From a virus: a DNA stretch of 64,000 nucleotides. The notes below the pieces were generated by a model that searched no databases, was not told where the DNA came from, and saw only the letters and a list, made by a program, of their open reading frames with translations. A program made the position numbers and the translations under genes. Positions 1 to 64,000 of the stretch are shown piece by piece. Within the stretch, counting starts at the first letter, position 1, and each line of letters starts with the position of its first letter. Location of the stretch: positions 1 through 64,000 of IMG/VR virus record IMGVR_UViG_3300038425_000083; one strand, written 5' to 3'.

Positions 1-578
1 GGGATCACTCTCCACTTCAAGTTTCCCAGTTTGAGGCAGACATTAAAATTGCCGAGCAGTTGAAAGATGTTTATGTGGAGCGTGGTGGAGGTGGCAACAA
101 CTACGAGTCTTATATACTTCCCTGGTATTTTGCCTGGAAGCACACAAGCATCGACTGTTTTGAAAAGCGTGGGAAGAAAGGTTATCTCTTTACGATAGGG
201 GACGAAGAACCAACCCCGTCGATAAGTATTGCCAGAGTAAAACAGTTTGTTGGTGATACAATAACCCACGATCTTAACCCTGATGCTCTTCTGAAAGAAG
301 TTTCAAAGAACTATGAAGTCTATCATATAATGGTAGAACAGGGAAATCACTTCAAGTATCATGGAGAGCAAGTCTCTAAAGCATGGGTTAAGCTTCTCGG
401 ACAAAGAGCCATAAGACTTTCTGATGCAACGAAAGTAGCAGAGGTTATTGTGTCTGCCATTTCCGTTAACGAAGGAGCAAACAAGAAGTCTATTATCGAA
501 AGTTGGAAAGGCACCACGTCAAAGGTTGTGAAAGATGCAATCAAGGATTTGCCTGTTGGTGGTGTTGTTAGACTTTAA
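1..578 (+). CDS. vWA-domain protein, 5' partial
   Basis: Frame is open from position 3 (DHSPLQVSQFEAD...). GGGGNNYESY and LFTIGDE resemble the second half of a vWA/MIDAS fold. The N-terminus lies outside the window. Confidence 0.6.
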   Translation, partial: DHSPLQVSQFEADIKIAEQLKDVYVERGGGGNNYESYILPWYFAWKHTSIDCFEKRGKKGYLFTIGDEEPTPSISIARVKQFVGDTITHDLNPDALLKEVSKNYEVYHIMVEQGNHFKYHGEQVSKAWVKLLGQRAIRLSDATKVAEVIVSAISVNEGANKKSIIESWKGTTSKVVKDAIKDLPVGGVVRL

Positions 579-694
579 GAGAGCTATGGGACATCGACCG
601 GGGCGAAAGCCAGAGGTGATAGAGCGGGGCTATTACATACCGCCCCCGTCCGGCCGTTAGTCCCTGCTTCTGTGCTGGAACGAAAGGAGAAAAC

Positions 695-892
695 ATGTCA
701 GTAAACTTTTTGCAAGTCGGGGAAGAGTTAGAAACGAGATACTTGACTGATATAGGACAAGAATCCATTTATGCCTATGTTGGTAAATCAACTGGAAAAC
801 TTTTTGGATTCAAAATCTTCAAAGGTGGGGAAACCAGAACTATTTGGATGCACGACATCGATAGGATGAAACAAATTCTTGCGGAGATGTGA
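695..892 (+). CDS. hypothetical protein
   Basis: 65 aa ORF with AAGGAG SD upstream. Confidence 0.6.
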   Translation: MSVNFLQVGEELETRYLTDIGQESIYAYVGKSTGKLFGFKIFKGGETRTIWMHDIDRMKQILAEM

Positions 893-1105
893 TATGAAAG
901 AGAAGAGATGTCCTAAGTGTGGTTCGGAAAGAGGTGGCTGGGCTATGGTGGGATGGTGGTGTTCTATCTGTAAAGAACTTTTCACAGATAAAGAAATGAT
1001 GGACAACCTGACGGAATCCCTAATAGAAAGGTATTCAGATAATCCACCTGAACATAATAAGCCTGGAAGAGACGGTCATACCGACGAAACAGGAAAGATT
1101 GTAGA

Positions 1106-2326
1106 ATGAGAAAAGCGACGGTCATCATAGGAGCTAACTTCGGAGATGAAGGCAAAGGTCTAATGACCGATTACTTTGCGTCGCCAGGGACTCTTGTCGT
1201 CAGATTTAATGGTGGGGCTCAGGCAGGGCATACGGTCATAAGAGGGGATAAACGCCATGTCTTCGGGCATTTCGGATCGGGCACTCTTGCCGGGGCTCCA
1301 ACTTTCTTAAGCAAATTTTTTGTTGTCAATCCAATCCTTTTGCAAAGAGAGGCAAGAGAGTTAGAAATGATAGGCATTAAACCTACTCTCTTCATAGATG
1401 ATAACTGTAGAGTTACCACACCTTTTGAAATGGCTTTGAATCAATCTATTGAAGATTCCAGAGGAGATAACAAACATGGAAGTTGCGGAGTAGGATTACA
1501 TGAAACAATCCTCCGTCATTCTGTTATTCCTTTAACAGTTAGTGATCTTTATGTAAGGTCTCGTGTGGAGACAGCACTTTATCTAATTAGACATGAATAT
1601 CAGGATCATAGATTAAAAGAAATGGGTGCAAATTATTCTGTTAAGATTTCGGACTACTTAAGAACTGCTTCAGAAAGATTTATGGAAAGTGTGGAGTTTC
1701 TGCTTGATACTTATAATCATCCGCACATTTTTCCTCTTAATCAGTTTGAGGATTTTATTTTTGAAGGAGCTCAGGGATTACTTTTAGATGCAAACCATAA
1801 ATTCTTTCCTCATGTAACTTGTTCGAAGACTGGGTTGCATAATGTTTCTATGATTATTAATGATTTTTTCCCAACTATTGGCCTAGACAAGCTTGAAGTT
1901 GTATATGTAACAAGATGTTATTTAACAAGGCATGGTAAAGGGCCGCTTCCTCATGAAGTTGGAATGTCGGAAATTTTAAAGAGAGAAGTTGATGAGACCA
2001 ATGTTGCAAATAAGTATCAAGGAGAATTTCGGTATGCCTGGCTTGACCTTAATTTACTTTCAGAAACAATCTATAATGATTGTAAATGGATGAAAGTCCC
2101 AAGAACTTTAGCCATAACTTGTTTAGACCAAATGAGCCCAGGCAATCATATGGAAGGCCTAATAGGTTACTACAGAGATAATCGGTTTTTTTATTCCTCT
2201 TGCGGAGATTTTATAATAGAAGTTTTAAGTTTTATTAGATTGAACAACGAGCATTTCAAAAGAGGTTCAGGTTTAAGTTACGCAAGCTTTGGGCCAAGAA
2301 AAGAAAACATTATTCACGCTGGATAG
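1106..2326 (+). CDS. adenylosuccinate synthetase (PurA)-like protein, divergent
   Basis: Motifs GANFGDEGKG, RFNGGAQAGHTV, FEGAQGLLLD, FPHVT and YLTRHGKGP. The Asp-binding loop is non-canonical. Confidence 0.85.
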   Translation: MRKATVIIGANFGDEGKGLMTDYFASPGTLVVRFNGGAQAGHTVIRGDKRHVFGHFGSGTLAGAPTFLSKFFVVNPILLQREARELEMIGIKPTLFIDDNCRVTTPFEMALNQSIEDSRGDNKHGSCGVGLHETILRHSVIPLTVSDLYVRSRVETALYLIRHEYQDHRLKEMGANYSVKISDYLRTASERFMESVEFLLDTYNHPHIFPLNQFEDFIFEGAQGLLLDANHKFFPHVTCSKTGLHNVSMIINDFFPTIGLDKLEVVYVTRCYLTRHGKGPLPHEVGMSEILKREVDETNVANKYQGEFRYAWLDLNLLSETIYNDCKWMKVPRTLAITCLDQMSPGNHMEGLIGYYRDNRFFYSSCGDFIIEVLSFIRLNNEHFKRGSGLSYASFGPRKENIIHAG

Positions 2327-2334
2327 GAGGTATT

Positions 2335-2631
2335 ATGACTGAAAAGAAATTCCTCAAAAACTTTAGAAAGCATTGTGAGATAGCAAGGGATTTAAAACTA
2401 ACTCACAAAAGTAAGATGGCCTGGGCTATCGAAAATGATGTTTGTCCATTTCGGTGTGATCTTTGTGGATATTATAGTGATAACTACAATGCTGGAGTTA
2501 ATATTTGTGCGTGTCACAAATTAAAAAAATTAGCTTCCTATAATAACAACGCAGAGATGTTTCTTGATGTCTCGGCTGTTACAAGAGTTATCATGCTCTC
2601 TATTTTAAAATCTGTTCCGTGGAGGAAGTAA
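2335..2631 (+). CDS. hypothetical Cys-rich protein, paralog of 5326..5643
   Basis: SD AGGAGG. N-terminus MTEKKFLKNFRKH matches MTEEQFLKGFRKH, and both have CPF. Confidence 0.6.
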   Translation: MTEKKFLKNFRKHCEIARDLKLTHKSKMAWAIENDVCPFRCDLCGYYSDNYNAGVNICACHKLKKLASYNNNAEMFLDVSAVTRVIMLSILKSVPWRK

Positions 2632-2714
2632 GGCCACCAAAATTTTATGGCTGATTTTTATTTGATGCTGATTTTGCTATTGATTAGTGCATGGATGGAG
2701 CTATTTAGATATAA

Positions 2715-2789
2715 GGCTGGTTAGTTCAACGGTTAGAACGAGCGACTTATAATCGCTTAATAGTGGTTCAAATCCATTACCAGCTACCA
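2715..2789 (+). tRNA. tRNA-Ile (anticodon UAU)
   Basis: Acceptor GGCTGGT/ACCAGCT, anticodon arm AGCGA-CTTATAA-TCGCT (TAT at 2748-2750), T-loop TTCAAAT, discriminator A, encoded CCA. Confidence 0.9.
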
Positions 2790-2796
2790 GAAAATT

Positions 2797-3147
2797 ATGG
2801 TAAACATCTTAGATAATAAAGAGAAAGTATTCAACGCAAAATACTTGAAAATGTTTGATGAAATGTCGAGTGTTCCTGAGCAGGGATTTTATGAAGTTAA
2901 GGAGTACAAGATGCCAAGCGAAATTTTAGAACGGCTGGGGAAGGCTATTAATGGTGAGTTTCCCGATCTTGACTTAGCTATCCAAGATTCAAAGATAAAT
3001 GTCAAAGAGGGTCATCCTCCAAGCTACAGGCTTTCGTTTAAATTAGAACTCACGACTACCGACCTAAGAAATTTTCAAAAACCGATACATGCAAGAAGAG
3101 TTATGAAAATAGACAAGGAGAAGAAAGATGGCGATAAGGTGGGATAA
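2797..3147 (+). CDS. hypothetical protein (RRVMK variant near C-terminus)
   Basis: 116 aa ORF in a tightly packed + strand array. Confidence 0.6.
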   Translation: MVNILDNKEKVFNAKYLKMFDEMSSVPEQGFYEVKEYKMPSEILERLGKAINGEFPDLDLAIQDSKINVKEGHPPSYRLSFKLELTTTDLRNFQKPIHARRVMKIDKEKKDGDKVG

Positions 3148-3343
3148 ATTAAAGGGAGGTGGCTATCCTGAGAAATGCGATGGCTGCGGAGTAAAATTTG
3201 AGCTTGAAGATATGGTTTGTATAGAACGAGAGGTTAATGGCGTATTTCATAACAAGATTGAATGTTATCGGAAGTATGCCAAGATGAATCCAGATACGCA
3301 ATACATAGAGACTTGTGTTGAGGAGGAGGAAAGTGGCTGTTAA
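3128..3343 (+). CDS. hypothetical Zn-finger protein
   Basis: CDGC...FH...C pattern; overlaps neighbours in operon fashion. Confidence 0.5.
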   Translation: MAIRWDKLKGGGYPEKCDGCGVKFELEDMVCIEREVNGVFHNKIECYRKYAKMNPDTQYIETCVEEEESGC

Positions 3344-3530
3344 GTATGAAATCACCACAAAAAGATACTCTCCCTTTGAAGACACTAAAATGAGAGAGGC
3401 TGTCTTAGCTGTACTATCAAGTATTTCTTTTGAAGATCATGTCCATATCTTAATAGAAACTGTGGAACCAGGCAATCCCTCATCCCCTGGCTCTGGTAAT
3501 CCAGATGCATCAAGGAGAGTTATAAGATGA
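3333..3530 (+). CDS. hypothetical protein ending in RRVIR
   Basis: GTG start after GGAGGA; C-terminal RRVIR then stop. Confidence 0.6.
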   Translation: MAVKYEITTKRYSPFEDTKMREAVLAVLSSISFEDHVHILIETVEPGNPSSPGSGNPDASRRVIR

Positions 3531-3538
3531 AGAAAAAT

Positions 3539-3615
3539 TCAGGGGTAGGCTAATCTGGTAAGCCACAAGGCTTTGAACCTTGCGATTGGAAGTTCGAACC
3601 TTCCCCCCTGAACCA
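3539..3615 (+). tRNA. tRNA-Gln (anticodon UUG)
   Basis: Acceptor TCAGGGG/CCCCTGA (U1-A72), anticodon arm CAAGG-CTTTGAA-CCTTG, T-arm GGAAG-TTCGAAC-CTTCC, encoded CCA. Confidence 0.92.
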
Positions 3616-3808
3616 GTTTAAGGAAAGCTATGAAAAATCTAAAATCGGCAACTGATTTTGAAATTTATCTTATGAGGGATGCAATTCAGACGTTCAATTA
3701 TATCAGATCATCTAAAGTGTCTCGAAAAATGGAAAGTCAACTAGACAAAGAATTTAAGCGAAGAGGTATAATTGTTCCGCTTGCCTGGGACTTATCCCCC
3801 GGAACGTT

Positions 3809-3836
3809 TTGACATGTAAAATTGTTAAAATATGAT
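3809..3836 (+). promoter_or_regulatory. sigma70-type promoter
   Basis: TTGACA (3809-3814), 16-nt spacer, TATGAT (3831-3836); a TATAAT also lies at 3853-3858, upstream of ORF 3866. Confidence 0.55.
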
Positions 3837-3865
3837 GGCAATTTTGTTTAATTATAATAGATTAG

Positions 3866-4186
3866 ATGAAATCGGAGGTGTCTATGGAAGTAAAAACTGA
3901 TGTTAGCCAAGTCTTAACTTTTGATAAAGGTCAAATACTCGACTATGGGAAAGCAGAGTTTTACAATGGATATCTTCAAAGAGTTACATTTAGATTTAAA
4001 GGTCAAGAGACTGGTTTCGATCTTCGTGGTATAAGCGTTGATTCGTTAAAAGAACTTAGAAGCTTCATAGATCAGGTTGTGAATTTTGCAGAGGGTAATC
4101 AAAAATCGGTAGGAGAACAAATTGCTGAGCATAAAGATAAACTTCTCAGAAGAGTTATTGTTACAGAAAATAAAGGAGATCACTAA
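3866..4186 (+). CDS. hypothetical protein (RRVIV near C-terminus)
   Basis: 106 aa ORF; alternative start at an internal Met after GGAGG. Confidence 0.6.
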   Translation: MKSEVSMEVKTDVSQVLTFDKGQILDYGKAEFYNGYLQRVTFRFKGQETGFDLRGISVDSLKELRSFIDQVVNFAEGNQKSVGEQIAEHKDKLLRRVIVTENKGDH

Positions 4187-4426
4187 ATGTATGTCTTAAT
4201 GATTTCCTATGATTGCGGCATCTATTATCAAAAGGATCAAGAAGCTGAAACGATTGATTTGCTTCGCCCAGCAATGGAAAAGGCCGACAAGGAAATGCTT
4301 AGATGGTACATTGAGAAAGATGGTAAAATGGACTTTGAAGAAATGTCAAGCATCCACAAACAGATAGTTGATACACTCGAAAAGTTGAACAGGAAAAACA
4401 GATCACAGAGAAGGATTATAAGATAG
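4187..4426 (+). CDS. hypothetical protein ending in RRIIR
   Basis: SD AAGGAG; abuts the previous stop codon. Confidence 0.6.
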   Translation: MYVLMISYDCGIYYQKDQEAETIDLLRPAMEKADKEMLRWYIEKDGKMDFEEMSSIHKQIVDTLEKLNRKNRSQRRIIR

Positions 4427-4435
4427 AGGTGTAAA

Positions 4436-4615
4436 ATGTCAATGGAAGGAATTAAGAAGGCAGCAGAAGTTTTTTCTTTATTGCAAGAGACAAGAATAGA
4501 ACTTATCGACATGGGGGCCAAGAATAATGATCATCAGGATTTACGTTTAGGCCAGATGCTCGAAGATGGAAAGAACGCCATGAAGCATAAGTTCGAAAAG
4601 ATAACATTGGAGTAA
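4436..4615 (+). CDS. hypothetical protein (59 aa, not in the ORF track)
   Basis: MSMEGIKKAAEVF...KITLE, GAGGTG SD, fills the gap between ORFs. Confidence 0.55.
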   Translation: MSMEGIKKAAEVFSLLQETRIELIDMGAKNNDHQDLRLGQMLEDGKNAMKHKFEKITLE

Positions 4616-4628
4616 TTGGGTAAGAGTA

Positions 4629-5243
4629 ATGCCGGAAGAAAATGTCCACGATTTTTCTAAAGAGCTTGACCCTCTCTTATCTGAAGAGGTTAGAGAGGCA
4701 ATAAGTATCAAAGTTTTAAATACCATCGGTTATTACAAGATCAACAACTTACTTCTTGAGTGTAAAGGTGTTGACCCTTTTGCTGAGGAAGAAATCGATT
4801 TAGATGATGAGTATTTTGGAACTTATGAAGTTAAATATCTCGGAATAACATTCTATAAATTGACACAGAAAGAAACCGCTCTTAAAGAGATGGCAAGAAA
4901 ATTGCAGGTAGTTTATGATACATATGGTATAGTCGGATGTCTTTCGCTATGCCTTGGATTAGACCTTTGTGGTCCGGAAGCTGTAACATCTCCTACCGAT
5001 CCTAATTGGGATTATAAAAAAGAACCGATTGGGCCTGGAACTTGGGGATGGGGAAAGACTAAAGAAGAACAGGATAATCTTCGAGATAGATGCGTCATGC
5101 TAAGCTATCCTGCTTTAGATTCTGAAGTGGCTCAGACAATTACAGGTGAACAAATTTTTATCGAAGAAGGGACTCTTCCTCCGGTATTGGAACAACCTTT
5201 GTTTGAAGAAGATGGCGAAGCTTACACTTTAAGGCCAGTGTAG
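4629..5243 (+). CDS. hypothetical acidic protein
   Basis: 204 aa ORF. Confidence 0.6.
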   Translation: MPEENVHDFSKELDPLLSEEVREAISIKVLNTIGYYKINNLLLECKGVDPFAEEEIDLDDEYFGTYEVKYLGITFYKLTQKETALKEMARKLQVVYDTYGIVGCLSLCLGLDLCGPEAVTSPTDPNWDYKKEPIGPGTWGWGKTKEEQDNLRDRCVMLSYPALDSEVAQTITGEQIFIEEGTLPPVLEQPLFEEDGEAYTLRPV

Positions 5244-5325
5244 TTATGATAAAACGTATAATAATGCTTATTATTAGTGCTTTAATGTTGGGAACAGTGA
5301 TCGCTTTGATCATAAGGGGGATACT

Positions 5326-5643
5326 ATGACAGAAGAACAATTTTTAAAAGGGTTCAGGAAGCATGTTGTAATGTTTAGTAAAAAGATTTCATCTAAGCAG
5401 ATGATAAAAAATATACGAAGTAATACTTTAGACCCTCCATGTCCGTTTTATTCATCAAGATCGGGATATTATTGTTTAGGAAAGAATGGAAAAGTTACGA
5501 TGTGGAATTCCGATAAGCTGGCAACGTCTTATCGTGAACATGTTTCTTATTGGGTTAACCACAGGGATGAGGCAGTAGGGTATATTGAATATACCTCTCT
5601 CAAAAAGAGGATGATTAAAATAATAAAAGAGGAGGTGATATGA
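5326..5643 (+). CDS. hypothetical protein, paralog of 2335..2631
   Basis: Shared N-terminus and CPF motif. Confidence 0.6.
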   Translation: MTEEQFLKGFRKHVVMFSKKISSKQMIKNIRSNTLDPPCPFYSSRSGYYCLGKNGKVTMWNSDKLATSYREHVSYWVNHRDEAVGYIEYTSLKKRMIKIIKEEVI

Positions 5644-6228
5644 ATGGGACAATCAAAAATTAATATTGAAGAAGAAGTGAAAGAACAGAAGGACGAAGCA
5701 GAGAAAGAATAAGAGGCGAGTTAATGGATTCAGGACACAAGAGACAATATAATCGTATCTCAAGGTCGATGAGTGAGATAAACGAGGAAGTTGCAAAGAT
5801 TTCGGAAGCAGGCCTTAAAGATGATCTAAGCTCTCTACTGACAGAAAATAGTGTTAAAGCATTTTGCGATTGGCTTTGTGGTCTAACAGATATTTCTTTG
5901 TCGAGTGGTATGGAATTGGCAAAGTTTGCTGTCGAGTCAATGCAAAAGGGAGTTCCAGAAGAAGATGTCAATGAGTTTTTAGGTGGTAAGTTGAAGGACA
6001 TGATAATAGAAGATTTGAAAAAGATAGGAGGTTAAAATGGACTCAATTCACAAGGCGACACTCATTGGAACGATTGTTATCTCTATCCTGATTGCTATTG
6101 TGTCAATTAGCCTTTATGCGATTTCATGCAAGCGTCAGATTGAGATGGCAAATGCTGGATTCGAGCAGGTTCAAACTATAGGGCATAGTGATTACGTCTG
6201 GCAAAAAATTAATAAATAGGAGGATAAA

Positions 6229-6588
6229 ATGACAGCTAAAATTACTTTAGGGGTGATAGGATTTTTTGCTCTATTGGTAGTTTTGTATGCCGTAGGGCTA
6301 TTCAAGTCTAATGTGACTGACACAGCTTTTGTCAGGTATGAAGAGTTTCAAGAAATATTTAATACCTGCCAGAAACTTAATACCGATCTTGGTATCATTA
6401 AGAAACTACCGGATAATGATAAGATGTTTGAGCAATTTTCCAAGGTTCAACGGGTAGCAACCCTTCAACAACAACTCAATAGATGGGTTGAGGATTATAA
6501 TGCTAAATCTAAAATGTGGAATAGGTCTCTATGGAAATCTCAGACACTTCCTTATCAGTTAACAGTTAACCAATTCCCAAACTACTAA
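6229..6588 (+). CDS. membrane-anchored coiled-coil protein
   Basis: N-terminal TM helix, helical body ending ...VEDYNAKS; SD AGGAGG. Confidence 0.65.
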   Translation: MTAKITLGVIGFFALLVVLYAVGLFKSNVTDTAFVRYEEFQEIFNTCQKLNTDLGIIKKLPDNDKMFEQFSKVQRVATLQQQLNRWVEDYNAKSKMWNRSLWKSQTLPYQLTVNQFPNY

Positions 6589-6601
6589 AAAGGAGAAGAT
6601 T

Positions 6602-7165
6602 ATGAAAAAGGTCATTCCATTGTTGTTAGTTTTATTGTTGTTTGCGTTTGTTTTCGGATGCGAAGATCGAGTCCGCAACACTTCTGCAAAGGATGAGCAA
6701 GCTCTGACTGAAATTAACCAAAGAAATCTTTTGGCTGTTCAGCCGCCTCCCAGGTTATCGTGGAGTTTGGAAAGAGATAACTTGATAAAAAGATTCAAAC
6801 TCCAGAACGATAGAACCGTAATGTTCTTTATGTATATCTTCATTGAAGGTGTTGCCGATCCCATTGGCTATTATCAGGTTAACAAAGTTTCTTCGGTCAA
6901 TTCCCAACTAACCAATACTCAACAAATTGTCTGGTCTAGCGGTCATGCGGCTGTGTTGCCTTCTCCTGCAGAAGACGGGAGCTATGGGGAGAACGGTAAT
7001 GGTGTGTTTGGGTTTACTCCTGAAGACATCTACATTGAACATAACATGAAGTATATCTGTTCAACGGTTCCTTTATCTTTTAGGCATCCGGTTATCAGGT
7101 TAACAGTAATTGATATTGCCACAGAGAAACAGCTGAAAGAGATGATGGACAAACTTAAAAAATAG
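6602..7165 (+). CDS. putative lipoprotein
   Basis: Signal peptide MKKVIPLLLVLLLFAFVFG-C with lipobox-like Cys; SPAEDGSYG motif. Confidence 0.65.
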   Translation: MKKVIPLLLVLLLFAFVFGCEDRVRNTSAKDEQALTEINQRNLLAVQPPPRLSWSLERDNLIKRFKLQNDRTVMFFMYIFIEGVADPIGYYQVNKVSSVNSQLTNTQQIVWSSGHAAVLPSPAEDGSYGENGNGVFGFTPEDIYIEHNMKYICSTVPLSFRHPVIRLTVIDIATEKQLKEMMDKLKK

Positions 7166-7507
7166 GAGAGTAAGATGTTGTCAATAGAATTTCTAAATGA
7201 TGGAACAGGGGATGAAGAAACAGGGAACTATAGATGGGCTGTCAGGGTTAATGGGATAACCTTGATAGCAGGCCAGCTTAAAGGGCATAATCGTCATACC
7301 GGTTGGGAAGGGTTAGTTAAATGGTTTGCTGAAAACTTAGAGGAAACATGGGTTAATGCAAAGATGAAGAACCTCCCGGATGGAAAGGTCGTATGGGAAT
7401 GTGATAAGTGCGGAAGAGTTGAAAGAGACAGATTTGCTTGTGCACACCAAAGATGAAAGGAGATAGAACAAGATGATTGCCATTATTAAGAAAGTACAGA
7501 AAAACAA

Positions 7508-7741
7508 ATGAGCTCACGTCTAGAGACTTACGAAAATAGCAAATCGCTTTGTAAAACGTGCGGAAGAAGTTTGTGTAAACGAGAGAAAGACCTTGATTCA
7601 GAAACTGAGTACATTTACAGAACCATACATTGTGGATTTTTGGGAAGGGATGTCCATATCAATTTAGAAATCATAGAATGTAATAGATATACCCCTGACG
7701 AAGCAGAAGAGAAGGTTAAAGTCAGAAGAAAGATAAGATAA
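7508..7741 (+). CDS. hypothetical Cys-rich protein ending in RRKIR
   Basis: CKTC...C...C pattern. Confidence 0.55.
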   Translation: MSSRLETYENSKSLCKTCGRSLCKREKDLDSETEYIYRTIHCGFLGRDVHINLEIIECNRYTPDEAEEKVKVRRKIR

Positions 7742-7830
7742 GAATTTTGATGGTTGACAAAAGATAGTAGTTGGCTGAGGTTTCACTTTACTTAGACGTT
7801 AGAAATTTTTTATGGAACAGATGATTTTTC

Positions 7831-7860
7831 TTGACAACTTATTCATCTTTGTGATATGAT
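7831..7860 (+). promoter_or_regulatory. sigma70-type promoter with extended -10
   Basis: TTGACA (7831-7836), 18-nt spacer, TGn-TATGAT (7855-7860); ATG at 7867. Confidence 0.65.
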
Positions 7861-7866
7861 TTTAGA

Positions 7867-8829
7867 ATGAAAATAAAAATAGAAAAAATTGAAAGTAATC
7901 CTTTCCGTCCAAAAGATGCTCCTCTCGATGAGGAACGAATCATCCGATTAGAATCTACAATTAAGTCTTCCAAGTTTTGGAAGAACGTAGCTGTTAGAGT
8001 CCATCCAACAAAACCGGGAAAATTCCAGTTAGCTTACGGTCATCATAGGTTAGAAGTTTTAAAACGTCTTGGCAAGACCCGAGAAGATTTCATTGTTCTA
8101 AAGCTGGACGATGAAACAATGCTCAAGATGATGGCTCAGGAGAATGGAGATTGGGGTTCTTCTGTTAAATTCAGGATGGATATGGTTAAAATAACCTATG
8201 ATTTCCTGAAAGAAAGAGGGAGACTGAAAGGGTCAGAGATAAAGATGCTATCAGAGTTCCTAACTTGGACAGAACATGCAATAACTATAATTCTTGCACA
8301 ACTTAGAGCAACCGGACAGATCGAAGAAACAAAAGGAAATAAAGTCTTCCAGGTCGAAAAAAAATTGCTCGAGTCAATGCCAAATACAAGCTTTGCCGAA
8401 ATATTCAGAAAAACATCATCCCAACTGAAGGCCTCCTCTGATATTCAAGAGAAGATAGCAAAAAGGTTACTTGTTGATCATTCAAAGCCAATGAATGATC
8501 CTACCAGGTTTAGGACAGGAAACTCTGCTGGAATGGATTATGTTAAACGTCAAATCGTTCAAGAGTTTGGAGCGAAGAAGGAAAAGACAATTCATGAATT
8601 AGCCTTAGAGTTGAATGAAGTCAACGTTTCTCTTGAAGTTCTTGAGCGAAAGATTGGAGGTTTTGTCCTAAAGGTCAAAGGTTATAAGAAGCAAGATGTT
8701 AATCTCAATATATCTTCTATCAAACTTCGTATAGTCAACTTGCTTAATTCCTTGAAAGGGCTATGGAAAGTTTTTGATGGAGATATTGGAGAAATAAAAA
8801 GAATCGAAGGAGGAAAAGATGTCAAGTAG
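7867..8829 (+). CDS. ParB/Srx N-terminal domain protein
   Basis: IKIEKIESNPFRP...LESTIK...FQLAYGHHRLEVLKRLG...AQEN is a ParB N-terminal pattern. Confidence 0.75.
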   Translation: MKIKIEKIESNPFRPKDAPLDEERIIRLESTIKSSKFWKNVAVRVHPTKPGKFQLAYGHHRLEVLKRLGKTREDFIVLKLDDETMLKMMAQENGDWGSSVKFRMDMVKITYDFLKERGRLKGSEIKMLSEFLTWTEHAITIILAQLRATGQIEETKGNKVFQVEKKLLESMPNTSFAEIFRKTSSQLKASSDIQEKIAKRLLVDHSKPMNDPTRFRTGNSAGMDYVKRQIVQEFGAKKEKTIHELALELNEVNVSLEVLERKIGGFVLKVKGYKKQDVNLNISSIKLRIVNLLNSLKGLWKVFDGDIGEIKRIEGGKDVK

Positions 8830-9307
8830 TTATTCAGCTGAGAGCGATAGGATTTGGCAGGTGTGTTGCAGGCTCCCAATAATGGGATGGAGATGGAGAG
8901 AGTTCTTTGAGGCTATAGACGTAACAGTTTCTACCGATCACCGAAAGTTTCGGGAGGACAGAAATCAAATCGTAGCAAATCTTAGAAAACGATGCGAGAA
9001 AGAGAAGGTTAGCTGGCGAATCAAAAACGTCTATAACGCTGGGGTTGAAAAGGTTGAAGACGTTGCCGGGGTCAATAATGATATTGAGCAATCGGACAAG
9101 AAGGTCAAAGCCGTAACAGCCACGGCCCAGGAACGTATGGAAGCCTGGGTTGAATCCGAGGATATTGATCCCGATGCCAAAAGACTTGCCAGTGCGAGAG
9201 TAGTTAAGTATGAAGGATTGGCTGAGATAGCTGAGAATATCGACAAGATAACCAAAAAGATGGTAAGGAACATCGAGAAGGTAGTTAGAGGAGAAAAGAA
9301 CGAATAA
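8819..9307 (+). CDS. hypothetical protein
   Basis: 162 aa ORF coupled to the ParB-like gene; SD GGAGG. Confidence 0.6.
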   Translation: MSSSYSAESDRIWQVCCRLPIMGWRWREFFEAIDVTVSTDHRKFREDRNQIVANLRKRCEKEKVSWRIKNVYNAGVEKVEDVAGVNNDIEQSDKKVKAVTATAQERMEAWVESEDIDPDAKRLASARVVKYEGLAEIAENIDKITKKMVRNIEKVVRGEKNE

Positions 9308-9505
9308 GATGAATAACCCACCAAGATGAATTAAAGGCTATCGGTTGTCCTGACGTTAATTATGATCTGTGAGTGATCCAACATAGTTGGGAAGGCGATA
9401 GCCGCCTACCTCAGATAGCCAAAATATCCTACCAGATGAAGTCCAGAAAGATGAAGAATCTTAATGGACTTTTCTCACTCAAATAAGGCCGTCACGTAAG
9501 TATTG

Positions 9506-9519
9506 TTATATAAATTAAA
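9506..9519 (+). promoter_or_regulatory. candidate phage late promoter TTATATAAATTAAA
   Basis: The identical 14-mer occurs at 63857-63870. Both copies lie just upstream of a gene start. Confidence 0.4.
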
Positions 9520-9527
9520 TTGTAGAG

Positions 9528-11171
9528 ATGAAAGGCCTTTCCAGACGTAAGAGTAAGTCCATGGAAAAAGAGGCGGAATTTATGATACCAAATTTACAAA
9601 ATCTCGGATACCCACCTAATCTAAACCCATTTGACGGATATGTCCCAAGACGTATCATGGGTTCAGCTCGAAAGTACGAAAACAAACTCTTCTCCAATTC
9701 AAAGTATTACATCGAAACACTTTGTACGATTATAGATAAAGATCGAAATGAAATTCCTTTCATATTTAATCCCTCCCAAGTTAGGTTCTATAGAGAAAGA
9801 ACAACTGCAGACATAATTCTTAAACCCCGCCAGGTTGGATTCACAACAGAAAACTTAGCACTCGATCTACATGATACAATGACCGTCCCGAATACAGTAT
9901 CGTATCTTGTTGCACAAACAGAGAAGGATGCGAGTGATCTATTTGAACGTGTCTTATTCATGTACAGCTCAATACCGGATGGATTTAAACCAAGAGCAAG
10001 ACGTGGAGGAACAAAGAAAGAAATCTATTTTGATAAGATCAATAGTAAGTATGCAATAGGAAGTGCTGAGGCAAAGGACTTTGGAAGATCAAAGACTATC
10101 AACAACTTATTGATCTCAGAAGCAAGTCATCCTTATTGGAAGAAAGAACTACTTGATGGGTTGTTAGAGTCTGTCCCAAGATCAGGACGTATAACGATAG
10201 AGAGTACAGCAAGAGGTGAAGGCGGGCCATTCTATGAAATGTATTTTGCTGCTAAGAAAGGCCTGACGAAGTATAAATCCCATTACTTTAGGTGGTTTGA
10301 ACATCCAGAGTACAGAGAACCTTTACTACCGGGTGAAAAGAAACAGATCATGGAGAACTTGGACCCGGAAGAGAAGGCACTTGTCAAAAAGTTCGGCCTC
10401 GATGCTAATCAAATCAAATGGAGACGTTTAAAGAAAGCTGAGAAAGGACGTGCATTTATTCAAGAGTATCCTGAATGGGAAGACGTAGATGCTTTCCTTA
10501 AATCAGGATCACCTATCTTTGATGTTGACAAGTTAAAGCTAAGAGATGAAGAGTTACTTGAACAAATACCTGCTCAGATATGGTTAGGTGGCGATCTATA
10601 TATATATAGAGTTGGAGAAGTCAATGCTCGATACTTCGTAGGAGCAGACACGTCAGAAGGAGATATTAATTCAGATTACTCGGCTGCTATGGTTATTAGG
10701 ACATTCCCTCTTCCGTTTGAACAAGTTGCCTTACTTCATGGAAGATGGAGCCCGGATATCTTTAGCGAAAAGGTTTACAAGTTAGCTCGTGCTTATAACT
10801 ATGCTCCGCTTGCTATTGAAAGAAACAATCATGGACATGCAGTTATACTTAACATTGGAAATGGTATTGTTAGAAATGGAGCGGTCGTCCTACCACCTTA
10901 CCCGAATATCTATGTCGGGCCTGACCGTAAGCTTGGATGGAACACCACTCCTCTATCAAAACCTCAGATGATTGCAGAACTTGATCGGGCAATGAACGCA
11001 AGCGAGATAGTTATTAACTCGAAAGTCTTTATAAGTGAAGCACGTAAGTTTGTTAACCTGAAGGGCGGAGGTATGGGAGTTCCTGCTGCAGTAGGTAATG
11101 ATGACACCGTGATTGCGACTGCAATCGCTGTAATGGCGGCGGCCGGAAGTAAATTTCAATTCTTTATGTAA
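9528..11171 (+). CDS. terL: terminase large subunit
   Basis: Walker A ILKPRQVGFTT, Walker B LLISE, coupling motif IESTA, RNase H-like nuclease motifs GADTSEG, IERN and NDDTVIA. Confidence 0.95.
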   Translation: MKGLSRRKSKSMEKEAEFMIPNLQNLGYPPNLNPFDGYVPRRIMGSARKYENKLFSNSKYYIETLCTIIDKDRNEIPFIFNPSQVRFYRERTTADIILKPRQVGFTTENLALDLHDTMTVPNTVSYLVAQTEKDASDLFERVLFMYSSIPDGFKPRARRGGTKKEIYFDKINSKYAIGSAEAKDFGRSKTINNLLISEASHPYWKKELLDGLLESVPRSGRITIESTARGEGGPFYEMYFAAKKGLTKYKSHYFRWFEHPEYREPLLPGEKKQIMENLDPEEKALVKKFGLDANQIKWRRLKKAEKGRAFIQEYPEWEDVDAFLKSGSPIFDVDKLKLRDEELLEQIPAQIWLGGDLYIYRVGEVNARYFVGADTSEGDINSDYSAAMVIRTFPLPFEQVALLHGRWSPDIFSEKVYKLARAYNYAPLAIERNNHGHAVILNIGNGIVRNGAVVLPPYPNIYVGPDRKLGWNTTPLSKPQMIAELDRAMNASEIVINSKVFISEARKFVNLKGGGMGVPAAVGNDDTVIATAIAVMAAAGSKFQFFM

Positions 11172-11197
11172 GTTAGGAGCAATCTGGACCGGTCAAA

Positions 11198-11240
11198 ATT
11201 TACCATAATGTTTACGATACTTTAGATAGAAATGCTTTAC
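11198..11240 (+). repeat. non-coding repeat, copy 1 (ATTTACCATAATGTTTACGATACTTTAGATAGAAATGCTTTA)
   Basis: 36 of 39 nt identical to 11454-11492; core also at 12041, 40001 and 40391. Confidence 0.85.
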
Positions 11241-11283
11241 TCTGGGCAAAGGACTCTGGCACTTATATGGTTATAACTACATT

Positions 11284-11454
11284 ATGATATTTAACAACCA
11301 GAAGATTATAGGGACTAAGACATACGTGATAGATGGAGAAATCTATACTGTCAATGTAGTTGAAGCCTATGCCAAAGAACTACCAACAGGTTATGTAGTT
11401 GTATCAGAAGAACTCTGGAAGAAATTGACGAAACAAAAGTGCAAAACAATTTGA
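11284..11454 (+). CDS. hypothetical protein (56 aa) between repeat copies 1 and 2
   Basis: MIFNNQKIIG...KCKTI; the stop codon overlaps the start of repeat copy 2. Confidence 0.45.
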   Translation: MIFNNQKIIGTKTYVIDGEIYTVNVVEAYAKELPTGYVVVSEELWKKLTKQKCKTI

Positions 11455-11492
11455 CCATAATGTTTACAATAGTTTAGATAGAAATGCTTTAT
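11450..11492 (+). repeat. non-coding repeat, copy 2
   Basis: TTTGACCATAATGTTTACAATAGTTTAGATAGAAATGCTTTAT. Confidence 0.85.
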
Positions 11493-11719
11493 CTATGATG
11501 ATACTTCTTGGATTTGATTATGGGAACAGGAGCTAAATGGTATTGTGTAGGATGCGGGAGAGAACTTGAACCTTATCAGCTCGATCCCGAGACCGGGTTA
11601 TGCTGGCATTGTGAAAGCACAAGAGAAAGTAACACCGTGAATGATCAGGCTTATGAGTATGAATACATAACTAAAGGAATAGAATGGATGAACAAAGGAA
11701 CGAACGATGGGAGAGTGCT

Positions 11720-11920
11720 ATGATAACACATAAGATACGTGAAGATGGAAAGATAGCGTTTCGTAAACCTTGTGTACCTCCGGATGATCCTTTTAATTTT
11801 TATGAGTTCGTAGTTCTTGATGCCAGGGAACTCATGGAATTAGCCAAAGCGGTTCAAATGGCAGAGTTCGAATATTGTCGAAAGTTTAAGTGTAGTCTTG
11901 ACCAAGCAAAATGTTTTTAG
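11720..11920 (+). CDS. hypothetical protein, paralog of 13689..13967
   Basis: HKIREDGKIAF...DARELMELAK...Y.RKFK matches HKIEDDGKILF...DTRDLVDLSK...Y.KKFK. Confidence 0.65.
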   Translation: MITHKIREDGKIAFRKPCVPPDDPFNFYEFVVLDARELMELAKAVQMAEFEYCRKFKCSLDQAKCF

Positions 11921-12036
11921 GGACCGTGATGATAAACATAACTGAACTTAGCATTGTGGTAGGAACTATTTTGTTATTTTTAATTTTAGAGATACTCAGC
12001 AATTAGATGGTTCATCATCTTCAGCGCCAAGGACAT

Positions 12037-12067
12037 ATTTACCATAATGTTTTCGGTAGTTTAGATA
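12037..12067 (+). repeat. non-coding repeat, copy 3
   Basis: ATTTACCATAATGTTTTCGGTAGTTTAGATA. Confidence 0.8.
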
Positions 12068-12099
12068 TTTTAAGATCTACCAACCCTAAAGGAGAAAAA

Positions 12100-12303
12100 A
12101 TGGCAATCATACCAGCAGAGATAAAAGAATTTGTATTTACAAATAGTGGAACAACTGTGACTAAGAAATTTACTTCATCGATTGCCTATACTGTTGTTAT
12201 ACGAAGAGGGGATTTAGTTCTTAACCTAACAGGTCCAGAGTTTGATGCCTTCTTTGAAGTAGTCAGCGATGCAAATGATCAGCAATACACTGATCCAGTA
12301 TAG
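12100..12303 (+). CDS. hypothetical protein
   Basis: ATG after AAGGAG, downstream of repeat copy 3. Confidence 0.6.
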   Translation: MAIIPAEIKEFVFTNSGTTVTKKFTSSIAYTVVIRRGDLVLNLTGPEFDAFFEVVSDANDQQYTDPV

Positions 12304-12318
12304 AGGGGTGGTGATTAT

Positions 12319-12462
12319 ATGTTAACAGTTATGATTGTTTTGGCGATTATAGCTATCGTAGCAACTGTTGTTGCAGCATCGGGGCATTGTCCATTGTGGG
12401 CTCCCGTATTTATTCTCTGTGTTATTGAATTGCTGCGGGTGCTTCCGTTAGGTAAGCCGTAA
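12319..12462 (+). CDS. small membrane protein (47 aa, not in the ORF track)
   Basis: MLTVMIVLAIIAIVATVVAASGHCPLWAPVFILCVIELLRVLP..., two hydrophobic segments, GAGGGGTG SD. Confidence 0.6.
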   Translation: MLTVMIVLAIIAIVATVVAASGHCPLWAPVFILCVIELLRVLPLGKP

Positions 12463-12480
12463 GATTGAAAAGGAGAAGAG

Positions 12481-12852
12481 ATGAGACAAGCTGAAATAAC
12501 TACAATAGACGAAGAGTTCAGAAGTAGACATCCTGGCCCAGTAGTAGATGGCTTAGAGAAGTCTAGCGAATCTGCTAAGAAAGCCTGGCAAACAAGACGT
12601 AGAGGATTTAAGGGTATACGAAAAGTTATCCCAAGAGTCGGGAGAACAAAAGCGGAACAAGAGTTCTTGAAGAAAGAGAACAAGGGAATCCAAAAGCTTT
12701 ATGCCGATGTCTATGGTAAAAAGAAAGCAAGCAAGATCCTTCAACACGTCAAGGAGGCTACTCGGCAAGGTTTGATAAAGCCTGGCATGAAGAAGACTCC
12801 GAGCAAATGGAAAGAGTATCTAAAGAAACGTGAGATAGAAGCAGGCAACTAA
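12481..12852 (+). CDS. tagged basic protein (putative internal head protein)
   Basis: ITTIDEEF leader and LEK-SSESAKKAWQTRR tag. Confidence 0.6.
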   Translation: MRQAEITTIDEEFRSRHPGPVVDGLEKSSESAKKAWQTRRRGFKGIRKVIPRVGRTKAEQEFLKKENKGIQKLYADVYGKKKASKILQHVKEATRQGLIKPGMKKTPSKWKEYLKKREIEAGN

Positions 12853-13664
12853 TGAGTTGGTGCGACCTTAGTGGATTGAGATTTGGCAAAGTAACAGTCG
12901 AAAACATGGCAGGCTCCACTACGAAGAGTTTGTTATGGAGATGTATATGTGATTGTGGCAGCGAAATTGTAGTAGAGACAAATGCCCTCACTAATACTTT
13001 AAGTTGTGGACATTGTAAACCTGGCATAAGAAAGAGAGCAAAGACTAAACCTAATTATAGACATCATTGCAACATAAACTTTGTAGATAATCCCAACGAG
13101 GCAACCGACCTAACAGAAGGGAGACGTGCTGAATATAATCCGAAATACCAGTATGAGGGTCGATGGAAAGCCGACGTTGAACGTTATGAGAGGAGACATG
13201 AAATGATTTGTGAAAGATGCGGATGTGAACTGAAGATGGGTCTTGGTGATTTAACAAGAGGACAAGTTGTTGAACTTCTCGAGCAGGCCGTTCTGGATAA
13301 GAAGATAGATGATATCAAATTGTTCCGGTATGAAGGAAGTCGTGGAGCTTGGCCTTTTACCAAAGAGGAGGAAGCAATCTTAAGAAGTTATCTGCCTGGC
13401 TTCGAAGCCTATGAGTCAGGGGTTAGAAGAGTTATAAGAACAGATTCAGATCAACCCCCAGGCAAGAGAAAGTTTGTTAGAAAAGTTAGAACCAAAGATC
13501 GTAAGATGGAAGAACCTCCTGATCTTGAAGAGTTTGGGAAGAGTCTAAGAAACTTTGGAAGAGTTTCTGGTATAACAGGACGAGAAGGTCTTGACCTTAA
13601 TGATGTAACGATTGGAAGAGACGAGTATGACCAAACTCCAAGGGACGATCCGGCAAACTTTTAA
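12852..13664 (+). CDS. fusion of an HNH/AP2-associated N-terminal Cys domain with a domain paralogous to 15006..15410; contains RRVIR
   Basis: DLSGLRFGKVTV...WRCICDCG...SCG N-terminus. LTRGQVVELLEQAVLD...ILRSY aligns with LTKRSAIDLLEKAVMD...ILLSY. Confidence 0.55.
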   Translation: MSWCDLSGLRFGKVTVENMAGSTTKSLLWRCICDCGSEIVVETNALTNTLSCGHCKPGIRKRAKTKPNYRHHCNINFVDNPNEATDLTEGRRAEYNPKYQYEGRWKADVERYERRHEMICERCGCELKMGLGDLTRGQVVELLEQAVLDKKIDDIKLFRYEGSRGAWPFTKEEEAILRSYLPGFEAYESGVRRVIRTDSDQPPGKRKFVRKVRTKDRKMEEPPDLEEFGKSLRNFGRVSGITGREGLDLNDVTIGRDEYDQTPRDDPANF

Positions 13665-13688
13665 AACATAAAAGTAAAGGAGCCTGTT

Positions 13689-13967
13689 ATGTGGAAACAT
13701 AAAATTGAAGATGACGGTAAGATTTTATTCTGGAAAGATGAAGAGAATGATGGAGGACAAAGTCCATCGGAACAAAAGATGCAGACGTTTTGGATTTGGG
13801 ATACAAGAGATCTTGTCGATCTAAGCAAGGACATCGACCAGGCAAAGCTTGACTATTCTAAAAAGTTTAAACACAATCATTCAAAAGAAGCTCGGAGAGT
13901 TATAAGAACAGAAAATGATTCCTCTCCGATGAGAATGAGAAAGTTTGAAGGACTTGTAGTACAATAG
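13689..13967 (+). CDS. hypothetical protein with RRVIR, paralog of 11720..11920
   Basis: SD AAGGAG; similarity visible by eye. Confidence 0.65.
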   Translation: MWKHKIEDDGKILFWKDEENDGGQSPSEQKMQTFWIWDTRDLVDLSKDIDQAKLDYSKKFKHNHSKEARRVIRTENDSSPMRMRKFEGLVVQ

Positions 13968-13975
13968 GAGCTCAC

Positions 13976-14821
13976 ATGATTGTTAAAGAAAAAGGCGGGT
14001 GGAGTGTTAAGTCAGAGAAGGGTAAAAACCTTGGGGGCCCATACAAGTCTCGAGCTCAGGCTAAGAAACGTCTTGCAGAGGTTGAGAAGTTCAAACACAT
14101 GAATAAATCAGTATCAAGCTATAAGACACAATCTCCCTGGCCTTGGGAAAAAAGTATACCAGATCAGTTTTATTACATCAATGAAGGCGGAGCCGATCTT
14201 GCAAAGACATCTGAAGGAGCTCGTAAAGCATGGGAGACACGTAGATCGGGTGGAAGTCGTAGGACAGAACCTTTCCGATCAGGCGAGCCCAGGTTCACGA
14301 AAGAGGAAGAAGAGAAAGCTAAGCAGCCTACATGGGATAGTGTCCAGAAAGAAAAGGATGAATTGATTGGAATAGCCAGAGCTCATGGGATTGAAGTTGT
14401 AGATAGTTCTTATAACACTTTAGGAATCAAAGACCCGGAGAAGAAAGCAGACATATATGAAGGAAATGTTTCATTAAAGTTTTATCCCACACCGGTCGAA
14501 AGAGCAGGACAACCATTTAGTGCCCCTTGGACTAACGATCAGCATAAAGATATGATGGCTAAGTTTCAGCATATTAGAGATCAGGCAAAAGAGAAAGGGT
14601 GGAAAGTTGAGCCTCGAGCATTGCCCAATGTTCTTATAAGAGGCAAGTCAATAGGAAGTGCCCGAGCAGGAACAAGTCGATGGATGCCTTCATACTATGT
14701 GACATATCTTACTAAGCAGGCACTTATGACTGCAGCTCCACAACTGAAACCAAGACGACAGATGCAACTTGACAAAACTCTTTATGTTGTCTTGGACTTG
14801 AAGAAGTCAAGAGAGGATTAA
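13976..14821 (+). CDS. tagged multi-module protein (putative internal head protein)
   Basis: N-terminal IVKEKGGWSVKSEKGKNLG...AKKRL module, LAK-TSEGARKAWETRR tag, C-terminal LYVVLDLKKS. Confidence 0.6.
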   Translation: MIVKEKGGWSVKSEKGKNLGGPYKSRAQAKKRLAEVEKFKHMNKSVSSYKTQSPWPWEKSIPDQFYYINEGGADLAKTSEGARKAWETRRSGGSRRTEPFRSGEPRFTKEEEEKAKQPTWDSVQKEKDELIGIARAHGIEVVDSSYNTLGIKDPEKKADIYEGNVSLKFYPTPVERAGQPFSAPWTNDQHKDMMAKFQHIRDQAKEKGWKVEPRALPNVLIRGKSIGSARAGTSRWMPSYYVTYLTKQALMTAAPQLKPRRQMQLDKTLYVVLDLKKSRED

Positions 14822-15005
14822 ATGACAGTCAAAGACTTATTTGAAAAGTGGTGGTCTGTTTGGCATTTGAGAGAAGGAATGGGCCCCGTGCCTGAAGAGC
14901 TAACAGTTAGGCACAAACTTGGCCCCGATGATCCAGGTGGTACATGGATGCTTAAAAATTTATTATACATAGCCTTTGTTGAAGGATACAAAGAACGGAA
15001 ATAAT

Positions 15006-15410
15006 ATGGCACTTACAAAACGATCAGCTATCGATCTTTTAGAAAAGGCTGTCATGGATGGTAAGTTGCCTGACAGTTTACTTTATCAAGTTGAAGGTGG
15101 GGAAAGGGTTAAGCTTGATGAAAAGCAAGCTGGTATTCTCTTGTCTTATACAGAAGACTTCAAACCAACCTTCAGACCAAGCCGTCCTCCTTTACCGGCA
15201 AGGACTATTGAAAAGATTTCAGAAGACCTTAAAGACATCTACAAGATGAGAAGAGATGCCCAGTTTCATCGTCCAGCATATCAAGTCTTTGATAATAGAG
15301 TAAGATACACAAGAGAGGAATGGCAGAAGTTAGAGAAAGCCGAACAAGCAAAAGAAGATGCTAAGTACTCGTTCCCTAAAGCGAGAAGAGTTATAAGGTG
15401 TGAGGGATAA
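15006..15410 (+). CDS. hypothetical protein with C-terminal RRVIR
   Basis: Paralog of the C-terminal half of 12852..13664. Confidence 0.6.
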   Translation: MALTKRSAIDLLEKAVMDGKLPDSLLYQVEGGERVKLDEKQAGILLSYTEDFKPTFRPSRPPLPARTIEKISEDLKDIYKMRRDAQFHRPAYQVFDNRVRYTREEWQKLEKAEQAKEDAKYSFPKARRVIRCEG

Positions 15411-15412
15411 TT

Positions 15413-18400
15413 ATGGAATACGTCATTATAGAGAAATCAGCTGAAGGTTCTAAACGAGCATGGCAAACACGTAAACATGGCGGTTCTCATAAAGAAGCAG
15501 AGAAGCCTAAACCTAAAGGCCCGGAGATAGACGCTCTTTTAACTAAGGAAGATAAGCTAAAAGAACAAGCTCTAAGAAAAGAAGTCGAAGTTTTTTCTGA
15601 CGGCGACCTTTCTGCTTATGTCCAAGTCCTGCGGAAAAAGTTACAAACGAAATCCTGGAACGAATTAAATGATTATGAGAAAAGATTTTATCCTCTTGTT
15701 CTTGATGAGCAAAGCAGGAGAAGACGTAAAGCTCTTGGGGCTATATTTGCTATAGAGATACCAGAGGTGCGTCTTGAAGATGTCAAGGAAAGAAAATCTC
15801 AACCAAGGAAGGTTTTAATGAATTCACTTCATGTAATCATAGAAAAATCAAGTGAAGGTGCTAAGAGAGCATGGGAAACAAGAAGACATGGTGGAAAGCA
15901 TCTTGGCCCCGAGAAGCCAAAGTCAGCAAAGAAAGAGTTATCAGAAAGAGTTAGAGAACTTTCAGATGAACAACTTCAAGCTACTCATGAAAGGCTTGAC
16001 AAGATACCATATTCCCAGATGAAGCCTGATGAAAGGAGACTATCTCATCTTGTAGCTTATGAACTGATAGAAAGAAAGAGATTAAGACCCATTTCTCAAG
16101 ACCCAATGGGAAGTCTTGCCAGGCAGGCTGCTAAAAAGGAAAGCGATGAACAGAGACTAAGAAGGAAGGGGCCTATTGAAACCCCTGGATTACCTGAAAG
16201 AGAACCTGAAGTTGTTGAAGAATTTAAAGTTGGAGACAAAGTCAAACATCCTACTTATGGAGAAGGAGTTGTTAGTGAAGTTCGCAAGATGAAAACCGGG
16301 ACACCAGTTTATTATGTTAAGTATCCAGGGCGTGATTTGGCCTTCGCTCATGGAGACGAAGAGCTTGAAAAGGTTGAAGACGTAGCTAAGCCCAAAGAAG
16401 AAGTAAGCATGGGTACCAAAGTTCAGAAGTTAAAAGATAAGATCGAACAACAGCAAGCCGAACGGTATGCGAAAGACTATCCTCATGTTGAACCTCCTAA
16501 AGTTACAGTCAAAGAGGGAGGGAAATACATTCGAGTTGACGTTGGAACTTCTGGCAAATACATGGTTGAGAAGGACACCGGGAACATCTATGGTATCAAA
16601 GGCTACGGAGTTATTCATAGAGGTCATTTCTATGGGACTTTGGATACGATAGATGATTTTAACTGGGGCGACTATGCAGCGTTTAGGACATTGTCTTTGA
16701 AAGATAGAGAATTCAAGGCTGAAAAGCCAGCTGAGCCGTCAGGTGTTGTTAGCATGGATACAGTCAAAGAAGATGTTAAGAAAATGCAAGAGAAGATCAA
16801 TGCTCCTTGGGTTCATGTCCAGTCTTCAGATTTAGGTGGAGCAAAGAACGTTTCTATAATCATAAAAGCCTCGATGCAAAAGAAAGAAGAGTGGCATAAT
16901 AACATACTACAGAACTCTCCCTATACAATGTTTCATTTGCTAACAGGTGGGGTGTTAGAGCAATTTCAAAGAAGCCCTGATTTGGATAAACTCGGAGCAT
17001 TTAGAAAGACAAAAGTTAAGAGTGTGGTTGAAGCTATTCAAAAGATCAATAGCTATTTGAATCCACCATTACCGCCAAGGAGAAAAATGCAGATCAAGAA
17101 GGGACAGATGTTTGTTATCATAGAGAAAGCCAGAAAGATTGGTTCTAAAGATAGTAAGAAGAGAAAGCGTAGAGGACAGAAAGAAAAAGAATTATATGAA
17201 TTTTCTCACAAAGCAGCGTATGGACATTTGCCGTCATCTTCAACTCCATTTAAAGATGACTCCATTAGATTCAAGAAAGCTGATATCCAGGTTCAACCAT
17301 TCACAAGGACAGTCAAGGGAAAGTTTCAAAGAGTTCAACAGTTCTTTAGACCTGGCAAGGAAAGCTATCCAGGAACAGAGAAGGGAGTTAATGACTTCAT
17401 AAAGGATCATGTCGGACTTAGCAACTATGGGCATATCGTTGCAGACGAAGCAAAGAAGGAAGTTGATGTTGACGTTGCTGCGACAAACGCTTTTATGTCT
17501 GTTATGGGTCATGTTGTTGATAAAAAGGAGAAGCCGTCCTTAATCGCTAAAATAGGGTCTAAAATCATTTCAAGAGGTGAACAGCCTACAATCCTTAGGC
17601 AGTTAGTCCAGAAAGATAAAAAAGCCTTCCAGGGGCTTTTAAAAGAACTCTTTAATAGGGTTCATGGGGATGTTAGAGAATTTAAGATGGAAATGGGCAA
17701 GTCCGTTGAAGGAATGCCTGTTGAATCGGTTAGAGCTCTTGCTGTTAGCCAGGCCATGAGAGAACTCAAAAAATCAAAATCTCCCGAGAAGGAAGAACAT
17801 TGGAAGTGTAATAAGTGTGGGCATGAATTAGATGCCCCACATGAAGAAATGCTTAAAAGAATGGTGACTTGTCCTGAATGTGGAGGAGCAATGGAGGAAC
17901 TTAAGAAAGCTGGCTCAAGCGATGCTGCTCATAAAGCATGGCTTAAAAGAGAAGCCGAAAGAAGAGCTCTAAGAACAAGAGAGCGTGAAGGAACTAAGTT
18001 AGATGAACTCTCAGGACTTCAAGAAGCTGCAAGGAAAACCCGGGAACGAATATTTGCTCCAGGGAGAACAGTTGAAACTCGGGGTAAGCGTCAGCTTACA
18101 GGAAAGGTAGTCAGGATAGTTGGAGATGCCCAGGCAAAAGTTCAATGGGAAGGTGGGTTGATAACCATTGAGCCACTCATAGATTTAAAGCCAAAAGTTG
18201 ATTTAGATATAAATCATCATGACCACATAGTTAAGAAGGGAACGTCAGAAGGAGCAAAGAAGGCCTGGTCACAAATGCAACATCAAGTTGCAAAGATTGC
18301 AGGTGTTCAAGAGAAGGTTAGAACTAAACAAAAGAATCAAGAAGAGATAGAACGACAAAAGAAACTTAAAGAAGGGGCCAAAAGTCTCAAGCGATTGGGT

Positions 18401-18436
18401 AAGCTTGGAATTTGGGGGAATAAAAATGATAGGTAA
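15413..18436 (+). CDS. 1007-aa tagged polyprotein-like protein (SH3/KOW-like modules, Zn ribbon)
   Basis: Four SEGAKKAW-type tags and several EK-S/KK-A junctions; FKVGDKVKHPTYGEGVV, CNKC/CPEC, and a second SH3-like segment. Confidence 0.65.
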   Translation: MEYVIIEKSAEGSKRAWQTRKHGGSHKEAEKPKPKGPEIDALLTKEDKLKEQALRKEVEVFSDGDLSAYVQVLRKKLQTKSWNELNDYEKRFYPLVLDEQSRRRRKALGAIFAIEIPEVRLEDVKERKSQPRKVLMNSLHVIIEKSSEGAKRAWETRRHGGKHLGPEKPKSAKKELSERVRELSDEQLQATHERLDKIPYSQMKPDERRLSHLVAYELIERKRLRPISQDPMGSLARQAAKKESDEQRLRRKGPIETPGLPEREPEVVEEFKVGDKVKHPTYGEGVVSEVRKMKTGTPVYYVKYPGRDLAFAHGDEELEKVEDVAKPKEEVSMGTKVQKLKDKIEQQQAERYAKDYPHVEPPKVTVKEGGKYIRVDVGTSGKYMVEKDTGNIYGIKGYGVIHRGHFYGTLDTIDDFNWGDYAAFRTLSLKDREFKAEKPAEPSGVVSMDTVKEDVKKMQEKINAPWVHVQSSDLGGAKNVSIIIKASMQKKEEWHNNILQNSPYTMFHLLTGGVLEQFQRSPDLDKLGAFRKTKVKSVVEAIQKINSYLNPPLPPRRKMQIKKGQMFVIIEKARKIGSKDSKKRKRRGQKEKELYEFSHKAAYGHLPSSSTPFKDDSIRFKKADIQVQPFTRTVKGKFQRVQQFFRPGKESYPGTEKGVNDFIKDHVGLSNYGHIVADEAKKEVDVDVAATNAFMSVMGHVVDKKEKPSLIAKIGSKIISRGEQPTILRQLVQKDKKAFQGLLKELFNRVHGDVREFKMEMGKSVEGMPVESVRALAVSQAMRELKKSKSPEKEEHWKCNKCGHELDAPHEEMLKRMVTCPECGGAMEELKKAGSSDAAHKAWLKREAERRALRTREREGTKLDELSGLQEAARKTRERIFAPGRTVETRGKRQLTGKVVRIVGDAQAKVQWEGGLITIEPLIDLKPKVDLDINHHDHIVKKGTSEGAKKAWSQMQHQVAKIAGVQEKVRTKQKNQEEIERQKKLKEGAKSLKRLGKLGIWGNKNDR

Positions 18437-18507
18437 AAGATTTGGTAAGTTGATAGTTTGGATCAAAAAGGCCTACGAACATTCTTTTAAAGCAGGGAGG
18501 TTTGCAA

Positions 18508-18909
18508 ATGAGAAGTAATCTAAAGAAACTTTTTATTGTGTCTCTATTGGTATGTTTGATTCCATCAATAGTGTTTGGCATCAATCCAACTTTTGCAGAA
18601 GTTAAACGACTAGCCCTAACTGCTAAAGTAGATTCAAGAGGTGATTATTTTCTAAACAAGATAGTCGTTGATAGGGATGGTGAGAAGATCGTCTTTATTC
18701 TTGGCTATCTTTCCGATTTCAAGAATGTTGGAGTACTGGTGAATAAGGGGGATACAACAGTTGTTGTTTGCTTTGATGAAAGTACAGGGATTTATGATTC
18801 TGATCTCACAGTTGGAGGTCAGAGGTTCACTAAGAACATTAGCGAAGAAGAAGCAACGGTCTTTGTAAAGAAAGTTTTAAAAATTTTCAAGGAAGGAGTG
18901 GATGCCTAA
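18508..18909 (+). CDS. secreted or membrane-anchored hypothetical protein
   Basis: Signal-peptide-like N-terminus; SD GGGAGG. Confidence 0.55.
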   Translation: MRSNLKKLFIVSLLVCLIPSIVFGINPTFAEVKRLALTAKVDSRGDYFLNKIVVDRDGEKIVFILGYLSDFKNVGVLVNKGDTTVVVCFDESTGIYDSDLTVGGQRFTKNISEEEATVFVKKVLKIFKEGVDA

Positions 18910-19280
18910 TGGAAAACGAATATTATACGACGCTTTGTTGTGCTATGACTCCGAGAAGAGTCATAAGAACAAGTGAAGACAAGCCGGGTAAGGTTTGTGA
19001 GCCTGTTGAAACGGAACCCAAAGGATGGATTTGCCCAAGATGTGGGAAGTCTAATTCTCCGGAAGTTAGAGTGTGTGGTTGTTTGATACTACCGGGAACA
19101 TTAGATCAACCGAATACATTCCCTGGCTTAAATCCGTTTGTTAATCCGTTTGTCGAACCTCTTTCTCCAAGTTTGCCAAATACAGGAGGATGGCCGGGGT
19201 CGGGAGTAACTGTAACAACTGACAATGTAACTTGGCGTTTTGCGAATGAGCTCATTTTAGGAGGTAGTAATGGATCTTAA
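18909..19280 (+). CDS. Zn-ribbon protein with RRVIR
   Basis: GWICPRCGKSNSP...C; RRVIR at 18954. Confidence 0.6.
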   Translation: MENEYYTTLCCAMTPRRVIRTSEDKPGKVCEPVETEPKGWICPRCGKSNSPEVRVCGCLILPGTLDQPNTFPGLNPFVNPFVEPLSPSLPNTGGWPGSGVTVTTDNVTWRFANELILGGSNGS

Positions 19281-19974
19281 AACCAGGCTTGATCTTTTAT
19301 GGAAGAGTCCGCCTATTTACTTAAAGACTAAAGACCCAGTAGTGGTTTTTAGCGATCTTCACATGAATAATCAGGGGAAGACTGATTATTTCTTTCCTAA
19401 CTACCCAAAATATTTGAAGGTTGCTCGGGCTTATGCAGATGGGGGATGGACGATTATTGTGACTGGGGACATGGAAGATATGTGGAAATATCCCAACGTA
19501 AAAATCATCCGAGATAGGTACAAAGAACTTTATGATTTACACAATTGGCTTTTATCACAAGGAAGGTTCTTTAGAATAACTGGGAACCATGATATACAAC
19601 TTGGATACCCCGAGGCGTTGATTCTAGACCATCCAGTTGGAAAGTTTTTCTTTGTTCATGGGTATCAAGGAGATCTTTTTAACGATATGCTCTGGCCGTT
19701 TTGCATGGTGTTTGTAAGGTATATTGCAAAACCGTTAGAAAAATTAGGGATAAAAGATCCCTGGAGTGTAAGCAAGAATCCAAAGAGACATAAAAAAGTT
19801 AGAGATGCTTTGGTCGATTGGGCTAATAATGCTGATTTGTCCATGAGAGGGATGATTGTTGGACACACACATACTCAGGAAATAGTAGGACGCTATTTCA
19901 ATGTAGGATGCGAAATGCACGATAGACTTGAGTGCATAGAGATTAATCAAACAATCCAACTCAAGACGTGGTAG
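19270..19974 (+). CDS. calcineurin-like metallophosphoesterase (LpxH-like family)
   Basis: SDLH, GD, GNHD, HG and GHTH motifs in order. Confidence 0.85.
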   Translation: MDLKTRLDLLWKSPPIYLKTKDPVVVFSDLHMNNQGKTDYFFPNYPKYLKVARAYADGGWTIIVTGDMEDMWKYPNVKIIRDRYKELYDLHNWLLSQGRFFRITGNHDIQLGYPEALILDHPVGKFFFVHGYQGDLFNDMLWPFCMVFVRYIAKPLEKLGIKDPWSVSKNPKRHKKVRDALVDWANNADLSMRGMIVGHTHTQEIVGRYFNVGCEMHDRLECIEINQTIQLKTW

Positions 19975-21225
19975 GAGATGAATAGTATGGGTATGGGAAT
20001 CTTTATTGGAATTTTTGGTTTAGTTGTAGCTCTCATTGTCTGGGGATATATTTGGTAAAGGAGTTGAGTAGGATGAAACTGAAGTACTGGATATGGCTTG
20101 CTGCGATTGTAATTTTAGTTATGGCAGGTTTGGTTTTTAAGAATAAAGAAACAGGTGGAGTGAATGCTCTTTTCTTTTTTGCTTTGCTGTTTTTAGGTTG
20201 GTGCTTCTTGTGGTTTACACGAGCAGGCAGGAGGTAAATTATGTTACGAATCTGGCGTAGTCAGAAAAGGTATCAGAGGTTTAATCCGTTTACACTCATT
20301 ATGGTGCTGATAGTTATTGCAGTCACGTATCTCTTATCAAGGTAGGAGGTGAGTTTATGATTCCTTACATAGTGGTAGGACTTTTAGTGATAGGTGTAAT
20401 TTGGAGAAATTGGTAATGATAGAAGGCTTAACATCATTGGAGAATACTATCTTTTCTTTATGTCTTTCTGTGTATAACGAAGCGGTCGCTGAAGAACATT
20501 TAGGTCCCCCTGTTAGATTGAAGAAAGCTATCGGTGAATTGAAAAGACATATCATATCTCAGACTTACAAAACACCGTGGCAAAAGGATAATAGCGATGG
20601 AACTCGATCCTAATAAATTTAAAGTTGATGAGAGCAGATCAAACCCGATGGTTGCAGCCATGCAGTATTTAGATTGTCCAAGTGGAAGGGAAATTTGCGC
20701 TTACGTGATTGTTGGTTTTGGAAGTATTGCAGAGCAATGCGAATACTTTAAGTCTGACCCTAAAACAGAACAAGCAGAATGTTTGTTTGAAAAGAAAGAT
20801 TAGCCAATGAATCCTCTTATATTTTTGAAAATGCCTGAACGTTGTCCGAACGGAAAGTTTGATACCGATGAACAATGTTGGGAATGTGGATTTGTTGAAT
20901 ATGTAGGTGGAGAAAAGAACTATTACAAGTGTCCTTATACTCAAGTTATTTTTGTTAAGGGAGGGTGAAATGGATAATGAAAATGCTCGTGAAGCATGGC
21001 TATTGCAGATAGAAAGAACTAAAAATGGTTATATACTTTTAGGGAATGATGGCCTGAGTGTTATTGAAGAAGATGATCAAGATGAACTTAAAGAACACGA
21101 GAAACTACTTTGGGCAGTCATGGAATATTTTGGTTTTCAAGGAAGCAAACATGACAAGCAACGTTTACGAGTCATGCGAGAACAACAAGAGATTGGAATA
21201 GGAGACCAGACAATTAGGAGGGATA

Positions 21226-21666
21226 ATGAAAGTTCAGGATGTAATTAGCATCGGTGATCTTTATAAGGCCGTAGGTCATAAATATTTTAGCAAGAAACCA
21301 ATCGGAGGAGGAAAATACAGATACAAGTATGTTTACCCTGAAGTTGTTTCAGGCAAGGAAGTCCTGGCTGCAGGTGAAGGCAAACCATCCCAGGCAGCTT
21401 TAACAAAGGTTAGAGAAGAAAAGAAAGTAGAGAAGACTTTGTGGGATCACTTAAACAGAGCAAAGACAGAAATCAAAGAAAAGTTTGGAAAGTTTGATAT
21501 AGAACCGAGTCATGGAGGCCATGCTGTCATCCTAAAGTTTAAAGACGGAGCCAAGGCTTTAGCCCATATGTCAGGGCGAACTAAAGATGATAAGCTTTTG
21601 ATTGATACCGAGTGGCGAAGCGAACCTTATGTTCCAAAGCAACCCACATTTTATGTGAAAGAATAA
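21226..21666 (+). CDS. tagged protein (HKY...G.G.Y.Y.Y tag)
   Basis: VISIGDLYK-AVGHKYFSKKPIGGGKYRYKYVY; SD AGGAGG. Confidence 0.6.
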   Translation: MKVQDVISIGDLYKAVGHKYFSKKPIGGGKYRYKYVYPEVVSGKEVLAAGEGKPSQAALTKVREEKKVEKTLWDHLNRAKTEIKEKFGKFDIEPSHGGHAVILKFKDGAKALAHMSGRTKDDKLLIDTEWRSEPYVPKQPTFYVKE

Positions 21667-21668
21667 AT

Positions 21669-22127
21669 ATGACAAAATATAATAGTCTGGGAAAATTTGG
21701 AAAAGATTATTCTAATAAACGTTATAATGATAGAAAAGATGACCCTGAGTTCAAAGAACTTAAAAGTAATCAATCAAAGAGATTTTATAAAAAGCACACT
21801 ACTCGAGTTCTTGAAAAATGTAAAAAACGGAGAGATGATTTAAGAGACCAGGTTTTAAAGGCCTTTGGCCCATGGTGTGCAAATCTTTGGAATTGTCCGA
21901 TTCCGAGTGAAAAATTGGATGTGCGAAGCTTGCAAATAGATCATATCAATAATGATGGTTATGAAGATAGAAAAAAGTATAAAGGTAGAGGAGCAGCATA
22001 TTATAAAAAAGTTTTAGCTCATCAAGAGGATTATCAACTTCTGTGTCCTTACTGTAATTGGATGAAGTTTATTAAACAGGATAAAACTAAGGCTGGAAAG
22101 AAGTCTTGGGTTCTGAGGAGAAAATGA
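21669..22127 (+). CDS. HNH endonuclease
   Basis: C...C...LQIDHINNDG...YQLLCPYCNW. Confidence 0.75.
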   Translation: MTKYNSLGKFGKDYSNKRYNDRKDDPEFKELKSNQSKRFYKKHTTRVLEKCKKRRDDLRDQVLKAFGPWCANLWNCPIPSEKLDVRSLQIDHINNDGYEDRKKYKGRGAAYYKKVLAHQEDYQLLCPYCNWMKFIKQDKTKAGKKSWVLRRK

Positions 22128-22336
22128 AAGCAGTAATTCAAACCATTGACGAGTTTATAAAATCAAGAACTAAAGGTGCTAAAGACAAATTTAAAAGAAG
22201 ACATAAGCCTAGTCCACCTGTTAATCTTGGTGAAAAGATAACAGCTTCTTTAGGCCAACAGATAAAAGAGCTCGAAACTCTGCAAGAGCGGAACAGAAGA
22301 TTAGATAAACTCTTATCAGAGCAGGATAAAGAGTAA
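22124..22336 (+). CDS. small tagged protein
   Basis: VIQTIDEFIK-SRTKGAKDKFKRR; SD GAGGAG. Confidence 0.6.
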   Translation: MKAVIQTIDEFIKSRTKGAKDKFKRRHKPSPPVNLGEKITASLGQQIKELETLQERNRRLDKLLSEQDKE

Positions 22337-22353
22337 AAGAAAGAGGCGTCAGC

Positions 22354-23238
22354 ATGAAAGACAAAATGCGTAAGAAAGTTAAAAACACAAAAGCCTGGAA
22401 AGTACGGCATGTGATTGCTGTTAAGGAAGAGGCTAAGACAAAAAAAGACATGATTGAAAAGGGAGTCAGTATGAAAGTTCAAGTTATTAGTTTAGATGAG
22501 GAGTTTGAAAAATCAACCGAGTCTGCCAAGAAAGCTTGGAAGAAAAGAAAACATGGGAAAGCATTCCAGTTCGGAGAAGGACGTGGTTATGTAGGAGGCC
22601 CGCCAGAGGGAGATCCATTTCCTCATAAGAGATCGTTAGGCTGGAAGAAATGGATAGAGAGAAATCCGGACTGGATTAAAGAGCATCCAAAATGGAAACC
22701 CCCAAAAGTGACAGGTATAACTTTTAGGAGACCAGGCTCAAAACTAAAGAAAGCCGAAGGACAAGTTGTTATTCCGGCTCACATGGCAACCGTCCATGGT
22801 AAGAAAGTTATGGTTCAGCAATCAATACCTTTCATGGCTCCTGGAAGACACGGAGATTATACCAAGAAAGTTCACACAACGGAGAGGGAAGAAGGGGGTA
22901 AAACTCATATCAAATATCATACAACTGATGTAGTGTCTTTTGATTCCAATGAGATAACCTTAAGAGATGGTGGATGGATGACAAGTTCCACAAAGAAGAG
23001 AATTAACCAAGCTTCAACAGAGCATGGACTTGGCATTAGCATCTTTCAGCATAAGAATGATTGGTTTGTTGCATACAAAGGAAAGACTATTCCTTTCAGA
23101 GACGAAATGACAATCAATCGTGAAAGAGGAGATACTCATTATGACAAATGGTTTGATATGACAGAGAAGGAAAAGAAAACTCTGGCAAGTTATGAAAAAC
23201 GGTATCATCGAGCGGAAGAGATGGCAGGCCGCAAATAG
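22354..23238 (+). CDS. tagged protein (possible internal start at 22471)
   Basis: VISLDEEFEK-STESAKKAW, an LKK-A junction, and a C-terminal YHTTDVV...GGWMTSSTKKRINQ domain. Confidence 0.6.
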   Translation: MKDKMRKKVKNTKAWKVRHVIAVKEEAKTKKDMIEKGVSMKVQVISLDEEFEKSTESAKKAWKKRKHGKAFQFGEGRGYVGGPPEGDPFPHKRSLGWKKWIERNPDWIKEHPKWKPPKVTGITFRRPGSKLKKAEGQVVIPAHMATVHGKKVMVQQSIPFMAPGRHGDYTKKVHTTEREEGGKTHIKYHTTDVVSFDSNEITLRDGGWMTSSTKKRINQASTEHGLGISIFQHKNDWFVAYKGKTIPFRDEMTINRERGDTHYDKWFDMTEKEKKTLASYEKRYHRAEEMAGRK

Positions 23239-23239
23239 C

Positions 23240-26200
23240 ATGGAACAGATACAAGCTGTAAAGAAAACAATTTATGGGACTCCTGTTTACTTTGTTAAAT
23301 CCTCTGAAGGATCAAAGAAGGCATGGGAAACAAGAAGATATGGCGGAAGTCGCAAAGACCTTACTAAGATAAAGCAAGATCATGAAGACCTAAAGAACAA
23401 ATACAAAGACCTTATAGAATGGAGTAGAACAGACTCATGGGAGAGGCCAGAGTTCTCTGGTTCGCCCGAGACCGTAAAGAAGTTCATAGCAGACGTTCAA
23501 ACTCATCATACGAAGATGGTCGATGCTTTTGGAAAGAACAAAACGAACATAGGTATCGAGGAGGATTTAGGAAGAGCAACCAAGAACCCTAATGTTCAAG
23601 GATCGTTTGGTAATGCTTTAAGTGCTCTTTATGGGATGGAAGATAAGATAAGATGGCTTAACCGCTATCTCCCAAAGGAACAAGAGAAAGGGTGGAAAGG
23701 CAAGGAAAGATCAGAGGCAAGCTGGAAGGAGCTCATGTCAAAGTCATCTGAAGGAGCAAAGAAAGCATGGCTAACAAGAAAATATGGCGGAAGTCACGCA
23801 GCATTAGAAGACAAGAAGTCTAGAGAATCTTTCAAGAAAGAGTTTTCGCTCAGTGATGTTGAAGGCGGTTCTAAAGATGATGTTCAGAGGCTTCACGAAT
23901 CTTTAAAAAAGATAAATGAAAAAATACAGATTGATGGGAGAGGTAAACTATCCTTCAGTATTAAAGCCCCTCTTCAAAAGACTTGGTTCGGAGATTTCGA
24001 TGAGGGAAATGATACCATAGAGATACATCCGAAACATCTTGAGAAAGTTGAACATGAGTATCTTCATTTTGTTTTTAAATACAGATTTGGAAATCCTATG
24101 AGAATAGGCCCAGATCATTACGATAAGTTTGGAAGTAAAAGATTTAGTATTCTTGACCAAAAAGAAATACCCGATTATGAATCGTTTAAAAAGGTAAAGT
24201 CAAAAGGATCATACGAGGATTATCATAAATTTGCAAGGGCGTTCGGTCGAAAATTATTTAAAAAGATAACTCCTGAAGGTTTAGAAGATTCATTTGATGC
24301 ATTTATTAAAAAGGTTGCAGATAATAAATCTTTAGATGGGGGGAAGAAAAAAGCGTTTACAGAACTTCTTCAAATATATAGGAACTTTTATACGAAACCT
24401 GGTATCTTAAAAAAGATGCAAGATTTGGTAGATCTCCCTGTTTATGCATTAGAACCTACAGAACTCTTTGCGAGAGCTGGGGAACTTTACATGCATGGAA
24501 CAACTTGGTCTTTGGATGTTATCGAAGCTGATCTTACAGGAGAACAGGATTTAAAAGAGGACAAAGCCAAGAACGTAGCTTCAACTAAATTATTTCAAAG
24601 TCAGATTAAAGGGTGGGGAAACAAATATCTTAAAACCGGAGTTATGAGTAAATCTCTTTTTGTTATCTTTGAGAAATCTTCGGAGGGGGCAAAGAAAGCT
24701 TGGTTGACAAGGAAGTTCGGAGGAAGTCACAAAGGAGAAGAGAAGCCAAGTCTTAAGGGTCTTTCTTCTAAAGCTATTTTAGAGATGAGTCCAGAGGATC
24801 GTGAGAAATATCTCAAAGACATGGATTCATGGAATGAAAAGTTTGGCATTCCTAAAAAGATTGAGGTATCCGAAGCCAACATTAACAGATTTGTCGATAA
24901 ACCAGATGAGGCTATAAGAGAGTATAACAGCATCCAGCAGAAGTATGAGATAAAAAAGAAAACAAGTGTTAAGAAAACAAAGAAGTCTAAATCTAAACCT
25001 AAACCATTTAAGATGCAACTGGTCATTCCTCATGAGGAGACTGAAAGGAGAATTCATGAACATCTTCAACAAGCGAAAAGAGAATCGTCAACGACACGTT
25101 ACTTGGAAGGACGTACTCACGATGTGGACATATGGACAAAAGAGGATTTATTGGCTGCAGTGCCTAAGTCTCCAAAAGGTTCTCAATTCTATGCCAAAAC
25201 AAATGTCCAAAACATCAAGCGGGTCTTAGAGTTTAAAAAACCAAATGAAGTAGGTGGGATTCATACAATCGTTGTTCTCGAGAATGGTAAACCAGTTTAT
25301 CAATACATTGATACCACAACAGAGAAGAACTCAAGGAAGAAATTTGTACGATCAAAGAATGTCGAAAAGAATATTGGGGAGATACGAGCCTTCTATAAGA
25401 AAGGAATGGGCAAAACTGGATATGACAAGCAGATGGGTACTATCCTTTCATTGATTGACCTGTATACTATTCGGGTAGGAAGCAAAGCAGATGTTGATGA
25501 AGGTGTGAGGAAAGTTGAAGACTTAAAGAATAGAGCTCTTATTAAAGCGCCAAAAGATATAGCAAGAGTACCATATGGGCTACCATATGATCGAAACACG
25601 GTTTATTACGTTTTTATTAAAGATGGGCAAAGGCTTATCGGCCCATCCGAGAGAATGGATGAGATCAGCGATGAGATCAACGAAGCCAGGAAGATAAAAG
25701 ATAAAGCTAAAGTAGAAACTCTTAAGCAAGAGAAGAAAGACCTTGTTAAACCAATGCCCGAGGATTGGAAGGAAGTTTATAAGTTAGGACACTTTGGAGC
25801 AACCCAGTTAGAGGCCAGGCATGTCAAGATCGAGCCCGAGTATAAAGGAGTTGGAACTAATTTTGGAAGTGTTGTTCACCTTGATTTCATTGGTAAATCT
25901 GGGGTTCATTGGGAGTTCCCAGTTAATGATACTGGAATTGCAGAAGCTTTAGCCGATCTGTCCAAAGGTAAGTCCGGGCGTGATCCTATATTCCCGGATG
26001 TTAAATATCAAAAGGTTACGGGTTTGCTCAAAGATAATTGGAAGTGTCTTGCAAAAGATTTTAGAACTTATCATGCAACAAAAACATTTGCTGAAGCAAC
26101 TAAAGATTTTCCAGTCCCAAAGACAGAGCAGGAACTCAAATCAATAGAAGGTCAGATATTGGAAAGAGTTTCTGGTTTGCTCTGGAACACGAAGGGAATG

Positions 26201-26704
26201 GCTAAGAAGTCTTATATTGACCCTGCTGTCTATGGAGCGTGGAGAGCAGGCTTATTAAAAGTAATGATGGAAGCTGCCCCGATTAAGAAGTCATTGCTTT
26301 TTAATGTGATCTTAGAGAAATCAGTTGAAGGCACAAAGAAAGCATGGCTAACAAGAAAGTATGGAGGTTCCCACAGAGAGCAGAAAAGCTACTATACAAC
26401 TTCTGGTGCTATGACGATGAAGGAGTTTATAGAAACTGAAGTTGAAGATAGAGGGAACTATCCTTTATCTGAGGTTAGAGGCTGGATTAAAAAGTATGGT
26501 ATCAAAAGAGATCAGCAAATTATGTGGGTATCCCCCAAGAAGTGGAGAGCTTATAGCTATACTCTTCCGGCAGAGGAAATGGATTCTGCAAGAGATGTAG
26601 ATGAATCTAAAATGGATGTTACCGAAGTCAAAGGTAAAGAAGGTTTTATAATTCCAGAGTCAGACGATGGAAGCGAAGGTTTTTTATTTGTTTTCAAGAA
26701 TTAA
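23240..26704 (+). CDS. tagged polyprotein with zincin-like (HEYLH) and DNA topoisomerase IB domains
   Basis: Four SEGxKKAW tags. TopIB motifs IRVG, GATQL...HV, FIGKSGV, KDFRTYHAT and NT...KKSYIDP (Tyr codon 26213). HEYLH...ELFARA. Confidence 0.85.
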   Translation: MEQIQAVKKTIYGTPVYFVKSSEGSKKAWETRRYGGSRKDLTKIKQDHEDLKNKYKDLIEWSRTDSWERPEFSGSPETVKKFIADVQTHHTKMVDAFGKNKTNIGIEEDLGRATKNPNVQGSFGNALSALYGMEDKIRWLNRYLPKEQEKGWKGKERSEASWKELMSKSSEGAKKAWLTRKYGGSHAALEDKKSRESFKKEFSLSDVEGGSKDDVQRLHESLKKINEKIQIDGRGKLSFSIKAPLQKTWFGDFDEGNDTIEIHPKHLEKVEHEYLHFVFKYRFGNPMRIGPDHYDKFGSKRFSILDQKEIPDYESFKKVKSKGSYEDYHKFARAFGRKLFKKITPEGLEDSFDAFIKKVADNKSLDGGKKKAFTELLQIYRNFYTKPGILKKMQDLVDLPVYALEPTELFARAGELYMHGTTWSLDVIEADLTGEQDLKEDKAKNVASTKLFQSQIKGWGNKYLKTGVMSKSLFVIFEKSSEGAKKAWLTRKFGGSHKGEEKPSLKGLSSKAILEMSPEDREKYLKDMDSWNEKFGIPKKIEVSEANINRFVDKPDEAIREYNSIQQKYEIKKKTSVKKTKKSKSKPKPFKMQLVIPHEETERRIHEHLQQAKRESSTTRYLEGRTHDVDIWTKEDLLAAVPKSPKGSQFYAKTNVQNIKRVLEFKKPNEVGGIHTIVVLENGKPVYQYIDTTTEKNSRKKFVRSKNVEKNIGEIRAFYKKGMGKTGYDKQMGTILSLIDLYTIRVGSKADVDEGVRKVEDLKNRALIKAPKDIARVPYGLPYDRNTVYYVFIKDGQRLIGPSERMDEISDEINEARKIKDKAKVETLKQEKKDLVKPMPEDWKEVYKLGHFGATQLEARHVKIEPEYKGVGTNFGSVVHLDFIGKSGVHWEFPVNDTGIAEALADLSKGKSGRDPIFPDVKYQKVTGLLKDNWKCLAKDFRTYHATKTFAEATKDFPVPKTEQELKSIEGQILERVSGLLWNTKGMAKKSYIDPAVYGAWRAGLLKVMMEAAPIKKSLLFNVILEKSVEGTKKAWLTRKYGGSHREQKSYYTTSGAMTMKEFIETEVEDRGNYPLSEVRGWIKKYGIKRDQQIMWVSPKKWRAYSYTLPAEEMDSARDVDESKMDVTEVKGKEGFIIPESDDGSEGFLFVFKN

Positions 26705-26918
26705 GATCGACCTACAAAGAAGGTTATATGACCGATAAAGAATTTGGAGAACTATTGGATAAACTTTGGCCGTCAACTGAATTTGACGATGACGAACTAC
26801 TCGATGAATCTTTAGAGGAAGAGGAGGATGACTAATGAACTACTTTATGGGCGGAGCAATAATTTTTCTTTGGCTGCTGATATTCATATATCTTCCATAC
26901 AGAATATAGAGGAATAGA

Positions 26919-27467
26919 GTGTATTACGTCATCTTAGAGAAATCGAGTGAGTCAGCAAAGAAAGCGTGGGAGACCAGGCGAAGAGGTCTTGGCAAACAAA
27001 AGCCTACAAAGAAACAATCTGAGAAGAAATCTGAAGCTGAGTCGCTGGCGAGAGCTAAAAGAATTATAGCAAAATACCCCACATGGGAATCTTATCATGA
27101 ATCCCAGAAGGGCACGAAGTATAAAGATTTCATCGGTAGAACTCAAGTCGTAAGAGATGCTGAACACGACAAACGCAATTCAAGATATATGTGGGAAGCA
27201 GCAAAGCAATGGGTTGATGCAGGTGGAAGCCCGGCAAAGAAATCAGCTATCAAATGGGATAAAACTCTTTCTGTAGCCCCGGGAGGAAAAGGTTATTTCT
27301 ATACAGCAAACACTCCGAGAGGAAGAGTTTGGGTTGTATGGGATAGGGTCAACAAGAAGTGGAAAGTAGATCATGATTCTGGTAAGCCAAGTCATGAATC
27401 TATAAAACACGAACGTTTCAAAACTGCCGAAGAGGGATTGAAGGCCGTGGCTAAGTGGCTTGAATAA
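26919..27467 (+). CDS. tagged protein
   Basis: MYYVILEK-SSESAKKAWETRR. Confidence 0.65.
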   Translation: MYYVILEKSSESAKKAWETRRRGLGKQKPTKKQSEKKSEAESLARAKRIIAKYPTWESYHESQKGTKYKDFIGRTQVVRDAEHDKRNSRYMWEAAKQWVDAGGSPAKKSAIKWDKTLSVAPGGKGYFYTANTPRGRVWVVWDRVNKKWKVDHDSGKPSHESIKHERFKTAEEGLKAVAKWLE

Positions 27468-27479
27468 TCAGGAGGATGT

Positions 27480-28025
27480 ATGATGAAGATTGAAGTCTTG
27501 ATTCCGTTAATTGCAGCTTGTATAGCGTTTATCGGTTTGATCTATACTTATTTTTGGCCTTTCTCAGAAATAAAGAAAGAACTCGGAGAAATTTTAGGTC
27601 AATTAAAGAACGTAGACTTTAAAGAGATAAGCGAGTTTGTAGGAAAATTCAAGCTCATAAACTTCGAAGATATCTTTCATAGATTAGTTGGCATAGAGAC
27701 AAGAAGTACGGCCATAGAAACAAGATTGGGAAGCGTAGATATCCCAGACATGGCTGCAAAGATGGCTATCTTTTGGTTAGCGATAGAGCCCTCCATCAAA
27801 TCTATTATTAAGCAGCCTATCCATTTAAGGAAGGATGACTTGGTAGACAGATTTCCAAGTTTAACGGATGAAGAGCTTTGTGAGTTGAAAGATATATTAC
27901 AGGCAGAGATGCAAGAATTTTCAACAAAGAAATCGGACCCAGTAGCACTTTCAAAAACTCTTGCATATGCTTTGATGATGGCAAGAGTAGATACTGTTCT
28001 TTACGAGAATGGCAAAAAATGTTAG
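27480..28025 (+). CDS. membrane-anchored coiled-coil protein
   Basis: N-terminal TM helix; SD AGGAGG. Confidence 0.6.
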   Translation: MMKIEVLIPLIAACIAFIGLIYTYFWPFSEIKKELGEILGQLKNVDFKEISEFVGKFKLINFEDIFHRLVGIETRSTAIETRLGSVDIPDMAAKMAIFWLAIEPSIKSIIKQPIHLRKDDLVDRFPSLTDEELCELKDILQAEMQEFSTKKSDPVALSKTLAYALMMARVDTVLYENGKKC

Positions 28026-28033
28026 GAGATGCT

Positions 28034-28609
28034 ATGGATTTTTTAAAAGAGATAGAATTTTGGCTATCTATATTTGCATTCTTTGGTCAAATTGGTGTTT
28101 TGTTTCTGGTTAGGAGAATGATTAGATTCGCTGCAAAGTATGGAAAGCCTTGGGCGTTTGCTTTCAAAGTCTTCTTTGCAGCTATGTCAATTTGTCTACT
28201 AAGACGAGTAGCTATATTACTATGGACTTTAGGAGTAGATGGAGGTTTTAAGGAAGCAATCATTTGGTACGATCGGTATATTTCAAATCCTATTCTAACC
28301 TGTTTGTATTTACTTTTTCTTATCCTCTTGGTTAGATGGTGGAAATTCTTTTTTGGTAGTTTAGTTGGGTTGATTACAGGTCGTGAAAATAATGTTGGAA
28401 AGAGGGAAGAGGTTGCTAAGAACAGAGAAGATACAGTTACTAAACGTGAAGATGTAGTCCGACTGCGAGAGATTAAACTTGTAGAGGGTGAAAAACTTAT
28501 TGTCATAGAACTCAAAAATGCTGAAATCGAAAAGCCCAAAATAGTTGTAATTGAAGGGCAGACGTTATCAGTAAGAGGCGCTGGAAAGATTTTAATTGAA
28601 AAGGAGTAA
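28034..28609 (+). CDS. multi-pass membrane protein with 7-residue RE repeats
   Basis: About three TM segments, then REN....KREE....NRED....KRED....LRE. Confidence 0.6.
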   Translation: MDFLKEIEFWLSIFAFFGQIGVLFLVRRMIRFAAKYGKPWAFAFKVFFAAMSICLLRRVAILLWTLGVDGGFKEAIIWYDRYISNPILTCLYLLFLILLVRWWKFFFGSLVGLITGRENNVGKREEVAKNREDTVTKREDVVRLREIKLVEGEKLIVIELKNAEIEKPKIVVIEGQTLSVRGAGKILIEKE

Positions 28610-28946
28610 GATCGTGTTATTTTGGATAAACATAATACTTGGATTAGGATCTATTGTTGCTCAATCGCTTGTTGTTTATTATGGCTTGCGACTTTTTAAA
28701 GTTGTTGGGCACACAGAGCATTGGTCTTTGGGATGGAAATTTTATCTTGCAGCCAATGGTGTTATACTTTTACGAAGAGTCATTAATTTTGCAACTTTGG
28801 TGTTAGTCACATGCGAATACAAACTATTGAAATACATAATGACTGAAGAAGTTTTAGCTATTGTTATAAGTGTTCTCCTCCTTTTGTTCGGAAGAGAATT
28901 GTCTAAACTTTTTTCCAAATATGTTTTTAAATCAAATGGGTGCTAA
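28596..28946 (+). CDS. three-TM membrane protein
   Basis: Three hydrophobic helices, layout similar to the upstream gene. Confidence 0.55.
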   Translation: MKRSKIVLFWINIILGLGSIVAQSLVVYYGLRLFKVVGHTEHWSLGWKFYLAANGVILLRRVINFATLVLVTCEYKLLKYIMTEEVLAIVISVLLLLFGRELSKLFSKYVFKSNGC

Positions 28947-30027
28947 AAGTAAAGAGAGATCAATGTGTTTAATGTAAGTGAAAGGCAAATTCAGATTGAA
29001 GAAAGAGAGTTGCAAACAATGGAAACTGAACAACTAACAAAATGGACATTGGAAGTCACAAAGGACGGAATTGGTTTGAAGATGAAAGGTGGATATTTGT
29101 GTAAAGAAGATGCTTTATCTTTAGCGTCTGCTTTAACCAGGTCTGTTGATCTCTTCAAGCAATTGGCTTTAGGAGCTTCAGAACCGATAATGACTTTGGC
29201 TGATCGGCAATTTCAAGCAAGATGCGATGGAATCCCGGGGTTGATAATAAAGAAGAAGTGGATCCCAAGTCGTAAGAAAAAGAAGAGGGGATAGTATGGA
29301 AGCACAATGTACTAAACCAACTCCTGGTTTCATATGTCATAAAGAAGGGGGCTATGATAAGAAACATTATCAATGTAAGCCTTGCCGTTTTAATTCAGTA
29401 GCAGAGTATAAAAAAGAATTAGACAGAAAGAGGGCTGAAAATGAAAATTAAAAACTTGGAAGAATGGCTAAGGCAATTTCCAGGTGATTGTGATATCTCT
29501 GGAAAGATTCTTGTGAAGACATCGGATGAGATATTCTGTTCTTGGGAAGAGTCATATGAAGAGATGATTGAAAAATGCAAACTAAAAGCGAAATAAAAAT
29601 AAAACTAAGAGACTGGATGACAGCCTCAAGTCAACTATTGAAAGTGGCTGCTCCGGATAAGATAGGGGTTAGCGACATATCTTTTATGTTTCGAGCTCAG
29701 TACGGAATTAAGATGACGGACAAATGGGTGGAACGTGCTCTATATGGTATCAAGAAGAAACCTTGATGTTATGTTAGGTCACTTATGCCTTGAACAAATG
29801 GCTTTAGCGTCCGATCTTAAAACAGAGTATCTAAAGCTTTATGAAAAACATCTTAGAAAATTGGGCAAGACCGATGAAGGAATATTCAAAGCAAAGCTCA
29901 AACTTTTAAAGTTAGTTGCGGATGCAGATTGGGCGAAAATTGAATGACAATTTCCGCCTATTTATAAACAATAATGTTTTTAATTGTTTACACAGAAAAG
30001 TGTACCAAAAGGTACAGGGAGGAAAAC

Positions 30028-30408
30028 ATGAGCGATGAAATCTTATCCAAGGACCAATGGCTTGACAGTTTAAATGTAAAAGAGTGGACTGATTACAAGA
30101 GAGTGACAGACAGATATAATAAATTTAAGCCTCCTTCTAAACCGACACAAGAGGAGATTGATGAACGGCTAAGAAAAGCTTTTGAAGCATTAGATAATTT
30201 ATCAAAACCCGCTCCTTCTCCAAGAGATGTTCTTCCGTCAAGACCATCTCCATTTCGACCAGGCCACGAACCGGGAAGAGATGCTCGAGAAACAGAAGCC
30301 ATAGAGAAGATGATTGAAAAGATTCTTAGTGGAGATAAAGATCAACGACCAAAAGAAGTTGAAAAGCCAAAAGAAGAAAAGCCAAGACCACGGAGAGTTA
30401 TAAGATAA
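30028..30408 (+). CDS. Pro-rich protein ending in RRVIR
   Basis: SD GGGAGG; C-terminal RPRRVIR then stop. Confidence 0.6.
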   Translation: MSDEILSKDQWLDSLNVKEWTDYKRVTDRYNKFKPPSKPTQEEIDERLRKAFEALDNLSKPAPSPRDVLPSRPSPFRPGHEPGRDARETEAIEKMIEKILSGDKDQRPKEVEKPKEEKPRPRRVIR

Positions 30409-30410
30409 GT

Positions 30411-40386: not shown

Positions 40387-40414
40387 AAATACCATAATGT
40401 TTTCGGTTGATTAT
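40387..40414 (+). repeat. non-coding repeat, copy 5
   Basis: AAATACCATAATGTTTTCGGTTGATTAT. Confidence 0.75.
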
Positions 40415-40544
40415 AAAATGTTGTTCACCTAAATGTTCAAAATGAAGCCAAAAAAGCAGAAAAGTTCCGGAATTCCGGAAGTGATTCTTCATTTTGAAGC
40501 CAAAAGCAGAATAAATTCTCAAATTGAGGATGGAAATCTCAAAA

Positions 40545-42014
40545 ATGACTCTACTTTTTCATGTAATCGATCTTCAAAAATCTTCAGAGGGGGCCAAGAA
40601 GGCCTGGGAAACAAGAAGACATGGAGGTTCCCATCAGAAGATTAAGTTAACAAAGCAGCAAGCTTGGGATTTGAGAGAACAAGAACGCAAAGCTCAAATG
40701 AATCTTCCTCTTAAAGAGAGGGCAAAGTTAAAACAAAGATATGATGAACTAAAACAAGATGCGGAATTATCTTCCGAAGAATACGCAAAGAAGTATTCAA
40801 AGGAATACGGAGAAAAGTATTTAAAAGAATATCCGTATGCACTTGAATATCGGCAAAAGATGGCAAAAGAAATTGTTTCTAAGCCATTTGAAGAACAACT
40901 TAAACTCTTCTCTGAGAAAAAGAAGCCTGAAGACATGACCTGGACAGAATACTTTGAACACAGAAAAGCTACTCCAAAGGGTCAAATGCCAGGGCAGTTC
41001 TATGCCGGAGATGTGAACCGAATACGAAAAGATTACAAGAAACTTCAGGAGAAGAAACAACTTAAACTCTTCCCAGAGAAGAAGCCCGAGAAATCTTTAA
41101 AACAAAAACAGATAGATGCTATGACTAAGGAAGAACGAAAGAAATATATGGCTCCGTGGGGAGGACGAATAGGAAAGCCGAAGATCGAGAGTAGCAAAGC
41201 TCACTTTACACCAAAAGAAGTTAGTTCTGCAATCGATAAATTGAAGACTGCTACTATTGAAGATGTTCAGGGTGGAAAAATCCCTCTTGCTTTTTACGGG
41301 GGAAATGAACTTGGCCCAGAGATTGTTGCCCAGTTTAGTAATGGCAAGATTCGTTTGTTCGATGGTTTTTTTAAGATGCCTGCGGAAGATCGCCCCTCAT
41401 TGCTTTACCATGAATTTGGGCATGAGGTTACACGTATAGCATTTGGTTATCATTCAGATGAGACTAACTCCATGTTAAAACCATTCCAGTTGGGTACAAT
41501 GAGATATGACAATTTTGCAGGAGCCAGTTATCGTCCAGATGAAATGATAGCGGATATCTACTCAGAGGCGATGACCGTCAAGGAACCGATATGGGAGAGC
41601 GGTGGGAAGTATGAGCGAATGACAGATTACATTCTTAATATTGCTCATAGTGCAGGGTTACCCACTCCAAAATGGTTTACTTCTAAGTCCGTTCCTGAAA
41701 AGGTTTACCCTGCAGGTTATAAACCAGAATCAATAGATGAATGGATGGATTGGCACGAGAAGCATAAAGATGAGTTAGAACGGAAGCAAGAGAAGCGAGA
41801 TGTCTTATTTAAGAAGAGTTTTTATCCTGGAACATTAGCGATGACCGCTGGTAAAGATTTACCACGTCCTCGGAAGATAAAGGATGTAGAGAGGTTGATA
41901 AGAAAAGTCGAAAAGAATGAAAAGGACCGAAAGAAAATGTTAACGGCTGATATATTACCAGAAAATCCTTTGAAGCAAACAACAGGAAGCGGCTCTCAAG
42001 CAGTTCTTGGGTAA
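40545..42014 (+). CDS. tagged protein with zincin-like (HEFGH) domain and QLxLF motifs
   Basis: FHVIDLQK-SSEGAKKAWETRRHGGSH; HEFGH...EMIAD; QLKLF twice. The start could be 40530. Confidence 0.7.
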   Translation: MTLLFHVIDLQKSSEGAKKAWETRRHGGSHQKIKLTKQQAWDLREQERKAQMNLPLKERAKLKQRYDELKQDAELSSEEYAKKYSKEYGEKYLKEYPYALEYRQKMAKEIVSKPFEEQLKLFSEKKKPEDMTWTEYFEHRKATPKGQMPGQFYAGDVNRIRKDYKKLQEKKQLKLFPEKKPEKSLKQKQIDAMTKEERKKYMAPWGGRIGKPKIESSKAHFTPKEVSSAIDKLKTATIEDVQGGKIPLAFYGGNELGPEIVAQFSNGKIRLFDGFFKMPAEDRPSLLYHEFGHEVTRIAFGYHSDETNSMLKPFQLGTMRYDNFAGASYRPDEMIADIYSEAMTVKEPIWESGGKYERMTDYILNIAHSAGLPTPKWFTSKSVPEKVYPAGYKPESIDEWMDWHEKHKDELERKQEKRDVLFKKSFYPGTLAMTAGKDLPRPRKIKDVERLIRKVEKNEKDRKKMLTADILPENPLKQTTGSGSQAVLG

Positions 42015-42089
42015 CTAAGGAAGACTGATTTCTGCATACAACTACTTATAACTGAAAGCAGAGCTCGAGTCGCCCATGAAATTTCTGGG

Positions 42090-42488
42090 ATGATTCTATT
42101 GGGCTCAAAAGAAGTGGATGTGCCCTTCGGGGCAATCAGTCTGGTTCTAAATATTATGTTTAATCAAGAAGATAAAGAGTTTTTAGAAGTTATGAATCTT
42201 AGGAAGCATATCCTGTCTAAAATGGATAAGCATCCAGATGAGATGTTTTACGCTTTTTCCTGGGTTCTACTTGAAGGGGTAAAAGATGGATACTTAGAAT
42301 TTACTAAAGATTTGGATTTGACAGCAAAAGATTGTGAAGAAATCTTTAAAGGCATGCTCGAGAAAGAGTTCAATTCATTAGATGATTTAGATGTTGCCAT
42401 TGATTTCGGCCAGAAAGTTTTAAAAAAGTTTGATGAAGTCTTTAGACTATTAAAAAAGGAAAAGAGAGGTAAAGAGAGAAGTCTTTAA
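42090..42488 (+). CDS. hypothetical protein
   Basis: 132 aa ORF. Confidence 0.55.
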   Translation: MILLGSKEVDVPFGAISLVLNIMFNQEDKEFLEVMNLRKHILSKMDKHPDEMFYAFSWVLLEGVKDGYLEFTKDLDLTAKDCEEIFKGMLEKEFNSLDDLDVAIDFGQKVLKKFDEVFRLLKKEKRGKERSL

Positions 42489-42557
42489 AGCATTACGTGA
42501 AAATTGAAACTTGAATAACCGCCCATGAAAAATTGATACTCTCTTTTGTGGGTTAGT

Positions 42558-43214
42558 ATGCTTATTAATGCAGCAGATATTCTTAACATTATAGGAACGT
42601 CTGGTTATTCAGGGTTAGGAACGTCAGGCTATTCTGGAACAGGTTATTCTGGTTATTCTGGAGCAGGTTACTCTGGGGCATCTGGTTACTCAGGATACGA
42701 TGCCAGGGCAGGATATTCTGGTATTTCTGGATACTCTGGGATAGTTAAAACCAGGCTGGATTATTCGCCTGAACTTGTTTTTACAGTTGATGTCACTGGT
42801 ACGACAGAACCAATCACAGAAGTACGCTTAACTATTCATGACAATAGAAAGGTTAGCTATACAGGACAATATAAAGAAGGTAGGGCTTTCTTTAAGCTGG
42901 ATGAACTTAAAAAATATTTTAAAGTTGGAGCATTTAAGTATGATCTTGAAATATTTATTGGTAATCAATTCTTTGTTCCTTTGTCTGGTCAAATAGAGTT
43001 TACTGAACCAATAAGAGTGACAGCCGATAAAGAGTCCCTCAAAGAGCCTCCTGTTGCGATAGTCCAGGCTGGAATTTCTATGGCTAAGGCTTTAGACTTC
43101 GGGATTCCAAAACCAGAACCCAAAGTTGTTAAAAAAAGTGAGAGTGAAAAAGTTGTAAGAAGAAAAACAAAACAAAGATTTGTAGTTTTAGATTTTAAAG
43201 AGAAGAGGGGTTAA
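42558..43214 (+). CDS. protein with SGYSG repeats and a beta-rich domain
   Basis: About nine GYS/GYD units at 42600-42740. Confidence 0.65.
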   Translation: MLINAADILNIIGTSGYSGLGTSGYSGTGYSGYSGAGYSGASGYSGYDARAGYSGISGYSGIVKTRLDYSPELVFTVDVTGTTEPITEVRLTIHDNRKVSYTGQYKEGRAFFKLDELKKYFKVGAFKYDLEIFIGNQFFVPLSGQIEFTEPIRVTADKESLKEPPVAIVQAGISMAKALDFGIPKPEPKVVKKSESEKVVRRKTKQRFVVLDFKEKRG

Positions 43215-44311
43215 TGACAGAACCTGTTAGGCGTTGGGATGATTGGAGATGGCAGTTAAGAAATCGTATTACGACTAAAGAAGAATTAGAGAAATTAATT
43301 GAACTTATCCCTGAAGAAATAAAAGGGATAGAATCATTGCAAGGTAAAGGTATGGGGTTAAACATAACGCCTTACTATGCTTCTTTAGTTGACCCGAAGT
43401 CTCCCAACGATCCTATAAGAAGAACCGTTGTTCCAAGGATTGAGGAGACAATTATCAAGCCTTGCGAGATGGAAGACCCTTTAGCTGAAGATAGGATGAG
43501 TCCGGTTCCAGGGTTAGTCCGTAGATATCCAGATCGGGTTCTTTTGCTTGTAACAGACCATTGTGCGAGCTATTGTCGTTATTGTACCAGGCGGAGACTG
43601 GTAGGTCACAAGGAAAGACCAATAACAAAGACTGATTTTAAAGAGGTTGTTCGTTGGCTTAAGGAGCATAGAGAAATAAAGGATGTTCTTATATCAGGTG
43701 GTGATCCTTTGACTTTAGAAACAACAAAGTTGGAGGACTTTTTAAGAGACCTCTATGCTATACCTCATATTGATTTAATTCGCATAGGAACGAAAGCTCC
43801 TGTGACTATGCCTATGAGAATAACATCGAGTCTTTGTAATACTTTGAGAAGTTATCATCCTTTGTTTATCTCAATAAATTTTATTCACCCAAAGGAGATA
43901 ACTGATGAGTGCAAGGAGGCTTGTATAAAACTTGCGGAGGCTGGGATACCGTTAGGAAGTCAAACTGTTCTTCTTAAAGGAGTCAATGATGATGTTCCCA
44001 CAATGAGAAAGCTAATGCATGAACTTCTTAAAATCAGAGTCAAGCCATACTATATTTATCAGTGTGATCTTGCTCAAGGAACAGATCATTTTAGAACTCC
44101 TGTGTCTACAGGTATAAAAATTATTAATAAGCTCCGTGGATTTACAACAGGATTTGGAGTACCAACTTATGTTATTGATGGCCCCGGAGGTCTTGGAAAG
44201 ATTCCAGTTTCGCCAGACTATGTTGTAAGCAGAGATGAAAAGAAAATTATTCTAAGAAATTTTAAAGATAAGACATGCGAATATCCGGAGGTTGAAAATG
44301 AAAGTAATTAG
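43214..44311 (+). CDS. kamA: lysine 2,3-aminomutase (KamA/AblA-family radical SAM, PLP enzyme)
   Basis: DWRWQLRNRI, RYPDRVL, CASYCRYCTRRR, SGGDPL, QTVLLKGVND, PYYIYQCD, and GGLGKIP carrying the PLP lysine. Confidence 0.9.
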   Translation: MTEPVRRWDDWRWQLRNRITTKEELEKLIELIPEEIKGIESLQGKGMGLNITPYYASLVDPKSPNDPIRRTVVPRIEETIIKPCEMEDPLAEDRMSPVPGLVRRYPDRVLLLVTDHCASYCRYCTRRRLVGHKERPITKTDFKEVVRWLKEHREIKDVLISGGDPLTLETTKLEDFLRDLYAIPHIDLIRIGTKAPVTMPMRITSSLCNTLRSYHPLFISINFIHPKEITDECKEACIKLAEAGIPLGSQTVLLKGVNDDVPTMRKLMHELLKIRVKPYYIYQCDLAQGTDHFRTPVSTGIKIINKLRGFTTGFGVPTYVIDGPGGLGKIPVSPDYVVSRDEKKIILRNFKDKTCEYPEVENESN

Positions 44312-44513
44312 TGATTATGATGAGCACGCAGATGTTCTTTATTTAACTTTTGATGATGCAGAGCCTGCAATCTGCTATGAGTTAGAGGAAAAATTCAGAA
44401 GTGCCATTTTAGTCCGTTATAATCCAGCAACTGATAGAGTTTCTGGAATAACAATTTTAAATTTGAAAGACATTAAACCAAAGGATGAACATGAAAATTT
44501 CGGATTTTTTTAA
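44298..44513 (+). CDS. DUF2283-like protein
   Basis: YDEHADVLYLTF...ILVRY......VSGITILN. Confidence 0.7.
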   Translation: MKVISDYDEHADVLYLTFDDAEPAICYELEEKFRSAILVRYNPATDRVSGITILNLKDIKPKDEHENFGFF

Positions 44514-44700
44514 TCCCCAAAGTTTAGAACATATGATGGCTTACAAACATCTTCAGGAGAAAGGATTTTGGCCTGAGGGTTTTATTCCGGAGAGAATGGA
44601 ATTTGAACCTGCCTGGCAAATCATTCTTCAAGGAAAGATGGCCGAAGAGTATATGAAGCAGTTAGAGAAAGGATGGGATTGTGAATGGATGGAGGGGTAA

Positions 44701-45102
44701 ATGGCTGATTGGAGCATTGTTCGTTTTGACCCTGACTATCCAGAGAAACTTGATCCAGAAATCATTCCTCTCTGTGATGCTTTGAATGCAGCCGGTTTTG
44801 TAACGACTGCCTCTTGTTGTGGTCACGTGCGGGATTGGCCTATTGTATGGTTTGAACATAGTACCGATGAGCGTACCGAGAGCTTAGCAAGATTCATTAT
44901 CAAAGAAGAACAAGGGGATTACCGTCCTCATTTTTCAGTCTTTAGAAAAGAAATTTTACTTGAAGGATATATCTGGTGTTTAGAAATACATTGCAATAAT
45001 GTGTATAGTGATACACCGCAGAACATAGTTCATAAAGAATATGAACAAGCTTTGGTTAAAGTCACTCAGTTGATTGATGAATGGAGGGAACATAATGGCT
45101 GA
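44701..45102 (+). CDS. hypothetical protein with a TYW3-like N-terminal motif
   Basis: LDPEIIPLCDALN..GFVTTASCCGH. Confidence 0.45.
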   Translation: MADWSIVRFDPDYPEKLDPEIIPLCDALNAAGFVTTASCCGHVRDWPIVWFEHSTDERTESLARFIIKEEQGDYRPHFSVFRKEILLEGYIWCLEIHCNNVYSDTPQNIVHKEYEQALVKVTQLIDEWREHNG

Positions 45103-45258
45103 TCTTATAAAGATTCTTAAGCTTGAATGTTTGATATGCGGTACTGTCTTTGACTTGGAGACCCCGACAGGTTTTATAAGATGGCAGTATTGTCCTGCAT
45201 GTAAGAACTCCGGGAAGTTTAAGCAACTTGGAATGACAATAAAAGAGGAGAAGAAATA

Positions 45259-46581
45259 GTGAGAGCAGTTATAAGAAGACCCCAATCTGAATCATATATT
45301 ATTTTGGAAAAGGCCAAGAAGACGCCTTCAAAGAAAGTTCTTATTTGGGACTGCGATTATGGGACAGAACTTGCGGCCAGATTTGCTAAAGATGGACATG
45401 ATACTCTTTATTATACGGAGTGGCCTGAGTCCCATTCCCATTTTAATAAGTTTGCCGTCGGCTTAGGAATGGATGGCATTAAGAAGATTAAGCATTTCTT
45501 TAAATACTACAAAGATGTTGATTATATTATTTTTATGGAAACGGGACGTGGAGACTTGTGCAACGATCTTAGAAAAGAAAAAATTGCTAATCCTGATTCC
45601 TCTTTACCTTATATCTTCGGTGCTGGTCTCGGTGAGAAGTTAGAACTGAAGCGTGCCTGGGCCAAAGAGATTCAAAAGCAGGTGGGACTTCCAGTCGCAC
45701 CTTATAAGATAATTAAAGGAGTTGAAGGAGTTATTAACTATCTGAAGAAGAATCCTGGGAAGTGGATTAAACAGGATATCTTTAGAGGAGATAAAGAAAC
45801 TTTCTATGCTGAGGATGAATACGGGGCAAGAACAGAACTTAATTATTTGCGTCCCAAAATCGGGCCGTTTGAAGAAACGTATGAGTTCATAGTAGAAGAC
45901 CCGGTCAAAGATGCTGTAGAAGCTGGTTGGGATTTATTTTTTAATGGTAATGATTTTCTTAAGCCTTACTTATGGGGATATTGCCAAGACTGGTTTTATG
46001 TTGGCAAATTTACCGATAAAATGCCTCCTGTATTGGAGGATGTGGCTGTGAGAATAAAACCTATCCTTCAAGAGTTGAATTACAGAGGAATTATATCAAT
46101 AGAATGCCAAGTTGTAAAAGACGGCACAGGATTTGTAACCGATTGGACTACAAGATTTCCTTTGCCGTTAGGTTTTGCTTATGAATACGGCTTAAAGAAC
46201 TTTTCCGATGTCATGTTTGCGGTTGCCGAAGGCAAAGATATAGAACTTGACATTAAGAACAAGTATATTGGTTACATGGAAGTTCAATCTATGGATGTTC
46301 AAGATAGTTGGCTTAAAGTAACCTTCCCAGAGAAGTATAAAGATAATATCAAATTAAGAAAGCCGACTAAGGTTGAAGGAAATTACTATGCTATCCCGAC
46401 CATCGATGAAGTTTTATGTGCTGTAGTTGATTCTAATTCAAATATGAAAAATATGTTTGAGAGGATTTGTGATATAGGAACACAAATTAAAGCATCTGGA
46501 TGTGATGCTGGTCAAGCTTCCGATGCTTACGGAATTTATGAAGAGATAAAAAAAGGGAAGAAGAGGGGGCTTGATTTCTAA
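45259..46581 (+). CDS. ATP-grasp ligase (PurD-like) with a YIILEK-A leader
   Basis: KLELKRAWAKE...VGLPV, WIK, FIVEDPV...EAG, YRGIISIEC and DWTTRF. Confidence 0.75.
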   Translation: MRAVIRRPQSESYIILEKAKKTPSKKVLIWDCDYGTELAARFAKDGHDTLYYTEWPESHSHFNKFAVGLGMDGIKKIKHFFKYYKDVDYIIFMETGRGDLCNDLRKEKIANPDSSLPYIFGAGLGEKLELKRAWAKEIQKQVGLPVAPYKIIKGVEGVINYLKKNPGKWIKQDIFRGDKETFYAEDEYGARTELNYLRPKIGPFEETYEFIVEDPVKDAVEAGWDLFFNGNDFLKPYLWGYCQDWFYVGKFTDKMPPVLEDVAVRIKPILQELNYRGIISIECQVVKDGTGFVTDWTTRFPLPLGFAYEYGLKNFSDVMFAVAEGKDIELDIKNKYIGYMEVQSMDVQDSWLKVTFPEKYKDNIKLRKPTKVEGNYYAIPTIDEVLCAVVDSNSNMKNMFERICDIGTQIKASGCDAGQASDAYGIYEEIKKGKKRGLDF

Positions 46582-47321
46582 TGATAGTCTATGTTGATGA
46601 CCGATTAATGAAAGCTGACCGTAGCCATGTTGCCTTTGAAAGAACTGTTAAAGGCAAGCAACAACATATCAAACAAAAGGGTTCGAAGAAAGAAGAAGAG
46701 ACTGAGCAAAAAAATAAAAAGCCTAAAGGCGAGCAGGCCAGAACCGAAGCCAAAGGGATAGTCGATAGTATAGGAAATACTATGAAAATATTTAAACAGT
46801 CTGAAGGGATGTGCGGGCCGACGAGTGTTAGCATGGCATTGACAAAATTCAGAAAAAATTATTCTCCGGAACAAATAGCCAAGATTGCCCACTCTACGGC
46901 TTCGGAAGGAACAGATAGCGGTGAGTTGGTAAAGGCAATTAAATCTGTTGGTATAGATGTTGTTGAATATAAAAATTTAAGTAGGTTACATGCCTTGCAT
47001 GTTCTTAGGAATCATACCAAGAATGGAGAGCCTTGTATCGTATCTTGGCTTAAAACAAAACTCGTATCTTCAAGTGAGTCCAGTATAAAGGGGTCAGAAG
47101 GGATGAAGCCTGGTTTTGAAGAAGTCCCGGACATGAAGACGATATCGAAAAAGCAAGCAGAAGAAGCAGAGCATTATTCAGTTGTTAAAAGTGTAGACGA
47201 TAAGTATGTTCATATGCTTGATCCGTTGGAAGACAAAGAACAATCACTTCCAATTAAATATTTTTTGGATAGATGGTGGGATTCAGAGGATAAGAGATGG
47301 TTCCTGGTCTTAACAAAATAG
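46581..47321 (+). CDS. C39-like cysteine peptidase with N-terminal tag
   Basis: Q....CGPTS, EGT, HYSVV and LDP motifs; LMK-A...FERTVKGK tag. Confidence 0.75.
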   Translation: MIVYVDDRLMKADRSHVAFERTVKGKQQHIKQKGSKKEEETEQKNKKPKGEQARTEAKGIVDSIGNTMKIFKQSEGMCGPTSVSMALTKFRKNYSPEQIAKIAHSTASEGTDSGELVKAIKSVGIDVVEYKNLSRLHALHVLRNHTKNGEPCIVSWLKTKLVSSSESSIKGSEGMKPGFEEVPDMKTISKKQAEEAEHYSVVKSVDDKYVHMLDPLEDKEQSLPIKYFLDRWWDSEDKRWFLVLTK

Positions 47322-47331
47322 GAGGAGAAAC

Positions 47332-47739
47332 ATGGAAGAAAGAGCTTGGAGGAACATAAGTATCGGAAAGACAGATCGCCCTGTGTTATGTCCTGATCTT
47401 ATTCGTCAGAGATGTGTCATCGAGTTTTTGACTGATTTGGACATGAATGACTTTGATTTCATGGAGAAACACCTAACGAAGTTTCTCCATGATTTGTCAA
47501 AAACCTTGGATATGAGGATATTCATGGGGCCGATTATAGGGAACGACAGAAACGAACTTACTGGCGAGAATGGTCCCTCAGCACTTGTAGGATGGACTAC
47601 TTCGGGTTGCCAGATTCACTCTTGGCCTTTCAGAAAGTTTGTATCGATTGATATCTATAGCTGCAAAGCGTACGATGTATTAAAGGCATTCAAACTTGTG
47701 ACTAAATATTTTAATCCTGTTATTGTGGACATTCGTTAA
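47332..47739 (+). CDS. S-adenosylmethionine decarboxylase-like pyruvoyl proenzyme
   Basis: GPSALVGWTT-SGCQIHSWP....SIDIYSCK, the SpeD/SpeH pattern with the self-cleavage Ser. Confidence 0.75.
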   Translation: MEERAWRNISIGKTDRPVLCPDLIRQRCVIEFLTDLDMNDFDFMEKHLTKFLHDLSKTLDMRIFMGPIIGNDRNELTGENGPSALVGWTTSGCQIHSWPFRKFVSIDIYSCKAYDVLKAFKLVTKYFNPVIVDIR

Positions 47740-48554
47740 TGAGGATGCAAGTCTATTTAAGAAAGTTGTTTAAAGTCGTTAGTGAACGGAGGCTTTGGCT
47801 TACTGTTCTTGGGAAAACAGGACGCCAGTATATCTGGATTGTTCGATCAACTTTAGAGTTTGATCATGACAGGCCAAACTTTTTAATTGCTGCAGGTTTT
47901 CATGGAGAGGAGATTGCCGGGCCTTTTGCGATTCTGAAATGGCTTGAAACTGCAACTCCAAATCAACTTGCAAAGGCCAATTTTACATTTTTACCAGTTA
48001 TGAACCCGATCGGATTTAACAGAGGTTCTCGGTATGCTCGAGCAGGAGAGAAAACAAATGCTGGCTTCTATCACGTAGAAGAAAGCAAAGATGTTCTTTC
48101 AACAGAGGGTCAGATTCTTATGGAGAATGTTGACTTTCTGATTAAGGCTGCCAGGGATGGCTTTCTTAGTTTGCATGAGGATGAGACTGTAGATAAGTTC
48201 TATGTTTATGATTATGTAGCAGAGGAGCGAGCCAAGCCAAGTTCTTTTGCAAGAGCTATGAGAGATGAGGAGAAGAAGTTTTTTGATGTCATTGCGGATA
48301 ATACCCCTGTCAATGAGGAAGGCGATCCGAATGCAGTTGTTTGGGATGGGATTGTTTATCATTTGTGCGATGGTAGTTTTGAAGACATGTTAATGCATAA
48401 CGGAATACCAAGAGCTATAACTACAGAGACCCCATCACTTGGCATCGGATTGGAAAAAAGAGTTGAAGCTGGGGTTGCGTTAATAACAAAATTTGTTAAT
48501 TTATCTGTTAGACGTTCCAGGGTTATGTCAAAATATAGGAGAGATAAAGAATAA
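47739..48554 (+). CDS. M14-family deacylase (succinylglutamate desuccinylase/aspartoacylase-like)
   Basis: AGFHGEE, PVMNP.G, SLHED and TTETP. Confidence 0.8.
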   Translation: MRMQVYLRKLFKVVSERRLWLTVLGKTGRQYIWIVRSTLEFDHDRPNFLIAAGFHGEEIAGPFAILKWLETATPNQLAKANFTFLPVMNPIGFNRGSRYARAGEKTNAGFYHVEESKDVLSTEGQILMENVDFLIKAARDGFLSLHEDETVDKFYVYDYVAEERAKPSSFARAMRDEEKKFFDVIADNTPVNEEGDPNAVVWDGIVYHLCDGSFEDMLMHNGIPRAITTETPSLGIGLEKRVEAGVALITKFVNLSVRRSRVMSKYRRDKE

Positions 48555-49313
48555 ATGGGAAGAGAAGTTAAATGTTTTATGTTAGAACCGACAGATCGAG
48601 TTAGAAGGCATCTTCGAAGATTTGTATCTTTTAAAGTCTCGCAAGCTGACCGAGAATGTAAAGTAGCTGAACATGGCTATCATCAGGCACGACAAATGAT
48701 TGAAGATGCACCAGCTCAGATGACCAGAAGAATTATTCAAACAGAGAACGGAATAAAAGAAGTAGGCGATCCTATCTATATTGAATGCGAACAGCCAGGA
48801 AGATTTAGAGTTTTAGAATTTGTTGGAATATCGGGATATACAGGGCATCAGGGCCTCTCTGGTGTTTGCAATGCTGATGAAACCGATCACCAAGTTTATT
48901 CCGGAAAGGAAGATCCGAGATGGCCATGGCACTGCCCATGTGGTTATAAGTTTACTCCTGAAGATGAATGGCAGGTGTTTACGAATCTTATCTACAAGCG
49001 GAAGGATACCGGCGAGTTGATGACATTGCAAGAGTCTCCTCCCGGGGCTATGTGGGATGCCGATTGGATGCATGACCTAATCGAGTATTACGGTAGTGAT
49101 CATAGAGGAGAGAGATTGGACGATGGCATGATTCTGGTCGTTAAAACTCCTGCTGGGGAATGGCTGATTGATGGGCCGTCGAGCGACAAACCTTCTAAAC
49201 GATGGACAAGAAGTGGAGTTCCTCCACTTATAACGGTTCAAGGTTCTATTGGAATTGGAAGTCCGCAGAAATATCATGGGATGCTTATTGAAGGAGTTTT
49301 GAGAGATGTATAA
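48555..49313 (+). CDS. hypothetical protein
   Basis: WP..C.CG, PPGAMW and W.IDG...W.RSGVPP.ITV..SI...YHG motifs. Confidence 0.6.
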   Translation: MGREVKCFMLEPTDRVRRHLRRFVSFKVSQADRECKVAEHGYHQARQMIEDAPAQMTRRIIQTENGIKEVGDPIYIECEQPGRFRVLEFVGISGYTGHQGLSGVCNADETDHQVYSGKEDPRWPWHCPCGYKFTPEDEWQVFTNLIYKRKDTGELMTLQESPPGAMWDADWMHDLIEYYGSDHRGERLDDGMILVVKTPAGEWLIDGPSSDKPSKRWTRSGVPPLITVQGSIGIGSPQKYHGMLIEGVLRDV

Positions 49314-49839
49314 GTTTGTTATTTTAGAAAAATCTAAGGACTTTCCAGGAGGCTATTACTATATAGACCTTGACAAGACGCTCGCATATCATAAAACCGA
49401 ATGGGGGGCAGATGTCATAGGTAAGCCACTTCCTAAGATGTTGAAAAAACTTAAGGGCTTATTGCGGAATGGAAAGAAGATAAAGATTTTCACTGCAAGA
49501 GCTACCGATAAAAAAGCTGTTAAAGAAATTCAAGCTTGGTTGAAGGAAAATAAATTACCCCGCTTTGAAGTTACCAATATAAAGGGAACTGATGTCATTG
49601 AGATATGGGATGATAGAGCAAGACAAGTTGATCCTAATACTGGAGAGTTTACAAAAGCGCAGGGTGGATACGGGGGCTCTCGAGTTCCTTTGATTGGATT
49701 AGGCCTACCAGGTTCTGGACAGTTTCGTTCTCATAAATTGGGGAGATCAGAACGGAAGAGGTTAGCTAAAAGAAAACGTATAGAGCGAAAGAAAGAACGG
49801 AAGGAAGATATAGAAGCATATGGCGAAGCTCTTGACTAA
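49306..49839 (+). CDS. HAD-family phosphatase with FVILEK-S leader
   Basis: DLDKTLA, FTAR, K and WDDRA: a capless HAD of the polynucleotide 3'-phosphatase type. Confidence 0.75.
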   Translation: MYKFVILEKSKDFPGGYYYIDLDKTLAYHKTEWGADVIGKPLPKMLKKLKGLLRNGKKIKIFTARATDKKAVKEIQAWLKENKLPRFEVTNIKGTDVIEIWDDRARQVDPNTGEFTKAQGGYGGSRVPLIGLGLPGSGQFRSHKLGRSERKRLAKRKRIERKKERKEDIEAYGEALD

Positions 49840-49987
49840 TTATGTCATTTTGAAAAAGGCTGAGAAGAAGTTACCAGATCATAACTCTATGCAATTTCAC
49901 AAGGAACTTTTTGAAGTAGAAGATGATCTGATGGATTACTTAGACACATTGGAGAAAGAACCAAAGCATGAGGCTCGTAATTCTTAA
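49820..49987 (+). CDS. small leader-bearing protein (55 aa, not in the ORF track)
   Basis: MAKLLTNYVILKK-AEKK... Confidence 0.5.
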   Translation: MAKLLTNYVILKKAEKKLPDHNSMQFHKELFEVEDDLMDYLDTLEKEPKHEARNS

Positions 49988-51800
49988 ATCAAGCGAAAGT
50001 GCACGTAGGGCATGGGAAACAAGAAGATATGGAGGTTCTCATACAACCCTATCGACCGAACGCTCTGAATATTACAAAGAAAGAGAAAAGCTTGACAAAG
50101 AGGTTTTTCTTAATGAGCTTCCAAAGTTTAGGGAAGAACTTAACATAAAAAAGTTTTATACAAAATTTCCTAAAGTGTCTTCTCAGATCGAAGAGAAGTT
50201 TCGAACTATTACTGAAAGTTACAGAAGCGGTGGTTTAGATGACTTGGGTGCTAAACCAGAAGAAGTAAGAGAGAAGATGCAAGTTGTTAAAGATGAAATA
50301 AAATCGTGGGGCGACAAACTTCAATTTAATGGAAGAGGTAGACTGTCTATTAAAGTCGGCACCATACCAAAAAGAGGAAGACATAAAACCTATGGTATGT
50401 ACTACCCTGGGATTCAAGTTTTAGAAGTGGATCAAAGATACAAAAATTCTATAGCTCATGAGTATGCTCATTTTATTTTTGATGACAATGGATGGGAAGA
50501 TAGCTACAAAGATAGTTTAGTTCATGGGAATTTCGATGAGGCTTATGAATTTGGGTTTACGAATTTTTTAGAGAAATTTTCTCAAGATATGGAATTTGTT
50601 CCCTCTGACATAAGTTCTGCAGGCACAGCTGCTACAATTAAAAATCAAGGGAAAGCACTTATAGAACTTTTCGCTCAGCTAAAAGATTTTTATAAACTTC
50701 CAGATGTTATGGAAAAATTTAAGAAAAGTCAAGACCCTCCTATCATTTGGGCGTCTACTGAGGCTTTATCGGATAAGCAAAAGCTTACTCGAGAACGGAT
50801 TGAACGGACGTTCGCCAGAGGAGTTTATAAAAGAGTTCAGAATCGTATGAAGTATCTATTTCGTCCAACCGAAATATTTGCAAGAGCTGTTGGGTCATAT
50901 GTATCAGAGGATTTTATTTCTAACCCGGTTGAAAAAGATGATAGATACAAGGCAATTGTAAAAGCCTGGGGTGATAAGTATCTGAAGACTGGTATTGTGA
51001 AGAGTTATGTGATTCTTGAAAAAGCCCAGATACAGATTAAGCCTTCTTTTAGGCATACGGCTTCTGGTAAGATAGTTCCTGTCAAAGGATTTACAGTTGA
51101 AAGGGAAACTTTTGAGCATGCCGTTCTTGCCGATGAATTTTTCAAATCACTTAAGGAGATTGAAGGATCAGATTGGCAATTTGAACCCGGCGAAGTTTTT
51201 GATATGGGTGATAAAATAAATGTTGAAGTTAGATTGTGGGACCGAAGTAAGAATATCACAGAACTTGAACCTTATAGAGCAAAGGGAACTTCTTTAACAC
51301 GCTATAAAAAGATGTCTGGATACATTGGTCGTTTTGAATTGAATTTTCTTAAGAATGGGAAAGATGTGTATCTATCATCTTTATTTTTAAAAGACGAGTG
51401 GCAAGGTAAAGGTGTTGGCAATGATTTAATGAAGCGAGCTATAGACTTTGGAATTTCTAAAGGCTTCAAAAGTTTTGAACTCTTTGCAAATGGGGATGTC
51501 GGAACTTATGCGTGGGCTATCCAAGGATGGGATTTTGTTAAGAAAACAGAGAAACAAGATTTGCTTGGAGACTTTTGTAAATGGCTAAAGAAAAAATATA
51601 ATGTAGAGAAAAATCCTCTGGATTTTCCTCATGCTTGGAATATAGCAGCGTTTAGAATAGGAGATGAGAAAGTCGGAAAAAAATTTATGACTGGAGATGG
51701 TCATAATGATTTCTGGGAAGGCGCTCTTAACGTTGGTAGCAAAGGCTACAAATTGTTTAAGGAATATCATAGATTAAGGTTACTAAGGAAAATGAGTTAG
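49968..51800 (+). CDS. tagged polyprotein with zincin-like (HEYAH) and GNAT domains
   Basis: LVILK-SSESARRAWETRRYGGSH; HEYAH...EIFARA...WGDKYLKTGIVK-S; YVILEK-A; WQGKGVG...GTYAWAIQGWDF. Confidence 0.75.
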   Translation: MRLVILKSSESARRAWETRRYGGSHTTLSTERSEYYKEREKLDKEVFLNELPKFREELNIKKFYTKFPKVSSQIEEKFRTITESYRSGGLDDLGAKPEEVREKMQVVKDEIKSWGDKLQFNGRGRLSIKVGTIPKRGRHKTYGMYYPGIQVLEVDQRYKNSIAHEYAHFIFDDNGWEDSYKDSLVHGNFDEAYEFGFTNFLEKFSQDMEFVPSDISSAGTAATIKNQGKALIELFAQLKDFYKLPDVMEKFKKSQDPPIIWASTEALSDKQKLTRERIERTFARGVYKRVQNRMKYLFRPTEIFARAVGSYVSEDFISNPVEKDDRYKAIVKAWGDKYLKTGIVKSYVILEKAQIQIKPSFRHTASGKIVPVKGFTVERETFEHAVLADEFFKSLKEIEGSDWQFEPGEVFDMGDKINVEVRLWDRSKNITELEPYRAKGTSLTRYKKMSGYIGRFELNFLKNGKDVYLSSLFLKDEWQGKGVGNDLMKRAIDFGISKGFKSFELFANGDVGTYAWAIQGWDFVKKTEKQDLLGDFCKWLKKKYNVEKNPLDFPHAWNIAAFRIGDEKVGKKFMTGDGHNDFWEGALNVGSKGYKLFKEYHRLRLLRKMS

Positions 51801-51808
51801 GAGATAAA

Positions 51809-52822
51809 ATGAAAGTTCTGTTTATTTGCAAAGTAAGAGAATATTCTGAAGACTACTCGGATTGGGGTTATTCTGATTGGGCATCTGGATTGCTTATTTC
51901 TGCAAAGCTTCTTTCAGATATGCTTAACAAAATAGGAATTTCTTCCAAGGTAGTTCGAGTTGTTGATAATAATGATATAGATAGGGAAGTTCATAAATAC
52001 AGACCTAATTATGTTATCATTGAAGCTCTATGGGTTGTTCCGGAAAAGTTTCATATCTTGAGACGGCTTCACCCACATGTAAAATGGGTAGTTAGAATCC
52101 ATAGCGAGATTCCCTTTTTAGCAAACGAAGGAATAGCTATGAAGTGGCTTTATGGATACAGAGATTTGGGTTTTGTTCACATAGGTGTGAACAGTAAAAG
52201 AATAGGAGAAGCTCTTAAAGGTTTAGGATTTGATGTTCTGATGCTTCCTAACTATTACCCAGTTGATCCGAGAAGAGCAAGGCTTTCAAGAAGAGGGTCA
52301 GAGTTGAGAGTGGGATGCTTCGGAGCAATTCGACCTCTTAAAAATCAGCTTATGCAGGCTATAGCTGCGATTAGATGTGCAGAAGAGTTGAAATTACATC
52401 TTGAATTTCATATTAACCACAATAGAGTAGAGAACAGAGGAATAGAAGTTCTTAAAAACATAAGAGATTTATTTGCCAATAATATTAACTGCGAATTGGT
52501 GGAGCATTCTTGGATGAGTCACCATAAATTTATTGAGCTACTTAAAACAATGGACATTGGAATGAATGTGAGTTTAAGTGAGACATATAGCGTTATTACC
52601 GCAGACATGGTTTCTCATAATGTACCTATAGTCGTATCACATGAAGTAGCATGGGCACATACTTTAAGCAAGGCAAATCCAAACGATTTAGATGATATAG
52701 TAAAAAAGATGAAAATAGCTTTTCATAATGAAGAACTTATTTACGACAATAAATCATTGCTTAGATTGAACGGAAGATTATCTAAACAAGAATGGAAGAG
52801 ATTTTTGTTACAAAAAATTTAA
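51809..52822 (+). CDS. GT-B glycosyltransferase (GT4-like)
   Basis: MKVLFI N-terminus, GCFGAIRPLKN, SLSETYSVITAD....VPIVVS. Confidence 0.7.
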   Translation: MKVLFICKVREYSEDYSDWGYSDWASGLLISAKLLSDMLNKIGISSKVVRVVDNNDIDREVHKYRPNYVIIEALWVVPEKFHILRRLHPHVKWVVRIHSEIPFLANEGIAMKWLYGYRDLGFVHIGVNSKRIGEALKGLGFDVLMLPNYYPVDPRRARLSRRGSELRVGCFGAIRPLKNQLMQAIAAIRCAEELKLHLEFHINHNRVENRGIEVLKNIRDLFANNINCELVEHSWMSHHKFIELLKTMDIGMNVSLSETYSVITADMVSHNVPIVVSHEVAWAHTLSKANPNDLDDIVKKMKIAFHNEELIYDNKSLLRLNGRLSKQEWKRFLLQKI

Positions 52823-52833
52823 GGAGGAATGTT

Positions 52834-53655
52834 ATGAGTATATTTGAGACGATTAAAGAAGATGTTGTTGGATTATTTGAAAAGAAAGTCCCAAAGAAAT
52901 TTGGAGGATACGGTTGGATTAAAGATGCTTCCGATCCGAGAGACTTCAAGTTTGTATCTCCTATAAAGACTCTCCCAAAATCTGTTAACATGAGACCTTA
53001 TATGCCGCCGATTTTGGATCAGGGAAACTTAGGAAGTTGCACAGCTAATGCAATAGCAAATGATTTTTATGCCGAGATGTTGAGACAGCTTTCGTTAAAG
53101 ACTATCAACCACGCCTGGCTTCCGTCAAGACTTCTCATTTATTTCAATGAGAGAACTTTAGAAGGAACCGTTAAACAAGACTCCGGAGCCAGCGTACGTG
53201 ATGGATTTAAAACTATCAACACGCTGGGTGTTTGCCCGGAAACAGAGTGGCCTTATATTATTAGCAACTTTGCTGTAAAACCTCCGGCAAAGTGTTACAT
53301 AGATGCATTAAGAGATAAGACAGTTCAGTATTTGAGTATACCTCAGGTTCTCACTCAAATGAAGGGATGCCTTGCTTCTGGATATCCATTTGTTTTTGGA
53401 TTTAATGTCTATGAAAGTTTCGAGAGCGATGAAGTGGCCAAGACAGGTATTGTACCAATGCCAGTAAAGGGAGAAGCACTCTTAGGTGGGCACTGTGTTT
53501 TGGCTTGTGGCTATGATGATTATTATCAAAGGTTTATGGTTATGAACAGCTGGGGTTCAGGCTGGGGTATTAAGGGATATTTTACAATCCCTTATGCTTA
53601 CCTGACAAGTGCAAATTTGGCGTCAGATTTTTGGACAATACGATTGGTATCGTAA
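52834..53655 (+). CDS. papain-family (C1A) cysteine protease
   Basis: DQGNLGSCTANA, GGHCV and NSWGSGWG..GYF; SD AAGGAGG. Confidence 0.9.
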   Translation: MSIFETIKEDVVGLFEKKVPKKFGGYGWIKDASDPRDFKFVSPIKTLPKSVNMRPYMPPILDQGNLGSCTANAIANDFYAEMLRQLSLKTINHAWLPSRLLIYFNERTLEGTVKQDSGASVRDGFKTINTLGVCPETEWPYIISNFAVKPPAKCYIDALRDKTVQYLSIPQVLTQMKGCLASGYPFVFGFNVYESFESDEVAKTGIVPMPVKGEALLGGHCVLACGYDDYYQRFMVMNSWGSGWGIKGYFTIPYAYLTSANLASDFWTIRLVS

Positions 53656-53784
53656 GAGGTTTATGGAACTTATTACATGTCCTATTTGTGGTAATCAGGT
53701 AATGTGGATAATTTGGGATGACTATGAAAATAGGATTCCTGCTATGTGCATTGACTGTTATGAACTTGAAAGGATGATCAATCT

Positions 53785-53949
53785 ATGAAAAAGGACAATC
53801 ATAAATTTGTTATTCTAAAGAAGAGCGTATCGTGCCCCATTTGTGGTAAAGCTAACGCTATACAGATGGGAACCCGGTATAAAAGGGATAATCTTTGGGC
53901 CAGAAGATTCCGTTGCTCTAAGGGTCACGTCTTTGAAGAAATTCAATAG
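53785..53949 (+). CDS. small leader-bearing Zn-ribbon protein (54 aa, not in the ORF track)
   Basis: HKFVILKK-SVSCPICG...FRCSKGHVF. Confidence 0.55.
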   Translation: MKKDNHKFVILKKSVSCPICGKANAIQMGTRYKRDNLWARRFRCSKGHVFEEIQ

Positions 53950-54391
53950 GAGATTCCTATGAAGATCAAAAGATGTTTGAGATGCGGGAGATCTGTTCTT
54001 TTACCGAAGGAATTTTTTACTTGCAAAGAATGTCGGAAAGAAAACAATGAAGTGTTAGACTTGGCTGCGAGATATGTTTCACATCACATGGAAGTTATTC
54101 GTGAGTTAAGAAAGAGAGGAGCGTGGGAAGGAGCATGGACATAGAAATTGGAAAACCAAAACCTGAGAAACCTTGGAAGTGGGCAGAAACAGAAGAAGGA
54201 ATCCGAATTCCAATTCCTTCGAGTAAGCAGATAAAACCTTCAAAATACAGACCGGATAGAGGGAAGAGGATTCTTAATAGGCACGATCCTCACTGCTTTA
54301 TTGAAAAGTCTAAGATGGATAACAATCCCTGCAACAACTTGCCCAAATGCAAGAGTTGTATGTGGAGATTTAATTGTAAGAAGGAGTAGAT

Positions 54392-54742
54392 ATGAAAAAA
54401 AGAATTTTGAGAATGTTAATTATTGGTCTTATTGCAACCCTTGTTATATGTGTATGGCAAATTACAGCTCAGCAAACAGGGCCACAAGCGGGAGCACAAA
54501 CACGAGTAATCTTTCTGTGTGGGCAAACAAGTCAACAAGTTATGTCTCAGATGGTTCCAATGATTCCGAAGATTACAAAAGATACTTATGGGTTTATCTA
54601 CTTGAGCTATAACTTTGATGGGGTGATTTTTATCTTTCAATTTTACAATGATAAATTGGCAGGCATACTGATTGGTGCCCCGGCCGTACCTCTTGAGCAG
54701 GAGAATAAAGCCCCGCAGGAGAAAAGATACAGGGGGAAATAA
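54392..54742 (+). CDS. secreted or membrane hypothetical protein
   Basis: Signal-like N-terminus; SD AAGGAG. Confidence 0.55.
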   Translation: MKKRILRMLIIGLIATLVICVWQITAQQTGPQAGAQTRVIFLCGQTSQQVMSQMVPMIPKITKDTYGFIYLSYNFDGVIFIFQFYNDKLAGILIGAPAVPLEQENKAPQEKRYRGK

Positions 54743-54744
54743 CG

Positions 54745-55083
54745 ATGAAAAAGAAACCAAAAAGTTTTTTAACCTTTGAAAGTTTTAGGGATAAGATAAC
54801 TGTTATTTCAAGCATCTTGCTTATATTTGGTATGCTATTTGCAGCATGGATGTTTCTCGATAATAGATATGCCCAAAAGAAAGTTGAACAGAAACTGGAT
54901 TATGTAAAATATAGCCTGCAGTTTCAAATGAACAACGATAAGATTTCGACATTGATGTCTTTGTACCCAAAAATAGAAACTGCTGATCCAGTCGTAAAGC
55001 AGCAACTTCAAACTTATATGGATACAAAGTTAGAACTCGTCCGTAAGATGGAAGTTTTAGAAAAGTTGGGGATAGGTCTATAA
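54745..55083 (+). CDS. single-TM membrane protein
   Basis: TM helix followed by FLDNRYA; coupled to MuF (TAATG). Confidence 0.55.
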   Translation: MKKKPKSFLTFESFRDKITVISSILLIFGMLFAAWMFLDNRYAQKKVEQKLDYVKYSLQFQMNNDKISTLMSLYPKIETADPVVKQQLQTYMDTKLELVRKMEVLEKLGIGL

Positions 55084-58000
55084 TGCCAAGGGTAAGGTTT
55101 GAACCTTTAAAGATAACAACTCTCTACGAAGAGAAAGTTGCTCAAAGCGTTAAGGATCGCTATAAGAGTCACATTAATAGAGAATCCCTTCGTCTCGTAA
55201 GTAACATCACGGATGACATGAGGGATAGGATTGCTGGATTAATGCACGAGGGTATTGACGAAGGTAGGTCAGTTAGTGCAACTGCCAGCACACTTCTTAA
55301 GACTGGTCTGGACAAAGGAGTTTTTAGATCGGCAAGACGAAGAGCCTATCTCATATCAAGAACTGAATTACATAGAGCAAGACAACAAGGAGCTTTTGAT
55401 CTTTATAGAGCAAATCATATTGATCTTGTTAAGTGGATTGCCATAGGAGATGAAAGAACATGCGATACGTGTGCACCCCGAAACAACCATGTTTATAGGC
55501 TTAGCGAGATAGAGGGAGACTTACCGCCTATTCATCCAAGATGTAGGTGTAGAGTTGTGCCTTCAGATTTTCAACTCGAGATAAGTGTTAGACGTGATCG
55601 AAGAGGAAAGATAATGGAAACAAGAATTTCTCCAACTCCTCAGAACTACAAATACTATGTGAGTCTTGACAGGAAGCCAAGAAGACGAGTTAAGAAGTCA
55701 CTCGAGAAGGCTGTTTCAGTCAGAGCATTTACAAGGTACGTTCCAGGCAGAGGGTTTCAAAGATATAAACAGTTTCAAAGGGATGTAGCTGTTATTGATA
55801 AACCTGTTCCAAGGGATTTTTCATATGAGATAGCTAACTCTGGGGAAGATGTAGCAAATAAGATTGAGGAACGAAGAGAAGGAAAAGTTCGAGCTACTTA
55901 TGCCGTTAATGCGGTTAGGGCTTGGAACATGGAAGCAAAAAATAAGTATCCTAACACTAATTATCTCGGTGACGTTGGCGTTAGAGAATGCTTACAAAAT
56001 AGTTTGGATGCGGTCACAGAATCTTTAGAAAAAGGAGAGATAAAGAGGGGCAAGATCGAAATAGAACTTACTCCTCATAAAGAAAAGTACTCTGTCAAAG
56101 ATAATGGAATAGGAATGTCCGATACAGACATTCGTGACAAGTTCCTTGCTCTTTACGGAACAGGGAAAGATATCAAAGGTAGATTCGGAGGATTTGGAAT
56201 CGCTAAGGCTGTTATCTTGGCTCCTTCTGAAAGTTCACATTGGCAACTCAAAACAAGAGATAATTTCTTTGATGACAAGATGGCCTCTGCAAATGATCAG
56301 ATTAAAGCCATTCCAAAAATTCAAGGAACACAAATTGATGTTTGGGCAGGGGAGGATATTGTTAGCGAAGATGCCAAGAAATATGTGGAGACGACTGAAG
56401 TTCCTAAAAATATAGGTATAAGATTTAAGTGGGCACTTGATGATTGGGAAACTTTAAAGAATCCTTTTCTGAAATTAAAGAGTGAAGTAAGTCATACTAC
56501 GGCAAAGGGTTCTGAAATAACAATGTCTTTCTTTCCAAGACCGCCATCGGAATACAGAAATCATATGATTTTGAGACTTGTTGACAAAAAGACCGGGGCT
56601 AAATTAACTCAGGCCATAAACCCTATATTTGGAGATTTTAAAGGGGCTTTAGTTGTTGATATAGAAACAAGTGCAACCCCGGGCTCCGGTGGATATCCTC
56701 TTACCGATTCGAGAATGGGATTGAAGTGGGGAGAAGTTCAAGATTTTGTTAACACAGAAATAAGTCAAAGAACAAGAGAAAAGAAATCAGCTGAGCGAGT
56801 TGGTCAACAAGAGAAGTGGCTGGACTTACCGGAAGTTCCTGGCTGGAAAGATACTCTCGAGAGAATTAAAACAGATACAGGTTATGCATATCTTAAAGAC
56901 ACAATAGATAAAATTTGGCAAAAAGATTTTGTGTCGCAACATTTAAAAGGTATAGTATCAACAGATATAGGAGAACAACCTTTTACCTCTCTTGAAAATA
57001 TAAAGATACTTAGGGATGTTGGCTTTAAAGGTTCGGATGGCGGGACTGTTGCTCAAGCAAAGTTGATGCTGGCATTTGAGTCTTTAGCTCAGATGTATTC
57101 ACAAACTTTGCAAAAAGCTGGTATGCATTGTCCGTTGTTTGGATTTCATGCTCTGTTGTCTAAAGCTACATCGACCGGAGTGAGACTTGCACATTTTAGC
57201 AGACAAGAACATACTTTAGGTTTGGATATTAAATCTTTTCCTAAGAGTGCTTTCGCAAGTCCGGTTAGTCTTGCCTTAGAAATGGTCAACACTATTCAGC
57301 ATGAGTTCACTCATAATTGGAGGAGGGAACACGACGAAGGTTTCACTTCTCAACTTGGGCAAATACAAACGGTAACAGCGCCCTTATTTAATAGGGCTTT
57401 AGAGGTTGCAGGAGCGCTTCTCGGCAAGGATACCAGAATAACTATAGATACACCGCAAGGAATAGAAAAAATCAAGAGAAGCCATATTTGGACAATAGGA
57501 GAAAAACCAAAACAGCCTGAATGGAGAGCAGAACTTTTTCAGTTGTACAAGGAGATAGGGGGAAAGTCAGGAGCGACTGCAGTTTACAAGATTGCTGAAA
57601 AATATAACATTCCAGAGAAACGTGTAAGAATGGTTCTTGCCGGATACAAAGCGGCACAAAGCCGAAAGGAGAAGAAAGATGTCACTAAATCCATTACAGA
57701 AAGCAGCGTTGGATTCCGAGGCCCCGAGAGAACAAGTCATCCAAGGTTTGTTATCCAACTTGATAAACGATTGCCTGATGAAAGCAGGGATCGATCCCAA
57801 TGGGCCGATAGCAGGATCGATGCGGAAGCTGGGACAGGACGTTTGGGACTTGAGGGACGCTCTGGAAGAAGAGGGTTATTGGTAATAGAGAAAGCCAGAT
57901 CTCACAAGTATCTCAGAAAAATACCGAGAGGATCGGGAAGATATGAATATATCTATCAGAGACCAGATGTAGGTTTTCACGGAACCACTTCTAAGTTTTT

Positions 58001-61000
58001 AGAAACTATTCTTAAAGAAGGTTTAAGAAGTTCAAAAGATACCGGAGTTGCGTTGTATAGTGGAGAATCACAATTTGGCCCAAAAGCTAAGAGATATGGA
58101 GTTTATTTCGCAAAAACTCCGGAAAGAGCTTTTGGTATTGCTGAAGTGGCAACAAAAAAATTTGGTGGGAAGCCTGTAATTTTTATTGCTAAAGTTGATC
58201 CTAAAAAAGCAGAATCGGATGAAGATTTTGCAGTTGTCTTGGGTGATCTCTTTCGTGATATTTCTCGAGACAAACCTCCTCTTTTAACGGGTAATGAAAT
58301 TAGGCAGCGTCTCAAGGATTATAAATTAAGCTATGGGGAGACCTATTATATACCGCAAGATACGCAATATAGATTGAATACGTTATCTGACGGAAAATTG
58401 GAACGTCTGTACGATAATTGGCGGAAGGGAGGTTCTAAAGCGATAGATGAGGAGCTCACATCCAAAGATAGTTGGAAAATATTTGGGAGTGCTGCATTTC
58501 CTGGTGATAAGCCAGAAGATATCAGAGCTGCTATTTTTTGGGATTGGGCTGAACATAAATATACAAGAATAGGATCACCTTTTGAAAAGAAATTAGATAA
58601 AGCTTTAAGAAGGTTAAACTTAAGAGAAGTAACTAAACTTCCAGGGGCCCACGTTGTTGAAAATCCGGCCTTTATAAAAGCTTTAGAAGAGTTTGGATTC
58701 TTTGCGACATCTACCGGACTTTTGAAATCAGTTATGGGAGAAGATTTAAAGAAAGCCAGAAGCTATGTAAGATTCAGACATGGGAAGTATGAGCATGTTA
58801 AAGGATGGTCTGGAAAACCAAGATTATTTGATTTATCATCAGAGGACAAAATTCACCGTTATCTTCTTGACGCATCTTCCCCTGAAATAGAAAAAGCACT
58901 TCAAGTAGTTCAGGAAATACATGCTGTCGGTGGGCAAACTTTATTTATTGGAGGTTGCGTTAGAGATGCTTTGCTTGGCAAGAAGAGTAAAGATATCGAT
59001 CTTGAAGTTTACAATGTGAAACCGGAAGAAGTTCGAGCAATTCTTGACCGAGCCGGAAAAGTAGATCAGGTAGGAAAGAGTTTTGGAGTTTTTAAACTCT
59101 CTTTTCCCGGAATGGAGGCTATTGATGTAGCCATTCCAAGAAGGGAAAGTAAAACTGGCAAAGGACATAAAGGATTTATGGTAGATCATGATCCTTCAAT
59201 GACTTTCAAGGAAGCTGCGGGACGTAGAGATTTAACTATCAATGCTTTGGCATACAATCCTATAGAGGACAAGATAATTGATGAATATGGAGGCCTTCAG
59301 GACATTAAGGACAAGATATTAAGAGCTACAAACCCAGAAACCTTTGGAGAAGATTCATTAAGAGTATTGCGAGTTATGAGATTCGCTGCCCAGTTAGAAT
59401 TCTCTCCGGATTTTAATCTTGCATGGCTTTGCAGGCAGATCGATCTGACCGATCTTCCAAAGGAGAGAATTTTTGGGGAAGTTGCTGGAATGCTTCTTAA
59501 AGCAAAGAGACCAAGTATAGGATTAAGATTGATTCACATACTTGGAATTAATAAGATTCTCCCAGAGCTCGATGAACTTAAAGGAACAGAACAGGATGAG
59601 AAATGGCATCCTGAAGGGGATGTATGGGAGCACACATTATTGGCGGTAGACGAAGCCGCCAAGATGAAGAAGCAACTCGCAAATAATCAAGATAGACTGG
59701 TTTATATGCTTGGCGTCCTATGCCATGACATGGGAAAGCCAGAAACAACAGATGTTAATGAGGAGGGGAGAACAATCAGTCATGGGCATGACGAGATGGG
59801 AGCGAAGGTAGCTCAGGATTTTCTTGGAAGATTAACTGACGAGACAGATATTTTAGAAAGAGTTGAAGGTTTGGTAAGACATCACATGAGACCTACCTTC
59901 TTCTTTCATGACAAGGTTCCGGATTCAGCTATTAGAAGACTTGCAAAGAAAGTCGATATTCCAATGCTCCTTATGGTATCGGCTGCCGATAAATCCGGTA
60001 GAGGGGATAAAGACATTGATCTAAGTGCCGAGAGATGGATGATGAGAAAGTTCAAGAATCTAAAACTCGCACATCCTGAAACTCTCGAGCCGAAAGTCAT
60101 GGGAAGACATCTCATTCCATTAGGCATTAAACCTGGCCCGGAGATGGGAAGAATTCTAGACAAGATTTACAATGCTCAGCTGGAAGGTAAGTTTGAAACC
60201 ACAGATGCTGGTTTGGAATATGCTAATCAGCAAGGATGGTTAAAGACAGAAGAAGATACTGTCATTAAAGCTGTTCCCGTTAAGAAACTTATAACAAGTA
60301 GAGGGAAAACTTTTCTCCATACTTACTATGAAAATAGAAGTGGCTTAGGCCCCGGATTTTTTGCAGGAGCCGAGCCTTTGGTTGTAAATAAAATGTCTTT
60401 CAAGCAAAGTGAGGATCAGAAAAGATGGGGAGAAGAAGTTGTTCTTGTTGATGTTTCTAAATTTGATGCTGAATGGAGTAAAGACGAAGGATTTTATATT
60501 TCTTCTTCTGGAAAGAATGAGATTAGCAATAGGAGAGAAAAATTCCAAGAGTTTCTCAAAACTGGAAAGCCTATTATAATGCCTTCGGTCTCTGTAAGAG
60601 ATATCGGATCGAGGGGTCTTATAGGTTTTACAAATGGAAGACATAGATTTGCAGTTCTCAGAGATATGGGCTTTACAGAAATTCCTGTATCTGTGGATGC
60701 GAAATCTGCGAAGATGGCAAAGGAACTCTTTAAAGCCCCAAGTTTAAAGGAGAAACTGGAAGCGCAAAATTACTGGTGGAAAACCGTTGCCGGAGGAATC
60801 GAAAGCAAGTATGAGGGGGTTAAAATAGTTTACGCAGGAAAGAAGACATCTGAAGGGTTTACCCATACTTATGCAGATGAGCAGTTCCAAGATGCAATAG
60901 ATATGATTCCGGAAGAGCATAGGAAGCTTATTGATTCAGTGATTCTTGAGCCTGGGAGTGTATTGGGTGAAGATGGCAAAGCTGAATTTGGTCGTGTTTT

Positions 61001-64000: not shown

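Follow-up and report, generated by a model that had tools for sequence, protein, structure and literature searches.

A repeated basic peptide at module boundaries of phage head-region proteins, possibly a header retained on capsid cargo

The window analysed here is a stretch of 64,000 nucleotides (positions 1 to 64,000) of the 76-kb IMG/VR virus record IMGVR_UViG_3300038425_000083, an uncultured phage from peat/wetland metagenomes. Its portal, prohead protease, scaffold and major capsid protein (MCP) form a head module of the Herelleviridae type, related to that of SPO1/K-like phages: the MCP matches phrog_752 (E 9e-100) and has 46% identity to Bacillus phage YungSlug, the prohead protease matches phrog_1028, and scaffold and portal also match Herelleviridae-type proteins. 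A C39-like peptidase is encoded in the same region (46581-47321). All copies of a short peptide centred on SEGAKKAW, hereafter the tag, lie between the large terminase gene (TerL, 9528) and the MCP gene (genome position 67073), around the portal gene and the gene for the MuF polyvalent protein (Table 1).

The initial annotation had reported 16 copies in ten proteins, four each in ORFs 15413 and 23240 (the latter also read as 23192), and our six-frame fuzzy search and profile search recovered them all, on the plus strand and in frame within 10 ORFs of the window. Over the full record the profile search yielded 17 copies, one of them degenerate; the seventeenth lies just beyond the window (genome 65218-65274), in the prohead protease. 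Codon-shuffled controls gave 0.04 matches at no more than two substitutions against 14 observed, and 1.27 at no more than three against 17 observed, one of the latter, at 40444, being a chance match. Eleven of the 17 copies are internal rather than N-terminal, and in 6 of the 11 tagged proteins of the genome there is just one tag, with one C-terminal region behind it. The MuF polyvalent protein has no tag: it shows the same leader-K|A junctions, but with other basic peptides behind them. The closest relative's ortholog of ORF 32857-33900 has a different basic peptide in the tag slot, and a relative's ortholog of ORF 36370-37188 keeps LEKA, with the tag replaced by another basic peptide.

Table 1. 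Tag copies in the window and the landmark genes of the region.
Feature	Sequence	Coordinates	Strand	Context
Large terminase		9528..11171	+	Upstream limit of the tag-bearing region
Tag copy 1	KSSESAKKAWQTRRRGFKG	12559..12615	+	ORF 12481-12852, aa 27-45
Tag copy 2	KTSEGARKAWETRRSGGSR	14204..14260	+	ORF 13976-14821
Tag copy 3		15434..15490	+	ORF 15413-18436, behind 8-residue N-terminal leader MEYVIIEK
Tag copy 4		15845..15901	+	ORF 15413, aa 145-163, behind HVIIEK; low-confidence inter-domain stretch of the model
Tag copy 5, degenerate	GSSDAAHKAWLKRE	17912..17968	+	ORF 15413, aa ~834; profile score 40 bits
Tag copy 6	GTSEGAKKAWSQMQ	18239..18295	+	ORF 15413, aa ~943; G-T-S form, as usual in other phages
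Tag copy 7		22510..22566	+	ORF 22354-23238, 5' of Kyano_Gp96-like domain (aa 176-254)
Tag copy 8		23297..23353	+	ORF 23192/23240-26704, head of module 1, which is the stand-alone gene P0016 in a relative
Tag copy 9		23741..23797	+	ORF 23192-26704, head of module 2
Tag copy 10		24674..24730	+	Head of type IB topoisomerase module (Pfam, aa 866-1003)
Tag copy 11		26318..26374	+	Behind the topoisomerase module; heads the last module of ORF 23192-26704
Tag copy 12		26940..26996	+	ORF 26919-27467, behind N-terminal leader (M/V)YYVILEK
Tag copy 13	TASEAAKKAWETRKFGGSH	32920..32976	+	ORF 32857-33900; preceding K absent
Tag copy 14		36949..37005	+	ORF 36370-37188, aa 194-212
Portal protein		38013..39683	+	Places the tagged genes in the head-gene region
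Tag copy 15		40578..40634	+	ORF 40524-42014, behind 19-residue leader; 3' of portal gene, two small ORFs between
Tag copy 16		49986..50042	+	ORF 49968-51800, behind 7-residue leader MRLVILK; GNAT domain at aa 451-505
MuF polyvalent protein, 2230 aa		55083..61775	+	MuF, GHKL ATPase, CCA-adding/HD

Along these proteins, a preceding domain or a hydrophobic leader of 7-20 residues ends in a junction residue (K|S here), a conserved capped helix of the form (G/K)(T/S)SEGA(K/R)K(A/G)W-x-TR(R/K) follows, and a glycine break and a hydrophobic-poor linker of about 10-15 residues lead into the next globular module. The tag thus lies between domains, with a short flexible linker behind it, and in the model of ORF 15413 the tags fall in low-confidence inter-domain stretches. 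When Pfam domains were mapped against tag positions (n = 11), none was interrupted by a tag; the single overlap is in P0168, where the Mu-like_Pro envelope (122-301) spans the tag (249-271), so that not every mapped domain is tag-free. ORF 23192 comprises four tag-delimited modules, among them the type IB topoisomerase (TopIB), and ORF 15413 carries a Zn ribbon and a beta domain. A stand-alone 158-aa protein of a relative (P0016) equals module 1 of ORF 23192, with a junction at either end, and TopIB is among the domains found again behind tags of different polyproteins, which agrees with the earlier suggestion that modules are swapped at the tag or junction. Because, the P0168 overlap apart, no mapped Pfam domain is interrupted, the tags are inter-domain and P0016 is bounded by junctions, the tag, as judged from sequence, marks module boundaries.

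Selection acts on the tag peptide. Identical residues are encoded by the same codon in 45% of pairs against 37% expected, the other 55% differing; serine codons include both TCN and AGY and arginine codons both CGN and AGR, and mean nucleotide identity between copies is 61%. Since codons at identical residues are almost randomised, selection operates at the peptide level, as the initial annotation had argued from synonymous variation. It had also listed exact DNA matches, namely an 18-mer at 15869, 23321 and 50010 and a 25-mer at 23757 and 26334, and these are present, as are others of 24 and 20 nt. Between two copies, however, the longest identical run has a median of only 8.5 nt, and given such short matches and the low nucleotide identity the accompanying proposal that microhomology may drive module shuffling is not supported.

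The peptide is undescribed, and it is not private to the window phage. A profile search found about 190 metagenomic proteins with 1-8 copies each, in phages of 39-65% GC with unrelated capsid, protease and portal genes, among which no common MCP or protease could be recognised by sequence; their hosts apparently span bacteria and perhaps archaea. The Herelleviridae-type head is a feature of the window's phage and not of the tag family: Mu-type and other heads also accompany the tag, and the link to Herelle-type heads raised initially is not supported. Among the tagged proteins are MuF polyvalent proteins, Mu-type proteases and portal-toxin fusions: the tag lies inside the MuF proteins P0025 and P0135 (a co-occurrence with MuF fusions that the initial annotation had proposed to look for), between a Mu-type portal and a PBECR3 nuclease in P0169 and P0175, and directly behind the Mu-type prohead protease domain in P0165 and P0168, as it does in the window phage's own protease. 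Effector domains on tagged proteins comprise ART, zeta-like kinase, LigT, Acb1, TopIB, ParB, HNH, NUDIX and RelA/SpoT, and several domains are combined in P0025 (MuF, LigT and ART), P0133 (ART-PolyVal and GNAT) and P0028 (ParB and GNAT). There are also small basic proteins made of 3-5 tandem tags, and a widespread variant has the AT-hook-like ending TRGRGR. In one carrier (G002) the portal gene is distant from the tagged genes, which weakens the case for a virion location in all carriers. With the same peptide standing ahead of enzyme modules in phages unrelated to one another, the tag has the appearance of a portable label for capsid-carried proteins.

In our searches the tag turned up in no Pfam model, solved structure, paper or cultured phage. 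No Pfam-A or PHROG match covered the tag residues in the 10 window ORFs, in sets of 8, 10 and 10 metagenomic carriers, or in a bulk scan of 57 carriers, and a profile search of the PDB gave nothing below E = 2. The Pfam family PF22129 (CjCas9_WED-like, 39 positions, 24-bit cut-off) was considered and rejected, as it gave only 12-residue partial matches of 11-14 bits to some tags of two carriers (G002 and G003); it has no match in the window phage's genome, and no Cas9 chain in the PDB matches the tag profile. The whole-protein scores of P0028 (29.2 bits) and P0116 (24.8 bits) exceed the cut-off, with no single stretch passing alone, and we read that of P0028 as its three tags added together.

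A lysine stands four residues before the G of SEGAKKAW in 14 of the 17 copies, which bears out the statement that the tag almost always directly follows K; two of the remaining copies have G there, with K or KK ahead, and one has T. Across the family this residue is lineage-specific and tracks the type of head protease, K|S accompanying the Herelle-type protease and N|[AS] being found wherever the head is Mu-type (G006, L011, P0165/8, P0169/75). In the MCP, LNK|AL(A/E)AG is conserved between the window phage and SPO1-like Goe2, in whose scaffold h-x-K|S is abundant. Because LNK|AL is kept with Goe2 and the junction residue changes with protease family, the tag junction is probably a maturation-protease site, and the tag would then head each module directly behind the cut, as first described. 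The tag would be dispensable for cutting or head entry, since the MCP, the scaffold and several leader-only ORFs lack it, and cargo fused to portal or MuF would already be inside the head.

AlphaFold2, given a 27-row tag alignment, predicts a helix with pLDDT ~85 over SEGAKKAWET, in keeping with the basic helix proposed at the outset; in a single-sequence model the first tag is not helical. Net charge is about +2.4 over the 15-residue core and +2 to +10 over 30-residue windows from the junction residue, which include ~12 residues of downstream linker, and the pI of all tagged proteins is 8.5-10.3 versus 4.6 for the scaffold. Other peptides occupying the tag slot are also strongly basic. The positive charge, these slot peptides, the TRGRGR variant and the tandem-tag basic proteins together make polyanion binding plausible. 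For a DNA binder the core is only modestly basic, with four or five basic residues beside two conserved acidic ones, and its strictly small residues at three positions and invariant Trp are equally compatible with tight helix-protein packing.

We tentatively favour, as a possibility rather than a probability, the reading that effector modules travelling inside the phage head bear the tag as a portable header, which would most likely act as a handle on DNA or some other polyanion. Polyproteins and single cargo proteins would enter the prohead, where the phage's own maturation protease would cut at the junction and leave the basic helix, on its flexible tether, at the new N-terminus of each freed module. 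As a polyanion handle the helix may first hold the very acidic scaffold core and then, after maturation, packaged DNA; if it holds DNA, each module would for that reason stay with the genome and leave with it at infection. The partner of the tag seems universal, because its carriers share no MCP or protease by sequence and span such a range of GC contents, and a universal partner such as DNA would explain how one peptide works across unrelated capsids, portals and proteases. The initial interpretation, in which the helix becomes the new N-terminus of each cargo and tethers it to packaged DNA or signals ejection, is thus partly supported; cleavage, DNA binding and a role in ejection are what we infer. 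The position of the tag behind protease domains, in two protease families, also fits a role in cutting or loading, and counts against the header reading.

An encapsidation signal is a doubtful but serious competitor to the retained header. The helix would dock on acidic scaffold, inner capsid or itself and gather cargo before DNA arrives, by analogy with the T4 capsid-targeting sequence, the HK97 protease tail and encapsulin loading peptides. This would suit the prohead protease, which must be loaded and is tagged both here and in Mu-type phages, the avidity expected from several tags per polyprotein and from tandem-tag proteins, the opposite pI of scaffold and tagged proteins, and P0031, in which three tags are joined to a C-terminal domain that is very acidic and weakly matches the 'Scaffold' Pfam model (E 0.04); self-association would also account for cross-lineage conservation. 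Yet portal- or MuF-fused cargo is tagged though it needs no loading signal, leader-only ORFs exist, each internal module keeps a selected copy where one per polypeptide would suffice, and no detectably related capsid or scaffold protein was found among the carriers as a candidate common receptor. Rather unlikely is a prime-side flag for cutting, whereby the helix would bind an exosite of the assemblin-fold protease and direct cleavage just upstream. The tag does lie 0-2 residues from the putative scissile bond in all lineages, and at expected cuts (protease|scaffold, portal|toxin, leader|cargo), but the essential substrates MCP and scaffold and several leader-bearing ORFs have junctions without it, and the tag of ORF 32857 has no preceding K. 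Moreover, the tag is constant while P1 residue and protease family vary, so unrelated proteases would need the same exosite, and tandem-tag proteins would end as 20-residue pieces.

Less probable again is an address used in the host, by which the helix would target ejected effectors to nucleoid, RNA or ribosome without any capsid role. Counter-defence and host takeover typically employ such a set of effectors, a universal partner would be required here too, and a tag on each module suits a need that arises after separation; tagged prohead proteases are hard to account for, however, and hosts that are bacteria and perhaps archaea share few targets beyond nucleic acid, so that this explanation collapses into that of the retained header. 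Removal of leader and tag by the C39-like peptidase, cutting behind GG as in double-glycine leaders, is very improbable. A C39-family enzyme is encoded nearby and GG occupies the same position behind the helix in 10 of the 17 copies, but GG is not conserved throughout the family (just 116 of 232 copies have G at +6, with many variants reading RRANGW or RRAKY), the hydrophobic positions of such leaders (-4, -7, -12 and -15) are basic here, position -4 being R/K, and a C39-like counterpart is absent from four of five other carrier phages, the fifth having only a 12.5-bit match. We give slightly less credence still to a DNA-level cassette, its repeats kept because microhomology promotes shuffling and not for a peptide function. 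Exact matches of 18-25 nt between some copies, and module fission and fusion at the junction, would fit it, but the nearly randomised codons, the family switches of Ser and Arg, the low nucleotide identity and the short median match speak against it, as do the persistence of the peptide in genomes of 39% to 65% GC and the absence of recombinant contigs from four peat or wetland runs.

Among known systems, the capsid-targeting sequence of T4 is an N-terminal signal on the internal proteins IPI-III and Alt that is removed by the prohead protease gp21; these proteins are basic cargo ejected with DNA, and their signal precedes the cut and is discarded. The leaders described here (MEYVIIEK|, MRLVILK|) look like its counterpart. 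The tag itself fails as such a signal: it stands behind the putative cut, would stay on the cargo, is mostly internal and repeated in polyproteins, crosses lineages and is dissimilar in sequence. For phiKZ-like phages and SPN3US we know only of a 3-residue cut motif (S/A/G-x-E), and of no conserved retained header. As far as the available text describes them, inner-body and ejection proteins of these jumbo phages undergo propeptide processing, the prohead protease cutting many head-internal ejection proteins at a short consensus (PMC10052503, PMC7411985); the capsid lineage of the window phage is different. The closest precedent for a tether role, in the part of the source available, is the P1 Dar system, where DarA-Hdf sits at the capsid inner surface and on DNA, and processed, packaged anti-restriction proteins leave with the DNA (PMC12810830). 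On the same account, binding there uses folded domains of dedicated proteins, unlike the short portable tag, and there is no sequence relation.

In phage-type polyvalent proteins, unrelated effector domains (ART, ParB, nucleases, kinases, MuF) are strung together in one polypeptide, and the genes lie among those for the head; the available text proposes packaging, processing by zincin or papain-like peptidase domains within the proteins themselves, and delivery to the host (Iyer, Burroughs, Anand, de Souza and Aravind 2017, PMC5512222). Term searches of that text turned up no conserved inter-domain header peptide. The domain census of tagged proteins matches this set, with at least two unrelated domains and a position among late or head genes with MuF. 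Here, by contrast, a motif of ~20 residues punctuates the modules, adjoins a putative prohead-protease site and also heads single-domain proteins; given the six single-tag proteins, the tag is wider than the polyvalent family. Basic units of ~20 residues, single or in tandem beside unrelated catalytic domains, are also familiar from the minor-groove helix NUMOD3 of homing endonucleases and from AT-hook/RGR motifs. The tagged and tandem-tag proteins scanned had no Pfam match to models of this type, and the TRGRGR variant resembles the AT-hook core by analogy only.

A fuzzy six-frame search of the window recovered the 16 copies of the tag, a basic peptide that heads protein modules, at the positions reported in the initial annotation; they lie in 10 ORFs, all on the + strand and all in frame. 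A profile made from these copies (A1) retrieves 16 of 16 and adds a seventeenth in the prohead protease gene (genome 65209-65268), and 14 matches with at most two substitutions were observed versus 0.04 in codon-shuffled windows. The local consensus reads h-h-h-E-K-S-S-E-G-A-K-K-A-W-x-T-R-[RK]-x-G-G-S-H, with KSSEGAKKAWETRRHGGSH as a representative peptide; among the 17 copies its A and W are invariant, its E and R almost invariant, and K stands four residues ahead of G in 14. The exact DNA matches between copies noted earlier are present, and the longest exact match between copy pairs has a median of only 8.5 nt. The same codon is used at shared residues in 45% of cases, compared with 37% predicted from random draws on this genome's codon usage, and Ser and Arg codons alternate between both codon families. 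Such near-random codons and family switches place selection on the peptide and not on the DNA, as had been proposed, and every internal copy appears to be retained by selection.

No described family was found to cover the tag. Neither Pfam nor PHROG holds a model covering it in the tagged ORFs of the window or in the metagenomic carriers scanned, no PDB chain contains it (nor any sequence relative of the prohead protease), and 50,697 cultured-phage records gave no tblastn match to a four-tag polyprotein, a 20-kb stretch or the 28-aa tag. Literature searches with motif strings across 8.4 million papers returned nothing relevant, and an ESM Atlas search with the tag region returned generic helix matches only. 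Identity with PF22129 (CjCas9_WED-like) was rejected: its matches are weak and partial (12 residues, 11-14 bits), occur in some carriers and number zero in this genome. Searching 1.84 billion representative proteins with a profile gave 94 hits at E <= 0.001, at least two copies being present in 73 of the 90 in which the tag could be placed; a second search, of a 5.8-billion set, found 95 at the same threshold, overlapping the first in part. The consensus of 232 copies is h-x-[K/A/N]-[A/E/S]-G-T-S-E-G-A-[KR]-K-[AG]-W-E-T-R-[RK]-x-G, where the invariance of Trp is by construction and three positions hold small residues without exception. The hydrophobic fraction of the 10 residues after the tag is 0.12 against a background of 0.24, and the upstream flank is of normal composition. 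Spacing between tags is bimodal: 18-37 residues, in tandem arrays inside small basic proteins, or about 155-220 residues, the size of a domain. The tag thus appears, from these searches, to be one undescribed family wider than this phage. Among its members, the P0020 cluster (including P0095 and P0096 from Nitrososphaerales MAGs), P0021, P0023, P0031 and P0051 are small, very basic proteins of 3-5 tandem copies in the SEAAKKAWETRR form; P0031 also has, at its C-terminus, a strongly acidic domain that weakly matches Pfam 'Scaffold'.

From a 27-row alignment of the tag, AlphaFold2 predicts a single helix (pLDDT ~85 over SEGAKKAWET) that stops ahead of the glycines. In a single-sequence model of residues 1-333 of the four-tag polyprotein ORF 15413, which is of low confidence overall, both tags fall in low-confidence stretches (1-40 and 123-168), with better-predicted modules on either side. 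The idea that tags mark domain boundaries was borne out by mapping: none of 11 Pfam domains is interrupted by a tag, the exception being the Mu-like_Pro envelope of the metagenomic protein P0168 (122-301), which overlaps its tag at 249-271, a stretch that we read as a protease/scaffold boundary. TopIB (aa 866-1003) is flanked by tags at 499 and 1047 and the LigT domain of P0015 (853-998) by tags at 829 and 1037, while P0028 has one tag heading ParB and one heading GNAT.

Module swaps at the tag, also anticipated, are illustrated by P0016, a stand-alone 158-aa protein of a relative that is 66% identical to residues 32-185 of the other four-tag polyprotein, ORF 23192, which is precisely its module 1. 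P0016 opens with the leader MFYVIIKK|SSEG, and its last residues are ...LMSKA, the following junction, so that it represents a single module bounded by junctions. The closest relative compared, whose portal is 56% identical over the N-terminal half (E 1e-110), has zero copies of the tag; where ORFs 32857 and 36370 have it, the orthologs in that relative show other peptides, also basic, in the same slot, so that tags are interchangeable cassettes. The hydrophobic leader x-[YF]-V-I-[LI]-[EK]-K|[SA] is also found in this genome without the SEGAKKAW tag, preceding either a domain directly (in the HAD-like protein at 49306) or basic peptides of other sequence (ARKIGSKDSKKRKRR; ARSHKYLRKIPRGSGRYEY), which makes leader and tag separable. 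In this closest relative, G001, the portal ORF (L004:10001-13201) is 1066 aa long, compared with 556 aa in this phage, and the C-terminal extension of about 500 residues is possibly fused cargo.

The junction ahead of the tag, a putative protease site, varies with head type. It is K|S in this phage, where h-x-K|S is abundant in the scaffold, as it is in that of the SPO1-like phage Goe2, and where the capsid protein N-terminal LNK|ALAAG corresponds to LNK|ALEAG of Goe2; alignments to Staphylococcus phage capsid proteins begin at residue 26. In all carriers whose protease or portal is Mu-type, N|[AS]G precedes the tag (G006, which has PF10123; the L011 contig; P0165/P0168; P0169/P0175), and other carriers have Q-A| (G002) or H-E| (L019). 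A junction that tracks the protease beside a constant tag is what a cut site joined to an independent functional peptide would look like, and it offers a testable rule of cleavage specificity for prohead proteases that have never been studied. The prohead protease itself, at 515 aa versus 253 aa in Goe2, is twice the usual length. Behind its catalytic domain, residues 247-273 (LAAGHDNPASSGGISGSALRRQSLD) copy the N-arm of the major capsid protein (residues 28-52); because the Goe2 protease has the same mimic, K|S site included, this appears to be how Herelleviridae in general position the protease in the shell.

Carriers retrieved from IMG/VR with a degenerate DNA pattern of the tag include two complete genomes of about 120 kb with terminal repeats and records of 109, 68 and 56 kb. 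The GC content of these carriers is 56-65% versus 39% in this phage, and none has a capsid protein or a protease with detectable similarity to those described here. When six carrier genomes were compared all against all, no protein family proved common to the six, and Peptidase_S78 is absent from the five other carriers. A universal partner in the portal family, a MuF-linked domain or TerL was rejected, each occurring in at most four of the six; any partner would have to occur in phages whose head proteins are unrelated. The expected co-occurrence with Herelle-type portals and MuF fusions stood for MuF, the tag lying within MuF proteins (P0025, P0135), and was not borne out for the Herelle type, since Mu-type and other heads also carry it. 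Among 185,579 species-representative genomes the DNA pattern occurs in only eight contigs, all from MAGs (Kiritimatiellae, Verrucomicrobiales, Bathyarchaeia, Methanomicrobiales).

Domains in carriers comprise ADP-ribosyltransferases, zeta-toxin-like kinases, LigT, anti-CBASS Acb1, type IB topoisomerase, NUDIX, HNH, SNF2, ParB, GNAT, RelA/SpoT, InPase and MuF, the polyvalent-protein repertoire, and most tagged modules have no Pfam match. In P0165 and P0168 the tag immediately follows a Mu-type prohead protease domain, paralleling the seventeenth copy here, behind a Herelle-type one; in P0161, a small RelA/SpoT protein, it follows a 10-residue N-terminal leader. P0169 and P0175 have a Mu-type portal domain, then the tag, then PBECR3, a barnase/EndoU/RelE-like nuclease thereby fused to the portal; with such a fusion, twelve copies of the toxin would sit at the portal vertex until cutting at maturation released them. 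In L019 (IMGVR_UViG_3300047586_000336), four adjacent small ORFs of 82-139 aa have the leader ...TNKEVFGKLHE in common, each with the tag next and then an unrelated C-terminus, a compact array of tagged mini-cargo genes.

We tentatively favour, at somewhat less than even confidence, a tag that is a retained N-terminal DNA-binding handle, possibly scaffold-binding earlier, keeping freed modules with the genome for co-ejection. Before packaging it may be bound to the acidic scaffold core; at the N-terminus of the freed module it would bind DNA, and the module would stay with the genome through it and be ejected along with the DNA. The net charge is about +2.4 for the 15-residue core and +2 to +10 for 30-residue windows including the linker, and all tagged proteins have a pI of 8.5-10.3, the scaffold, capsid protein and portal being acidic. 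Alternative peptides in the tag slot are likewise basic, a TRGRGR ending is a common variant, and proteins made of tandem tags alone exist; together with the positive charge, these features point to a polyanion partner and hence to DNA.

A loading signal, including clustering through tag-tag or tag-scaffold contacts, is unlikely, because portal-fused and MuF-fused cargo is already in the head and the tag is thus dispensable for entry. It is equally dispensable for cutting, given its absence from the capsid protein, the scaffold and the ORFs with a leader only, so that a prime-side recognition element for the protease is quite improbable; to a host-side address we give very little credence. A double-glycine/C39 leader is scarcely credible, co-occurrence of C39 with the tag having been tested with a negative result, and a DNA-level recombination cassette is still more remote, its codons being near random and its exact matches short. 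A Walker-A reading of GTSEGAKK was discarded for wrong spacing, and self-cleavage at G|T or S|S for want of a fold context. Beyond a DNA-binding handle, it is possible, if doubtful, that the tag is a self-sufficient, lineage-independent cargo label, any bearer of which, placed after the local protease site, stays with the packaged genome and is injected: one address code in several unrelated lineages (Herelle-type, Mu-type and other heads), beside a few interchangeable alternatives.

The opening minutes of infection are decided by proteins that enter with the phage DNA (anti-restriction and anti-CBASS factors, toxins, topoisomerases) and that, to our knowledge, are rarely predictable from sequence. 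A header found across unrelated phages would allow sequence-based listing of capsid cargo in metagenomes, give domain boundaries for many unknown effector domains and offer a candidate handle with which to bring foreign proteins into capsids. If the tag is indeed a cargo label, the set of proteins that uncultured phages inject could be deduced from sequence, and chosen proteins could be loaded into capsids by means of the tag. The system works like polyvalent proteins, as Iyer et al. 2017 (PMC5512222) present them, shares its targeting-plus-cleavage logic with T4 internal proteins, and can be likened to the DNA-and-capsid-bound Dar proteins of P1 (PMC12810830). It differs from all three in having a header that is conserved across phage lineages and putatively kept after cleavage, of which we found no description in the passages of PMC5512222 retrieved by term searches, or elsewhere.

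The IMG/VR record, whose first 64 kb are the window, is 76,068 bp (CheckV completeness 65%), with genes on the + strand nearly throughout and head genes of Herelleviridae (SPO1-like) type; among cultured phages, the capsid protein is best matched by that of Bacillus phage YungSlug (46.5%). Goe2 has its portal, protease, scaffold and capsid genes side by side, whereas here about 24 kb of extra, mostly unknown genes (window 39683-64000) split portal from protease. Three peptidase-like genes (C39-like, M14/AstE-like and papain C1-like) lie consecutively or close together.

Head, peptidase and tagless-leader features of the phage (window positions unless marked genome)
Feature	Position	Remark
Large terminase	9528-11171	
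Portal	38013-39683	
C39-like peptidase gene	46581-47321	in portal-protease insert
M14/AstE-like peptidase gene	47739-48554	in portal-protease insert
Papain C1-like peptidase gene	52792-53655	common to relatives G001 and G004
MuF polyvalent protein	55083-61775	2230 aa
Prohead protease	genome 64201-65748 (L006:702-2249)	515 aa; just beyond the window
Scaffold	genome 66280-66975	beyond the window
Major capsid protein	genome 67073-68485	beyond the window; phrog_752, E 9e-100
Tagless leader, ORF starts	45259, 49306, 49820, 53785	
Tagless leader, internal	ORF 15413 aa 572; ORF 49968 aa 352; MuF protein aa 937	

Near-identical DNA is present in many peat and wetland metagenome runs, and no RNA dataset stands among the runs listed with it. 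Contigs from four peat/wetland runs indicate a near-clonal population with zero variants within any tag. The sole variable patch in 20 kb (window 19596-19776, in ORF 19270-19974) has about 35 substitutions within 180 bp in two runs, the remainder being >99% identical, and could represent either a hotspot of diversity or a segment that has recombined. Loose contig ends at 24689/24724 proved to be only cross-matching of the ORF 32857 tag. The ORF at window 1106-2326 matches phrog_1211 (E 3e-61), a family whose annotation is adenylosuccinate-synthetase-like (PurZ-type) enzyme; this is a hint that 2-aminoadenine may replace adenine in the phage DNA. Two radical-SAM-like proteins are encoded in the record, at window 43214-44311, between portal and cargo genes, and at genome 74205-75125.
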